NCBI GenBank assembly: GCA_030324005.1
Contig: JARDVH010000115.1
Coordinates: 19,494,176-19,558,175, forward strand
Direction of reading: 5' to 3'
DNA: 64,000 nt
DNA from: Negaprion brevirostris
Taxonomy: Eukaryota
Positions within the stretch are counted from its first letter, which is position 1, and the number at the start of each line of letters is the position of its first letter. Of the stretch, positions 1 through 64,000 are shown piece after piece. Made by a program: the position numbers and the translations under genes. The notes under the pieces are model-generated. The model did no database searches. It was not told where the DNA came from and saw only the letters and a list, made by a program, of their open reading frames with translations.

Positions 1-986
1 CTAACTGGAAGTCGCCCCCTCAGAATGGATCCCCAGGCTATTGTGACAGGTAAGCAGGATTGGTTATCCCAGTCAATAAAGCCTGCTAGGTGGCCAGCAA
101 ATGCCCAAACAGGTAAGTAAAGAACTTCATTCTGCAGGAGGAACCCAGAAAGAAGGCCTGGCATAATGAAAACAAAATACTGCAAATGCTAGAAATCTGG
201 AGTAAAAACAGAAAAGCCCAGCAGGCCTGGCAGCATCTGTGGAGAGACAAGAAGAGTTAATGTGAAGGATTCTCCAATCTCATCTGCACGCCCCGGGCTT
301 CATTCAAAACTCTATTAGATTCAGCAGTACCAGAGAATCACAACTGTGGGTGGGATCAGAGGTTTTTGGGGAATGTTTCAAATCCAAATGACTGTTCATC
401 TGAAGAACGGTCATATTAGACTCTCACCAAAACCAGAAGAACCCGCTAAAGATCAACAGGCCTGTGCTTGGCCCGTTCCCCGCCCACTTTGATTCCCATT
501 GTGCAACAGGAAAATTCCACCCATTTAACTCTCCGCAGATGCTGCCAGACCTGCTGGGATTTTCCCACATTTTCTGTTTTTGTTTAGGAAGGTTGCTTCC
601 TCAGTGTGAAGGTGTGCTGAAGTTCTCCTGTGCCCAACTTACTGTCTAACTTTCACCTGCTGGCCATCAGCCAGCTGTCTTTCTCCCGCTGTTTCAGGTG
701 CACAGTTGGTCAATGGGATGTTAAAAGGCCGAGTTGTAAAGATCGACTGGGCATCTGACACGAGAAGTCCAGTGTCTGCTCCTGACTTTCTGGCAGGGAA
801 TTAAAATCCACACTGGAGTCCTTGGCACTTGTTTGTTTATTGAAGGAGATAACTCTGTGCCTTCTGCTGTCAAAACAATTAGACAATCTCAAAGCTTACA
901 CTTAAACAAGAACTCAAACTTCTCAAAATCTACTCGGAAATTGTTTTGTGTCTGAATCTGGTGTGGAATATTTGAATGTAATCATT

Positions 987-1284
987 CACGGTAGCACAGT
1001 GGTTAGCACTGCTATTTCACAGCTCCAGAGACCCAGGTTCGATTCCTGGCTTGGGTCACTGTCTATGAGGAGTCTGCATGTTCTCCCCATGTCTGCGTAG
1101 GTTTCCACTGGGTGTTCTGGTTTCCTCACACTGTCCAAAAGAGGTGTGGTTCGGTGCATTGGCCGTGCTAAATTTTCCCTCAGTGTACCTGAGCAGGCGC
1201 CAGAGTTTAGTGACTACGGGTTTTTCTCACTAACTTCATTGCAGTGTTAATGTACGCCTACTTGTGGCATTAATAAATAAACTT
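987..1284 (+). mobile_element. HE1/V-SINE, alternative 3' tail
   Basis: tRNA-like head (gcacagtggttagcac...ggttcgattcc), V-domain core, tail ending aataaataaac. Confidence 0.85.
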
Positions 1285-2345
1285 GAAGTTATCGGAGCTA
1301 TATACGCTAGACCACAATGAATCCCAGCTGCAGCAGAGAAAGAAATACTCTGTTAAGAGAGAGTTGGTACGGCGGACTGGATGGGGAAAAGCTGCCACAA
1401 AGACAGAGGCTTGAATTATGAGATGAACTGCCTCATAAAAGGTCATCCGTGGTTCAGTATGTATGTAAAACGAGTTGTGTCTTTTGAGTTTGGCAAATGC
1501 TGCATGTAAAGAAGGTGCCTGAAGTCAAGAAAGCCGTAGATTCAACATTATTCTATGTAAGCTTGAGGGAGGTGGCGGGTGATGGAGAGATGGGTGCAGT
1601 GTGTGACTGTTCTGCAGTGTATCTGTGGGGGATTTGAGCAGCAACCATTCAACTATAATCTGGATCACAAACTCACACCACTCAAGATGTTTTTACTCAA
1701 TCAGCTATGAATCCAAAAATGATTGTAAGGTTACCCCAATTTTATGCTGGATGTTAAACACAGCCTTCAGGGCATGAGGAGGATTTTCCCAACCCTAGCC
1801 AGGGCGACTTATTATCAGAAATGTTTACTTGCAACTCAGAATCAAATGTAGAAGGTCATATTAAAAAATAGCTCCATAACTGACAGGGTAAAGGATTATG
1901 ACACAGTAATTTGGCCACAACAGGCAGAAGTGAATGGAATTCCGTTTGGGCTGTACCACAGGACAAGTGAAAGAATGATTTCACCTCCAAGAACTTGTAT
2001 TATAAATATCAGCCTTGCAGTATTTGAGATTGTGGAGGCTTTTAAAAAATAATTTTTAAAAAAATGTCTTGACTGAATTGTTGTATCAAGCTCAGGCTGC
2101 ACCATATTTATGTTTGTGTCCTAAATGAAGCTCCATAAATAATAAACCTTACTGAGGTAAAAATTGGTAGAGTATTTTTTGAAAGAGTGGCTATGTATGG
2201 ATATGTGTGTGTGAGAAAGAATGAGTGCACTACCAAAATTCTGTTGTAGTTTTTGTTTCAGCCTCGAATCATATAGCAAAGGGGGTTATTTCTTGTTATG
2301 ATGGCTCTTTGAAAGAGTTATCTAATTAGTTGCACTCTCCCATTC

Positions 2346-2677
2346 CATAGAATCCCTACAGTGCAGAAGGAGGCCATTTAGCCCAACAGATCTGGACCAA
2401 ATCTCTGATAGAACATCTTACCTGGGCCAACCCCTGCCCAATCCCCGTAAACCTGGGTATTACCATGGCTAATCCATGGGCCACTAAGGGGCAATTTAGC
2501 ATCACCAATCTGCCTAACCTGCAAATCTTTGGAGTGTAGGAGGAAACTGGAGCACCTGGAGGAAAGTCACATAGACACAGGGAGAATGTGCAAACTCCAC
2601 ACAGACAGTCACCTAAGGCTGGAACTGAACCCAGGTCCCTGGCGCTGTGAGGCAGCAGTGCTAACCAGTGTGCCACG
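2346..2677 (-). mobile_element. HE1/V-SINE
   Basis: Reverse complement of head, V domain and ...ctgtagggattctatg tail. Confidence 0.88.
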
Positions 2678-3339
2678 TGTCCCCCTACATTCTTTATCCG
2701 TAGCCCTGCAAGAGAGCACAGGATGCTGTCAGAAGTGGAAGAGGTGTCGCATCAATACACTTGAGGGCATCTTTCTNNNNNNNNNNNNNNNNNNNNNNNN
2801 NNNNNNNNNNNNNNNNNNNNNNNNNNNNNNNNNNNNNNNNNNNNNNNNNNNNNNNNNNNNNNNNNNNNNNNNNNNNNTTGTCTGAGGTAAAGGATGTTAA
2901 ATCCACTGACATCCCCCCTTTGATGAACACAAGAATGTATTAAAACAAACACTTGCCATAGTAAAGTTTGTCTGCACCTTAACGTCGTTTAGCAACGGCC
3001 CTCAGTCCCTGAATTTTCTGTTTAAATTTATAACTTTATACCCAGTGAGAAGATTATGCAACAGAGGGGAGAATGAAACAGCTGTGGTTTCAATCTATTT
3101 CTGGTATACATGTTATGTGGGGTTAGCAGAACCTTCCTCCAAATAAACATTGAGCAGAACAAAGTAATTGTCTTCCATAATTATGCCCACCACAAATACT
3201 ATTCCCTCACAACAGACTCCCATCTCTCTCCCAAGGCTGCACCAGGCTATTGGCAAACTTGGTGTCACAATAGACCCCAGGATGAGCTTCTGAGCACATA
3301 TTCATGCCATCAATAAGACCACATATTACCACCTGATTA

Positions 3340-3657
3340 CACAGTGGCACAGTGGTTAGCAGTGCTGCCCCACAGCACCAGGGACTCGGATTCAATTCCT
3401 GGCTTGAGTCACTGTCTGTGTGGAGTTTACTACTTCTCTCCCCATGTCTGTGTGGGTTTCTTCCGGGTGCTCCAGTTTCCTCCCACAGTCCAAAGACGGG
3501 CGGGTTAGGTGGACTGGCCATGCTAAATTGCCCCTTAGTGTGGGTGGATTAGCTGGAAAAAATACATGGGGTCCTGAGACTAAGGGTGGGATTGTGATCG
3601 ATGCAAACTCAATGGGCTGAATGGCCTCCTTCTGCTCTGTAGGATTCTATGATTCTA
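3340..3657 (+). mobile_element. HE1/V-SINE
   Basis: Full head, core and gattctatgattcta tail. Confidence 0.88.
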
Positions 3658-3869
3658 CAGATTATCTGCTGCTGACCGGCTCATCCTCCAGGCTTAACTA
3701 TTCCAATGCGAGAAAGTCTGAACTCCCACATTTCTTTACTCAGTCAAAGATTGTGGTTGTTGCTGACGAAGGCAACATTTACTGCCCATCCCAAATTGTC
3801 CCTCTTGAACCACTGCAGTCTTTGCAATATAGGTGCTGTAAGGGAGGTAGTTTCATCATTTTGAGCCAG

Positions 3870-4590
3870 AGACAGTGAAGGAAGAGAGAAGGTATCAATA
3901 GACTGGTCAGGTGGGCAGGAAAGTGGCAAATGGAATTAAACCCAGAGAAGTGTGAAGTGAGGTCAAACAAGGCCAAGGAATGCACAATTATTGGGAGAAT
4001 ACTAAGCGGTGTAGAGTGACCTTGGTGTGAATGCTCACACATCCCTGAAGGCAGCAGGGCAGACCGATACAACGGTTAAGAAATCATTTATAATCCTTTC
4101 TTTTATCAGCCGAGGTATAGAATAAAGATGCAGGGAGGTTATGCTGGAACCGTATAAAACGGTAGTTAGGCCATAACTCAAGTACAGTGTGTAGTTGTGG
4201 TCACATCATTACAGAAATGAGGGGGGGGGCGGTTCCAGCCCTGCCTGCCCCAGGAATCATAGTGGGCAGGGAGGGGTGGACCATGCATAGGTCTATTGAC
4301 CTCAGATAGGATTTTCCAGTTTTGGGGTGAGCACAGCTGGAAAATCCCACCCACTATCTTCATTCTACTGAGGGTACAGTGGAGATTTATGAGCATGTTG
4401 CCAGGACTGGAAAATTGTGGCTGTGGAGAAAGATTGGATAGGCTGAGGTTGTTTTCCTTAGAACAGAGGAGGCTGAGGGAAGATTTGATTGAGATGTACA
4501 AAACTGTGAGGTGTCTGAATAGAGTGAATGGGAAGGGCCTATTCAACTTGGCAGACAGGTCAATGATCAGAGGACATTAATCTAAAGCGA
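3870..4590 (+). mobile_element. CR1/HER1-like LINE 3' fragment with an internal insertion
   Basis: RT C-terminal peptide ERLDRLRLFSLEQRRLREDLIEMYK (ORF 4296..4580). Confidence 0.85.
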
Positions 4591-5360
4591 TTGATAAAAA
4601 GATAGACAACTTATCTCTTGATGCGGCTCAGTGTTAAACTTTATTTGATAACACACGAGTGAAGACCTTTGAGAAGTTTTGCTATGTTAAATGTGTTATG
4701 TAAACAGCTGTAGTTGTTGCACTAAATTTGCCTTGACAAGACAGCACTGTTTAAGGAATAAGAAGAAATACATTTCCTATCATTCTGCCACATTGTGCCA
4801 AATATATCATTTCATAATGCAAATTAACTTTGTTCGCATCATTTATCCACATTACGCCCCATTATCAATCATTGCTCCAGCTCCTGAGCCTCTCCAGATC
4901 TCTCTGACTAATGTCAACATCGAGTATTTTTCCAACCCACACAATAATGTGTCATCAGGAAAAACATAAATCCAGCCTTCGGCCTCCGCCCTAATGCCAC
5001 TTTTGTACATATAAAAGGATCAATCCTGGGGAACCTCAAAAGCTATCTCCCTCCCCCCTCCCCATTGCAACTATTTCTGATTGTAACTATTGGGAGACAT
5101 TTCTTGTTTAACTGGTATTGAATCCACTCTATTGTTGTCTGAAGTTCATGTTTTCCTCTCCTTTACTACAGGACTGGAGTATATTATTTATCAATGTTTG
5201 AAAGCCAGTTTGTATAATCTCAGCTATAATTCCTCCATCTGGGAATTTGCTTCTTCAACAAATGACTCGTAAACATTATGATATGGAGACATAAGGCTTG
5301 CATTTCAAATGTTATCTTGAAATTGTATCTCTACGTATGCCATGTTTGTGAAACCTACCT

Positions 5361-5680
5361 CTCCACTCACCTGATGAAGGAGCAGTGTTCCAAAAGCTTG
5401 TGATTCCCAATAAACCGGTTGGACTTCAATCTGGTGTTATGAGACTTCTTACTAGTAAAAGTTACGATAATGGACTCATTTTCTGTTGTCACAGTAAGAA
5501 GTCTCACAACACTAGGTTAAAGTCCAACATTGGGCCTCTGACCCTTGTGACTCACCTGACAAAGGGCCAGATCTGAAAGCTAGTGGCTTTTGCTACCAAA
5601 TAAGCCAATTGGACTTTAACCTGGTGTTGTAAGACTTCTTATTGTGTTTACCCCAGTCCAAAGCCAACATCTCCACATCA
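5361..5680. mobile_element. Penelope-like terminal-repeat cluster (forward/inverted/forward)
   Basis: ctgatgaaggagc...aaataaacc..ttggactt..cctggtgttgt unit, repeated and inverted; related copies at 9281-9463 and 59232-59325. Confidence 0.6.
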
Positions 5681-5749
5681 TTTCGTGTTGTCAAACAGAA
5701 ATATGGAATATTTATGATACATATCTGTGGCAGCAGGAAAGAGCTAAAA

Positions 5750-8700
5750 GCCCGAATCCGACTTTCTAGCTCTTGATCCATAGCCTTGTAAGTTTCGAAA
5801 TTCAAGTGCATATCGAAGTAATTGTCACATGCAATGAAGATTTCTGTCTCCACCGCCCTTTCAGGAAGTGAGTTCCAAACTTATAGCACACTCTAGGTGA
5901 AAACATTTCTCTTCAACTCCTGATTAATCCTTCTGTCTATTACTTTAAATCTATGTCCCTTGGTTATTGGACTCTCTGCTCACAGAAATCGATCCTTTCT
6001 ATCCATTCTATCTGGGCTTCTCATGATTTTATAAACCTTAGTTAGCTCGCTATCTCCTCAGTCTCCTCTGCACCAAAGAAACCAAACCCTGCTTATTCAA
6101 TATTTCCATGGAACTAACATTTTCCTTTTCTGGTAGCACCCTTTAGATCTCCTTTGTTCTCTCTCTTACTCACATTCTTTCTCTAAAGCATGGATCAAAA
6201 CTGGATGTGAAACTCTGGATGTTGCCCAACTAGTATTTTATTCAGTTCCAGTGTAATCTTCCTGTTTTTATATTCTATGCTTTAAGCTAATCATCAGGTA
6301 TGCCTTGTTAACCACCTCCCTCTACCTTCAGGTATCGGTGCTCATGCACAACTGCATCCATGTGTTCCTCCACATTCTCAGTATCCTACCATTTATCCTG
6401 TACTCTATTGCAATGTTGGCTCTGCTCAAATGCATTGCCTCATACTTCTCTGGATTTAATTCCATTTGCCATTTCTTTGCCCGCCTGACCACATCATTGA
6501 TGCTTCCGTGTTATCTACAGGTTTCATTCAGTTTTTGTACTTTCAGTAAATTTCTTAATCATGCCTTCTACATTAAAGATTAAATCATTGAATTGTTCCA
6601 CAAACAAAAAAGAAACCAAGTACTTAGCCCTGCTGAACTTCTCTAGAAACACCTCTTCAGTTTTCAAAAATACTTATAGGCCAATACCAAAGAATACTTT
6701 TGTTTCCTGCCAATGAGCTAACTTTTGATCCAGCTTGCCACTTGCCCTTGGATCTCCTAGGACTTTAGTTTTAATATTCACCACCAACGTTTGGCTAACT
6801 GGCCTGTAATTATTTGTTTTATCCCTTCCTGCCTTTTTAAACAATGATACATTATTAGTAGTTCCTCCAGCCCTTTGGCAGCATGCCTTGCAGCCAGCAA
6901 GGGTTTGAAAATGATGGCCAAAATCACTGCGTTTCCTGCCTCGCTTCTGTTAGCAAGCTGGGATATATTTAATTTGGGCCTGGTGATTTATCCACTTTCA
7001 AGCTACAACACGTTTCCCCTCTCAGTATATTTATACCAACTAATATTCCACGCTCCTCATCCAAAACTACAATGCCTTCATTTTCCCTTGTTTGTGTGAG
7101 CAGGTGAAAATATTCATTAAGAATCATTCCCACGTCTTCCAGCTCAACCCACAAGTTACCTATCGATCTACTCACCCTATACTTTCCTTAGTTATCCTCT
7201 TGCTTATTATCATAGAATTGTAGGATCCCTACAGGGCAGAAAGAAACCTTTCGGCCCATTGAGGCTACACTGACAACAATCCCACCCAAGTCCTATCCCC
7301 ATAAGTAAAGTAAAAATAAAGTTTATTTATTAGTCACAGGTAGGCTTACATCACTACAATGAAGTTACTGTGAAATTCCCCAAGTTGCTACAGTCTGGCA
7401 CCTGTTCAGGTCAATGCACCTGACCTAACTATTTACCCTAGCTAATCTCCCTGTCACTAAGGGGCAATTTAGCATGGGCAATCCACTCAACCCACACATC
7501 TTTGGACTGTGAGAGGAAACCAGAGCACCCAGAGGAAATCCACATAGACACAGGGAGAATGTGTAAACTCCACACAGACAATGAGCTGAGGCCAGAATTG
7601 AACCTGGATCTTTGACACTGTGAGGCAGTGGTTCTAACCACTGTACCACTAAAAGCAGCTTTGAATTTTGCTTGATTCTATTTGCCAATATTTTTAATGC
7701 TGGCCCAATTTCCTCTCTAATTGCAGTCCTGTGCAGACAATACTTCTCTGGGCTTTCTGTACAGTTGAGACTTTGGAATCTGACACTGGCTTCTGTTTTT
7801 TTACCTTATCCTATTCTGCTAGACTCCNNNNNNNNNNCTAGCTTTTGGAGTCCCACTCTTATTTCTTTCTAAGCATATAACTGTTAAGGATTAACGAGAT
7901 AATGTATGGTGAGGACTCAATCTCAGAAGCTTTTATTACTTGTGGGCAAGGAGAACATACACAGTGAATTTCCCCAAATACAGACACTTCGCAGTTATAG
8001 TTAATTACAAAACGAACAATGAGAAATGATCAACTTTCTCATCCTTTATTTGTATACATAGTCCACCAATCATAGCACAGCTTTTTGCCCTTTCTTATCC
8101 AATAGAAAACCATCTCCTTCATTAGTGTAATGTGTCAACATATCTTGTTTTTTGGTATTTGTCNNNNNNNNNNNNNNNNNNNNNNNNNNNNNNNNNNNNN
8201 NNNNNNNNNNNNNNNNNNNNNNNNNNNNNNNNNNNNNNNNNNNNNNNNNNNNNNNNNNNNNNNNNNNNNNNNNNNNNNNNNNNNNNNNNNNNNNNNNNNN
8301 NNNNNNNNNNNNNNNNNNNNNNNNNNNNNNNNNNNNNNNNNNNNNNNNNNNNNNNNNNNNNNNNNNNNNNNNNNNNNNNNNNNNNNNNNNNNAACCCCTC
8401 CTGCTTTGACATGGATTTATGTTTAACTAGGTGTTTTTGGTACACTGCTGCCAAATCACATATCTGTTCATCATAGAATGCTCTTTAATTAACTTAAATC
8501 TTTTTACTCTGAAGTAAAAAGCTGGCCCTTTCTATAAGTGTACTGATATTATCTGAATTATGATCACACCACAGAGACCTTCTTCTAATACCCCTCGACC
8601 CATCCAGCTTCATTTCCTAAAACCAAGGCCAGGACTGTTCCTTTCCTTGTTGCCCTAGCTGTATACTGGCAAAAAGAATCCTGAATTCATGATAAGAATT

Positions 8701-9050
8701 TTGCACCTTTTGTGTTGATTTTATTCCAGTTGATATTAAGGTGGTTGAAATTCCCTACTTTTACTGTCCTATTCTTTCTCAGCAATCCCCACCGTGGGTT
8801 TCCTGGTGGTGAAGGGTATATTCACTGGGAAACCCCACTGATAATAGCGGGGCCAGAAAATCCCCTTGCCAACAAATGGTGGGCTGCCTTTGCAGAGGGT
8901 TGTGTGGAAAGTCCTGCCCCATGTGTCTGTAATTGCAATAAAATAATTCTTCCTGGCACCTGTCCATGCTCTCAGCTTGTTCACTAGGCCCCTTGCATTA
9001 AAATATATGCCACCACTCATGGAACAATCTCTTAGTATTCTGTTTTCCAA
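5750..9050 (-). mobile_element. Decayed long CR1-like LINE (endonuclease start ~9050, RT and 3' end ~7200-5750), interrupted by SINE and gaps
   Basis: YFNARGLVNKLRAW...IAITDTW endonuclease motif; ILNEYF...LKVDKSPGP linker motif. Confidence 0.75.
7210..7650 (-). mobile_element. HE1/V-SINE with a nested alternative-tail SINE fragment (~7305-7425)
   Basis: Same consensus on minus strand; the internal segment matches the reverse complement of the tail seen at ~1200-1284. Confidence 0.8.
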
Positions 9051-9156
9051 TCTTTGTTTTCTCTGCCTCCCGTACTCACCAGGATTGTGATTGTCCTTCT
9101 TTATTCTTCAGTTCAATTCCTATGTCTTCGTTTAGTGACCCACCTACAATATCATG

Positions 9157-9612
9157 GGACAGCACGGTGGCACAGTGGTTAGCACTGCTGCCTCACAGTG
9201 TCATGGCTTTGATTCCTGGCTTCGGTCACTGTCTGTGCTGAGACTGCACATTCTCCTGTGTCTGCGTGGGTTTCCTCTATGATGTGGAGATGCCAGCATT
9301 GGACTGAGGTAAACACAGTAAGAAGTCTCACAACACCAGGTTCAAGTTGAACAGGTTTATTTGGTAGCACAAGCTTTTGGAGTGTTGCTCCTTCTTCACT
9401 CCATAAGCTTGTGCTACCAAATAAACCTGTCGGACTTTAATCTGGTGTTGTGAGATGTCTTACTGGGTTTCCTCCCACAGTCTGAAAGACATGCTGGTTA
9501 GGTGCATTGGCCATACTAAATTCTCACTCAGTGTACCTGAACAGGCGATTAGGGGATTTTCATAGTAACTTCATTGCAGTGTTAATGTAAGCCTACTTGT
9601 GACACTAATAAA
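9157..9612 (+). mobile_element. V-SINE (alternative tail) interrupted by a Penelope-like hairpin insertion at ~9281-9463
   Basis: SINE core breaks after gggtttcc and resumes at gggtttcctcccacag. Confidence 0.82.
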
Positions 9613-10238
9613 AAAAATCCTCCTCACAGGTATGATAGTTTTTTTAATCTATATTGTGACCATCCCCTGCCTTTGTATTCCCCTCTCGATCTCATCTCAA
9701 AATCCTGTAACTGTGAATTGCAATTCTTGCTTTTCTTTTATCCATGGCCGTAACTTTCTGGCCATTCATGCCAGTGGGATCTTCCGGTCTCACCAACAGC
9801 CGACCACCATCATGGGTTTACAGGTGGCGAGGAGTGGGAAACCTTCCCTGCCTCCCATATTCACTCATTAATTTCCTGCCTTCCATTTCCATCTTCGTTT
9901 CTGTGCTCAGGTACCCATACCCCTGCCAACTATTTTCAATGTTCCCCAACGCCATTAGAAAAACTTTCACGCCACAATATTCATCCTGGCGGGTTTTTTA
10001 TTGATGCTATTGATGTCAAAGGAACCTTCAAGCCAGGGCCAGCGTTTAATTGACTGATATTATGTTCAGCAGAGCATCGCAAAGATATGTCTGGTTGAAG
10101 GTCATTCACCCATCAGGCCCAATTTCTCACAGAGACCGATAATTTCAACTTCAAAGCACCGAACTGTCTTTAGAATGACTTGGGGGGTTTTTATGTGCAC
10201 TTTCAGTACAATGTATTTATTTCGTCACTTTTAATTAC

Positions 10239-10363
10239 CTTCTGAATAGTTTCAGCAAATTGGTCCAAGTTCCTTGGTTTTCTTATTCGACCCAGTTTCT
10301 GGGATTTGAGTTCACACAACACATCATATATTATGATTTCACCAACCCCCCCGCCTGTCAGCA
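10239..10363 (-). CDS. Exon-like open segment (LTGGGVGEIIIYDVLCELKSQKLGRIRKPRNLDQFAETIQK)
   Basis: cacatttcag acceptor, AAG|gtaatt donor; open frame. Confidence 0.45.
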
Positions 10364-10504
10364 CTGAAATGTGAGCACCGAATTTAGTTACCGTGAACTT
10401 TTATCTATCGTCAATGGAAAAATAATCAGCTTTCAGCTGCATTTTTAATTGCTTTCTCGATTTCGATCTCACTTCACTACACATGCCCTCGATGCTCCAG
10501 TCAC

Positions 10505-10697
10505 CCTAACTGCAGCATAAGCAAGGATTCTGCAAACTGCCTTGGTGATGAATCTTTCCAAGAGATTTCCTGGAATCTGTACATTAGAAATAGATGTTTT
10601 ACAAGTTAATAATTTATAGATATTTGCAGAGGGTACAATAGTTTTCAGGTCTTCCAGTGTGTAAGAATATACTAATGGCTTACCAGAAACAAAATTC
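10505..10697 (-). CDS. Exon-like open segment of second locus (NFVSGKPLVYSYTLEDLKTIVPSANIYKLLTCKTSISNVQIPGNLLERFITKAVCRILAYAAVR)
   Basis: Within ORF 10469..10711; cttgcactag acceptor, gtgact donor; LLTCK..SN motif recalls fish mesothelin-like repeats. Confidence 0.45.
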
Positions 10698-11564
10698 CTA
10701 GTGCAAGACACTAAAGTGTTAACACATTAAACTAACTTTCTGTTCCGACTCTTATTAGACTGTTGTTTAATGTCAGTCAACTGCTAATAAGTTTAGATGT
10801 GGATAATCGAATTACTAGCACAGACAATGGATAAACTAGCCAAGAGAAAGGCCTTATCAACTCAAAGCATATAACCCCAGTAGACTTACATTATCTTTAG
10901 TGTGAGGCTTATAGAAGAAAAATTGAATTTCATATAACTAAATTTATCATTATGTATGACTAAGAGAATAATTTTTTTGTTTATTTCTTGTTATATTCAG
11001 CTTGGCGTAGCAATTAAGAGATATTTTGAGACAAATTCAACTCTGTAACAGGCTGCTGTAACCATTATTGTAATTCTTTAATAGGATCAGAATTTATACT
11101 TGGTAGAAATAAGACTGGAAGTGTATGTTGCATCATGCATCATTCTGCTTCCAGAAAGTTTAAATGAACAAATGCTTTTTAAAATATATATCTATTTAAA
11201 AAGATGTACACCAGTTACATCTTGGTAAGTTATATGCTTTGTTCAGTATTTACAGCAACAAAAGACTGATGCCATGGGCGAAATCTTATCAGTCTTGTTG
11301 ATGGAACTTGGATGAGAGGAGGAATGGGAAGTTGTAGGGTTGGTGTTTCATCAGCTCTAGCCTCTGTTTGACCTTGCCGAGGTGGGATGGAAGTGGCAAC
11401 AACCAGCCACCCGACAGTGGCAGCTGGCTGGGTTGGCCCGCAAGGCCAATGTTAACACATCATCAGAGTCTTCATCATAACAGGCCAGAGCTGCAAATGC
11501 AGACCATTCTGTGGAGGGGCGGCCTGGCAGTGATGATCACAGTTTGTGTTTGTTTAACGTTTTA

Positions 11565-11905
11565 GGTATGAGGAGAGGTAGGATAAACTCGGATTGTTTT
11601 CACTGGGAAGACAGAGGCTGAGGGACGACCTGATAGAAGTCTACAAAATTATGAGAGGCATAGATAGGGTGGATAATCAGAGGCTTTTTCTCAGCGTGGA
11701 AGAGTCGAATACGAGAGGGCACAGGTTTATGGTGATAGGTAGTAAGTGAAGGGGAGACGTGCAGGGAAAGTTTATCACGCAGAGGATGGTGGGTGCCTGG
11801 AATGCACTACCAGTGGAGGAAATGGAAACAGGCACTTCAGCAACGTTTAAGGTATATCTTGATAGATATATGAATGGGAGGCAAACAGAGGGATAGAAAC
11901 CATGT
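11565..11905 (+). mobile_element. CR1-like LINE 3' fragment
   Basis: LGLFSL..RLRDDLIEVYKIMRGIDRV motif. Confidence 0.85.
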
Positions 11906-13509
11906 AACAATATGCTATATTGTTCTTTGTTAAATTGTAAACCTTTTCAGAGAGCGCATTAAGATTGCCTTGTCCTTGTGGTGCCCCTCCCACAGCAGCA
12001 TTGCCCACTTCTGCCGTTAGGACTGCAGTCCTTGCAAGGTTGCTGGTCCTGTGATTAGGTCTGCAGCCTCAGGAAACCTCCCCCGCTCCCAGCTTCTCAA
12101 ACTGGGCACCTGGGGCAAAGGTGGCCAGTTAGGAGGCAGCCCCTTAAAAGAACAGGGTGCAAATGTGAGGCTGGGATCTTGAAATGGTTCCATCCTGCCA
12201 TCATTCCTAAGGGGGAGGTAAGATCCCGTTCAATGATTCTGCCAAGGTAGTTGTGCACATTGGTATAANNNNNNNNNNTTCATTGTCAGCATGGCTACGA
12301 GAGGGACAGCATTGAAGATCGGCTACTGTAGTTTTCCTGTGGAGTTGCTTGATTGGGTCACTGTTCTATTCTTGGAGCTGATGTACTCCTACATTCCCTC
12401 TTGTGACAGCCTGCCTCACTTTAGAAAATGCTGCATCATCAGGGATTCCTGTCCAAAGTTCCCCATTTCCATAGAATCTATCACGGTGATGGGCTGTACA
12501 TCCTTTTCAATACAGTATGCTCTTTCTAAGGGGTTGCTGAAATCTTTTGTTGAAGTTTTGTGTTCATCAAACTTGGGACATTAGCAAGAGGAGTGGGACA
12601 ACTTGTCAGAGATTTCTAGGTTATCTGTAGTCATGGTTGGTGTGCACACACTGTCACTAACAATGTGCCTTTACCTCAACCTTAAGAGCTTGTTAGTAGA
12701 CTTGAGAAAGATTTACTGTTTCTGTTCAAACTGATATCATAACAGATAGATAGATAGGTTCTTGATCAATAAGCAGTTCAAGGGTTATGGGGAGAAGACA
12801 GGAGAGTGTGGATGAAAATCATATTAGCCATGATTGAATGGCGGAGCAGTTGTTGGGACATCCAGCTTCATACCTGACATCATACCGGCAATCATGCAGT
12901 GTACATAGTTGTTCCTTTTGAAATCTGCTACTCTTGCATCTGTTCTGATAAGTATAAGGTGAAAAACATCAACAGCAAGTCTCATTTTCCAGTAATACTC
13001 AACTATTGGACCACTAAGAGACAATCAAAATTAAAACAAATTAAAAGAAACACGAGTACATCAACAATGTCTACTTATATTGATACAGCTCTTCTTTGCT
13101 TGAAAATATGTCTCAAACATGTTTCTTATAAGGAGGGATGGAGATAAGTGATTGGGTAATGAAGGACTTGGTGGGAGCAGGGTGGGAAATGGAGACTATG
13201 GTAGAGGAAATACATTTTAGCACTCACCTGAGGAACATATAATTGCCAGAACCTTCTGGCTGCACCCCTGTCACAGGGTTCCCAGTGGTGCAGGGTGAAT
13301 CAGTCCCACTGACTGCAGCGGGACCAGAAGATCCCACTTGCCAGCCAATGATGCACCGCCTCCCATGGCAAGAAACACGCCACAGGGAGGCCAGAAAATC
13401 CCTCCTAATAATTATGTTGAATATGGGAATATATGAATTTTATGTTCAATAACATGAGGACCAATTCCTCATATCCGATATCCAATAGATAGTAATATTT
13501 GAAACTTAC

Positions 13510-13855
13510 CCTTGATAATGGCATTATCGCTAGACTATTAATCCAGAAATTTAGCGAATGTTCTGGGTACCTGGGTTTGAATACCACCACAGCAGATGGT
13601 GGAATTTGAATTAAAAAATTATCTGGAAATAAGAATCTACTGATAACCATGAAACCATTGTCGATTGTCAGAAAAAAAAGCCACCTGGGTTCACCAATAT
13701 TCTTTAGGGAAGGAAATCTGTTATACTTACCAGGTCTGGCCAACACATTGCTCTAGAGCCATAGCAGTTGATTCTTAACTGCTCTTCAAGGGCAACTAGG
13801 GACATCATTACTGGCCAGCCAGCAACGCCCATGTTCCACAAATGGATAAAATAAA
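13510..13855 (+). mobile_element. Second tRNA-derived SINE family sharing its 3' tail with the LINE at ~30430-31040
   Basis: Box-B-like gggtttgaatacc; tail gggcaactaggg...ctggccagccagc resembles 31000-31040. Confidence 0.55.
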
Positions 13856-13879
13856 CAGGTTGACAACATTAGCTTAATT

Positions 13880-14270
13880 TTGTTAAACATTGAGGCTGTT
13901 CCCCTTGGAGAGGAGAAGGTTAAGAAGACATTTGGGAGAGGTGTTCAACATTATGAGGGGGGGGTGAACAGTGTAGGTAGGAAAACACTGTTCCCACTCA
14001 TAAAAGGATCAATAATGAGAGGATTTAAAGTGATTTGCAGAAGAGGTCAATGCCATGTGAGAAAAAACTTGTACCTGCAGCAAGTGATTTGAGTCTGGAA
14101 TACACTGCCTGGAAGTGTGTGGAGAGAGGTTCAATCAAGGCATGCAAGAGGGCATTAGATTACCTAGGAGTAGGGAAAAGGCAGGGGAATAGCACTAACT
14201 CATAATGCTCATTTGGAGAACTGGTGCAGACACAATGGACCTTGGCCTCCTTCCGCGCCATANNNNNNNN
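13880..14270 (+). mobile_element. CR1-like LINE 3' fragment
   Basis: Degenerate RT C-terminus and HE1-like tail. Confidence 0.7.
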
Positions 14271-16496
14271 TCTGTGAAAATCTTGGTGCAATGTATTCAA
14301 TTAAATGATTATTTTTGGAAAACAATAATATCTTTGAGTTTGTTGTCTTTTTGAACTGTCTCAATGACTACCACAGTAATGTTTATTTACTGCTGAGTTA
14401 GCATTGCCGAGTGTGAACTGTGTTCAGAGTCTGCCTTGCCATTTGTTTTTCCCTTGCCCACATAGTGAGAAATGTCAGTTTGATAAGAATTTGTTATGCC
14501 GAGTGCAAAATGTTGAACACATTATTAACCAAAACTGCCTACACAGCTGACCTAAGCAGAGTCTGCAAACACACTGTTAATTCTTGTCTCACATAATAAA
14601 CATTTGTGTTGATATAAACTGGCTAACGTTCCATATTAAAATCTTATCTGAGTCCTGCATATCTGACAATCTGACTAAGCAGTTCAAGAATAATAAATTG
14701 CAATCTACAAATCTTTATTTACAGTAATTAATTTTCTCAGATTAAACAAGCGTTCTCGCTGATTTGTTTAGAGATAGATTTCTGTCGTATTCATAACTGC
14801 AGTTTAACAATGTTAATCCATAAAATCTCTGTGTTCCGGGTTTGGCAATTAAACTACCATGTATTACATTGTTAAAAAGAAATGTGTTTGGTCTTTATTT
14901 ATGTGTGATAGACTAATAATAATCATGTTTCAAGATAGCGCCGGAGCGAGGCGATTTCTTGAAAGCTGTGTCCAGTGTACCCTCTAATTCTATGTTTTAC
15001 TCTCATTCTATGCTTCTAAAACTCTATTCTAACTCTTTTTACATTCTGCACCCTCTCCTTTCCTTATATGTATGGTATACTTTGTCTGTATAGTACACAA
15101 GGAACAATACTTTTCACTGTGCATCAATACATGTGACGATGATAAATCAAAGTGCATATTGAAAGTTTTGTTCGTATAGGCCATAATCAGAATTTGTCTA
15201 ATTATATTGCCATCATTATTTTTCCCAAGTAAAAGAGTTATAGATCCAGCAAATCGAAATGGGATAATTTTCAATGCATCTAGCCAATTAGGAGCGTATT
15301 TCATCAGAATTCATTCACTTATCTGGTGCTTTTAATGCAGCTTAACCAAGGGTCTGAAACAAATAAATATAAAATAAACAAAAAGGGAGAAAAAGTGAGA
15401 AACAATTCATTTTCAGAGTCAGAGAGTAGGTCCGGGTCAGGAGTAGAAGTAATGGTGTCAGGAATTGACATACACAAAAGATTGGAGTTAGAAGATTTAA
15501 TTGGTCCCAGAGGGAATATGAGGCTGAGGGAGGTTGCAATGATGAGGTACAGCAATTGGTCAGCATTTGCTGAACAATTCTGATTGTACTAAGTATTATG
15601 CTAATGTTATATGTTTAAAAGGGCTACAGGTTNNNNNNNNNNNNNNNNNNNNNNNNNNNNNNNNNNNNNNNNNNNNNNNNNNNNNNNNNNNNNNNNNNNN
15701 NNNNNNNNNNNNNNNNNNNNNNNNNNNNNNNNNNNNNNNNNNNNNNNNNNNNNNNNNNNNNNNNNNNNNNNNNNNNNNNNNNNNNNNNNNNNNNNNNNNN
15801 NNNNNNNNNNNNNNNNNNNNNNNNNNNNNNNNNNNNNNNNNNNNNNNNNNNNNNNNNNNNNNNNNNNNNNNNNNNNNNNNNNNNNNNNNNNNNNNNNNNN
15901 NNNNNCAAGGGGGGGTTGGATGTTGTGTCTGCTCAGGGCTGGGCGTGATGGGGGGTGTGATGTAGTGTTGGGTCCACTCCAGGATGAGTCCTGTGCAGCT
16001 GGGGGGAATCTCATGAGCATGGTCAGAGCACAGGGATAACCTGGGGGTTAATTAGTTGAGTGGCTGGGGGTCCAGAGTGTGGGGAGTGTCTGGTCTCAGG
16101 GCTCAGTCGGGGTGTTTAAAATAGTTACACTGAAACAGTAAGTGGTTTTATTTCTTCTAACTCTTCCAGAGTAACTATTGGTGTAAAACTGGCAGAACCA
16201 TAGGAAATTAGCAATTTGAATCACTTTGTCTGATGGTTCCCAGCACAATGCAATTATCCAGGGGGGAATAATTTCCACATCCTCCCCTGGGCAGTTACAT
16301 CCTTTCCATAATGTGGTGACCAGGACTGCACATAGTACTTCAAGTGGCCTTCTCAGAGTTTTATACAGTTCCAGCATGACCTCCCTGCAAGACAATGTCT
16401 GGTATCTGCAAATAGTTAAAGACTAAGACTAAGAATTTAAATATACAATTCTCATGCTCCTCACCACTCAATATCTCAGTAACAACACTATATTTC

Positions 16497-16957
16497 AAAA
16501 GAGTTAAATGTCTACACCAGAAACCTCAGATTGTGAGGCATCAAAAGTTTGCATAATGTGTTTAATTCTATTTAATAACTCAAGCAGCAAGTGAGAGCAC
16601 CTTTGGAATTGTGTTCCTGATTGTGTCTTGACTTTCTCCAACAGTTCTGTGTGTAAATAAACATCACCAGTCTGTGTTCTGGTAAATCCCCAGCCACTTA
16701 GCTCTGTCTCCCCATCATTAAACTACTGAAGGATTCTGTTACTATGAGAATTGAGGGAGGGGGAATGAATCATTTCCACAAGTGCCTAAGCTAGGCTATT
16801 ACCAAGGTAAGTACAGCCAGCTAATTTTCTACCACCCACTGTTAGATGTAGATCTATTTTACCTTTATATCAGCCACCAATTATAGAATTAAACACATTA
16901 TGCAAACTTTTGATGCCTCACAATCTGAGGTTTCTGGTGTAGACATTTAACTCTTTT
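16497..16957. repeat. Perfect 75-bp inverted repeat (16497-16571 / 16883-16957) with 311-bp spacer
   Basis: aaaagagttaaatgtctacacc...tttaattctat and its exact reverse complement, checked base by base. Confidence 0.95.
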
Positions 16958-18822
16958 TACACAATAGAAATTTAAAGCTCAATGCCCTTAATTGGTGTAG
17001 GGGTGATGCTAATGACAGGGTGTTTAGATTCATAAAGATTTACGCGGCAAGTTGTTGAAATTGTGGACTGACAACATCACACTGAGGGAATGGCTGGACA
17101 GCACAAGGACTGAAAAGGAAGCGTAGGTTAGAATGCTGCCTTGAGTATCAAATCCAGCGCAGAAAGAAAAATCATGGAACAAAAATNNNNNNNNNNNNNN
17201 NNNNNNNNNNNNNNNNNNNNNNNNNNNNNNNNNNNNNNNNNNNNNNNNNNNNNNNNNNNNNNNNNNNNNNNNNNNNNNNNNNNNNNNNNNNNNNNNNNNN
17301 NNNNNNNNNNNNNNNNNNNNNNNNNNNNNNNNNNNNNNNNNNNNNNNNNNNNNNNNNNNNNNNNNNNNNNNNNNNNNNNNNNNNNNNNNNNNNNNNNNNN
17401 NNNNNNNNNNNNNNNNNNNNNNNNNNNNNNNNNNNNNNNNNNNNNNNNNNNNNNNNNNNNGAATCACGTTGTCTGCAGTTGTAAACAGATGTTTTTTCCT
17501 TTTTTTCTCATTGTTGCTGGGCTGTCTGCTACTTCAATGGCTTAAATAGGGGTTTGTTTATTTTAACTATGGGCTTTAGGTACTTTCTGGGATTTTTTTA
17601 TGACCCTGTGTTGTTAGGAGGAAGACTGATTGGCAGATCATGTGGTTTGGATAGTTTTTTCTTCTTCATAGTGAATTCAGGGTTTCACTTTTAATTTGGT
17701 TGCTGGCAGCAATTTTAGCTGACATCAAGCTGAGAAGAAGTGTTTTCAAAATTCTGCTGTTAGCTGGAAGCAAGGTTCCTGGCCTTCCTGGAGTAGAAAA
17801 TCTGCTGTTGGGGGTTGGTTTGTCTTGAGTCTCCCTGGTGTTTCGGGAAATTGTTCTGACTCCAAGGTTGTCTGTGTGCGCCTCAAGAGAATTGCAGCAT
17901 TCAGCCAAAGGACTAAATTTCAGTGCTGCGTGAGCATTGGTCTTTGCTGTGTTAAACCTGTGGCAAAGGTTTTGTTTGTGGGATTTGTTTCATTGGAACA
18001 GTGTTTAGCTGTTAAGGGTTATACAATATTGTGATTTCTTTTTCTTGTTTGTAACTGGTAAAAGATTTTGCCAATTTTCTTTCTATACGCGTTANNNNNN
18101 NNNNNNNNNNNNNNNNNNNNNNNNNNNNNNNNNNNNNNNNNNNNNNNNNNNNNNNNNNNNNNNNNNNNNNNNNNNNNNNNNNNNNNNNNNNNNNNNNNNN
18201 NNNNNNNNNNNNNNNNNNNNNNNNNNNNNNNNNNNNNNNNNNNNNNNNNNNNNNNNNNNNNNNNNNNNNNNNNNNNNNNNNNNNNNNNNNNNNNNNNNNN
18301 NNNNNNNNNNNNNNNNNNNNNNNNNNNNNNNNNNNNNNNNNNNNNNNNNNNNNNNNNNNNNNNNNNNNNNNNNNNNNNNNNNNNNNNNNNNNNNNNNNNN
18401 NNNNNNNNNNNNNNAGTGCAAAACTTATAATATAGGCAGACTTCACAGAACACTTTGGAGTTCCTGACCCGAATTATAACACAAGTGACACAGACAGTGA
18501 GATCGTCATTTTGAAGCCAAATGCAGAGCTCTGACAGAGACCTTTGAATCTTCACTTTTAGTCGCACATCAGTCCCACGCCTGAAGATACTATAACATTT
18601 ATGCTTTTACATATAAATAACATTAGTCTTACTATTATTATAAGAATAATTTATGGCCCATTGTGTTTGCTTTTACTCTTAACATTTACCATTTATCCAG
18701 AACATTGCCTGATGCTGATAATGAGCTTTGGAGCTAATCATGGCTCTCAGTTCAATGAGGTGATCACAGGTTAAAGCAAGAATATGTGAATATGTTTCCT
18801 GCAAATGTTTAATACCAATCAC

Positions 18823-19500
18823 CTGAAAACGTATTCAAAGTAAAACCACAAACAGCAGGCACAACCCCAGCAGCAGGAGTAGTTACAACACCAGGAGGAG
18901 CAGTTACAACACTAGGAGCAGTTACGACACCAGCAGGGGCAACTACAACACCAGCAACAGTTATGACACCAGCAGGAGCAGAAAAAACACCAGCAGGGGC
19001 AGGAACAACACCAGCAACAGTTATGACACTAGTAGGAGCAGTTACAAAATCAGTAGGAGTAGGAACAACACCTGCAAGAGCAGAAACAACACCAGCAGGA
19101 GTAGGAACAACACCTGCAACAGTTACAACACCAGTAGGAGCAGTTACAAAATCAGTTGGAGTAGGAACAACACCTGCAAGAGCAGAATTAACACCAGCAG
19201 GAGCAGGAACAACACCAGCAGGAGCATGAACAATACCAGCAGGAGTAGGAACAACACCAGCAGGAGCAGGAACAACACCAGCAGGAGTAGGAACACCACC
19301 AGCAGGAGTAGGAACACCACCAGCAGGAGCAGGAACAACCACCAGCAGGAGCAGGAACAACCACCAGCAACAGTTACAACACCAGTAGGAGCAGTTACAA
19401 AATCAGTAGGAGGAGGAACAACACCAGCAGGAGCAGTTATAACACCAATAGGAGCAGGAACAACACCATTAAGACCAGCAGCTGAGTTAACCCCAGCCAC
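18823..19500 (-). repeat. 21-nt-unit tandem repeat (ccagcaggagcaggaacaaca variants on +); probable coding exon of (PAGVVPA)n type
   Basis: About 30 degenerate units; minus-strand ORFs 19144..19512 and 18809..19360 are linked by two +1 insertions near 19340-19362; flanked by aaag|GTG and TCAG|gtgatt. Confidence 0.85.
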
Positions 19501-21447
19501 CTTTTGTGCCACAGGATAGTGGAATGAGTGGTCGGTGGGGGGATGGGGGTGGGGCTAATTGACATCCCGCTGCAAATGAGTGAGTTGCTGTCATCAGCCT
19601 TTTCCCACCTCGGACTAATTGAGGGAGGTTGCCCTGCCAGCAGCTGACTGATCCATGGCCTCCCACATGACAAATGGAGCCAGACCACCATGTTCCCTGC
19701 TGCAACGGGCTGGATTATATTCTACCCAAACTTTGGAAGTATCTGGCTGGTGATACTTGTGGGGAGCCAGGTCATTGATGCACAGGGCAGGTACTACAAA
19801 AGTAACATCAGCTCAATAGTACTCACTGAATGAGCCATTAGATTACTGAAGATGTGGTTATGTTTTCAGTCTGCACTAGCAAAGGTTTCCAGAACAATAA
19901 TAATGTGTTATATGTTAATATGAAGCAGTAGACAGGACTGGAGCTGCTGGAGGATGGAAACATTCCCAGAATCAATAATCCTTTCATTTCATTGCTACTA
20001 AGGCCTTATCTTCAACTGTTGTCATATCATTTACTTAAGACTAATATCCACTTTACCAACACGAGGTAGCCATGGAGATAACTAGACAAGAATACTTAAA
20101 GAAATGTTTTTCATGCAGAGCCATTTATAATGGATCGATAGAGTAACTCATTTTAAACACCAAAGTGCTTTCCCTAATGAATCAAAGAATGTTTCTTTTC
20201 CTATTGGATGAGTGCTTGAAATATCATAACATTCAAGGATATGGGTCAAATGCAGAAAAATGGGAATCGCGTGCCTTTAGTGATTATTATTATTGTTACA
20301 GACTCAAAGGGCCGAAGGGCCTTTTCTGCATTGCATGACTCAATGTTTGATTACTTCGCAACTCTTTTGGCTTTAGCAGGGCAAGGGCAAGTTTCTCATT
20401 CCCTTGCTCTGAAAGATTTATACAGTGGGTCATACTCTGAGCTTAAAGGCTTAGTGAAGCTTTTCTCAATCCAATTTAAACTGGCAGATTAGGAAGGTCA
20501 TTCATGAATGCGAGCATGCAGGTGGCCACTCTTTACATGCAGCTTGACTCTAAAGGCATCAATGACATTATGCTGGAGACAGATTCTTCTCCAATGGAAC
20601 ACGGTGCCTCTGGAAATGCTGAGAAAGTCTCACACATTTTCTGCTGCTGTTCCAGAATAGTCCTCTTTGTGGATGACTCCCGAAGCTTAGCATTGGCACC
20701 CAGATGATCAGAACTAGGAGGGCCCGCTACCCTCAGATAGGAACTTTCCGCAGCTGTCCTTGTCTACAACACCTGCTGCTGCTCACTTGTGAATTGGGAC
20801 TGTGTGACAATTTAGTTCCTTGCCTTGGAGACCCCAAATAGGTGGATGAGTCTGCGCTGGTAGAGGGTAAGCATGAATCATTTGACAGTGCTGTCTCAGA
20901 GTCTGCACCTTTCTCTTGAGGAATTCTTGCACTCTTCCTGCATTATCTTTTGCATGAGACTTCAATGACCTGTTGAATGAATTAGGACTGCCGAAGGGAA
21001 AAGATTCAAAGTCATTTCCAAGGCTGGCTGCTTCGTCCTATCTCATGGCAAGAGAGTGTCTTCTCTAAGCAACTGCTTGACCTCCAAGCATGCCTCAGAG
21101 AACTAGTGACAGCGCTCCTAATTTGAGACCCCATCCTTGCAGTTGTCTGTATTCTGCCAACAGCATGTCAGCCTGACACGGCATGGCTCCATTCTGTCTC
21201 CTACTGGGCTCAGGTGTAGGTCACCGTCACACCTGGCCACTCCAATTACTTGGAAAACCTGAAAATGGGACACTAATAAAAAACACTGGAAAAACTCAGG
21301 TTTGGCAGCATCTGCAGAGAGAGGAACTGTTAACAGAGTCCGTTCGACTCTTCTCCAGAGTGGGATGCTAATGCTGTCACTCAGTTGAAAAGCTACAGTC
21401 GAGCCCACTCCAACAGCTTTTGAGTTCCCGATGCCCATCAGTTCAGA

Positions 21448-21760
21448 TACATAGAATCCCTACAGTGCAGAAGGAGGCCATTCAGCACTCTGAGTCTGCA
21501 CTGATTCTCTGACGAAGTATCTTATCCAGGCCCTCTTCCTGGCCTATCCCCCTTAACCCCACACATGTAGCGTGGCTAATCCATCTAACCTAAACATCCT
21601 ACACTATGATCACTTAACCTGCACAGCTTGGGACTTTGGCAGGAAACCACAGCTACCAGAGGAAACCCGTGCAGACACAGACAGAGCAATTAATCCAAAG
21701 CTGCAATTTAACCCGGGGCCCTGGCGCTGTGAGGCAGCAGTGCTAACCACTGTGCCGCCC
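21448..21760 (-). mobile_element. HE1/V-SINE
   Basis: Matches the family consensus on minus strand. Confidence 0.82.
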
Positions 21761-23593
21761 TTGATTCTACCCTTGATTCCAGTAGTGAGGGAGTATTGCA
21801 AAATCTTGCATGTTAACTCTAGTTTCCCTCTCCACAGAAGCAGCCAGACCTGCTGATTATTTCCAACTTTTCCACTTTTTATTTCTTATTTCTCACATTC
21901 ACTATACTTCGCTTTCTGTCCTGTGCTGATTATACTCCCAGTGCTCTGAAGGGAAGTTAAGTATAACTACTGCCAGGGTTTATTTTCTTCGCTAAGTGTA
22001 TATAAGGAAGGTATCTGCTATTTAAAGTGCAAAATGAGGAATTTTTCCATCAATGATTGTTGATCTGGTTGTAAAAAGATTTCTGTACTTCTGTCACTTT
22101 GGACAGTCGAGGGCTTTGTTATTTCTTTCTCTTGGACCTCCTTGTAACAAATTTACATTCAAGGTCACAGAAGGCACTAGGAGCGAAGATATTAAAGCTA
22201 GGATCAGCATAAATCAAAATAATTTTAATAGCTTTCACACACTGAAATATTTCTCTAGTCAAAGGCCAAATGCAAATGAAACTACCGTAGAATAGGTTTC
22301 AGTCAGTAGGTAGAGGATTGTGATGAAGACTGATGATAAGAGAAGTAAAGAAAAGCCACTGCAATCCCTAGTGTTTTCCTTTCAGTTCACCTAGGCTATA
22401 CAGAGGCCAATTAATTTTAATAATGGTTAATAGGTGGTGCTTGAATTGGTTATGATACTTGTAAACTTGCTAATGAAGACTAACTATGCCTCAGAGTTAA
22501 TCTGTGAATCATAGTTCCTGTCACTCCAGAGGCTGCTTTTTATGGTGCCCCCATGGGTTTCTTTCCAGTAGGGGAGGGTGGGTGTCCGACCCCACAACTT
22601 TCCCACTCACGTCCGAGCTCCCCCACAATAATATGGGGCTGGGTGGCACCAAAATCAACAGCCCACATGTCAATTTCAAATAGGTAATCAAGGATCCATT
22701 ATGCTTGCTGCTAAGTCAATTGACTCTAATAATATGTTGCCAAAGTTAGAGGGAAAGGGGGTGGTGTGGTTTCGGTCTCCAGGGGTTGCTCTTTACAAAT
22801 CAGTGGACAGATGGAGTTGCAGGTCAATCCAATTAAAAGTGGGGAATCAATGGACTACATTCACCACTATTTGTAGTTTATCATGGTCTCGGTCAGAGCA
22901 GGAGCCATATAAAGCTGTGATACCACCCCCCCCTCCCGCTCCAGTCCGACACGCCTCCGGATCCCACGCCGNNNNNNNNNNNNNNNNNNNNNNNNNNNNN
23001 NNNNNNNNNNNNNNNNNNNNNNNNNNNNNNNNNNNNNNNNNNNNNNNNNNNNNNNNNNNNNNNNNNNNNNNNNNNNNNNNNNNNNNNNNNNNNNNNNNNN
23101 NNNNNNNNNNNNNNNNNNNNNNNNNNNNNNNNNNNNNTGGCCCTGCTTCCTCTCTACGTTACCCACCCCCACCTTCCTTGGGCTGGGACACTCCCCCCTC
23201 TCCTTTCTGGTACAACCCCCCCACCCCTGCCAATCTGGGACAACTCACTCCAGATCCCACCTCTCCCCTCAGTATGATCCATTATACCTCCCCCCTCCCA
23301 CACACACAATTCGCTGGTCTATTGTACAGTCTCCACCCTCTCCAGTCTAGGAGCACCTGCCCTAACCACCCCGACCCCTCCATTTCGTGACACACACCCC
23401 CACCCCATTTGCCATTGAAACTAGCAACTATATCCCTTTAAACAATCCCCTCCCAGTAGCTGCTGCCTCATCCAGCTTGAGTGTGAAAGGTTGGCTGAAG
23501 CAGGAGTCTGTCGAGAGTGGCAATCCAACAGACGTTGCCACTTTGTGGACGTTATGGGGCAATTACTATGAATTCAATAGAAAGAAAACTCAC

Positions 23594-23607
23594 CAAGACC
23601 TTGGGAA
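23594..23607 (-). CDS. 14-nt microexon (VPKVL)
   Basis: ttgtcttttatgattcag|TTCCCAAGGTCTTG|gtgagt; converts phase 1 to phase 0, as needed to join the repeat exon. Confidence 0.45.
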
Positions 23608-24516
23608 CTGAATCATAAAAGACAATTGTGAACAATGGCAGTATGTGTAAAATAGTTGTTGGATGGGACTTTTGCCTTGGATCACAACTTTTGTACAGTT
23701 ACTAACAATTGTGAAGAGAGGAAAAATGATTTTTTTACTCTAGATTTTCTTTTCTTCAGTGTCAGGTAATTATTTGGTTATCTAAAATATTTATTTAAAA
23801 TAAACAGCAACTTAAAAATTCTGAAATTCTCAGAAAATCCAAATAATCTCGCTTTATAAAAATTATAAAAAGGTTCCAACTGCAGTGAGGGCAAAAATTA
23901 AAAGCTTTGTCTTTTACTTTTGTTCCCTGTATGGATATTCCAGAAATGTGTAGAAAAAGTCACGAATTTGCTCTCTTTACACAAGATAGACACTGAAGAG
24001 AAAACCATTCGATTAATTTTATGTCTTCTACCCAAAAAAAAACCTCTAGCATCTCCTCATTACACCTCCAAGGCTAAAGATTCAAAACTGTTTCAAATTT
24101 ATGCCAGAGGAACATTATCAAGCAATTTTGTTCCAAAGCTGCATTTAATGTGCATCTGTAGACCAGTCTAGTACTGGCACATTAAAGTTCCTGCAACTGT
24201 ATAAGTATAGTGATTTTAAGTTTTGTATTATAATGCCTTGAACAAGGTCTCTTCTCATTATCCTACTGAATTGCAAAATAGAATTTACCATTTTACAATC
24301 TGACCACAAACATCAATTGACACATTAATACTATTCTGGCATACAATGAACTGTTGCTAGTACAATACTATTAACATATCATCATTTATATATTAAAATT
24401 TGATTTTTAGGATGCATGTTCCATTGAAAACTCATGATTATTGGAGCTGCTATTCAGATATAGGTTACAGATATTTTCAATACTAAAACCATTTTATAGT
24501 TATACCAAGAACTTAC

Positions 24517-24567
24517 CCTGAGATTCTGCACTCGTCATTGGATTCCCATATATCATTTCAATCCATA
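24517..24567 (-). CDS. Exon of second locus (IWIEMIYGNPMTSAESQ)
   Basis: Strong sites atttttatttttccccag and CAGG|gtaagt; 51 nt, open in phase 1. Confidence 0.6.
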
Positions 24568-24680
24568 CTGGGGAAAAATAAAAATCAATAACTATTTTTC
24601 TCATTTTCTTTCCAGCAACTTTCCTTCAAACAATTGTGAAAAATGAGAGGACAAAGTGCAAATATTTTTCTGAGATAAAA

Positions 24681-24696
24681 TTTATTTTGTTTTATT
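24681..24696 (-). terminator. Tandem AATAAA poly(A) signals, candidate UNC79 3' end (alternative single AATAAA at 26098-26103)
   Basis: Minus strand reads AATAAAACAAAATAAA followed by T-rich sequence, about 2.35 kb after the UNC79 stop; intervening sequence is AT-rich and poor in recognisable repeats. Confidence 0.45.
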
Positions 24697-25075
24697 CAAA
24701 ACAGAAAAGAAATGTTTACAACCAGAGTAAATTAAATCAAGACAACACATGTCAACACAATGATTGGCTGACTGATAAAATCAAATTTCAATTGGTTTTA
24801 TATGTAGAAAATAACATTTTCTAGTGACAGTTGGCAATTTTTTCTACATCATGAATTTCTGTTATTGTGACCTTCAAAGATACTGGTGAACACTTTCATG
24901 GAAATATTCTCAGAGATGCAGTCAAGGTGAACTCCTTTGCAATAGAATAGCTAAATGTCATTCTTTCTTTTGCAGGGAGTAGTACACTGGTCTTTGAAAT
25001 TTATTTCGCACCTCTTTGCAGGATACTGTAAGATTAAGCCTCTGATAATACAATAAAACATTAACATGTACACAC

Positions 25076-25136
25076 TTATGAGTATGTACACCACTGGAAC
25101 ATAAATATCCAGGTGCTGCTTCTCCTGTATGTGCAT
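25076..25136 (-). CDS. Candidate first coding exon of second locus (MHIQEKQHLDIYVPVVYILI)
   Basis: ttcttttgcag acceptor at 25173, ATG at 25134-25136, gtgtgt donor; phase 1 fits the next exon and gives a hydrophobic signal-like stretch. Confidence 0.4.
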
Positions 25137-27048
25137 AAATTTTAATAAGGACAAACTGTTCTTTATTGGGAACTGCAAAAGAAACAGCTTAGGGGAGAAA
25201 ACAAAATTATACAACGCTTGAAGTATCACAGCAGAGCAAATGTGGGTCTCTACAGATTGAGCATATAAGTATTGATGAATAGCATTCTAATCAATTTCCA
25301 AACATATTGGTCAATTTCTCTAATGCCCTTTGTGGCATATATAGAAAGAACATTATAACTATGTATAAGCAAACAAGGCATTTTACACAAGTTCTTTACT
25401 AAAATGAGAACCATTATCAATGTTGAAGGGATGTTACATTAATGAGTACTCCATGGAATAATAGTAAGTTATGAACACATTCACAGTGTAAAGTTTGATT
25501 GGAAATGCTTTTGAAAGCAAGGGAGTGCAACAAAAATAAAATTAATTATTACTCTAATATCAGTATTGCTATCAATCTAAATCTTATTGAAAGCTTCTTT
25601 CTCTACAAATGTCTCCAAAACAACCTGGAGCAAAGACACTGCCCAACTTGTTCCTGCACTTTCCTAGTGCATTGAAGCCAATGGGCCACCAGAGTTGACT
25701 AACTCAACAGTTATTGAACCTGGCGTTCTCATGCTCAGTAGGACTCAACGCTGGACCATCAACTGTCAACTTAAAACTCCGCAGTTACTACAAATTATGT
25801 AACAACTTTTCATTTGATTCACTGATTTGGTACCAAACTAAACAGGAAAACTGACACTTCATCCTTTACAACAAATTTGGCTGCTGTTGCTTACACACTG
25901 AATTGTGGATCTCCAGCAACACACTGTCATTTCTTGTTGAAAAAACATATAAGAGATGAACGATAAAAGCAATGACTGGGTTAGGAAGAGAAATAAATGG
26001 AAACGGCTGTGAAAACAAAACAACTCTAATTTGTGCCACACTATTTATGCTATCTTATAAAATATGCTTTTATCTTCTGATATAGAATTACATATTCTTT
26101 ATTCCACAAAATATGTATCTAGTTTCATGATCGGCATGATAATTTACAGGAAAGTATATACAGTCTACTAGATACTGAAAAGATCAGTTTCTATTCTATT
26201 TTTAATAATGTTGACATTGATCTGAAGGGATTATTTACATCCACAGCCTAGTGGAATACCAGTAGTTAAACTGGTAAATGGATTTTCTTTCAGTATTATT
26301 GCAAAGTATGTCCTCAATATAAATTTTTCGCATACTTGATTTCTTTTCGGAGTTAGCACATTCCCAAAGACAGAATTAGGACACTAATTAGATTTTTTGG
26401 TGTACAGAGAAAAATACAGTTTCAGCAAATGTCAAGACCAAAGAAACAACATGCTTTCCAGCACAGCTGCACATTTTCCAAATACAGAATGTACAGAAGA
26501 GCACAATATCAGAACTGACACTAAATTAAGTGGCAGCAATATAGGATAAAATGTTGATAGATAACGACAGAAGTGATTTGAACAAATAAAAAAGTTACAT
26601 AATTCAGTCAGAAATTATATTTTCAACAACAAAATGGTTGTGAATAGGTATAAATGATACAACAGATTATATTGAAGCTGGTTAAAGCAACCCACAAGAA
26701 CACAAAAGCGTGTAAAATAACCAATTTAAAAGTAAATGTTTAGAAACAGATATGCTGTTTCATGACATCTCAAATTCAACACAACTGATGTACAAGATTG
26801 ATCATTCAATTATATTAAATTACAAAATACTGCCTCTAATAAAACCAAGTTCATTATTGTATTTATACACAGTATTTTTTTTAATAATCTCCTACAATGT
26901 TTGTAAAGAAGATAAAATGGTTATATATACAGACAGAGGCTGCTAGTTGCCAACATGCTAATGTTGCCTAATGTTTTATCAGCATAAGAGAGTTGAATAA
27001 AAGATGTCTCTGCTTCAAGTCCAGTGTACATAATACAAGGAAGAAAAC

Positions 27049-27249
27049 TTAAAGAGGATAAAATTGAGATGCAGCTTCTGATGACTGTATTTCCACCTGA
27101 GCCATTTTAAACTGAGTACATTGCAGCCATTTACGGAGCACTGATGAACTTGTGCTCATCTGCCCAGATGCCTGGAACGACTGCAAGACATGATGGTTGA
27201 CATTGTTCTGGATTGACTGTAGACGCAGCTGTAGACCAGCAGATAGATG
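27049..27249 (-). CDS. UNC79: UNC79 last coding exon (HLSAGLQLRLQSIQNN...KWLQCTQFKMAQVEIQSSEAASQFYPL*)
   Basis: caacag acceptor; 201 nt including TAA; the C-terminus matches UNC79 as I recall it. Confidence 0.96.
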   Translation of the reverse strand, partial: HLSAGLQLRLQSIQNNVNHHVLQSFQASGQMSTSSSVLRKWLQCTQFKMAQVEIQSSEAASQFYPL

Positions 27250-27356
27250 CTGTTGGGTTTGAGCCAGGTGGAAAATTGGAAGTGAATCAGTCATAATAAT
27301 TATGATGAAAAAATGTGGAACCACACTAACTTTTGGTGGCAAACAATGACACTTAC

Positions 27357-27398
27357 CTTTAAATTTGACTGAATCATTGGTAACCACATTGGTATCAG
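27357..27398 (-). CDS. UNC79: UNC79 penultimate exon (LIPMWLPMIQSNLK)
   Basis: ttctttaaacag acceptor, gtaagt donor; 42 nt, phase 0. Confidence 0.95.
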
Positions 27399-28859
27399 CT
27401 GTTTAAAGAAGAAAAATGTTACAAATTGCAATTGCTTTTTACAGTTAAACAGAAGATCTTAAAATTGTCATTGAACATTCATTTTCTCCTGTACTCACTG
27501 CGACATTAATCCATAAATGATGCTGATAGATTATGAACTGTGATCTGTTACTAGCACCTTAAGACTCTGTGGATTTTAAGATGTGAGTTGGTTGGAATAA
27601 TTCAACATTGAAGGTCTGTATAGTGTGACGGTACTTTACATTAGGGCTTCTATCTCCTTTCTCAGTCAGCTGTCAGATAATGGTTTAAGTAAACAATTTT
27701 CATCTTAATCATACCATCGCTAGCAGGTGACATGCAAACTCATTGGGCTGCATTTCACAGCCCTCCGCCAGGCATGTGGGGGAGCAGAAACATGAGGGTT
27801 GTCCAGCCCATCGCCTTCCTGCCCACCCCGAGCTATCCCCCATAATACGTTTTGTGGATGGGCAAAAGAACCTGCAATCCACTCACTATATTTAAATGTA
27901 GGTCAACTGAGCTTGTTGCCAAGCCAAGTGATTATTATATTATGCTGTCCATGCCATAATACAGAAAGCTTGGGTGTGCAGGTGGGAGTCAGCAGGTCAT
28001 CTCTGAAGATGAAAAATTGGAAGAAGGAAGCGTGGGCAGACCATTTGAATGGTGCCCTGTGCACATCAGGTCACACTGCCATGATGCCACCCCCACTTCA
28101 TTTCTCCATGCCCGCTGTCCAAAACCCAGCTTCCCCACCTGGGTTCTCAGGTTTCTCCCCACCCTTAAAGCCTAGGGTTTACTTGTCTCCAGCAGCCACC
28201 ACTTTTCTTCCTGCTCTTCCTAACAGTCCCAGCAGAACCCTGACGCTGCTGGGAGGTTGGGATTCCTTTCTTCTGAGGGACAAAATCCCACTCTCACCTA
28301 ATTTAGCTGGCATCTCTTTATGGCTGTGGGTGAGTGTCTTCCAGATGTATCAGTGGCAAGCCCACTTTCCTTTCAAGGGTGAGCAGTCCATTTTCTTTCC
28401 TCACTTACCACCTTCCCCCTCAACTTCACATCTTAGTTAAATTCAACCCATGGTGTTTTTGTGCAAAATGAAGAGATAAAATGGGGAGACCTTGCACATC
28501 TCCCAACATCCATTCATTCTGTGTGATTTATGGAGGTCTCGGAGCAGCGACATGAAGACTTAAGTACTGCTGGAGTTGAATATTGAAACACAGAACTGTG
28601 CAGTTTATTTTTCCTATCCTGCCCAAAACAACAGTCTCAGCTCCTTCAATTTCCAGTATTAAGGCAAATTACTGAGTTAATCAGCACAAGTCACATTTCT
28701 ATAGTGACAGAACAGAGGTATGCTTAGTTTCTAGAGGAACTCAACTCATCCCATAGATCAATGAGATTATATATCCTGATACTGCAACCATAACATACAT
28801 TGGTAAGAAATTTTAAATTTCGTCATCAAACAAGGCTTGCCATAATTTTCCATGTGGCT

Positions 28860-29250
28860 GTCAGTCTTAGCTTGGCTCACTCAATAGCACTTCCACCTCC
28901 AAGTCAGGAGGTTATGGCTTTAATCCCCAAGACCTGACACTTCACTGCAATGCTGAGTGAGTGTTACATTATCACAGGAGCTGCCCCTCAGATGAAATGT
29001 TAACTGAGACCTTAACTTCCTGCTCAGATAAATGTACAAGATCCCAAAGCATGATTCAAAATGGTTCGGGGAGTTTTCTTGGTGTTACAGCCTGTGCAAA
29101 AATATAGATTAACTTGGTTATTGACTCATTGTTCTATGAGACCTTACTGAGCCCAAATTGGCCACCCCCGAACGCTCTTCAAAAATAACCTGATGGCTGC
29201 GAAGCATTTTCAGTGGCATGAAGATGGGATAGGACTTGAACTAAATCAAC
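28860..29250 (+). mobile_element. Old Deu-domain SINE (SacSINE1/AmnSINE1-like); related copies at ~36985-37170 and ~45130-45460
   Basis: Degenerate gtgctgcactgtcggaggtgc...gatgagacgttaaac-type core. Confidence 0.55.
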
Positions 29251-30429
29251 TTTGTTCCTTCATATTACACTTTGAATTAACTGCCCACAGACTTGCTGAG
29301 AAATGATACAATGGTTATGCCCGAATACATACGAGGCTATAGGAAGATAAATGTGCCAGCTATGTTTTATTTTTTGCTCTTTTCCACTAGGGTTGAACAA
29401 CTTCGCCAAAATGAACTCCACCTTCAATGACACAAAGCCTGACAGGATGCCTGATTTATGAACAAAAGTGCAATTATTCTGCACTACCTACATTATGGGC
29501 CCAAGGTTATCTGGTGCTGTGGATCAAGTTGTCACTTTACTAATATACAGGGTTGCTTGAATGTTATTTAATCGTGAAAACATTGAAAATGAAATTGACA
29601 CTAGGCATTACAGGTTACCAAGCAAAACAAAATAAGCAACAATTACATAATACCATATCCATCAATATTAAACTGAAGTGTATTAAAGTTGATATAATGT
29701 ATTTAATTGTAAGTCATTAACTGGATTCATATCAAGCCATAATTTGCCATTTCAAGAAAGAGTAATGCTGTATTCCATCTAACTAGGGCATAATGGAAGA
29801 CTAGACACTTCAAATTATTTTGTTAAAATGATAAGAACTGCATGCACAGTATACTTTGTGATAGAAAAGGCAATGAGTATCTTTCATCCCTGTTCAATAT
29901 TTGAGTCATTGCAGTAAATTACAAACATACGTACTTTTTAACTATAAAACTGGTGTTCATTTTTAGAATATAACTATCATCAACAATTATATTTTCACAA
30001 TTTGTGTTTGGATGATATATATTTTCCAAGTCAGTAGCTTTATGTAACTAAACATGGGGTTGGATTTTTGTGGAGGAGGTTGATAGTTTGTGTCAGGAAA
30101 CTTCCAGACCTGGCAGATTGATCTTTAAAACGGCCCCACCAACCTCTCCTATATTTTCATTCCAGGGACAGAATGGAAACAATTTGGAGGTGGGCATGGA
30201 GGCAGGTAATTGAAGGCTTTGGCCCAATTGAATTAAAGGTCCCTTGGTCCATTAGCCCTCACCTCCATAACCACTTCCCCACCATCTCCATGCCCTCATA
30301 CCATATTTCCCCAACCTCCTCCATGCCCCGCATGAATCTTCCACAATCACTCACTCAGTATCCATGATAGGCAGAGCTCTGGGGCAATATGGAAATGAAA
30401 ATAAAAACACACCTATAACTTCAAACTTC

Positions 30430-31040
30430 AAAATTCTAGAGGTTACCATGGACTGGAAACTTAACTGTACTGGCCATACAAATACCGTAGCTACAAAAGC
30501 AGGCCAAAGGACAGGAATTCTGCAGTAACAACTTACCTCCTGACTCCCTAAAGCCTGTCCATAATATGCAAGGCACAAGTCAGGAGTGTGGTGGAATATT
30601 CTCCTTTTGTCTGGATGAGTGCAGCCTCAACAACACTCAAGAAGCTTGACATTATCCAGGTCTTGTTTGGCACCCTATCCACCACCTTCAACATTCACTG
30701 GCTCCATCACTGATGCACAATGGCAGCATGAGTACCATCTACAAGATGTGTTGCAGGAACTCACTTAGGCAGCATCTTCCAAACCTACCACTATCACCTA
30801 GAGGACAAGAGCAGCAGATACATGCGAAAACCACACCTGGACATTCTTCTCCAAGACACTGATCATCCTGACTTAGAACTATATCGTTGTTCCTGCACTA
30901 TTGCTAGGTCAAAATTTTGGAACTCCCTCCCCAGTAATGCTGAGAGTGTACCTTCACCACATGGACAGCAACAGGGAAGGCAGTTACCATTGACTTCTAG
31001 AGGGAAATTAGGAATGGGCAATAAATGCTGGCCTAACCAG
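30430..31040 (+). mobile_element. LINE 3' fragment (CR1/L2-group family); opposite-strand copies at ~37425-38070 and ~60955-61230
   Basis: ILEVTMDWKLNCTGHTNTVATKAGQR-type RT tail peptide. Confidence 0.65.
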
Positions 31041-32099
31041 TGAATTTTAAAAAGATCCAATAGGGCTCTTAATCAAATACACCTGATATTGAAAAAACCC
31101 AAATCATGAAACACATCCAAATATGTAGATCCCCTCATTGGCAAACATCTATTTCATTAACCGTACTAAAGATAACTAATACTTAAATAACCTCTTAAAG
31201 TGGTCAATCGAAATATCTACACAGCACCCTGCTGAAATAGATGGTTCTGGATCTTTAAAAATTCAGCCAAGCAGTCANNNNNNNNNNNNNNNNNNNNNNN
31301 NNNNNNNNNNNNNNNNNNNNNNNNNNNNNNNNNNNNNNNNNNNNNNNNNNNNNNNNNNNNNNNNNNNNNNNNNNNNNCATAAGGGGCTCACCTATAATAA
31401 CAAACATTGGGAAATCTAAACACTGGAGTCCATTGAAATTGCAAAAACAGATTGTTAATGATTTTTTTCTAAGCTATATCAGATGTCCTGTCAATCAACG
31501 GACTCCAGAAGCATGCGTCACCTTTAACTCTAACAAAAAGCTTCAAATGGTCTTTTTTTCAATTTTAAAAGGCTGGGGATTTCAATTCCTTCAATTTATG
31601 GCACTTAAACAAACCTTAAATCCCCTTTTCACATTGGGTTAAAGCTGTTGGAATAGCAACATTTGGGTATGCTTGTACTCAGATGTTAAATCAAATGGTC
31701 CTGGTGGGTTAGAAGCGATTATACCCTGCCCCCTTCCCCCTGCTGGCAAAAATTGGAGCAGCTAAAATTGGAGGCAAAACTTCCAATCTGGGTTTCATAC
31801 TGCTACTTTTTAAAGATCTCCTAAGTCATTACAACTCAGTGAAAATCCAAACTGATCCAATCTAAATCCAATGTTTTAAGTAATATTAGGTTTGTACTAT
31901 GATGATTAAAAGTGTTTTCCATTTGTTTTCAAAATTAGTGTAACTTAAACAGACTCTGATTAGGAAAATTAACTGACATCCTAAAACTGTGTAATATGAA
32001 GCAAATCCATAACTCGTGCCAACGAGCTAGCAAGGGTATATAAATCTTGATTTAAAAAATCACGATCTCTCATTGTGGACATACTAAAAATATAATTAC

Positions 32100-32177
32100 C
32101 TTCACAAAGATAGTTGAATTGCATTCCTGTAGAGCCTCCATCAAGTTGATAACATGCAAGCAAACCATTTCTACCAT
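32100..32177 (-). CDS. UNC79: UNC79 exon (MVEMVCLHVINLMEALQECNSTIFVK)
   Basis: ttgttacag acceptor, gtaatt donor; 78 nt, phase 0. Confidence 0.95.
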
Positions 32178-33226
32178 CTGTAACAAAGTAAAGGAACCTT
32201 CATTTGAAAAATATGCTTGAATAAAAGCTAATATGTCTTAAAGGTTAGTTTTGAGAACATTATGCAACACATTTGCACAAAAGCAAAATGCTGCAGAGGT
32301 TGGATTTCTGAAGTAAAAGCAGAAATACTGCTAATACTCAACAGGTCAGGCAGCATGTGTGGGGAGAGAAGTAGAGTGTACATTTTAGGTTTTATGAAAA
32401 TTCTTCAGTATTAACTCTTGTTTCTCTATTCACATATGCTATCTGACCTGACGAGTGTTTCTAGCATTTTGTTTTTATTCAACACATTAGATTGGATTTA
32501 TTATCTAGTCACTGACATACTCAAAGTAATCATGAAGTCATAGCTTGATTACAGCACAGAAAACGACGATTTGGATCGTTGTGTCAGTGCCAGCTCTTTG
32601 CAGTAGCACCTCAGCTAGTCCCACTCCCTTACCTTTAGCCCATCATAGCCCAGCAAATATTGTCTCTTCAGATAATTGTCCAACTCACTTTTGGAAAAAC
32701 CTGATTGAATCTGCCTCCAACATAATACTCGAACCACAGTGGGCAACAAATACTGGCCTTGTCAGTGTCACCCNNNNCCATGAAAAGATAACAAAAGGCA
32801 TGTCCTGACCACTTGCTACATGAAGAAAGATTTTCTGTACGCTGTCTTAGGTTCTTTTGCCATTCACTTGAAATTGGTGTCCCCAGTTTTTCAACCCTAT
32901 AGCCAATGGAAACAGTTGCTATCTACTTTGACTACTCTTCATGATTTTGAACAACTCTTCTCTCAACGTTCTCTTCTCTAAGGAGAACACTCCTAGATTC
33001 CCAAATCTATCCAAGTAACTGAGTCCCTTCATTCTCTTTGAACTTTTCTGCACCACTACAACGCTTTCACATCTTTGCTAAATGATGGTGCCCTGAATGA
33101 AATACAGCACAACCAACCGAGGCCGAACCTGTGTCTTTATAAAGGTTTACCATAACATCCATGTTCTTTAGTGCTCGTGTAACCAGGAGAAAGGAGAATG
33201 AGTGAAAATATGGGATTGTTACTCAC

Positions 33227-33424
33227 CACTTTGTTATGGACCATCAGCTGTAAAATACTAGGTGTCACCCGACTCCAGAATTCAAGGGCAGTCAGAATAG
33301 CTGTGCAGACAAACTCATTCTGGTTCTGTAGTGATGGAGCAGAAGCTGCTTGTTCACAATACACGGTCCAAAGCTGGGCAAAGATGAATGCATGGAATAG
33401 GGAGCACATGTGCAACACAGATGT
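33227..33424 (-). CDS. UNC79: UNC79 exon (TSVLHMCSLFHAFIFAQLWTVYCEQ...FWSRVTPSILQLMVHNKV)
   Basis: gttttgcag acceptor, gtgagt donor; 198 nt; conserved UNC79 C-terminal motif. Confidence 0.96.
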
Positions 33425-33882
33425 CTGCAAAACAGAAAGCAAAAACCATTGGTTTATTGTAGTTAAATCATCTTACACATGACTGGTGTTAAACAGATAC
33501 TTGAAATTCTGGATTACTATGTTCTTTTAAGCAGCATATACTTGCAGTGCAGAGGTTAAATACAATTGAATAAAAATGTTTAAAATTAGAATTTCAAAAA
33601 TTTATCCCATGTTATAAACATTTACACAAACACAAAAGACTGATGGAATAATTAATTAACGCATCAGAAATTTAACATAGGCAGCAAAAGATTGTGATGT
33701 AATAGCATAAACATTTTATATATTGCATCCAGAAAATGAACTGTGTTTGAAGCAATCATCAGCACTTGGTCAGCAAGCTGGTGAAACAAACTGCCCACAA
33801 AATGAAATCCTGGTGGGTTCCCTCACGGAGAGGCAAAGATTTAAGAAAAGACTGAATACAACAACTGAAACTGCAGATAAGA

Positions 33883-34200
33883 TGGGCAGCATGGTGGCAA
33901 AGTGATTAGCACTGCTGCCTCACAGCGTCAGGGACCCGGGTTCAATTCCTTGGGTCACTATCTGTGTGGAGTCTGCACGTTCTCCCTGTGTCTGCATGGG
34001 TCTCCTCCAGGTGCTCCGGTTTCCTCCCACAGTCCAAGGATGTGCGGGTTAGATTGATTGGCTATACTAACTTGCCCCTAGTGTCAGGGGGATTAGCAGG
34101 GTAAATATATGGAGTTCTGGGAATAGCGCCCAAGTGGAATTGTGATCAGTGCAGACTTGATGGGCCGAATGGTGACCTTCTACGCTGTAGGGAATCTATG
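33883..34200 (+). mobile_element. HE1/V-SINE (UNC79 intron)
   Basis: Full-length match to the other copies. Confidence 0.88.
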
Positions 34201-34835
34201 AAAATAGTGACTAGCAGTGACAGGCTTTGCATGATTGGAGATAAAATTATCGTAATGTCTTACAGCTACAAAACTTTCCTAAAACTAATGAGAGATAATC
34301 TTTAATTAAATCTACAGTAACATTATTCCAATAATTAATTTCAGCATAACAGTTCATAACAACAACATTTAGATCTGCTGGGCAAACAAAATCAAACCTA
34401 AAATAAAATAAATTTGCCTCACGAAATGTTAAAAACAATGTGTATATTTATAAATACAAACACACAGTGGGGTGGTGTCCTCCTGAACCTCAGAACTTTA
34501 CCATAATTTATCCAGCACGCCACAGATAATTAGGTTCCAGATACAATGAAGTGGTTTGGTCTAGCTACCATGGGAGGAAACCTTTTACAGGTCTTCCTAT
34601 TCTCTGATCATTTATTCAACAGGAGACCAGCAGAAACACTGAAGAAATGACATGGCCATTTTTTGCTATTTATACACTGTCTCTTGGGATTCCAGCAGTA
34701 AATCAGGAGAACTCCTGTGTACGTTAGATATTTTTATGCTGTCAAATAATGCAGAGCCTGCAGTTTAGAAACCATTGCATGGCATTCTCTGGATTCTCAG
34801 GGTTCAGATTCTAATTTGTTAAATGTTCACATTAC

Positions 34836-35019
34836 CTTGGATTGTTCAGGAAATCCAATCAAGATAACTATAAGGTGGTCTGCAATATGTGGACCAGCAT
34901 CCAAAGGAATAGGCATGCATGAAGTGGATCCTGAACACACAACACTATGTGTAAGAGCCCCCAGTAGCAACCATGACAAAAGACGAACATGGGAGACGCA
35001 CTCAATAAATTCTTTTGGG
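34836..35019 (-). CDS. UNC79: UNC79 exon (PKEFIECVSHVRLLSWLLLGALTH...LIVILIGFPEQSK)
   Basis: ttatag acceptor after pyrimidine tract, gtaatg donor; 184 nt, phase 2 to 0; within ORF 34827..35069. Confidence 0.95.
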
Positions 35020-35322
35020 CTATAACGTTTGGTGGAAGAGAAAAAGAAAAACAAATTACAATTAGACATTCAGAAATTGATTCATATTTATTAATAAATT
35101 CACTGTTTGCTTGTCATCATATGTCTTTCTAGATTTTGTTACTGGTTTACTGAAATGGAGTATTTCATTACGAGTTTAATTAACAAAGTCTGCATCAACA
35201 TAATGGACCAGAATTTTGTGATTGGAGTGATGGTGAAACTGTCTGCATTTGCCATTATTACACGATGAATACTGCAATTTCTAGCATCTGTACATGAATA
35301 GTTAGATGTGAAAATCTGCAAG

Positions 35323-36174
35323 TTGTTGTCAGTAATAAAAACAGAAATCGCTGGAAAGACTCAACAGGCCTAGCAATCTGTGGAGAGAAAAACAAGGTTC
35401 ACGTTTCAAGCCCAAATGGCTCTTCTTCAGAGCTAAAGCGGGGGGAATTGCGATGGATTCTCTGGTTGGAGAGGGTAGCAGAGAAGCTGGAGCAGAACAG
35501 AAGGTCAGGAATAGGTTGCTCAATGCAAACTGAGGAACAGCACCTCATCTTTCGATTAGGCATTTTACAGCCTTTAGGACGTTTGCATTAATTTCAAACC
35601 TGGATCTCTCTTTTCCATTTTGATTTTTTTTCTCCAACCCTTCCCCCAAAAGGGCATCTGTAATTTACTTTGCTTTCACAGAGTGCTGACACTTGTTCTG
35701 TTATTAACACATTCTGCACTTTACCTTTATGCCACTATCAACACATTCTTTACTCTTTAATACTCTCATCAACACTTGTTTTCTCTTGTGTGCATGAATC
35801 TTTACCAATCTCTCCTGAGCTTCCACTTATTCCTGATCTTCGATTCTGCTCCACCTTCTCCATCTATATAATCCATCACATTTTTATCCCTCTTCAGCTT
35901 AGAAGAGTAGTCAAAACATGGGGCAAGATTCTCCGGCCACCCAGCCATGTGTTTCTCAATGGTGGAAGGCAGGATGTCAATGGGATTTCCAGAAAACCCA
36001 TGGACAGGGGTGCACTCCTGGCAGGACCAGAGAATATTGGCAGCATGAACGACTAGAGAATTCCGAGAGTGAACGACAGGAAAATTCCGGCCATGAACTC
36101 TGTTTCTCTCTCCACAGATGTTGTTGGGCCTGCTGAATCTTTCCAGCATTCGCAGTATTTTGTTGTCAGTAATA
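35323..36174 (+). mobile_element. Penelope-like element remnant with inverted 5' terminus, GIY-YIG C-terminal remnant and 15-bp target-site duplication
   Basis: EQHLIFRLGILQP peptide near 35535; terminal repeats in opposite orientation; ttgttgtcagtaata at 35323-35337 and 36160-36174. Confidence 0.75.
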
Positions 36175-36591
36175 CTCTGCTTTCTGTACTGGGTGCACTG
36201 TTGCACACATCGCAGATGTAAAGAATACAAAATTTGTGATTTGGTCTGTACATTTTATATACATTCCCCACTGTAAACATTATTGAAAATGTTAAGCCTG
36301 TTCAAACAGGTGTAAGTGAATACTACATTATAATTACTGCTGAAAAACTTCACTGACCCTGAAAAAATAATTCTTAGTTTATTGTTTAGAAGTTTTTGTA
36401 ATATCGCAACCTTAATCCCAAATACATGTAGCAATCTGTATTCTGCTTGCTATAAAGTGATTAAAATTTGTGCTTTTTATATCCTGGTTTGTTGTTTGTG
36501 ATAACTCTTCAATCTGTTTGACTGATCGGCCGGCCTAATGCTGGCTAGCACATAGCCCCAAAAGATGGGGTCAAATTCAAAATCACAGGGG

Positions 36592-36910
36592 GGTACGGTG
36601 GCACAGTAGTTAGCACTGCTTCCTCACAGCACCAGGGATCCGGGTTCAATTCCAGCCTTGGGTCACTAACTGTGAGGAGTTTGCATATTCTCCCCATGTA
36701 TGGGTAGGTTTCTTCCGGGTGCTCTGGTTTCCTCCTGCAGTCCAAAGATGTTTGAGTTAGATGTATTAGCCATGCTAAATTGACCCTAGTATCGGGGGAT
36801 TAGCAGGGTAAACAGATGGGTTTACGGGAATAGGGCCTGGATGGGATTGTGGTCGGTGCAGACTCGATGGGCCAAATAACAACCTCCTGCACTGTAGAGA
36901 TTCTACGATT
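36592..36910 (+). mobile_element. HE1/V-SINE (UNC79 intron)
   Basis: Full-length match to the other copies. Confidence 0.88.
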
Positions 36911-38901
36911 ATCCAAATTTGCAACCCTTTGTTATTGACATTGTGGAAATTTTCCATTATAATATATCGTGTGTGAATATTATACTGTGGGAAGTGCTGT
37001 CTGTTGGAGGAAATGTTAAACCATGGTCAACCTGGTCCCCCTCAATTAGACATCGAGACCCATAGCATGATTTGAAAATGCGCAGTGGCTTTCTCACCAC
37101 CAAGAAACAGATTGTCTGGTCATGATCACATTGCTGTTGATGGGTTCTCACTCCGCAAAAAATTGGCTATCATGACACTCCTTGTCCAGATTCCAGGATG
37201 TTGGGGGAAGGTCTGGTTAGAAACCAATACTATTTTGTTCAATGTAGATAAAGGGGAAGATTGAAGACACGTGGTTTTGCAATAAAGCCAAAAGATTCCA
37301 CAGATTTTGAACAAGAAAAAACAAAATTTACTACACAAGTTCAGAAAGATAAAACAGTTTACAGTATGTGTCATATTCTTAAAGTTCAGAATAAAGATGA
37401 ATTACTTTTTTTAATTAAATCAAGGGCTGTGGGCATCGCTGGCTAGACCAGCATTTATTGCCCATCCCTAATTGCCCTTGAGAAGGCAATGGTGAGCAGC
37501 TTCCTTGAACCTTTGCAGTGTATGTGGTGTAGGTACACTCATAGTGCTATTAGGAAAGGAATTCCAGCATTTTGACTCAGTGAAACTGAAGGTATGTCAA
37601 TATATTTCCAAGTCAGGGTGATGAATGGCTCGGAAGGGAACTTCCAGGTGGTGTTCTCATGTATCTCCAGCCATTGTCTTTCTAGATGACAGTGATCATG
37701 GGCTTGGAAGTTACTGTCTAAGGAACCTTGGCGCGTTGCTGCATTGCATCTTAAAGAAGGCACACATTGCTGCGACTGAGCATTGTTTGGAGGAGAGAAT
37801 GAATGCTTGTGGGTGGGGCGCGAATCAGGCAGACTGCTGTGTTCTGGATAGTGTTAAGCTTCTTGAGTGTTGTAGGTGCTGCACTTATCCAGGTGACTGG
37901 AGAATATTCCATCACACTCCTGACATGTGCCTTTTAAATTGTGGAGAGTTTTAAGTGGAGTCAGGAGCTGAGTTACTCACCACGGTGCATAACCTCTGAA
38001 CTGCTCTTATAACCATAGGATCTATAGGCTCACCTAATTCAGTTTCTGGTTAATGGTAACCCCCAGGATATTTAATTCATATATTGATATGTAAGTTAAC
38101 AGATGATCTGTGGTCGAACACACAGCACTATAGAATAAATGACAAGTGAAACCAAGACAGAGTCTGTGGATTTCTCAGGAACCCACCTAGACATCAGTAA
38201 ACACGATGTCAAACAATCCCATTGAATTTCTGTCTCATGAAGAATTCCCAGCTCCAGTTTCAAACATATCTGCATGGATCTTCTTCTTCTGCCTCCTGAC
38301 TCTCCCAGAACTGACTGCCTTCCAACTGTTGTTGTCTTACCCTTGAACTGATCTGGGGATCTAACAAATCAGTCCCTAAGGGTCCCATTTCTGTTACTTG
38401 GCAGGAACCAATGTGACAATCTTTGGAACATCCAATGTTACAATCTCCACAGACTGCCAGTTTAGCACCCAGGGACACAAAGATCTGTGGATTTCACAAC
38501 TCTATCATATTTCCTACTTAACAAGAATCACTATGTATTACTTGATTAGGAATCAATCAAGGTACTGTACAAATTTGTTAAAGGTACTATACAAATTTAT
38601 TTATTCATACAAGCATAATTTGTTCATTTATAAGCATCTCTTGTTGTTATCCCTTGTACTCCATTTTAGTAAGACGTAATTTTACATTCAGTGCATCTTT
38701 GTTCCTGCTTTTAGAATTTTTAATATATTAAGGGTTTGTATTGTGGTTAAAACATATTCAATACAATTGACTCTGCTATCTGGCATGCAATTCAGAAGTA
38801 CTGAATTATCCATGAAGGCACAATAATCTAATGCTAACGCATCAAGCCTTGATCAGAATACGTGATAAACACAGCATTAGTAAGAAATTTATCATGTGCT
38901 T

Positions 38902-39220
38902 CATAGAATCATAGAATCCCCACAGTGCAGAAGGAGGCCATTTGGCCCATCGAGTCTGCACCGACCACAATCCCACCCAGGCCCCATCCTCATAACCCCA
39001 CATGTTTATCCTGTTAATCCCCTAACACTAAGGTATTTTAGCGTGGCCAATCAACCTAACCTGCACATCTTTGGACTGTAGGAGGAAATCAGAACACCCA
39101 ATGGAAACTCATGCAGACACAGGGAGAATGTGCAAACTCCTTACAGACAGTGACTTAAGGCCGGAATAGAACCCAGGTCCCTAAAGCTCTGAGGCAGCAG
39201 TGCTAACCACTGTGCCACCC
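38902..39220 (-). mobile_element. HE1/V-SINE (UNC79 intron)
   Basis: Full-length match on minus strand. Confidence 0.88.
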
Positions 39221-40139
39221 TGATTTACTACATGGTACAAGAGTATATTTAAACAGACAAATCCTAATGCGGAGAGTGTGTAGAATTCTGATGTTGGACA
39301 AGCAACAGTGTCACTGAGATTAACGTCATGAAAGCTGCTGACAGGATGTTTCTACCCTATTGCGAATGACGTTCCTATAACTTGCACACTGGGAATTAAG
39401 CCAACGCTTCTCAAATATCCCCATCAACAGGAGAAAGTGCAAAACCTTGAACTTCACATCACTCCGGCTACTAACATTAGTGCTCATTGTAAGCATTAGA
39501 CTGAGAAAGGGCCAGAACAGAGAATAGGCTGACAGCAGCCCCACTCTGGGCCAAGTCTACTTTTTGCTGGCAGACACCAACGCAAACCTTCACACTCTTA
39601 AAACAAGCAGACCCACTTGCTGCTCCTCCCTGCAACATCAAACAAATAATGCCTAGAATGGCCAGCCTGCCCCTCATTTAGCTTCGTTATAGGGCCAATC
39701 ATCTTTCAAGTATTTACTTGAGCCCCTTCGAGCTCTCCTTGTTCAGTGTTGCATGGGAGACACCTTACCTTTACAAAGTAAGGAACTTGAGTGCAAGTTG
39801 GTTACTGCCTAAAAGGCTTAGGGGATGCCTTAGTATGTGAATACAGGATTGTACTGGAGTTTTACAATAAAAGCTGAAGTAATGTAATTGACCAACACAA
39901 AATATGAACCAGCTTCATGCAGCTTGTACAGATAAAATTATTCAGTCTGTTGAGGCACTGGCTTGCAGAATTATCCTGAGCTGAGAAGGATTCACAATTG
40001 ATGAGATATGGATCTGCCAAATGTGCCATAGATTGCTGATTTATTTCTGAACGTTGTGTTGTGTTTGAACAACCTTAGCTGTAAAGATGCAATTTAAAAG
40101 ATACGGTTGATGCTAGATATTCCTAGTACATAGCATTTT

Positions 40140-40640
40140 GTAGGATGTAGGATGTGGAAGCTGTTGAGAGGGTGCAGAGGAGATTTGCAAGGATGTTGCC
40201 TGGATTGGGAGGCATGCCTTCGGTTGAGGGAGCTAGGTCTCTTCTCCCTGGAGAGACGAAGGTTGAGAGGCAATCTGATAGAGGTTTATAAAATGTTGCG
40301 AGGTTTAGGTAGGGTGAATTCTCGGACGCTATTTCCTAGGGCTGAAATGGTCGTTACGAGAGGACACTGGTTTAAGGTGCTGGGGAGCAGGTACAGAGGA
40401 GATGTCAGGGGTAAGTTTTTCACCCAGAGGGTGGTGAGTGAGTGGAATCGGCTGCCGTCAGTGGTGGTAGAGGCGAACTCGCTGGGGTCTTTTAAAAGAC
40501 TNNNNNNNNNNNNNNNNNNNNNNNNNNNNNNNNNNNNNNNNNNNNNNNNNNNNNNNNNNNNNNNNNNNNNNNNNNNNNNNNNNNNNNNNNNNNNNNNNNN
40601 NCGATGGGCCAAATGGTCTCCTTCTGCACTACAGGGATTC
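40140..40640 (+). mobile_element. CR1/HER1-like LINE 3' fragment
   Basis: ORF 40152..40694 LRELGLFSLERRRLRGNLIEVYK...FFTQRVVSEWNRLP. Confidence 0.9.
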
Positions 40641-40897
40641 GGTAACATGCCAAATTTGGAATTTGATGCTCTCCAATCTGCTGAATCTTTGTGATCACCT
40701 TTTCTGAAGGGCAGCAGCAAGCACTGTTCCTTCACTCTGGTGTCAAGTCCAGCAGAATGTAACTTTTAGAATATTGTGGTAACGCTGTGTAAAATGCTAT
40801 GACTGCATTATTTTGCTTGTAGAAAGTGATAGCTTTGACTTCTAGAAACAAAGTATACATTCATATGACAACATAGTGCTACAGTCCACCACATCAC

Positions 40898-41073
40898 CCT
40901 TGTTGCATGGCAGAGGGAGGATGATACAGCCATGGCAAGTAGCGAGCGACTGCTTTATTATCACGGTGGTTTCCTCTGGTAATTTCCATTGCTGCTATCT
41001 GCGCTAATCCCACTTTAAGGTGCCCGCCAAATGTATCTTCATGCAAAGGTTGAGAACAAGTCTTCATGTGACC
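40898..41073 (-). CDS. UNC79: UNC79 exon (GHMKTCSQPLHEDTFGGHLKVGLAQIAAMEITRGNHRDNKAVARYLPWLYHPPSAMQQG)
   Basis: cctttccag acceptor, gtgatg donor; 176 nt, phase 0 to 2. Confidence 0.95.
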
Positions 41074-41609
41074 CTGGAAAGGTAAGATAATGCAACTTAC
41101 ATTAGATCACAAATAATTAAACTTGCTGTAACTGATCTCAATGCTCCTGGACTATGGGAATAATGAGGGTGTCTTAAGGCTGGGCACTAGATGAGGAATC
41201 AGCCAGGATTCACTTCCCCTTAAATCTTTGTTACACTGTTGTGGTTCACCCCGTGCCTGCAATTTAACAGACTGCTCTTGTGAACATTTCAGGCAGTCTG
41301 AGTAAAAGATTAGGTGGTTTCCCTACCACAGCAAAACATTTCCCACTAAGGCTAAATTAGCCACTCCACACATTCAATTCTTCCCCACCCTGACTGTATC
41401 AAAGCCTGGCTCAGTAGCACTATTGGTGTTGGCGACACTGGAGCTCGGAGCAGATGGTTCATCTGCTTCCAGCTACCGTGCTTTTAAGTACACTACAACA
41501 CTTTCCTGAGCTTGAAGCATGCAGAGTGAGAAGACCATGATCTTACTCAGCATCTAATGCTGATTTGGTACCCGATATGCCATTTTGGATCTCGTCAATC
41601 TTGTAAACA

Positions 41610-42278
41610 CTGAGTATGTCTACATCAATGGAGGCGAAGTAGAAAGGGTCAATAGCTTTAAGTTTTTAGGGGTCCAGATCACAAACAACCTGTCCTGGTC
41701 CCCATGCCAACACTATAGTTAAGAAAGCCCCCAATGCCTCTATTTTCTCGGAAGACAAAGAAAATTTGGCATGTCAGCTACGACTCTCACCAACTTTTAC
41801 AGATGCACCATACAAAGCATTCCTTCTGGAGTATCACAGCTTGGTATGGCTCCCGCTCTGCCCAGGACTGCAAGGAACTACAATAGGTTGTGAATGTAGC
41901 CCAATCCATCACGCAAACCAGCCTCGCATCCACTGGACTCTGCCTATACATCCCGCTGGCTCAGCAAAGCAGCCAGCACAATTAAGGACCCCATATTCTC
42001 TCTTCCACCTTCTTCCTTCAGGAAAAAAGTACAAAAGTCTAAGGTCACATACCAACCACCTCAAGAACAGCTTCTTCCCTGCTGCTGTCAGACTTTTGAA
42101 TGGACTTACTTTGTATTAAATTGATCTTTCTCTACACCCTAGCTATGACTGTAACACTACATTCTACACTCTCTTTTCTCCTTCTCTATGAACGGTATGT
42201 TTTTGTTTGTATAGAGCGCAAGAAACAATACTTTTCACTGTATGTTAATAGATGTGACAATAATAAATCAAATCAAAA
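41610..42278 (+). mobile_element. Rex1/Babar-like LINE 3' fragment; tail copy at ~15005-15150
   Basis: YINGGEVERVNSFKFLGVQITNNLSW...NSFFPAAVRLLN; aataaatcaaatcaaa tail. Confidence 0.75.
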
Positions 42279-43429
42279 CACATTCAGTGCATGAGGAACC
42301 ACTCATGGCCCAGGCCCCAACTAACACTTTTAAAGATATCAGCTTAGGATTTTTAGATGAGGTGCTTTTGACTTTCTTTTGCTGTGGCAGAGGAAGTGCA
42401 GATATTGTGTAACTTGCTGTCAGAGGAATTCTGAAAAGTTGTTGGAGTCACTAGTGAGAGGTGCAGAACTATTCCAAGGAGTTTAGTGAAGCTTAAAGGC
42501 CTACAAGTGGAAAGGTTGCCATCACTCATCAGGACTACTGTTGCACCCCCTCTTAGTCTGCAGCACCATATGGAGGAGAAGAAGATTCTCAACAGAAAAT
42601 TAAACCTAACTAGAATATTCAAAGAGCACTTTTCTGACTTCTTCTTCAGCCAAGTGCAGTAATTGAGGTAGGTACAGTTCACCAAGGAGACAGTCACTGA
42701 AATGTGCCTCTTCCTCCAAGACGCTTGCAGCAGAGAGTAAGTAGGCATGCATTCCCTTAGTGCTTATTTTGCAACTGTCTTTGCCTGTCCGAGTGCACCT
42801 AACACAGTGCTACCCCAGAGGCTGCAACATGAATGGTGGAAAAATGCAAACTATCAATGTAGCAGACTACAGATGGTCTTGGGGGACAACCTGGAACAGC
42901 TCAGGTCCTAGAAAACCTGGCTTGAAATTCACCACCTTAGCACAGGTAGTAGCAGTCTGGCCTGACTGGTGTGCAACAGCAAGGGTAATGGTGGACTGAT
43001 AATGGTGGAAGCATGAATGCTGTCCTCCTGAGAGAGGACAGCAAGTTCATGGTTCAAAGCTACTAGCACTCTCTAGTGGAGGTGCCTCAGAAATCCGAGT
43101 AATCAGAGTGTTGAGTTCCTGAGGGAAGGACGCATCTGCAGACATGGTGACAGCAATCTGAGCCTGCATGGTACCAAGCTGGACTTGCACACCAACAAGT
43201 AAGGATCATATGGCCTTAGTTTGAATGTCCACTGCAGCAGTGAGACATTGTATGGCTTCTGCTTGTGCTGCAATGGAAGCTGAACCACTGCACAGCTGCA
43301 TGTGAGGGTGAGGTGAAGCATCTGACTGTAAGGCATGAGACCTGGCTGCCTAATGGTGAATGGTGGGGACATGGTGCATTGTGTGGGGTTGCTGGTGAGG
43401 GTGTCTGAATTTGACAATTGAAGGTGCAT

Positions 43430-43650
43430 TCATCCAACTAAGGTCATTAAACATGTTGGGCACTGCAGCTAGGTCCTTGGAATCAGATTCCTTGCATTGA
43501 CTTCCGTGGATACATATTTCCATTCCCTTCACAGTTTGTGCCTTAATGGCTCCCTATATAAACATGACCTTTACCCTCTTTTCCATTTCCTGGACTAAGG
43601 CCTCCAGCACTGCATCAAGCAGAGAACCTGGGAGCCCATCTCTCTGACCT
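43430..43650 (-). mobile_element. Decayed Myb/SANT-like ORF of a PIF/Harbinger-type DNA transposon
   Basis: APRFS..AVLEALVQE...EWKYVSTEVNARNLIPRT.LQC..FNDL read across frameshifts. Confidence 0.55.
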
Positions 43651-44664
43651 GGTAAACTGGAGCTGTTAATGAAAGCTAACCATCATTCAAATTAGCTCCC
43701 ATTGCATGTCCTTGCTTCAGGAATGGCACTGACAAAGTACATAACTGTTCTGTATAAAATAAGCTTGTTGCTTTGTTGGAGAAACTGGGTGCCTGAAATA
43801 GATTTTTAAAGGCATGGTAAGTAAGTTCTTTTTTTGCATTTCCTAGCCCCTACGAAATGCTTCATTGGTAATCCTATTCTCTTTGTGAATGGAAAACAGC
43901 TCCACCAGCAACTGTGGCTCGAATGTCCCTACCCTCTAAGAGGTGGAGGCTTCCCTTAAGAAGAGCAGGCTGACTGTGATTTGTGTTAGACACACACANN
44001 NNNNNNNNNNNNNNNNNNNNNNNNNNNNNNNNNNNNNNNNNNNNNNNNNNNNNNNNNNNNNNNNNNNNNNNNNNNNNNNNNNNNNNNNNNNNNNNNNNNN
44101 NNNNNNNNNNNNNNNNNNNNNNNNNNNNNNNNNNNNNNNNNNNNNNNNNNNNNNNNNNNNNNNNNNNNNNNNNNNNNNNNNNNNNNNNNNNNNNNNNNNN
44201 NNNNNNNNNNNNNNNNNNNNNNNNNNNNNNNNNNNNNNNNNNNNNNNNNNNCTGTGCCTTTAAAAGCCACCCAGTTTCTCCACTGAGGCAATAAGCCTAC
44301 ATTATATAGAACACTTATGTACTTTGCTGGAACACTTCCTGAAGCAAGGGCAGGCAGTCGGAGCTAATTTGAAAGATGGTTTGATTTCATTGACGGCTCC
44401 AGTTTACCAGTCATTGTCTTCTCCACACTCCAGAACACATTTCTGATCATTTGACACAACACAGTATATGGAAATTTTAATACAGAAGTGGAACCTTTGA
44501 CCCATCCAGTCAGTAGGTCGGCAGGGCCCGAAGATCCCGTCGGCAAGAACCACCGAAAAGTTCAGGCCAAGGTGAGAGGCCTAATTTTCCAACCCATTCC
44601 TTCTGCATCACAATGGAGCTTCAAAAACACGAGAGCCAAAACACAATTTTCAGCATACACGTAC

Positions 44665-44754
44665 CTTCAATTTGGACAGCGTGTGCATATCAGCTATAAA
44701 GTCCAGCAGTTCATTTACATACTGTCGCATGCACTCCATTGCTGAGGTTGTATA
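44665..44754 (-). CDS. UNC79: UNC79 exon (YTTSAMECMRQYVNELLDFIADMHTLSKLK)
   Basis: ctcttgcag acceptor, gtacgt donor; 90 nt, phase 0. Confidence 0.94.
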
Positions 44755-47029
44755 CTGCAAGAGTTAATGAAGAGATATACATCAATGCAGGCTACATGAA
44801 TAGCTTATTTTATACAATGCGAGACTGATGTTTCTGCAGTGCTTGTGTTAATTAATTTATTGCTTAAGTCTTAGTTTCATTTTACAGTTGAACATATATG
44901 TTTCAAGCTGTAGCAGGCTTGTTTCAAATTAAACAACTACAATGAGAAATGTGATATAGATTACTGCATACGAATAGAAAATATCTACCTCTAATTTGTA
45001 ATCTGTAATATTCTATATGTATGCTTAAGAGCATTTCCTACACTCAAAACAGTTTTCTAATTCAATGCTTATCAGTTTAGCTGGTCTAAAATAATAAAAA
45101 TACATCTTATCGCTGTCAATACTGCTTCACCCCACTGTGGCATAATGGGGAGATTGCTGCACTGTCAGAGGTGCTATCTTTCACAGGAGACATTAAACTG
45201 ACACTCTAAGGTGGCTGCAAAATATTCCTTGATTCTATTCAAGAAGAAACAAGTGAGTATTCCTGGTGTCCTGGTCAACATTTATCTTTGAATTGGCATC
45301 AACAAAGCACATTATTAGGACAGTAATACCTTGGTTGTTTATGGAACCACGCTGTGTACAAATGAGCTGTCACATTTCTTCACATTACATCAGTGATTGT
45401 ATGTCATTTGCTGAAAAGCAATATGGCACGTCCAAAAGGTGCCATAAATTTGCATGCTATGTTTTCTTTCTGCTCCTTCACTACAGTGCAACAAACAGCC
45501 TCCTTTAACTTGAGGTGGAAGCATTTACACGAGAACTCTCCATGCCAATCATCAAGGTCATTACACATCAGCTGACAGATTGATATATCCAGCAAGACAG
45601 GCTTGCAACAAGCCACTCCTGCAGCTGCCAAGCTCAGACTGTCAGCATTAAAGGACGGCAAGACTCAGGTTTCGGTCAAAATTAGGTATTAAAATCACGA
45701 TTTCTGAAATGGAAGCCAAATCATTTGAGGAACTAAATCTAAAATCATTGCACCCAGTTTAGTGCAATATAAAACATACAATGACCATACTATCATTTTA
45801 AGAAATTAGTTTTGTTGCTCACTTAATAAACTGGAAATTTTTGATATATACATTTTGAAACGTATATCAATAATACATTGCTACCACACCATTTAATACA
45901 ATGACAAACACAGTCCAGTAGTTATGCATTGTCTCTGGTATAACATAAAGGACCATTACCATCTAGATCAAACAATAATATATATCTATATTGTGCTGCC
46001 ATCATATTTTGTAATGGTTAGGTAAATTGCTCTGATCTTGTGACTCATACATTTAAGTTCTTGAAGTATGCCAAGCATATCTTTTAATTAGTGTTTAATA
46101 AAGAAAACCACAGAATGAAATGCACCATCCCAAAAATATTATTCCTCTGTCACATAACAATATCAGGAATATTATTTTTACAAATTCTGTAACCTTCCCT
46201 TACTCTCTACTCTCTTCTCTTCCAAAAAACCAACTGGCTGAAGTTTTTATTCAACAGCATTACATCGACTGGCTCAACAAACAATACTTGAATATAGAAG
46301 TCTCATGCATTAAAATGTCCAAATCATTTATGCAACAGCCTTATTTCAAGATAAGTACTATGTAAGCATAAACTGTTGAAAAATGGATTAGTTGACTGCA
46401 TACGTGTTAATCCCAGTAAGAGCCAGTGAAATAAATTGAGAACAACTGCAGTGCAAATCATGAGATATGACATACGCATAGGTGCAAATTACATTGAATA
46501 AACACAATTCAGTTTAAAATATGCTATTCAACATGGACCTACTATTGCCACCCTTGTTATCATGACAATTGTTGCTGGTAAAACAAATCCAAAGAAGCAA
46601 AACTAACTGTTCAAGCTTTAAGTGCATGCATAATACAGAATTGTACAATTAGAGAAAAGTTACAACAAGGCCACTGCCTGGACATGTTTAGCCCCCTCTC
46701 CCCCAGGAGCAATACTCACCTTTATGACCCTGGAGTGATCACTTCGATAAGTTCACGTTTGGGTGAGGTTTGAAATTGTGGTGAAGGGTCAATATCTGGT
46801 GACGGAGTTGGTTAATAATATTGAGGTATATTCAAATGTATTGAAATCTGGTTCATGCCCATTATAGGTGTTAACCTGATTACATTGCCAGCAAGGGGTG
46901 GTGGAATTCAGAAATTGTGACTTTGCCAGTGAGATTTGCAATATCTGGGTCTCACCCCGACCGCCATTCCCACAGATAGTGAGAGTGGGCTTGAGATCCC
47001 ACCTGATATCCTTATTTACTCTATCTAGG

Positions 47030-49135
47030 CCATCTTATTTCTTTTTTTAGGTCACTCCCATAAGTTTATATGTCACTTCTCAGTCTCCCCTGCTCCAAGG
47101 AAAACAGCCCAAGCCAATCCAATCTTTTGTCATTGTTAAAATTCTCCAGTCTTGGCAACATTCTCATAAATCTCTGCATCCTCTGCAGTGCAATCACATC
47201 TTTCCTGTAATGTGGTGGTCAGAACTGTAGGGAGTATTCAATCTGTGGTCAAAATGAGTGACATACACAATTCTAGCATAATCTTGTTACTCTTATAGTC
47301 TATTCCTCAGCTAATGAAGAAAAGCATACCATACACTTTCTCTGCCAGCTGATCGAACTGTCCTGCTACCTTTAGTATTTGCAGACTTACACTCCTAGAT
47401 CCCTTTCTTCTTCCATATTACTCAGTATCCTCCCATTTATTGTATAATCTTTTCCCTTGTTGCGCCTCCCAAAATGCATTACATCACTCTTCTCTACATT
47501 GAATTCCAGTTTTCAATTTTCTGCCCAACTGACCAGGCCATCTATATTGTAAAGAAAAGCTGATCGATTCTGCCTCACCCTCTCTTTTGCCTTGTATTAT
47601 TTTGTCTTTTTTGTTGCTTATTATTTATGTTTTAATCTGAACCCCGTATCAAATAGCTTGCTTCAATACTGTCTAAGGCACCAAGGTCTTCCAATGTTTC
47701 TTTGTTTTAAATGAAAAGAAGTTTGTGATCAGGACTTTTATAGCTTTCATCCAGAATACCATCTTATTCTCACACAATCTATCTTCCATATTACACATGG
47801 AAATGCCAGATACAAAGATGATAGTAATGTCAATTTTATAAACANNNNNNNNNNNNNNNNNNNNNNNNNNNNNNNNNNNNNNNNCTTTGGTCCAACATGT
47901 GTCATTGGCCATCAAACACCTATCTTTCTCATCCTATTTTCTAGCACTTAGTCCATAGCCTTGAATGCTATGGCATTTCAAGAACTTATCTAAATGCTTC
48001 TTAAATGTTGTGGAGGTTCCTCTGCCATCCTTTCAAGGGATGAGTTCAAAATTCCCAGCAGCCACTGGGTGAACAAGTTTTTCCTCAAATCCCCTCTAAG
48101 TCTTCTACTTCTTACATTCAACCTATACCCCCTGGTTATTGACTCCTCCATTAAGGGGAAAAGTTTGTTTCAATCTACTTTATCTATGTCCCTCATAATT
48201 CCCCCCCACCCATACCGCCGGCCCTGCCTACTTCAGCCTTCTCTGCTCCAAAGAAAACAACTCTAGCCTATCCAGCTTCTCTTCAAAGCTGAAGCACTTC
48301 AGCTGAGGCAACGTCCTGGTGAATCTCCTCTGCAACCTTTCTTGTGCAATCACATCCTTCTAATAGTGTGGCGACAAGAACTACACACAGCACTCCAGCT
48401 TTGGCCCAAAAAATGTTTTATACAGCTCCATCATAACCTCATTGCTCTTATATTCTATGCCTTGGCTAATAAAGGCAAATATCCCATATGTCTTCTTAAC
48501 CATCTTAGCTACCTGTCTTGCTACCTTCAGGGGTCTTTGAACATATAACCAAAGGTCCTTCTGGTCCTCTGTACTTCCTAGCATCCTACCATTCATTGTA
48601 TATTCCCTTGCCTTGTTAGTTCTCCCAAAATGCATCACCTCACACTTTTCAGGGTTAAATTCTATCTGCCACTGTTCTGCCCAATAATGTTATCCGGCAA
48701 TCCCAAGGCGTTCCTCCTTGCTATTTACCATACCATCAATTTTCATGTCATCTGTGAACTTACTGATCATAACCCCCCACATTCACAACCAGGAAATGAA
48801 TGTACACTATAAACAGCACTATAAACTGATCCTGTGGTATGCCACTGGACACAGGCTTCCAGTCACAAAAACAACCTTTGACCATTACCATCTGCCTCCT
48901 GCCACGAAGCCAATTTTGGATCCAATTTGCCAAATTACCCTAGATCCCATGGGTTCTTGTCTTCTTGATCAGTCTCCCATGTGGGACCTTGTCAAAAGTC
49001 TGACTGAAGACCATGAAGACTACATCAACTGTAATGTCCTTATCTACACACCTAGCCACTTCCTTGAAAAATTCAATCAAATTTGTTAGACATGATCTTG
49101 TCTTGACAAAGCCATGCTGACTGTCCTTCATTAAT
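47030..49135 (-). mobile_element. Two CR1-like LINE fragments (~47030-47545 and ~47885-49135)
   Basis: SQHGFVKTRSCLTNLIEFF...FDKVPHGRL; MHFGRTNKAREYTMNG. Confidence 0.85.
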
Positions 49136-51364
49136 CCTTATAACAGTTAATTTATTAATTTATAAAACATATCTGTTTTTATGACTTCATATCAAGTATG
49201 TACGTAAGTGTTAATTTAACCTTGTTCTTTGAAGCTCACCAGCTGCTGCAGTTTTTCAAAAGGCCAGCTATGTCACTTCTGTTGACAAAGTGCTAAGGAA
49301 AAGTTGGCAGCCCCAATGCTAAAACTGTACTTGTTTCTCAGATGAGTCGGCAGTGAATTAAGATTGTATGCCAGTGGCTGTCAGCAGGTGAGTTATACAG
49401 CCTTATCCAAAATGTCATGATATTCAAGTGTGACTATATTTCTCAAACAATTACTTCAGTGACATTAAGCACATAATCTAAGACACATGCAACAAGATGT
49501 ATTGGCTAAGGAGATTAACTAGATAGATTGTTGTGACTGATTAATAATTCTTTAATTGGAATAAATCTTTATGGATTTCACTTCTGCATGCTTTATTTCT
49601 CTTCACATGTCTTTATTGCTGAAACTGGATCATAATCTAGTTTCAACAAATAAAATATGCATGATTCAAGTCCTAACATTATAATTTTAGAAGGTTTTAA
49701 GATTTGGGGTGGAATTTTCCTAAGCCACCTGCATAGTAGGCGGGACAGAACCATGCAAAAGTCCATTGACTTTGGGCAGGATTTTCTGGTCCTGGGGTGA
49801 GTGCTGCTGGAAAATCTTGTCCTTCGTTTTTTTAAATTGATTCCACCAAATCAATTGAGTGGCAGAGATGGATAGTGGTTTCAAAATTTAATTCAACATC
49901 TGTTGTAATGTCATGACATATAAATGTTCTTTTTAAATATAAAACAGGTTGCTGAATAGTCTTGATCTTGATTTAACAGGGAGAGATCATTCTGGTGCCA
50001 GATCTTCCTGCAGTTTAACCTGGAGCTGATATAGAAATATAGAAAATAGAAGCACTGTGGGCCATTTGGCCCTTCAAGACTGCTCTGCTATTCATTTTGA
50101 TCATGGCTGATTAACAAATCCAATATCCTGATCCCACCTCCACCCCCCATATCCCTTTACCCCTTTAACCCCAAGAGCTGTATCTAATTTCTTCTTGAAA
50201 GTGAAAGTGATACTGCCATCCCATGCTTTCAACAGGGATCTGTGCCAGAGGGTGAGCACACAACCGCAATAGCCATGCAGCACAGAAACATCAACTTCTT
50301 GTGAGTGCAGGAGTTTGTATGAATCTTTCCCTACACTGGGCAGGGGGAGGGAGTGTCAGCCAGTGAGACCCTCAACATGGTGTGGCAATCTTAGTCCCAG
50401 AAATGGCCACCGCTCCCAGGGGCTGGTTGTTCTCCAAGATGGGATTCTGGCTAAGAGAGGTGCACATGCTCTCCCGTCAACCACTTAATGCTGCTTCTAG
50501 TGTTAAGTGGCCACTGTGCAGCCATTACGAAAGTTGGCTAGCTCCCTCTCTGACATTTTAGCTGGTGAAGTTGGGGAAAGTGGTGCCTCGTTAAATCCAG
50601 TCTGGTATGTAATATGGGAAACTGGAGGATAAAATGAAATCGAAACAGTGGTCTTCCTTAACTTGCTGAACTTTCACATTCAAGTGCAGGTTTTGACTAT
50701 AACAAGAATCATAGGGGTTCTTACATAAAGAACACAAGGTTAAATTAATGAAAGTTTTTTTTTAAAATTTGACAAAGCAAAAATCCATAGAAGAGCAAAT
50801 TTAAAATATCTATTTCATTATCGAGGTCTTTNNNNNNNNNNNNNNNNNNNNNNNNNNNNNNNNNNNNNNNNNNNNNNNNNNNNNNNNNNNNNNNNNNNNN
50901 NNNNNNNNNNNNNNNNNNNNNNNNNNNNNNNNNNNNNNNNNNNNNNNNNNNNNNNNNNNNNNNNNNNNNNNNNNNNNNNNNNNNNNNNNNNNNNNNNNNN
51001 NNNNNNNNNNNNNNNNNNNNNNNNNNNNNNNNNNNNNNNNNNNNNNNNNNNNNNNNNNNNNNNNNNNNNNNNNNNNNNNNNNNNNNNNNNNNNNNNNNNN
51101 NNNNNNNNNNNNNNNNNNNNNNNNNNNNNNNNNNNNNNNNNNNNNNNNNNNNNNNNNNNNNNNNNNNNNNNNNNNNNNNNNNNNNNNNNNNNNNNNNNNN
51201 NNNNNNNNNNNNNNNNCAAAACTCCAGAATTGTAGGAAATTGCAAGGTGCTGTACGCATTTCAGAATTGATAGAAATTCTATTCAATATTATATATGTTA
51301 TACATAATATGAAAATTGTCTGGAACATTTTGAATGAAACATTATGGTTGGGTCCAATACTTAC

Positions 51365-51442
51365 TCCAGGAACAGATGCAATCATGTGTTTCTGTAGAAT
51401 TGTTGATTCAGCTATTCTTGTTCCCGCATCTGCACAAACAAA
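51365..51442 (-). CDS. UNC79: UNC79 exon (FVCADAGTRIAESTILQKHMIASVPG)
   Basis: ttcttactag acceptor, gtaagt donor; 78 nt, phase 0. Confidence 0.94.
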
Positions 51443-51649
51443 CTAGTAAGAACAAGAGAGAGATCCAATAGTTTTCACATCAGCCTTCAAACTGTTTATT
51501 GGTACATTCCCATTATTATGTAACTGCAAATGTCAGTAAATATATATCACTCCTGCACAAGGTAGTCACTTACTCATTCTAGTCACTGCTCCATGATTTC
51601 TGCAATTTTACTTGAATTTCTTTCTCTTTAACCAGGAAAGACATCTTAT

Positions 51650-52330
51650 AGAGTAATAGAGTTTTGCAGCATGGAAAAAGACCCTTTGGCCCAACACGTC
51701 CTCACTAGTCATCAAGCACCTATCTATTCTAATCCCACTTTCCTGCACTTGGTCCTTGGCTTTGTATGAAATGGCGTTTCAAGTGTTCATCTAAATGCTT
51801 CTTCAATGTTGAGAGGGTTCCCACCTCCACCACTCTTTCAGGCAGTGAGTTCCACATTCCCACCACCCACTGGATGAAAAATTGTTTCCTCATATCTCCT
51901 ATAAATCTTCTGCCCCTTACCTCAAATTTATGCCCCCTGGCTATTGAACCCTTTACTAAGGAGAAAGGTTTCTTCCTTCCACTCTATCTATACCCCTCGT
52001 AATTTTACACACATCAATTAGGTTCCCCTCAACCTTCTCTGCTTCAAAGAAAACAATCCCAGCCTATCCAATATCTACTGAAAGCTGAAACATTCCTGCC
52101 CAGGCAACATCCTGATGAATCTCCTCTGCACCTTCTCTGGTGCAATCAGTTCCTTCCTATAGTGTGGCAAGTAGAACCGCACACAGTACTCCACCTGTGT
52201 TTTATACAGCTCCATCAAACCCTCCCTGCTCTTATATTCAATGTGTCAGTTAATAATGCAAGTATCCCAAATGCCTTTTTAACCATGTTATCTGTTCTGC
52301 TGTCTAGAGACCTATGGACTTGCACACAAG
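51650..52330 (-). mobile_element. CR1-like LINE 3' fragment
   Basis: Same family as 47885-48600 and 5750-6500. Confidence 0.75.
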
Positions 52331-52454
52331 TTAGCAGGAACTAAGTTTGTTCAGTCCCCACATGTGGAAATTCAAAGGCAATTTCAAGCTTTAGGGCAAA
52401 ATTTATTTATATATTAGGCACACCCTAACACAGAATATGGGAACAAAGTTTTAC

Positions 52455-52559
52455 CTGCACCAGTAACAACAGGTTGGTGTCTGGTAGTGGAGACTTTAGC
52501 TTCAGTGCTTGTAACAATTCCAATACAACACTCCGAGAGAGGTAGAATTTGTCTCGTTC
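52455..52559 (-). CDS. UNC79: UNC79 exon (ERDKFYLSRSVVLELLQALKLKSPLPDTNLLLLVQ)
   Basis: cttttcag acceptor, gtaaaa donor; 105 nt; matches the vertebrate UNC79 segment as I recall it. Confidence 0.95.
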
Positions 52560-54426
52560 CTGAAAAGTACAAACACAAAGTATGAGGAAATTGTTGGAGG
52601 GAATGAACTAACTGAGTCCTCTGAGGCCATGTAAAATTTCAACAAAAACGGCTTTATTCAACATACATGAGGAACAGCAGAACTCACGGCTATAACTCCA
52701 GCTTGCTTCCAAGCTACTCTGCTAATCATGTATATTCTTATACTTTTGCGTGTTACAAAGTGCTACATTTCGATTAGGTCATCAGATTGTTACTTTAAAT
52801 TTGTTAAAGTTCTGTTTCCATCTCATTATACTGATCCATTGTGCTGTGTGCTTTAGCTTTAATCATTTTCTGGACATCTCCTGTCTACCCATTTACAATA
52901 TCAAAGCACTGTTTGTCAAACTGATTTTGATGGTATGTTAATTGTTCCCAATTCCATGATGCTTGATTAGCTCTCCAGAGGCACAACAGCTCCTCTAGCC
53001 ATTGCAGAGCCTTGATAAGATATCAATTCTCTTATTGTTGCTATTACCTCGAAAAGATCTCATTTAGTGCTGTCTGAGATATGATAATTTGTCATGTCTG
53101 CCCATGGTGAGTGGGAATATTATAGTCAGGCTGCCCGTTTAACCCTTTCCATCCATTTCTCTCCTGCTGCAGCCCACAACCCCTGGTCTTGTGCATGAGT
53201 TGCAAAAACCCAGCCTGCAGGTGCAACAGGTGGTCAGGAAGGCTNNNNNNNNNNNNNNNNNNNNNNNNNNNNNNNNNNNNNNNNNNNNNNNNNNNNNNNN
53301 NNNNNNNNNNNNNNNNNNNNNNNNNNNNNNNNNNNNNNNNNNNNNNNNNNNNNNNNNNNNNNNNNNNNNNNNNNNNNNNNNNNNNNNNNNNNNNNNNNNN
53401 NNNNNNNNNNNNNNNNNNNNNNNNNNNNNNNNNNNNNNNNNNNNNNNNNNNNNNNNNNNNNNNNNNNNNNNNNNNNNNNNNNNNNNNNNNNNNNNNNNNN
53501 NNNNNNNNNNNNNNNNNNNNNNNNNNNNNNNNNNNNNNNNNNNNNNNNNNNNNNNNNNNNNNNNNNNNNNNNNNNNNNNNNNNNNNNNNNNNNNNNNNNN
53601 NNNNNNNNNNNNNNNNNNNNNNNNNNNNNNNNNNNNNNNNNNNNNNNNNNNNNNNNNNNNNNNNNNNNNNNNNNNNNNNNNNNNNNNNNNNNNNNNNNNN
53701 NNNNNNNNNNNNNNNNNNNNNNNNNNNNNNNNNNNNNNNNNNNNNNNNNNNNNNNNNNNNNNNNNNNNNNNNNNNNNNNNNNNNNNNNNNNNNNNNNNNN
53801 NNNNNNNNNNNNNNNNNNNNNNNNNNNNNNNNNNNNNNNNNNNNNNNNNNNNNNNNNNNNNNNNNNNNNNNNNNNNNNNNNNNNNNNNNNNNNNNNNNNN
53901 NNNNNNNNNNNNNNNNNNNNNNNNNNNNNNAGGCAGACTCAAACAGACAACTGCCTGCTATTTCTCTCTGTAAACCTGGTTTTTCCCATTAGCAGATGAT
54001 GCTCTTTTGTCAATCAACCTAATTAGCCATACTTTGAAACCCCAAGGGATAATCCAAAAAACAAACAAAACTGAATGAACTCAAATTAAAACTGACAGCC
54101 CAAAAACAATTATGGATCAATTATGCTTCTACAGTCTCAGCATGTGGGTTGCCTTGAGCAGACAAACTGGCAACGTAATCAGAGCTGAAGTTTAAAACAT
54201 TCCCTTCACAAGAAATATGATACATTTCTTAAAGACACAGAGTCATCGTATGAGAAACAGATTCATATCTGACATGCCCTTTGTGAAGTTGTGCTGTATG
54301 GCATGCAGTTAGAGAATTTAACTGCATCCGTGATTGCTAGCCCATGTTCGCGCAGGGCTTCAAATACATAAGAAGACCTAGTATCAATCATTTTCATTGA
54401 AGATGAAAACTGTGGCCCAATTTTAC

Positions 54427-54537
54427 CTTATTGAATGCTCGATGACACAATCCACACAATTCAACAAGGTACATAAGGCTGAAGACTCCATTCTGAATCA
54501 CAAAGCTCAGCAATTTGGAAAATGGCTCCAAAAGGCT
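54427..54537 (-). CDS. UNC79: UNC79 exon (SLLEPFSKLLSFVIQNGVFSLMYLVELCGLCHRAFNK)
   Basis: gattatag acceptor, gtaaaa donor; 111 nt, phase 0. Confidence 0.93.
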
Positions 54538-55858
54538 CTATAATCAAAGATAATGGAAAAAAAGAGAGTAAGACACCAAATTCCCTATGAAGCAAAATAC
54601 AATGGGGGATGGAGGGAGGGCTAACCCATTGAAGTGGACAAACTTTAGAACGGACTAAAATCATCTACGGTTAGAAGGAACTAAATTCAGATCACAATGA
54701 GTCTCATAGCTTGCATGAAGCCCCAATTAATTTATGTCAGATTAAATTAGTATGAAAGTAACAGAAAGTAAATTTCCTGTTGTGAAACCAATACTGAAAT
54801 GTGAAATGTGCCTACCTAATCCTCAGTCATGCTGGTTCACATTAGTGCTTCCCTCACCTAAACACTCAGAAGCAATCAACTCAGTGCTGATTTTGTGCCA
54901 CTGTTTATAAGCGAGGATCTGTAAGCAATATATCCAGAAGTGTGTGGGTCTGTTTCGTAACATTCTCTGCAAAAAGCACCAATCTAACTTGTTGAAACTT
55001 ATACTGCGAAGTGTCAGACTTGTCCCGGCATTTTTTCACACAGTGGGTATAATTTTCCATTTTTGTGACTAAATGCCTAGCTGGATGGGTTCTATGATGA
55101 AGTTCCTGCTGGACAATGTGGTGGGAAACCACACCTAATTTCACACTTGGAAACTCAGCTGTTATTTATGGATGAGTTTCTCTGAGTGTCTCTTTGAATC
55201 ACGTGGTAGACTGGGGACTGACTCACCCACCTAGCTGTTATCTAATGAGGTCAAAGGTCTGGGCACCATATTAAAACGCCACCCTCATTCTCTCCAGCCC
55301 ACTCTGAGCAGAAGCTGTATTGAAATGGCTGTGGCAAAGAAGAGAGCTGCTCCAACGTTTAACAATGATCCCCTGGAGGTGTTTATCAAGGGTGTGTTGC
55401 GGCCATCACCAGGAATTCATCTAACCCAGGGATAGCTTGAAGAAACCTGGACCCATAACTGTTGCTACTCCAATGTCCATTGTAGACTCACACCTCCCCA
55501 TCTCGAGGTTGTGTGCACAGTCCCGTAAATTAAGGAAAATGCATTGCATAAAACCGACGATACAAAAATATGAGAAAAACACTGCACAGATAATACATAT
55601 GAAACAAAGTACATGATTTATAGATTTTATTGTTTTTAAAACATCTTGGCCCAAGAATAAAATCTATAAATCAATACCTAATGCAAAATGGCAAATGCCA
55701 AAGAATGAAAGGAAAACTTAAGAGAGAGAAAACAGGAATAAATGATTGAAAAGTAGTTTTAAAACAACGTGTTTCCCTGCCAAGGAAAGAAAATCTGGTA
55801 ACAAAAGATCAAAGGTTTAAAAGGTTTTAAGAAGCCACATTAGCACTAGCTTACTTAC

Positions 55859-55927
55859 TCGTGTTGCACTTGTGGTAGGTATCTTGAGAAGACAGATCAT
55901 GATTGCTAAACTAGAATCCAAGCAGCA
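55859..55927 (-). CDS. UNC79: UNC79 exon (CCLDSSLAIMICLLKIPTTSATR)
   Basis: tttgtacgcag acceptor, gtaagt donor; 69 nt, phase 0. Confidence 0.92.
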
Positions 55928-56704
55928 CTGCGTACAAAATAGAAGTTATCACTACTTGACATGTATTTGGGTATTTATTTTCTCCATAACTGGTGAACAC
56001 ACATTGAAATTTTGACATTCTTGATCTATCATGACATATAAAATCAGTCTATTTCCAACATTTCAGGAATATTTCAATCCCATTCACTTTTGGTCCTCTG
56101 TCTGACTCTTGAAATATCCCGTGAATTAAGGATAAGTAATCTGTCCAGACATTTGCAAAGTTATTTCACCAAACACAAAGTGGAATATATACCTCATTGA
56201 ATGAAATGTTACAGGGCTTTTGAGGGCATAATAACTTCATTCTGCTAAACACACTCACTGGCCCTGCAAAGCTAACTTTATTTCATGGAATGTCAAATAT
56301 CTTAATTATGATTAAAAACAATCCATATATTTTGTCAATAATATCATAAGTTTGTGTATCGTTATTTTAGCTTCTATCATAATCATTCATCTTGCTATCA
56401 AGAAATTTAAATTAAAAATGATAGGATTCAGTGTCTTTAATCTCTTCGTTTGTTTTCTGTGAGAATGTTTCAATGTGATTAGCTTCTTACCCTTTTTGCT
56501 TATATCACTGCTACCGGATACCTGGAGATTCTTTTTATTTGGCATCAAATTTAAACTGCAGGTGGAAACAGGAAACCCATGCCACAGAGATCGCGAGACC
56601 TTTGTTGACAGTCTTCTTTGAGGTCAGTGACAAATGCCATTGCTGCGCTACTGACCCTAAATCCTTAACTTTCAATCAAGTTTCAGACTCAATCCAAGTA
56701 CATC

Positions 56705-57740
56705 AACATAGTAACTAGTGGGATGCCACAGGGATTGGTGCTGGAACCCCAGCAATTCATAATATATATTAATGATTTGAATGAGAGAACAAAATGTAAC
56801 ATCTCAAAGTTTGCAGATGATACCAAATTGGGTAGGAGGGTGAACTGTGAACAGGATACAGAAGTCCTCCAGAATGATCTGGTCAGACTGGGCAAGTGGG
56901 CAAATCAATGGCAGATGCAGTATAATTTGGATAAATGTGAGGTTATTCACTTCGGAAGCAAAAACAAGAAGACAGATGACTACCTGAATGGCTTAAGTTG
57001 GGAGAGGGGAATGTGCAGTGGGACCTGGGTGTCCTTGTGCACCAGTCAATGAAGGTAAGCATGCAGGTGCAGCAGGCAATAAAGAAGACAAATGGCACGT
57101 TGGCCTTCATTGCGAGAGATTTGGAGTACTGGAGCAGGGATGTGTTGTTGCAATTATACAGGGTCTTGTGAGGCCACACCTGGAGTAATGTGTGCAGTTT
57201 TGGTCCCTTTTTCAGAGGAAAGAGGTTCTTGCTCTTGATAGAATGCTGTGAAGGTTTACCAGGCTGATTCCAGGGATGGCGGGGCTGATGTATGAGGAGA
57301 GATTGACTAGATTAGGATTGTTTTCGCTGGAGTTCAGACGAATGAGGGGGGAATCTCATAAAGACTTATGAAAGTCTAATAGGAGACAAGACAGGGTAGG
57401 TGCAGGGAGGGAATTCTTGATGGCGGGGGAATCCAGAACCAGGAGTCACAGTCTGAGGATTCAGGGTAGACCATTTAGAACGACATTGAGGAGACATTTC
57501 TTCACCCAAAGAGCAGTAAGCCTGTGGAGTTCATTACCACAGGAAGTAGTTGATGGCAAGCCATTGAAAGTATTCAAGAGGCAACTGGATGTCGCACTTG
57601 GGGCAAATGGGATCAAAGGTTATGGGGAAAAAGCAGTATTAAGCTATTGAGTTGGATGATCAGCCATGATCATAATGAATGATGGACTAGGCTCAAAGGG
57701 CCAAGTGGCCTCCTCCTGCTCCTGTCTTCTATGTTTCTAT
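56705..57740 (+). mobile_element. CR1-like LINE RT and 3' end
   Basis: PQGLVLEPQQFIIYINDL...SKFADDTKLG; ttctatgtttctatg tail. Confidence 0.92.
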
Positions 57741-58403
57741 GACATCATAGGTAGATGTAAATGACCCAATATGGTCCATGTTTTGAGGCTCTTATCTTTT
57801 CATCTCTTTTCAGACACTGCAGGGTTCCCACTAGTGGGAACCAGGCCAACAATTTCTCCCAAACCCCTATCACAGCGGTTCTTGAGCCATGCAATCATGC
57901 TGCCTAATAGCGGTCTAGGTGGCATGTCCTGTGATCTTCTTCTCCTTTCCTATGGACAGTTTCTCCTTTCATGGCAAATTTGATGACAAGATCTCAGTGC
58001 TTAAGGAAACATAGTTTAGCAGAGTAGGATTCTACTCGACTCCATCTTGCTTATTCTAAAGATCAGTTCCTTTCAAGGAATGATTTTATACAGGCCTAAT
58101 TTTTGGATTTTTATGCAGAACCAGTTTTGTTTACAAGTTTAATTCTCATAATCTTCCCCATTCTTTCGAATAATTATCCTACTCATTTTAAAATAGTCTA
58201 CTCAATTTGTTGTCAACTGCTATTTGTGACAAAACATTCCACATGAACTGCAACTCTGCACTGGAACTTTATATTTTAGTGGTAACCAGCTCAATGCAAA
58301 GTTAGATTTGTAATATAAACATGAAGAAAAATGTCATTCTTCGTTTGGCGTATTTATTCATCTAAATATCCAAATGGCAGTAGATCAGTAAATTCTTCCT
58401 TAC

Positions 58404-58577
58404 CTTCAGTGGTAGTATGCAAGGCAATTTGGTCAAAAAGGTTTGAAACTGATTGCATATTGTAGTCCACAGATTGCTCGGTAAATCCATCGGCAGAGCC
58501 TCCATGTAAGTGGCAATGTTGTCTAAACAACGAAGCATAGCTCCTCCTGCTGGCAAGCTCTTCTTATTATTTAAACC
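58404..58577 (-). CDS. UNC79: UNC79 exon (GLNNKKSLPAGGAMLRCLDNIATYMEALP...LPCILPLK)
   Basis: acgcag acceptor, gtaagg donor; 174 nt; within ORF 58362..58586. Confidence 0.94.
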
Positions 58578-58742
58578 CTGCGTCACATTTGTATCACAAA
58601 CATTGCATGTAATTTTGCACCATGCTAATCATTAATTTAACAGTTTTCACACTTGTAATTGCTGATATTATTTCTATCACAGGACATTAAAAATTGACTA
58701 ACTTGGGTATAACCTGCAATTTACTTCTGAAATCCACAGTAC

Positions 58743-58828
58743 CTCTAGTAGTTGATTCAATGCTGCCACCGAACTCAGCTCATTGAAGTCCATCAAAGAG
58801 GAGGCCAAAGTTCGAAGGAAGCTTCCAT
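58743..58828 (-). CDS. UNC79: UNC79 exon (DGSFLRTLASSLMDFNELSSVAALNQLLE)
   Basis: catcag acceptor, gtactg donor; 86 nt, phase 1 to 0, consistent with neighbours. Confidence 0.93.
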
Positions 58829-58947
58829 CTGATGTCAAAACAAAACTTCTATTTCAAAATATATTTCTTACTTCAGGAAACATTTGAGGTGTTGGTATTC
58901 AGTGTCAAAACACTTGTGTATCAAGTTAATGTTGTAAAGTACCATAC

Positions 58948-59060
58948 CTTTAATGTTGCTTTGGAATAGTTGCGGAAGTATACCATTGGGAGCAAGCTGG
59001 TGAAAAATGCAGCGTAAAAACTGCTTTGCCACTCCAGCAGCATTGCCAGGAATCATCATG
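58948..59060 (-). CDS. UNC79: UNC79 coding exon, most 5' found in window (MMIPGNAAGVAKQFLRCIFHQLAPNGILPQLFQSNIK)
   Basis: ttttcaag acceptor and gtatgg donor; 113 nt, phase 2 to 1; joins the next exon in frame; recognised as UNC79 C-terminal region. Confidence 0.93.
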
Positions 59061-61459
59061 CTTGAAAAAGTGAAAAGGGCAGAATTTTTTTAACAATTAG
59101 TTAAACTTTATTCAAATACACACCACGCATTGTTATCGTTTAGAAATGATGTGGAGACTCAATTTACAAGATAATGACTCACATTCCAAATTGAGTCTCT
59201 GTCTATGTATGCACTGTTTGTGAACACAACTCTTCACCCATCTGAAGAAGGAGCAACACTCCAAAAGCTTGTGCTACCAGATAAATCTGTTGGACCTTAA
59301 CCTGGTGTGGTGAGACTTATTATCATTTAGAAATAAATTGGATAATAGTGCCAGATTTTGGCACACTGGCATAATTTCTAACACAGATTCCAACAGGAAT
59401 CATGAAAGCATGTTACATGAAATCAAAGATCTTAATTTCCCCACAAGAGAACAACACACGCTTACAATGAATCATATAGCTAATGCATTTCCTAGGTTTA
59501 ATCCAGTATCTGTAATAAATTAGCTGATCACAACTGAGTCAACAGAATAAGTGGTGCAAAGGTTTCAACAGGTCTAGAGTAGATACAAAGTATTAAATGC
59601 ATATTAATTAGTTGTTTAACTTTGTGCAATTGGTATTAACTGGGGTTTCACTCAAGTTCGTAGTTATAACAGCAGGCTAAAACTGAGGTGGTTGAATTGG
59701 AGGTGCAAGATATGTAATTTGCATCTCTGTAAATAAAAGGTTACAAGTGTATAAAGTTGTAGGCTCCAGATCTATCCTTAACTACATGACTATCTGAGTT
59801 ATATATTTCTCTTGTTTCTTTCCTGTCTCCCATCATGGTCTCTCTATGCTTACCTTAACAAAAGGCCCACGCCCTGCTCCTTAGCCTCTATTCCCACTAT
59901 CCTACTGAGCAATCAATTTCCCCGCTGGTCCTCATTGTTTGGTGATTTTGTTCAGGGTTGTCTTTCTTCAGATGCTTTTCATCCCTTTAAATCTGTTATC
60001 AAGTTCCCGTCAACTCAGAAAAGCCAACTCTTGACACAAGCTTTGTTGTAAGCTACTGCCCCAACTCCAGCCTCCAATACTCTCTAAAGTCCTTGAATAT
60101 ATGACCATTCAAATCTGTACCTGTCTTTCCTGGAATTCCATGGCCCGAATTGTCAGGGTGGCCACTATCAGCACCTTTCTTAGCCATAACCACCACCAGT
60201 TACATTTTCCTTGTCCTTTTGTTAATGACATCTTTGTCAATCTCACCCACCCCCCCGCAATCCTAACAGGGTGATTATCATCCTATATTCTGTTGTCTTC
60301 AGCTCTGACATTCTATTCTCTCTTCACATATGCTGAACTTTGTCAGCATTTTCTGTTTTCATTCAAATCCTTACCTGCCTTTTCCGGAACTCCATGGTCT
60401 GAATTTTCAGGATTGTGAAAGCACAATCTTTTCTGCACTTGGAAGGAAGTCCCGCCTTGGAGAGTAGTTGGCCAATCAGCCTACCAGGGTACAGTGCTGC
60501 AGTGGCCAGAGGTGGTACTGCAGTGCTACACCTGAGACTAACTACCAGGACTGCACTTCAAATGAATCAGGGGTCCCGGGGAGGGCCTTGAAGGGAGAAG
60601 GAAGGGGGTGATTTCAGTCAGCCAAGAAGGAGGCAATTCTCGTAGGCTGGGAGGGATGAACAGGAGCTACCAGGTCCAACGGGATGGTACCCCCAGTCTG
60701 AAAGGGCCTTGGGATTGAGAACCTCCAAAAAACATTTTTAGTTTCCCACCCTCAGTCATCGAGTGCTATTCTGCCTTAAAATCAAGGCTAGGCAGAAAAT
60801 GGCCCTTAATAGCTCATGTAGTGGCCAAGAGAAACAAGTTCCAATTAGGGAAAAGGCCTGTGTTTAACAGACTTTAAGTGAAGTGCGCTTGGGAGTGGCT
60901 CTGGTAATCAAAGAGTGCTCAGAAGAATCCCTGAAGATTCAAGAAGGCAGCTCAAGGTTGGTAACACAGTGCTATCTGCCATTTGGACAAATGTACCCCA
61001 CCTCCAGTGAGATGGTTAAAGGACCACCATCATTCACAGCTGGATGTGGCAGGATTGCAGAGCTTAGATCTGATCCGTTGGCATCTATTACTTGCTGCTT
61101 ATGCTGGTTGGCGTGCAAGTGTTACAGCTTCACCAGCTGACACATTTTTTAATATGTCTGGTGTTGCGCCAGGCATGCCGTCCTATACTCTTCATTGAAC
61201 CAGGGTTGACCTCCTGGCTTGGTGGTAAAAGATAGCCAGTCAGCTAAATCACTGCCATTTTTGTTATTTCTGGCTGAAACAGCAGCATCTGTGAAAACTA
61301 ACAATCAATGAAGACCAATGATTCTGGAATGTCCCTCACCCGTGGGAATTGAAGACTGAGAAAAGGAATAAAATAAACAGCTAAGGGGTTAAACCAATTT
61401 AGTAAAAGGGATAGCTTTAAGATATAAATACTTTACAACCAACAATGAAAACATAACTG

Positions 61460-62803
61460 AATGCTAGAATTCGTCATCAAAGAAGAAATAGCGTGACACC
61501 TAGAAAAGAGTGGTTTGATCAAGCAGACGCAGCACGGATTTGTGAAGGGGAAGTCGTGCTTAACGAATTTATTGGATTTCTATGAGGATGTGACTAGTGT
61601 GGTAGACAGAGGGGAACCGGTGGAGGTGGTGATTTTAGATTTCCAGAAGGCGTTTGATAAGGTGCCTTATAAAAGGTTGCTGCAAAAGGTTAGGGTGCAC
61701 GGAGTTGGGGGTAAGGTGTTAATGTGGATAGAGGATTGGTTGTCTAATAGGAAGCAGGGAGTTGGAATCAATGGGTGCTATTCTGGTTGGCAGTTGGTGA
61801 CTAGTGGAGTGTCGCGGGGATCGGTGCTGGGGCCTCAAGTGTTTACCATTTATATAGATGATCTGGAGGAGGGGCTGAGTGTAGGGTGACAAAATTTGCT
61901 GATGACACGAAGATGAGTGGAAAAGCAAATTGCGTGGAAGGTGCGGAAAGTCTCCAGAGAGATTTGGATAGGCTGAGTGAGTGGGCGAGGACCTGGCAGA
62001 TGGAGTATAATGTTAGAAAATGTGAGGTTATCCACTTTGGTAGAAATAATAGTAGGAGGGATTATTATTTAAAGGGCGAAAAGCTGCAGCATGCTACGGT
62101 GCAGAGGGACCTGGGGGTCCTTGTGCATGAGTCGCAAAAACCCAGTCTGCAGGTGATCAAGAAGGCGAATGGGATGCTGGCCTTTATAGCGAGGGGGATA
62201 GAATATAAAAGCAGGGAGGTCTTGCTGCAACTGTACAGGGTACTGGTGAGGCTGCAGCTGGAGTACTGTGTGCAGTTTTGGTCACCGCACTTGCAGAAGG
62301 ATATATTGGCCTTGGAGGGAGTGCAGAAGAGGTTCACTAGGCTGATACCAGAGATGAGGGGGTTAGCCTATGAAGAGAGACTAAGTAGACTAGGTCTGTA
62401 CTCGTTGGAGTTCAGAAGGATGAGAGGGGATCTTATAGAGACATACAAGATAACGAAGGGGATGGATAGGGTAGAGGTAGAGAGATTCTTCCTGCTTAGA
62501 AAGGATAGCAGCACTAGAGGACACAGCCTCAAGATAAGGTGGGGGGGGGGGTGCAGTTTAGATCAGAGTTGAGGAGGAACTTCACTCAAAGGGTGGTGAA
62601 CCTCTGGAATTCTCTGCCCGTTGAAGTGGTGAAGGCTACCTCGTTGAATATATTTAAGTCACGGGTAGATAGGTTTTTGATAGGGGAATTGAGGGTTATG
62701 GGGAGAAAGCGGGAAAGTGGAACTGATCCACCATGATCTTATTGAATGGCAGGGCAGGCTTGAAGGGCTAGATGGCCTACTGATCCTATTTCTTATGTTC
62801 TTA
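61460..62803 (+). mobile_element. Relatively young 5'-truncated CR1/HER1-like LINE (frameshifted RT)
   Basis: ORFs 61515..61889 ([25 protein letters not shown]) and 61886..62572 (KFADDTK); ttcttatgttcttatg tail. Confidence 0.95.
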
Positions 62804-64000
62804 TGGATTTGCTTCTTTGGCACTTGGTCTTCTACACACTTACTAATGAAGTCACTTATTGTAGTGGCATACTTGTTCGGGCTGGCCACAGAGTTTTTAA
62901 ATACTGACCAGTCCACTAAGCAGTCCCTCAGGAGGAATTGAATGATTGTGAAAGGGACACCAGTCAAGCGGACTGCTTTGTTCCGGATGTTGGGCTTCCT
63001 GAGTGTTACAGAATTTTTATATAATCTATTTTGCTTATTGCCAGCATGCCAAATCTGGATCTCATCTGAAACCGCTCATACAGTTTAATTTCTATTTACG
63101 ATTATGTACTTTCAGCCTGTTATTTCTAATTAGGTCATAATTGGTGAACTCTGCATTACACCACCCAATCTCAGTCCTTACCAAGCAACTTATTTGCCAA
63201 ATTCTTGTAATTAATTCCATGGGTGTGTGCATTTATTGGCACGTTTATATTAAATGTGTACATATAATACAAATATTTCACTGGTAATAAACCAGGTTTC
63301 CACCTGAGAAACTGTAAGCCACAATTATAAATAGCAAATCAATTAAATTATGACTGCTTGTAGGATCTGGGGCAAGGTGCTGATTCAAAATGTTGGTAGA
63401 ACAAGTAAAATCAGTTCAATGTCCTCTGAGCTTGAGAAGTAAAATTGTACTGATTTACCATTCTGCATTGCCATCTATCACGTTGACATTTTATGCAGTT
63501 AGAATTTGGCTTTGTGTTGGAGAGAATTAAAGAATAGATGGTCTGAGGCTCATATCTTATTTTGCCCAAGGAAAATTAGATTCCGGGGGTGTTTATTAGC
63601 CAGCATCTTAAGTAGGGAAGAGCAGGGAACTGATGACATAAACTTTCATGTCACCTTCTGTGCATACTGTTTTGTATGTCCAAATTGTAACATTTTTCCT
63701 GTGTTTTTAGTGTGCAGTACTGATTTGTTCGGCTTTGACTATTCTAATCTTTGACTTTTTGTGATGCTTGCAAAAGTTAAGCCATTGCACAAACTCGTAC
63801 AACATTTCAAAAATGTCTAGTATTCAGTTTCATGCCTGAAACTCTTAAAGGAATGTAGAGGATTTTGAAAACTTGAATTTTTATAAATAGTTAACTTAAT
63901 TATTTTACTTTTCTTCATTTCCATTTAGCTGTTGTATAATCTCTGAAAATTCTAAAAGTGGATTGATATTTTTGACTCCAAGACTAATGTTTATTGCTCG

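Follow-up and report, generated by a model that had tools for sequence, protein, structure and literature searches.

Tropoelastin-like elastomers are built of VPG-type repeats that alternate with Lys/Ala cross-link domains, and the PTS domains of mucins are tandem repeats dominated by Thr and Ser. Members of the mesothelin superfamily carry a GPI anchor and form helical superhelices several hundred residues long (PMC2628672; PMC10035497). We compared with these systems a candidate gene on the minus strand of a 64,000-nucleotide stretch of Negaprion brevirostris DNA (the window), for which an initial annotation had proposed a signal peptide, a microexon, a Pro/Ala/Gly/Val repeat and mesothelin-like segments. 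With tropoelastin and other hydrophobic elastomers the candidate shares predicted secretion, a Val/Pro/Gly/Ala-rich array and, in a predicted splicing model that bypasses part of the array, phase 1-1 cassette exons; it differs in that the array unit is VVPAPAG, with no VPG motif and no Lys among 220 array codons, in that there is one array exon in place of alternating domains, and in the lack of any sequence hit. Small secreted mucin-like Pro/Thr/Ser repeat proteins resemble it in the predicted signal peptide, short exons, large minisatellite exon with higher-order repeats and short Cys-bearing end, whereas the candidate array is low in Thr and Ser (33 of 220 codons together), has Val as its commonest residue and is accompanied by no vWD, SEA or cystine-knot domain detectable by Pfam. 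The likeness to mesothelin, otoancorin and stereocilin consists only of a predicted N-terminal secretion signal and short peptide look-alikes at chance level, and at the locus we found neither the several-hundred-residue, ARM/HEAT-like helical frame of that superfamily nor a profile hit or constraint. We tentatively favor reading positions 25136-15319 as a short, damaged or decaying gene for a predicted secreted Val/Ala/Pro/Gly/Thr-repeat polypeptide whose repeat exon is frameshifted in the assembly; such a gene is likely to be lineage-restricted.

The Candidate Gene Lies Downstream of UNC79

The placement of UNC79 upstream of the candidate gene and on the same strand was borne out by two matches. 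The region 27052-27270 matched solved UNC79 chains (phmmer, E 8.8e-29), and when 33227-33424 was used as the query of a control protein search, 73 of 85 candidates were UNC79 relatives at E<=1e-10; vertebrate UNC79 was present among these 73, and no named cartilaginous-fish protein was. The minus-strand UNC79 coding sequence runs down to 27049, its last coding exon (27049..27249) being delimited by the phmmer match and an exon start read from the sequence, and 1.9 kb separate this end from the candidate gene. In mammals the 3′ neighbor of UNC79 is PRIMA1, on the opposite strand; PRIMA1 was not seen among the four plus-strand frames scanned, and Rfam gave no matches over positions 1-28000.

Candidate 5′ Exons

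Splice sites were scored with approximate matrices, and coding potential with a model built on 10 UNC79 exons, eight of which had been recognized by eye. Candidate exon 1 (25076..25136, minus strand, 61 nt) opens with an ATG and a hydrophobic stretch predicted to be a signal peptide. The best 11-residue Kyte-Doolittle value of exons 1 and 2 together is 2.78, a value that 10 of the window's 818 ATG frames reach, and the coding score of exon 1 is 4.1 against a null 95th percentile of 2.8; its donor at 25076 is weak (0.2 in the consensus matrix, 12% of all GT sites scoring as high). An AATAAA at 25167 lies within the putative first exon. Candidate exon 2 (24517..24567, minus strand, 51 nt, phase 1-1) has strong splice sites, with an acceptor of 7.2 and a donor of 6.6 placing it in the top 0.5%, a rank to be read with its selection after the fact out of 25 kb. 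Splice pairs of that grade are absent from the 64 kb plus strand, and the two others on the minus strand both reach into an interspersed repeat; the coding score of exon 2 itself (0.3) is unremarkable. The candidate microexon (23594..23607, minus strand, 14 nt) combines a good donor (23594, 4.4) with a weak acceptor (23607, −0.1, matched or exceeded by 12% of sites) and is not distinguishable from chance, since 31 such pieces of 6-30 nt occur in 128 kb of strand.

These observations bear on the proposal of four minus-strand exons spliced in compatible phases. Exons 1-3 and the start at 19500 are present with AG/GT ends, and their joints agree in phases 1, 1, and 0. Against this, three of the seven splice sites in the chain are weak (donor 25076, acceptor 23607, and acceptor 19500) and the fourth exon is frameshifted, as set out below.

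A Codon-Phased Tandem Array, Frameshifted in the Assembly

The Pro/Ala/Gly/Val repeat itself is real. Between 18871 and 19468 we found an array of period 21 with 29 copies and 77% matches (higher-order periods 21 and 102), which forms the core of a codon-phased Val/Ala/Pro/Gly/Thr segment at 18823..19500 on the minus strand. Val, Pro, Gly, and Ala account for 162 of the 220 array codons, 188 of the 220 end in T, and 174 codons run from 19345 to 18824 free of stops; T-ending codons make a stop-free frame almost inevitable. The coding score, in part a composition effect, is +9.2 on the minus strand vs. −7.3 for the Thr-rich plus-strand frame, and a mucin reading of the plus strand was ruled out by that score and one stop. 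The donor at 18823 scores 4.6 (top 2%), and the acceptor at 19500 scores −3.7, a value reached by 28% of sites.

In the assembly sequence, two adjacent 22-nt units at 19346..19368 shift the frame: of 36 anchor spacings 34 are multiples of three, and the other two mark the points, 19368 and 19346, at which the register changes. The spliced frame entered at 19500 consequently ends, as assembled, at a stop at 19144 after 160 residues. The fourth exon had been given as one readable peptide; that peptide joins two frames, and the frameshift had been missed. A transcript taking the microexon and acceptor 19500 would meet this premature stop with 320 nt still to go to the donor, and nonsense-mediated decay would be its likely fate.

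Behind the frameshift, the array contains two acceptor-like sites (19173 and 19071, minus strand). They are in frame with exon 2 and, with scores of 6.8 and 9.2, outrank every other acceptor from 24516 to 18900. The T/C richness of the array in itself generates acceptor-like sites. A candidate last coding exon at 15319..15353 (minus strand), picked on a single acceptor score (15353, 5.5, the highest from 18822 to 14200), would add 10 more codons with one Cys and then a stop; the sequence separating it from the array is interrupted by assembly gaps (320, 274, and 273 N). Acceptors 19173, 19071, and 15353 are all phase 1, and the resulting open frames end ahead of poly(A) signals (AATAAA at 14899 and 14719, past the candidate last exon). 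The two bypass models are predicted to encode 165 or 131 residues, and either product would require that exon 2 be spliced to an acceptor within the array. The predicted N-terminus would direct the chain into the secretory pathway, where the uncharged, Lys-free repeat would probably be disordered and might serve as a flexible, self-associating or O-glycosylated component of matrix or mucus; a small C-terminal loop might be closed between a Cys at the array end and the one encoded by the 15353 exon.

Evidence For and Against a Second Gene

The claim of a hidden second gene that opens like a signal peptide and carries a repeat exon is plausible and better than chance in its exon 2 sites, its hydrophobic start and an array free of stops that ends in a donor. 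It fails in the integrity of the repeat exon. No homolog of the array frame was found among 8000 scored candidates from proteins of up to 2000 residues, and the best ESM Atlas values were 0.84 and 0.83 (0.83 for the array), with low recognition values. A literature search with the motif VPAPAG gave nothing relevant judging by titles.

It is possible, if on the whole improbable, that no second gene exists. The array would then be a non-coding minisatellite grown from triplets of the GCT/GGT/GTT type, and the exons would be splice-like sites that arose by chance in the intergenic DNA behind the 3′ end of UNC79. The frameshift fits such an origin, as do the three weak splice sites, the 31 chance microexon-like pieces, the failure of the protein and ESM Atlas searches to return a homolog and the AATAAA in the putative first exon, and slippage of a triplet array would likewise yield units in multiples of three. 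It leaves as coincidence that one strand carries an exon in the top 0.5%, a hydrophobic ATG frame in the top 1.2% that lies 0.5 kb upstream of this exon and in phase with it, and an array that is free of stops and has a donor.

The short, damaged or decaying gene stays our preferred reading. We hold it unlikely that the locus encodes a new, unannotated and lineage-restricted secreted VVPAPAG-repeat protein, an elastomer-like matrix component lacking relatives in the libraries searched, that survives the frameshift through acceptors supplied by its own repeat units, so that repeat turnover would set both the length and the entry point of the coding exon. If the gene is expressed, a new secreted repeat protein, and candidate structural or mucus material of the lineage, would sit beside a deeply conserved neuronal gene, encoded by a minisatellite that bears its own splice acceptors; if it is dead or non-coding, this is an ordinary decaying locus.

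No Support for Mesothelin-Like Downstream Segments

Several downstream peptides had been likened to motifs of the mesothelin superfamily. The mesothelin motif used in that comparison sits in the N-terminal half of the precursor, outside the structures of mature mesothelin. Solved mesothelin, whose structures cover the mature protein only (PMC10035497), was returned by none of six segment queries at E<=10. A check against the Pfam mesothelin and stereocilin profiles gave no match for any of 162 minus-strand stop-free stretches (at least 32 codons, outside marked repeats) or either of two array frames. Pfam curated cut-offs were reached by none of these stretches or array frames, a test that is weak on exon-sized pieces, two real UNC79 exons also having returned no UNC79 family; the best of the weak rows, LRR_6 at E 0.0024, was below cut-off and was set aside. 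Literature searches returned nothing joining otoancorin with UNC79 or mesothelin, otoancorin or stereocilin with shark, nothing on UNC79-PRIMA1 synteny in fish, and nothing for zebrafish mesothelin-like protein or stereocilin.

The individual segments fared no better. The main mesothelin-like segment (15474..15579, minus strand) was rejected as an exon, with an acceptor of −8.1, a donor of −1.9, a coding score of −3.0 and no database hits. The LLTCK..SN frame (10472..10726, minus strand; coding score −3.7) found none of 59 candidates at E<=10 among proteins of 150-2000 residues, no mesothelin among solved structures, and nothing at E<=0.001 among 1.84 billion representative proteins of any length. 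The SFTCPVVQ...QL peptide does not come from a clean exon (1864..2038, minus strand): an in-frame stop lies two codons before the peptide near 1980, QL is in another frame, acceptor 2038 scores −5.7, the coding score is −9.4 and there were no PDB hits. The coding scores of these three motif-bearing frames are like those of non-coding frames. Below 15579 no continuous frame could be assembled.

Divergence was compared over 9900-18830, where conservation was not above background in two related organisms, a comparison of limited power at 3% divergence. The region 15127-15632 diverged by 3.2% in both relatives, vs. 3.0 and 2.7% across their eight listed pieces each. An exon-like segment at 10239..10363 (minus strand) shows no constraint; in relative X3 its acceptor AG is gone, 5 nt are deleted and seven of nine substitutions change a residue. 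Of the 39 listed substitutions, 2 fell in 10472-10726, where 6.7 were expected (nominal P 0.027, scan-corrected P 0.52), and both change the amino acid. Eight listed pieces of same-species contigs differed from the assembly at 0-2 positions each over 9900-18830; since they match it almost letter for letter, the stops and shifts are genuine in those downstream segments that the pieces cover. Given the lack of a profile or sequence hit, the chance-level peptide match, the null-like coding scores and the lack of constraint in two relatives, the mesothelin/otoancorin/stereocilin call is not supported, nor is a fusion of an elastomer repeat to a mesothelin-type domain. Segments located below about 15000 probably represent ordinary intergenic DNA with no mesothelin-type domain.

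It appears unlikely that the whole interval is a unitary pseudogene, the remains of a long-dead gene with many exons that may have belonged to the mesothelin/otoancorin/stereocilin group and whose N-terminal repeat and exon relics are still visible. Several downstream stretches do have ends that resemble acceptors or donors, together with protein-like frames interrupted by stops and shifts; three pieces score above the null 75th percentile (15310-15146, 1.5; 10363, 0.5; the 15579 frame, −0.5), a weak match links 15146-15310 to a designed protein of helical repeats (E 0.0035), and neutral divergence is what a pseudogene should show. However, no segment tried has a relative, though the library includes vertebrate proteins, and the motif-bearing frames score as non-coding with motif matches at chance level. 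Least credible, and highly improbable, is an intact large gene as first annotated, in which a signal peptide and a microexon precede an elastomer-like repeat and a helical domain of mesothelin type, and the frameshift is an error of the assembly: the 5′ joints are phase-compatible, exons could hide in the assembly gaps, substitutions in 10472-10726 are few, the length-limited searches ended at 2000 residues and Pfam missed real UNC79 exons, but same-species contigs confirm the stops and shifts in the downstream segments that they cover, the relatives show no constraint, with both 10472-10726 changes altering the residue, the 1.84 billion proteins hold no hit for that frame, and acceptors 15579 and 2038 score poorly.

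A 46-codon frame from 2038, looked at for a C-terminal GPI-anchor signal, includes a hydrophobic stretch behind the −5.7 acceptor and has no link to the 5′ exons. Two further pieces were ruled out as repeats: a pseudo-exon at 13312-13228 (coding score −10.3) is multi-copy DNA by contig depth, and the distal part of frame 15032-15310 runs into a high-copy repeat near 15080-15120.

A Candidate Gene Downstream of UNC79

The 3′ part of UNC79 is encoded on the minus strand of the window: the frame at 27052-27270 (minus strand) matched solved UNC79 chains (E 8.8e-29), 73 of the 85 candidates for the exon at 33227-33424 (minus strand) were UNC79 relatives, and the stop lies at 27049, 1.9 kb upstream of the ATG at 25136 with which the initial annotation had opened a second gene. 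Our literature searches, with limited coverage of subscription papers, turned up no gene described at this place. The most likely account, tentative as it is, appears to be that the locus is a short gene, damaged or in decay, whose product would be a secreted repeat polypeptide of low complexity.

The first three minus-strand exons annotated for this gene (25136-25076, 24567-24517 and a microexon at 23607-23594) and the entry at 19500 into a repeat exon (19500-18823) do have AG/GT ends and compatible phases (1, 1, 0). Splice sites were scored with a consensus matrix of approximate values. The acceptor (7.2) and donor (6.6) of exon 2 fell in the top 0.5% of sites, and the same thresholds yielded no candidate on the 64 kb plus strand and two others on the minus strand, both of which extend into an interspersed repeat. 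The exon 1 donor scored 0.2 (12% of all GT sites score as high), the microexon acceptor at 23607 scored -0.1 (equalled by 12% of all AG sites) and the acceptor at 19500 scored -3.7 (equalled by 28%); eight UNC79 exons, seven of them identified by eye, gave acceptors of 4.5-9.5 and donors of 2.9-8.3. Weak splice sites do occur, since one apparent UNC79 acceptor scored just -0.4. Microexon-like pieces numbered 31 in 128 kb of strand, and the N-terminal hydrophobicity of the candidate was matched by 10 of 818 ATG-started frames. The next explanation, a non-coding minisatellite accompanied by chance exons, is less likely than the short gene.

Read unspliced from exon 1, 24954-25136 (minus strand) stays open for 61 codons, contains a single hydrophobic segment and gives a weak Pfam DUF3339 row (E 0.0097, under the cut-off). 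Just 5′ of exon 1, the sites at 25187 and 25172 resemble acceptors and an AATAAA stands at 25167.

The Repeat Array and a Frame-True Model

Tandem Repeats Finder placed the array at 18871-19468, with a period of 21, 29 copies and a 102-nt higher order. It encodes VVPAPAG and variants, with T-ending codons at 188 of 220 positions; the plus strand reads as a Thr-rich repeat with a stop and has a coding score, from a small model trained on UNC79 exons, of -7.3 vs +9.2 for the minus strand. The array is real, but it is not the single open frame initially described: register shifts at 19368 and 19346, in two neighbouring 22-nt units, had been overlooked. Anchor spacings are divisible by three in 34 of 36 cases, the two exceptions being these shifts. 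The spliced frame therefore enters Cys/Trp and then a Leu/Val/Phe run, stopping at 19144 after a total of 160 residues. The repeat frame itself stays open for 174 codons, starting at 19345 and reaching the donor at 18823. An identical extra base in two adjacent units would fit a mutation that was later duplicated with its unit better than a sequencing error, but a collapsed third 22-nt unit would restore the frame.

The best two acceptors between exon 2 and 18900, at 19071 (9.2) and 19173 (6.8), lie within the array behind the frameshift, the best from the array to 14200 is at 15353 (5.5), and all three are phase 1. A frame-true short gene bypassing the frameshift is predicted when exons 1 and 2 are joined to the array at either 19173 or 19071 and this in turn to the 15353 exon; it would give 165 or 131 residues with a stop at 15319 and AATAAA beyond at 14899 and 14719, within the limits that the T/C-rich array by itself yields acceptor-like sites and that three large gaps separate 18823 from 15353. 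The product would be exported, disordered, and self-associating or O-glycosylated, might act much as small matrix proteins of the mucin or elastomeric type do, and may close with a two-Cys end. By composition it belongs to neither the elastin nor the mucin PTS family: unlike elastin, the array has no VPG and no Lys, and unlike mucin PTS domains, it has Thr+Ser at just 33 of 220 residues.

Comparison With Related Organisms

Six sequencing runs, none recorded as RNA, cover 10100-19600. Contigs from three of them were compared with the window over 9900-18830, exons 1-4 and everything below 9900 lying outside this range. One run (X1) differed by 0-2 per piece (8 pieces listed) and is possibly the source of the window, hence not independent; the others, X3 and X4, came from two other organisms and diverged by 3.0 and 2.7% (8 pieces listed each). 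At 15127-15632, which holds the main motif likened to mesothelin and the 15353 exon, divergence was 3.2% in each relative (16 of 506 letters; 17 of 526), with 5 gap letters in both alike, each being 5 bases longer than the window. For 9903-11422, the listing (40 of 383 rows) gave 39 of the 48 X3 differences and none from X4 alone. The exon-like 10363-10239 took nine of the 39 (3.3 expected), seven of them residue-changing, and carried a 5-nt deletion in X3, the acceptor AG being gone; four of the nine were common to X4, three of these residue-changing. The frame at 10472-10726 took two (6.7 expected, nominal P 0.027), both residue-changing, and a 255-nt window as empty arose somewhere in 52% of random draws. 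None of the downstream segments compared thus evolves as an exon under constraint would, given the limited power that 3% divergence affords. That the whole interval is the remnant of a large, long-dead gene is somewhat less likely than the non-coding minisatellite.

A second piece resembling a microexon, also of 14 nt, lies at 10684-10697 (minus strand; acceptor 2.0, donor 5.9), where listed X3 substitutions are fewest (one between 10493 and 10753). A conserved element, either non-coding or involved in splicing, may lie here.

Segments Likened to Mesothelin

The initial annotation had tentatively likened peptides in frames at 15579-15474, 10472-10726 and 2038-1864 to the mesothelin superfamily. 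Pfam contains a mesothelin family (PMC2628672); none of 162 minus-strand stop-free stretches (at least 32 codons, outside marked repeats) and neither of two array frames matched a mesothelin or stereocilin family, with no row at a curated cut-off. This is moderate evidence only, because the same Pfam copy failed to name two genuine UNC79 exons as well. A structure of mature mesothelin is deposited (PMC10035497), and mesothelin was matched in the PDB by none of six segment queries at E<=10, the best row being a designed helical-repeat protein (E 0.0035, 21 residues). The 10472-10726 frame had no match among 1.84 billion protein representatives or 59 word-sharing candidates. The 20-residue pairing with mesothelin gave a BLOSUM62 sum of 26 (added by hand), which is chance level: ten random 620-residue proteins against the same translations each gave 73-153 windows of at least 26, with best scores of 34-42. 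In the SFTC...QL segment an in-frame stop stands two codons ahead of the SFTC peptide and QL is in a different frame. The three motif-bearing frames had coding scores of -3.0, -3.7 and -9.4 (null median -4.4, 75th percentile -1.4); nine of ten UNC79 control exons left out of training scored at least -0.5. In these comparisons we found no support for membership of the mesothelin superfamily, and the intact fusion gene originally proposed is very improbable.

Other Features of the Window

A plus-strand frame at 698-804, with a strong acceptor (10.7) and 34 codons to a stop, had no match in a Pfam search and may mark where a convergent gene ends; strong donors lie at 49 and 112. The window has 16 N gaps, nine of them below 25200; the small ones at 12269-12278 and 14263-14270 were bridged by run contigs, with lengths 3 bases off those of the assembly. 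A perfect 75-nt inverted repeat (16497-16571 and 16883-16957, 311 nt apart) flanks a 72-codon minus-strand frame; it may be a miniature transposon of recent origin or else an artefact of inversion in the assembly.
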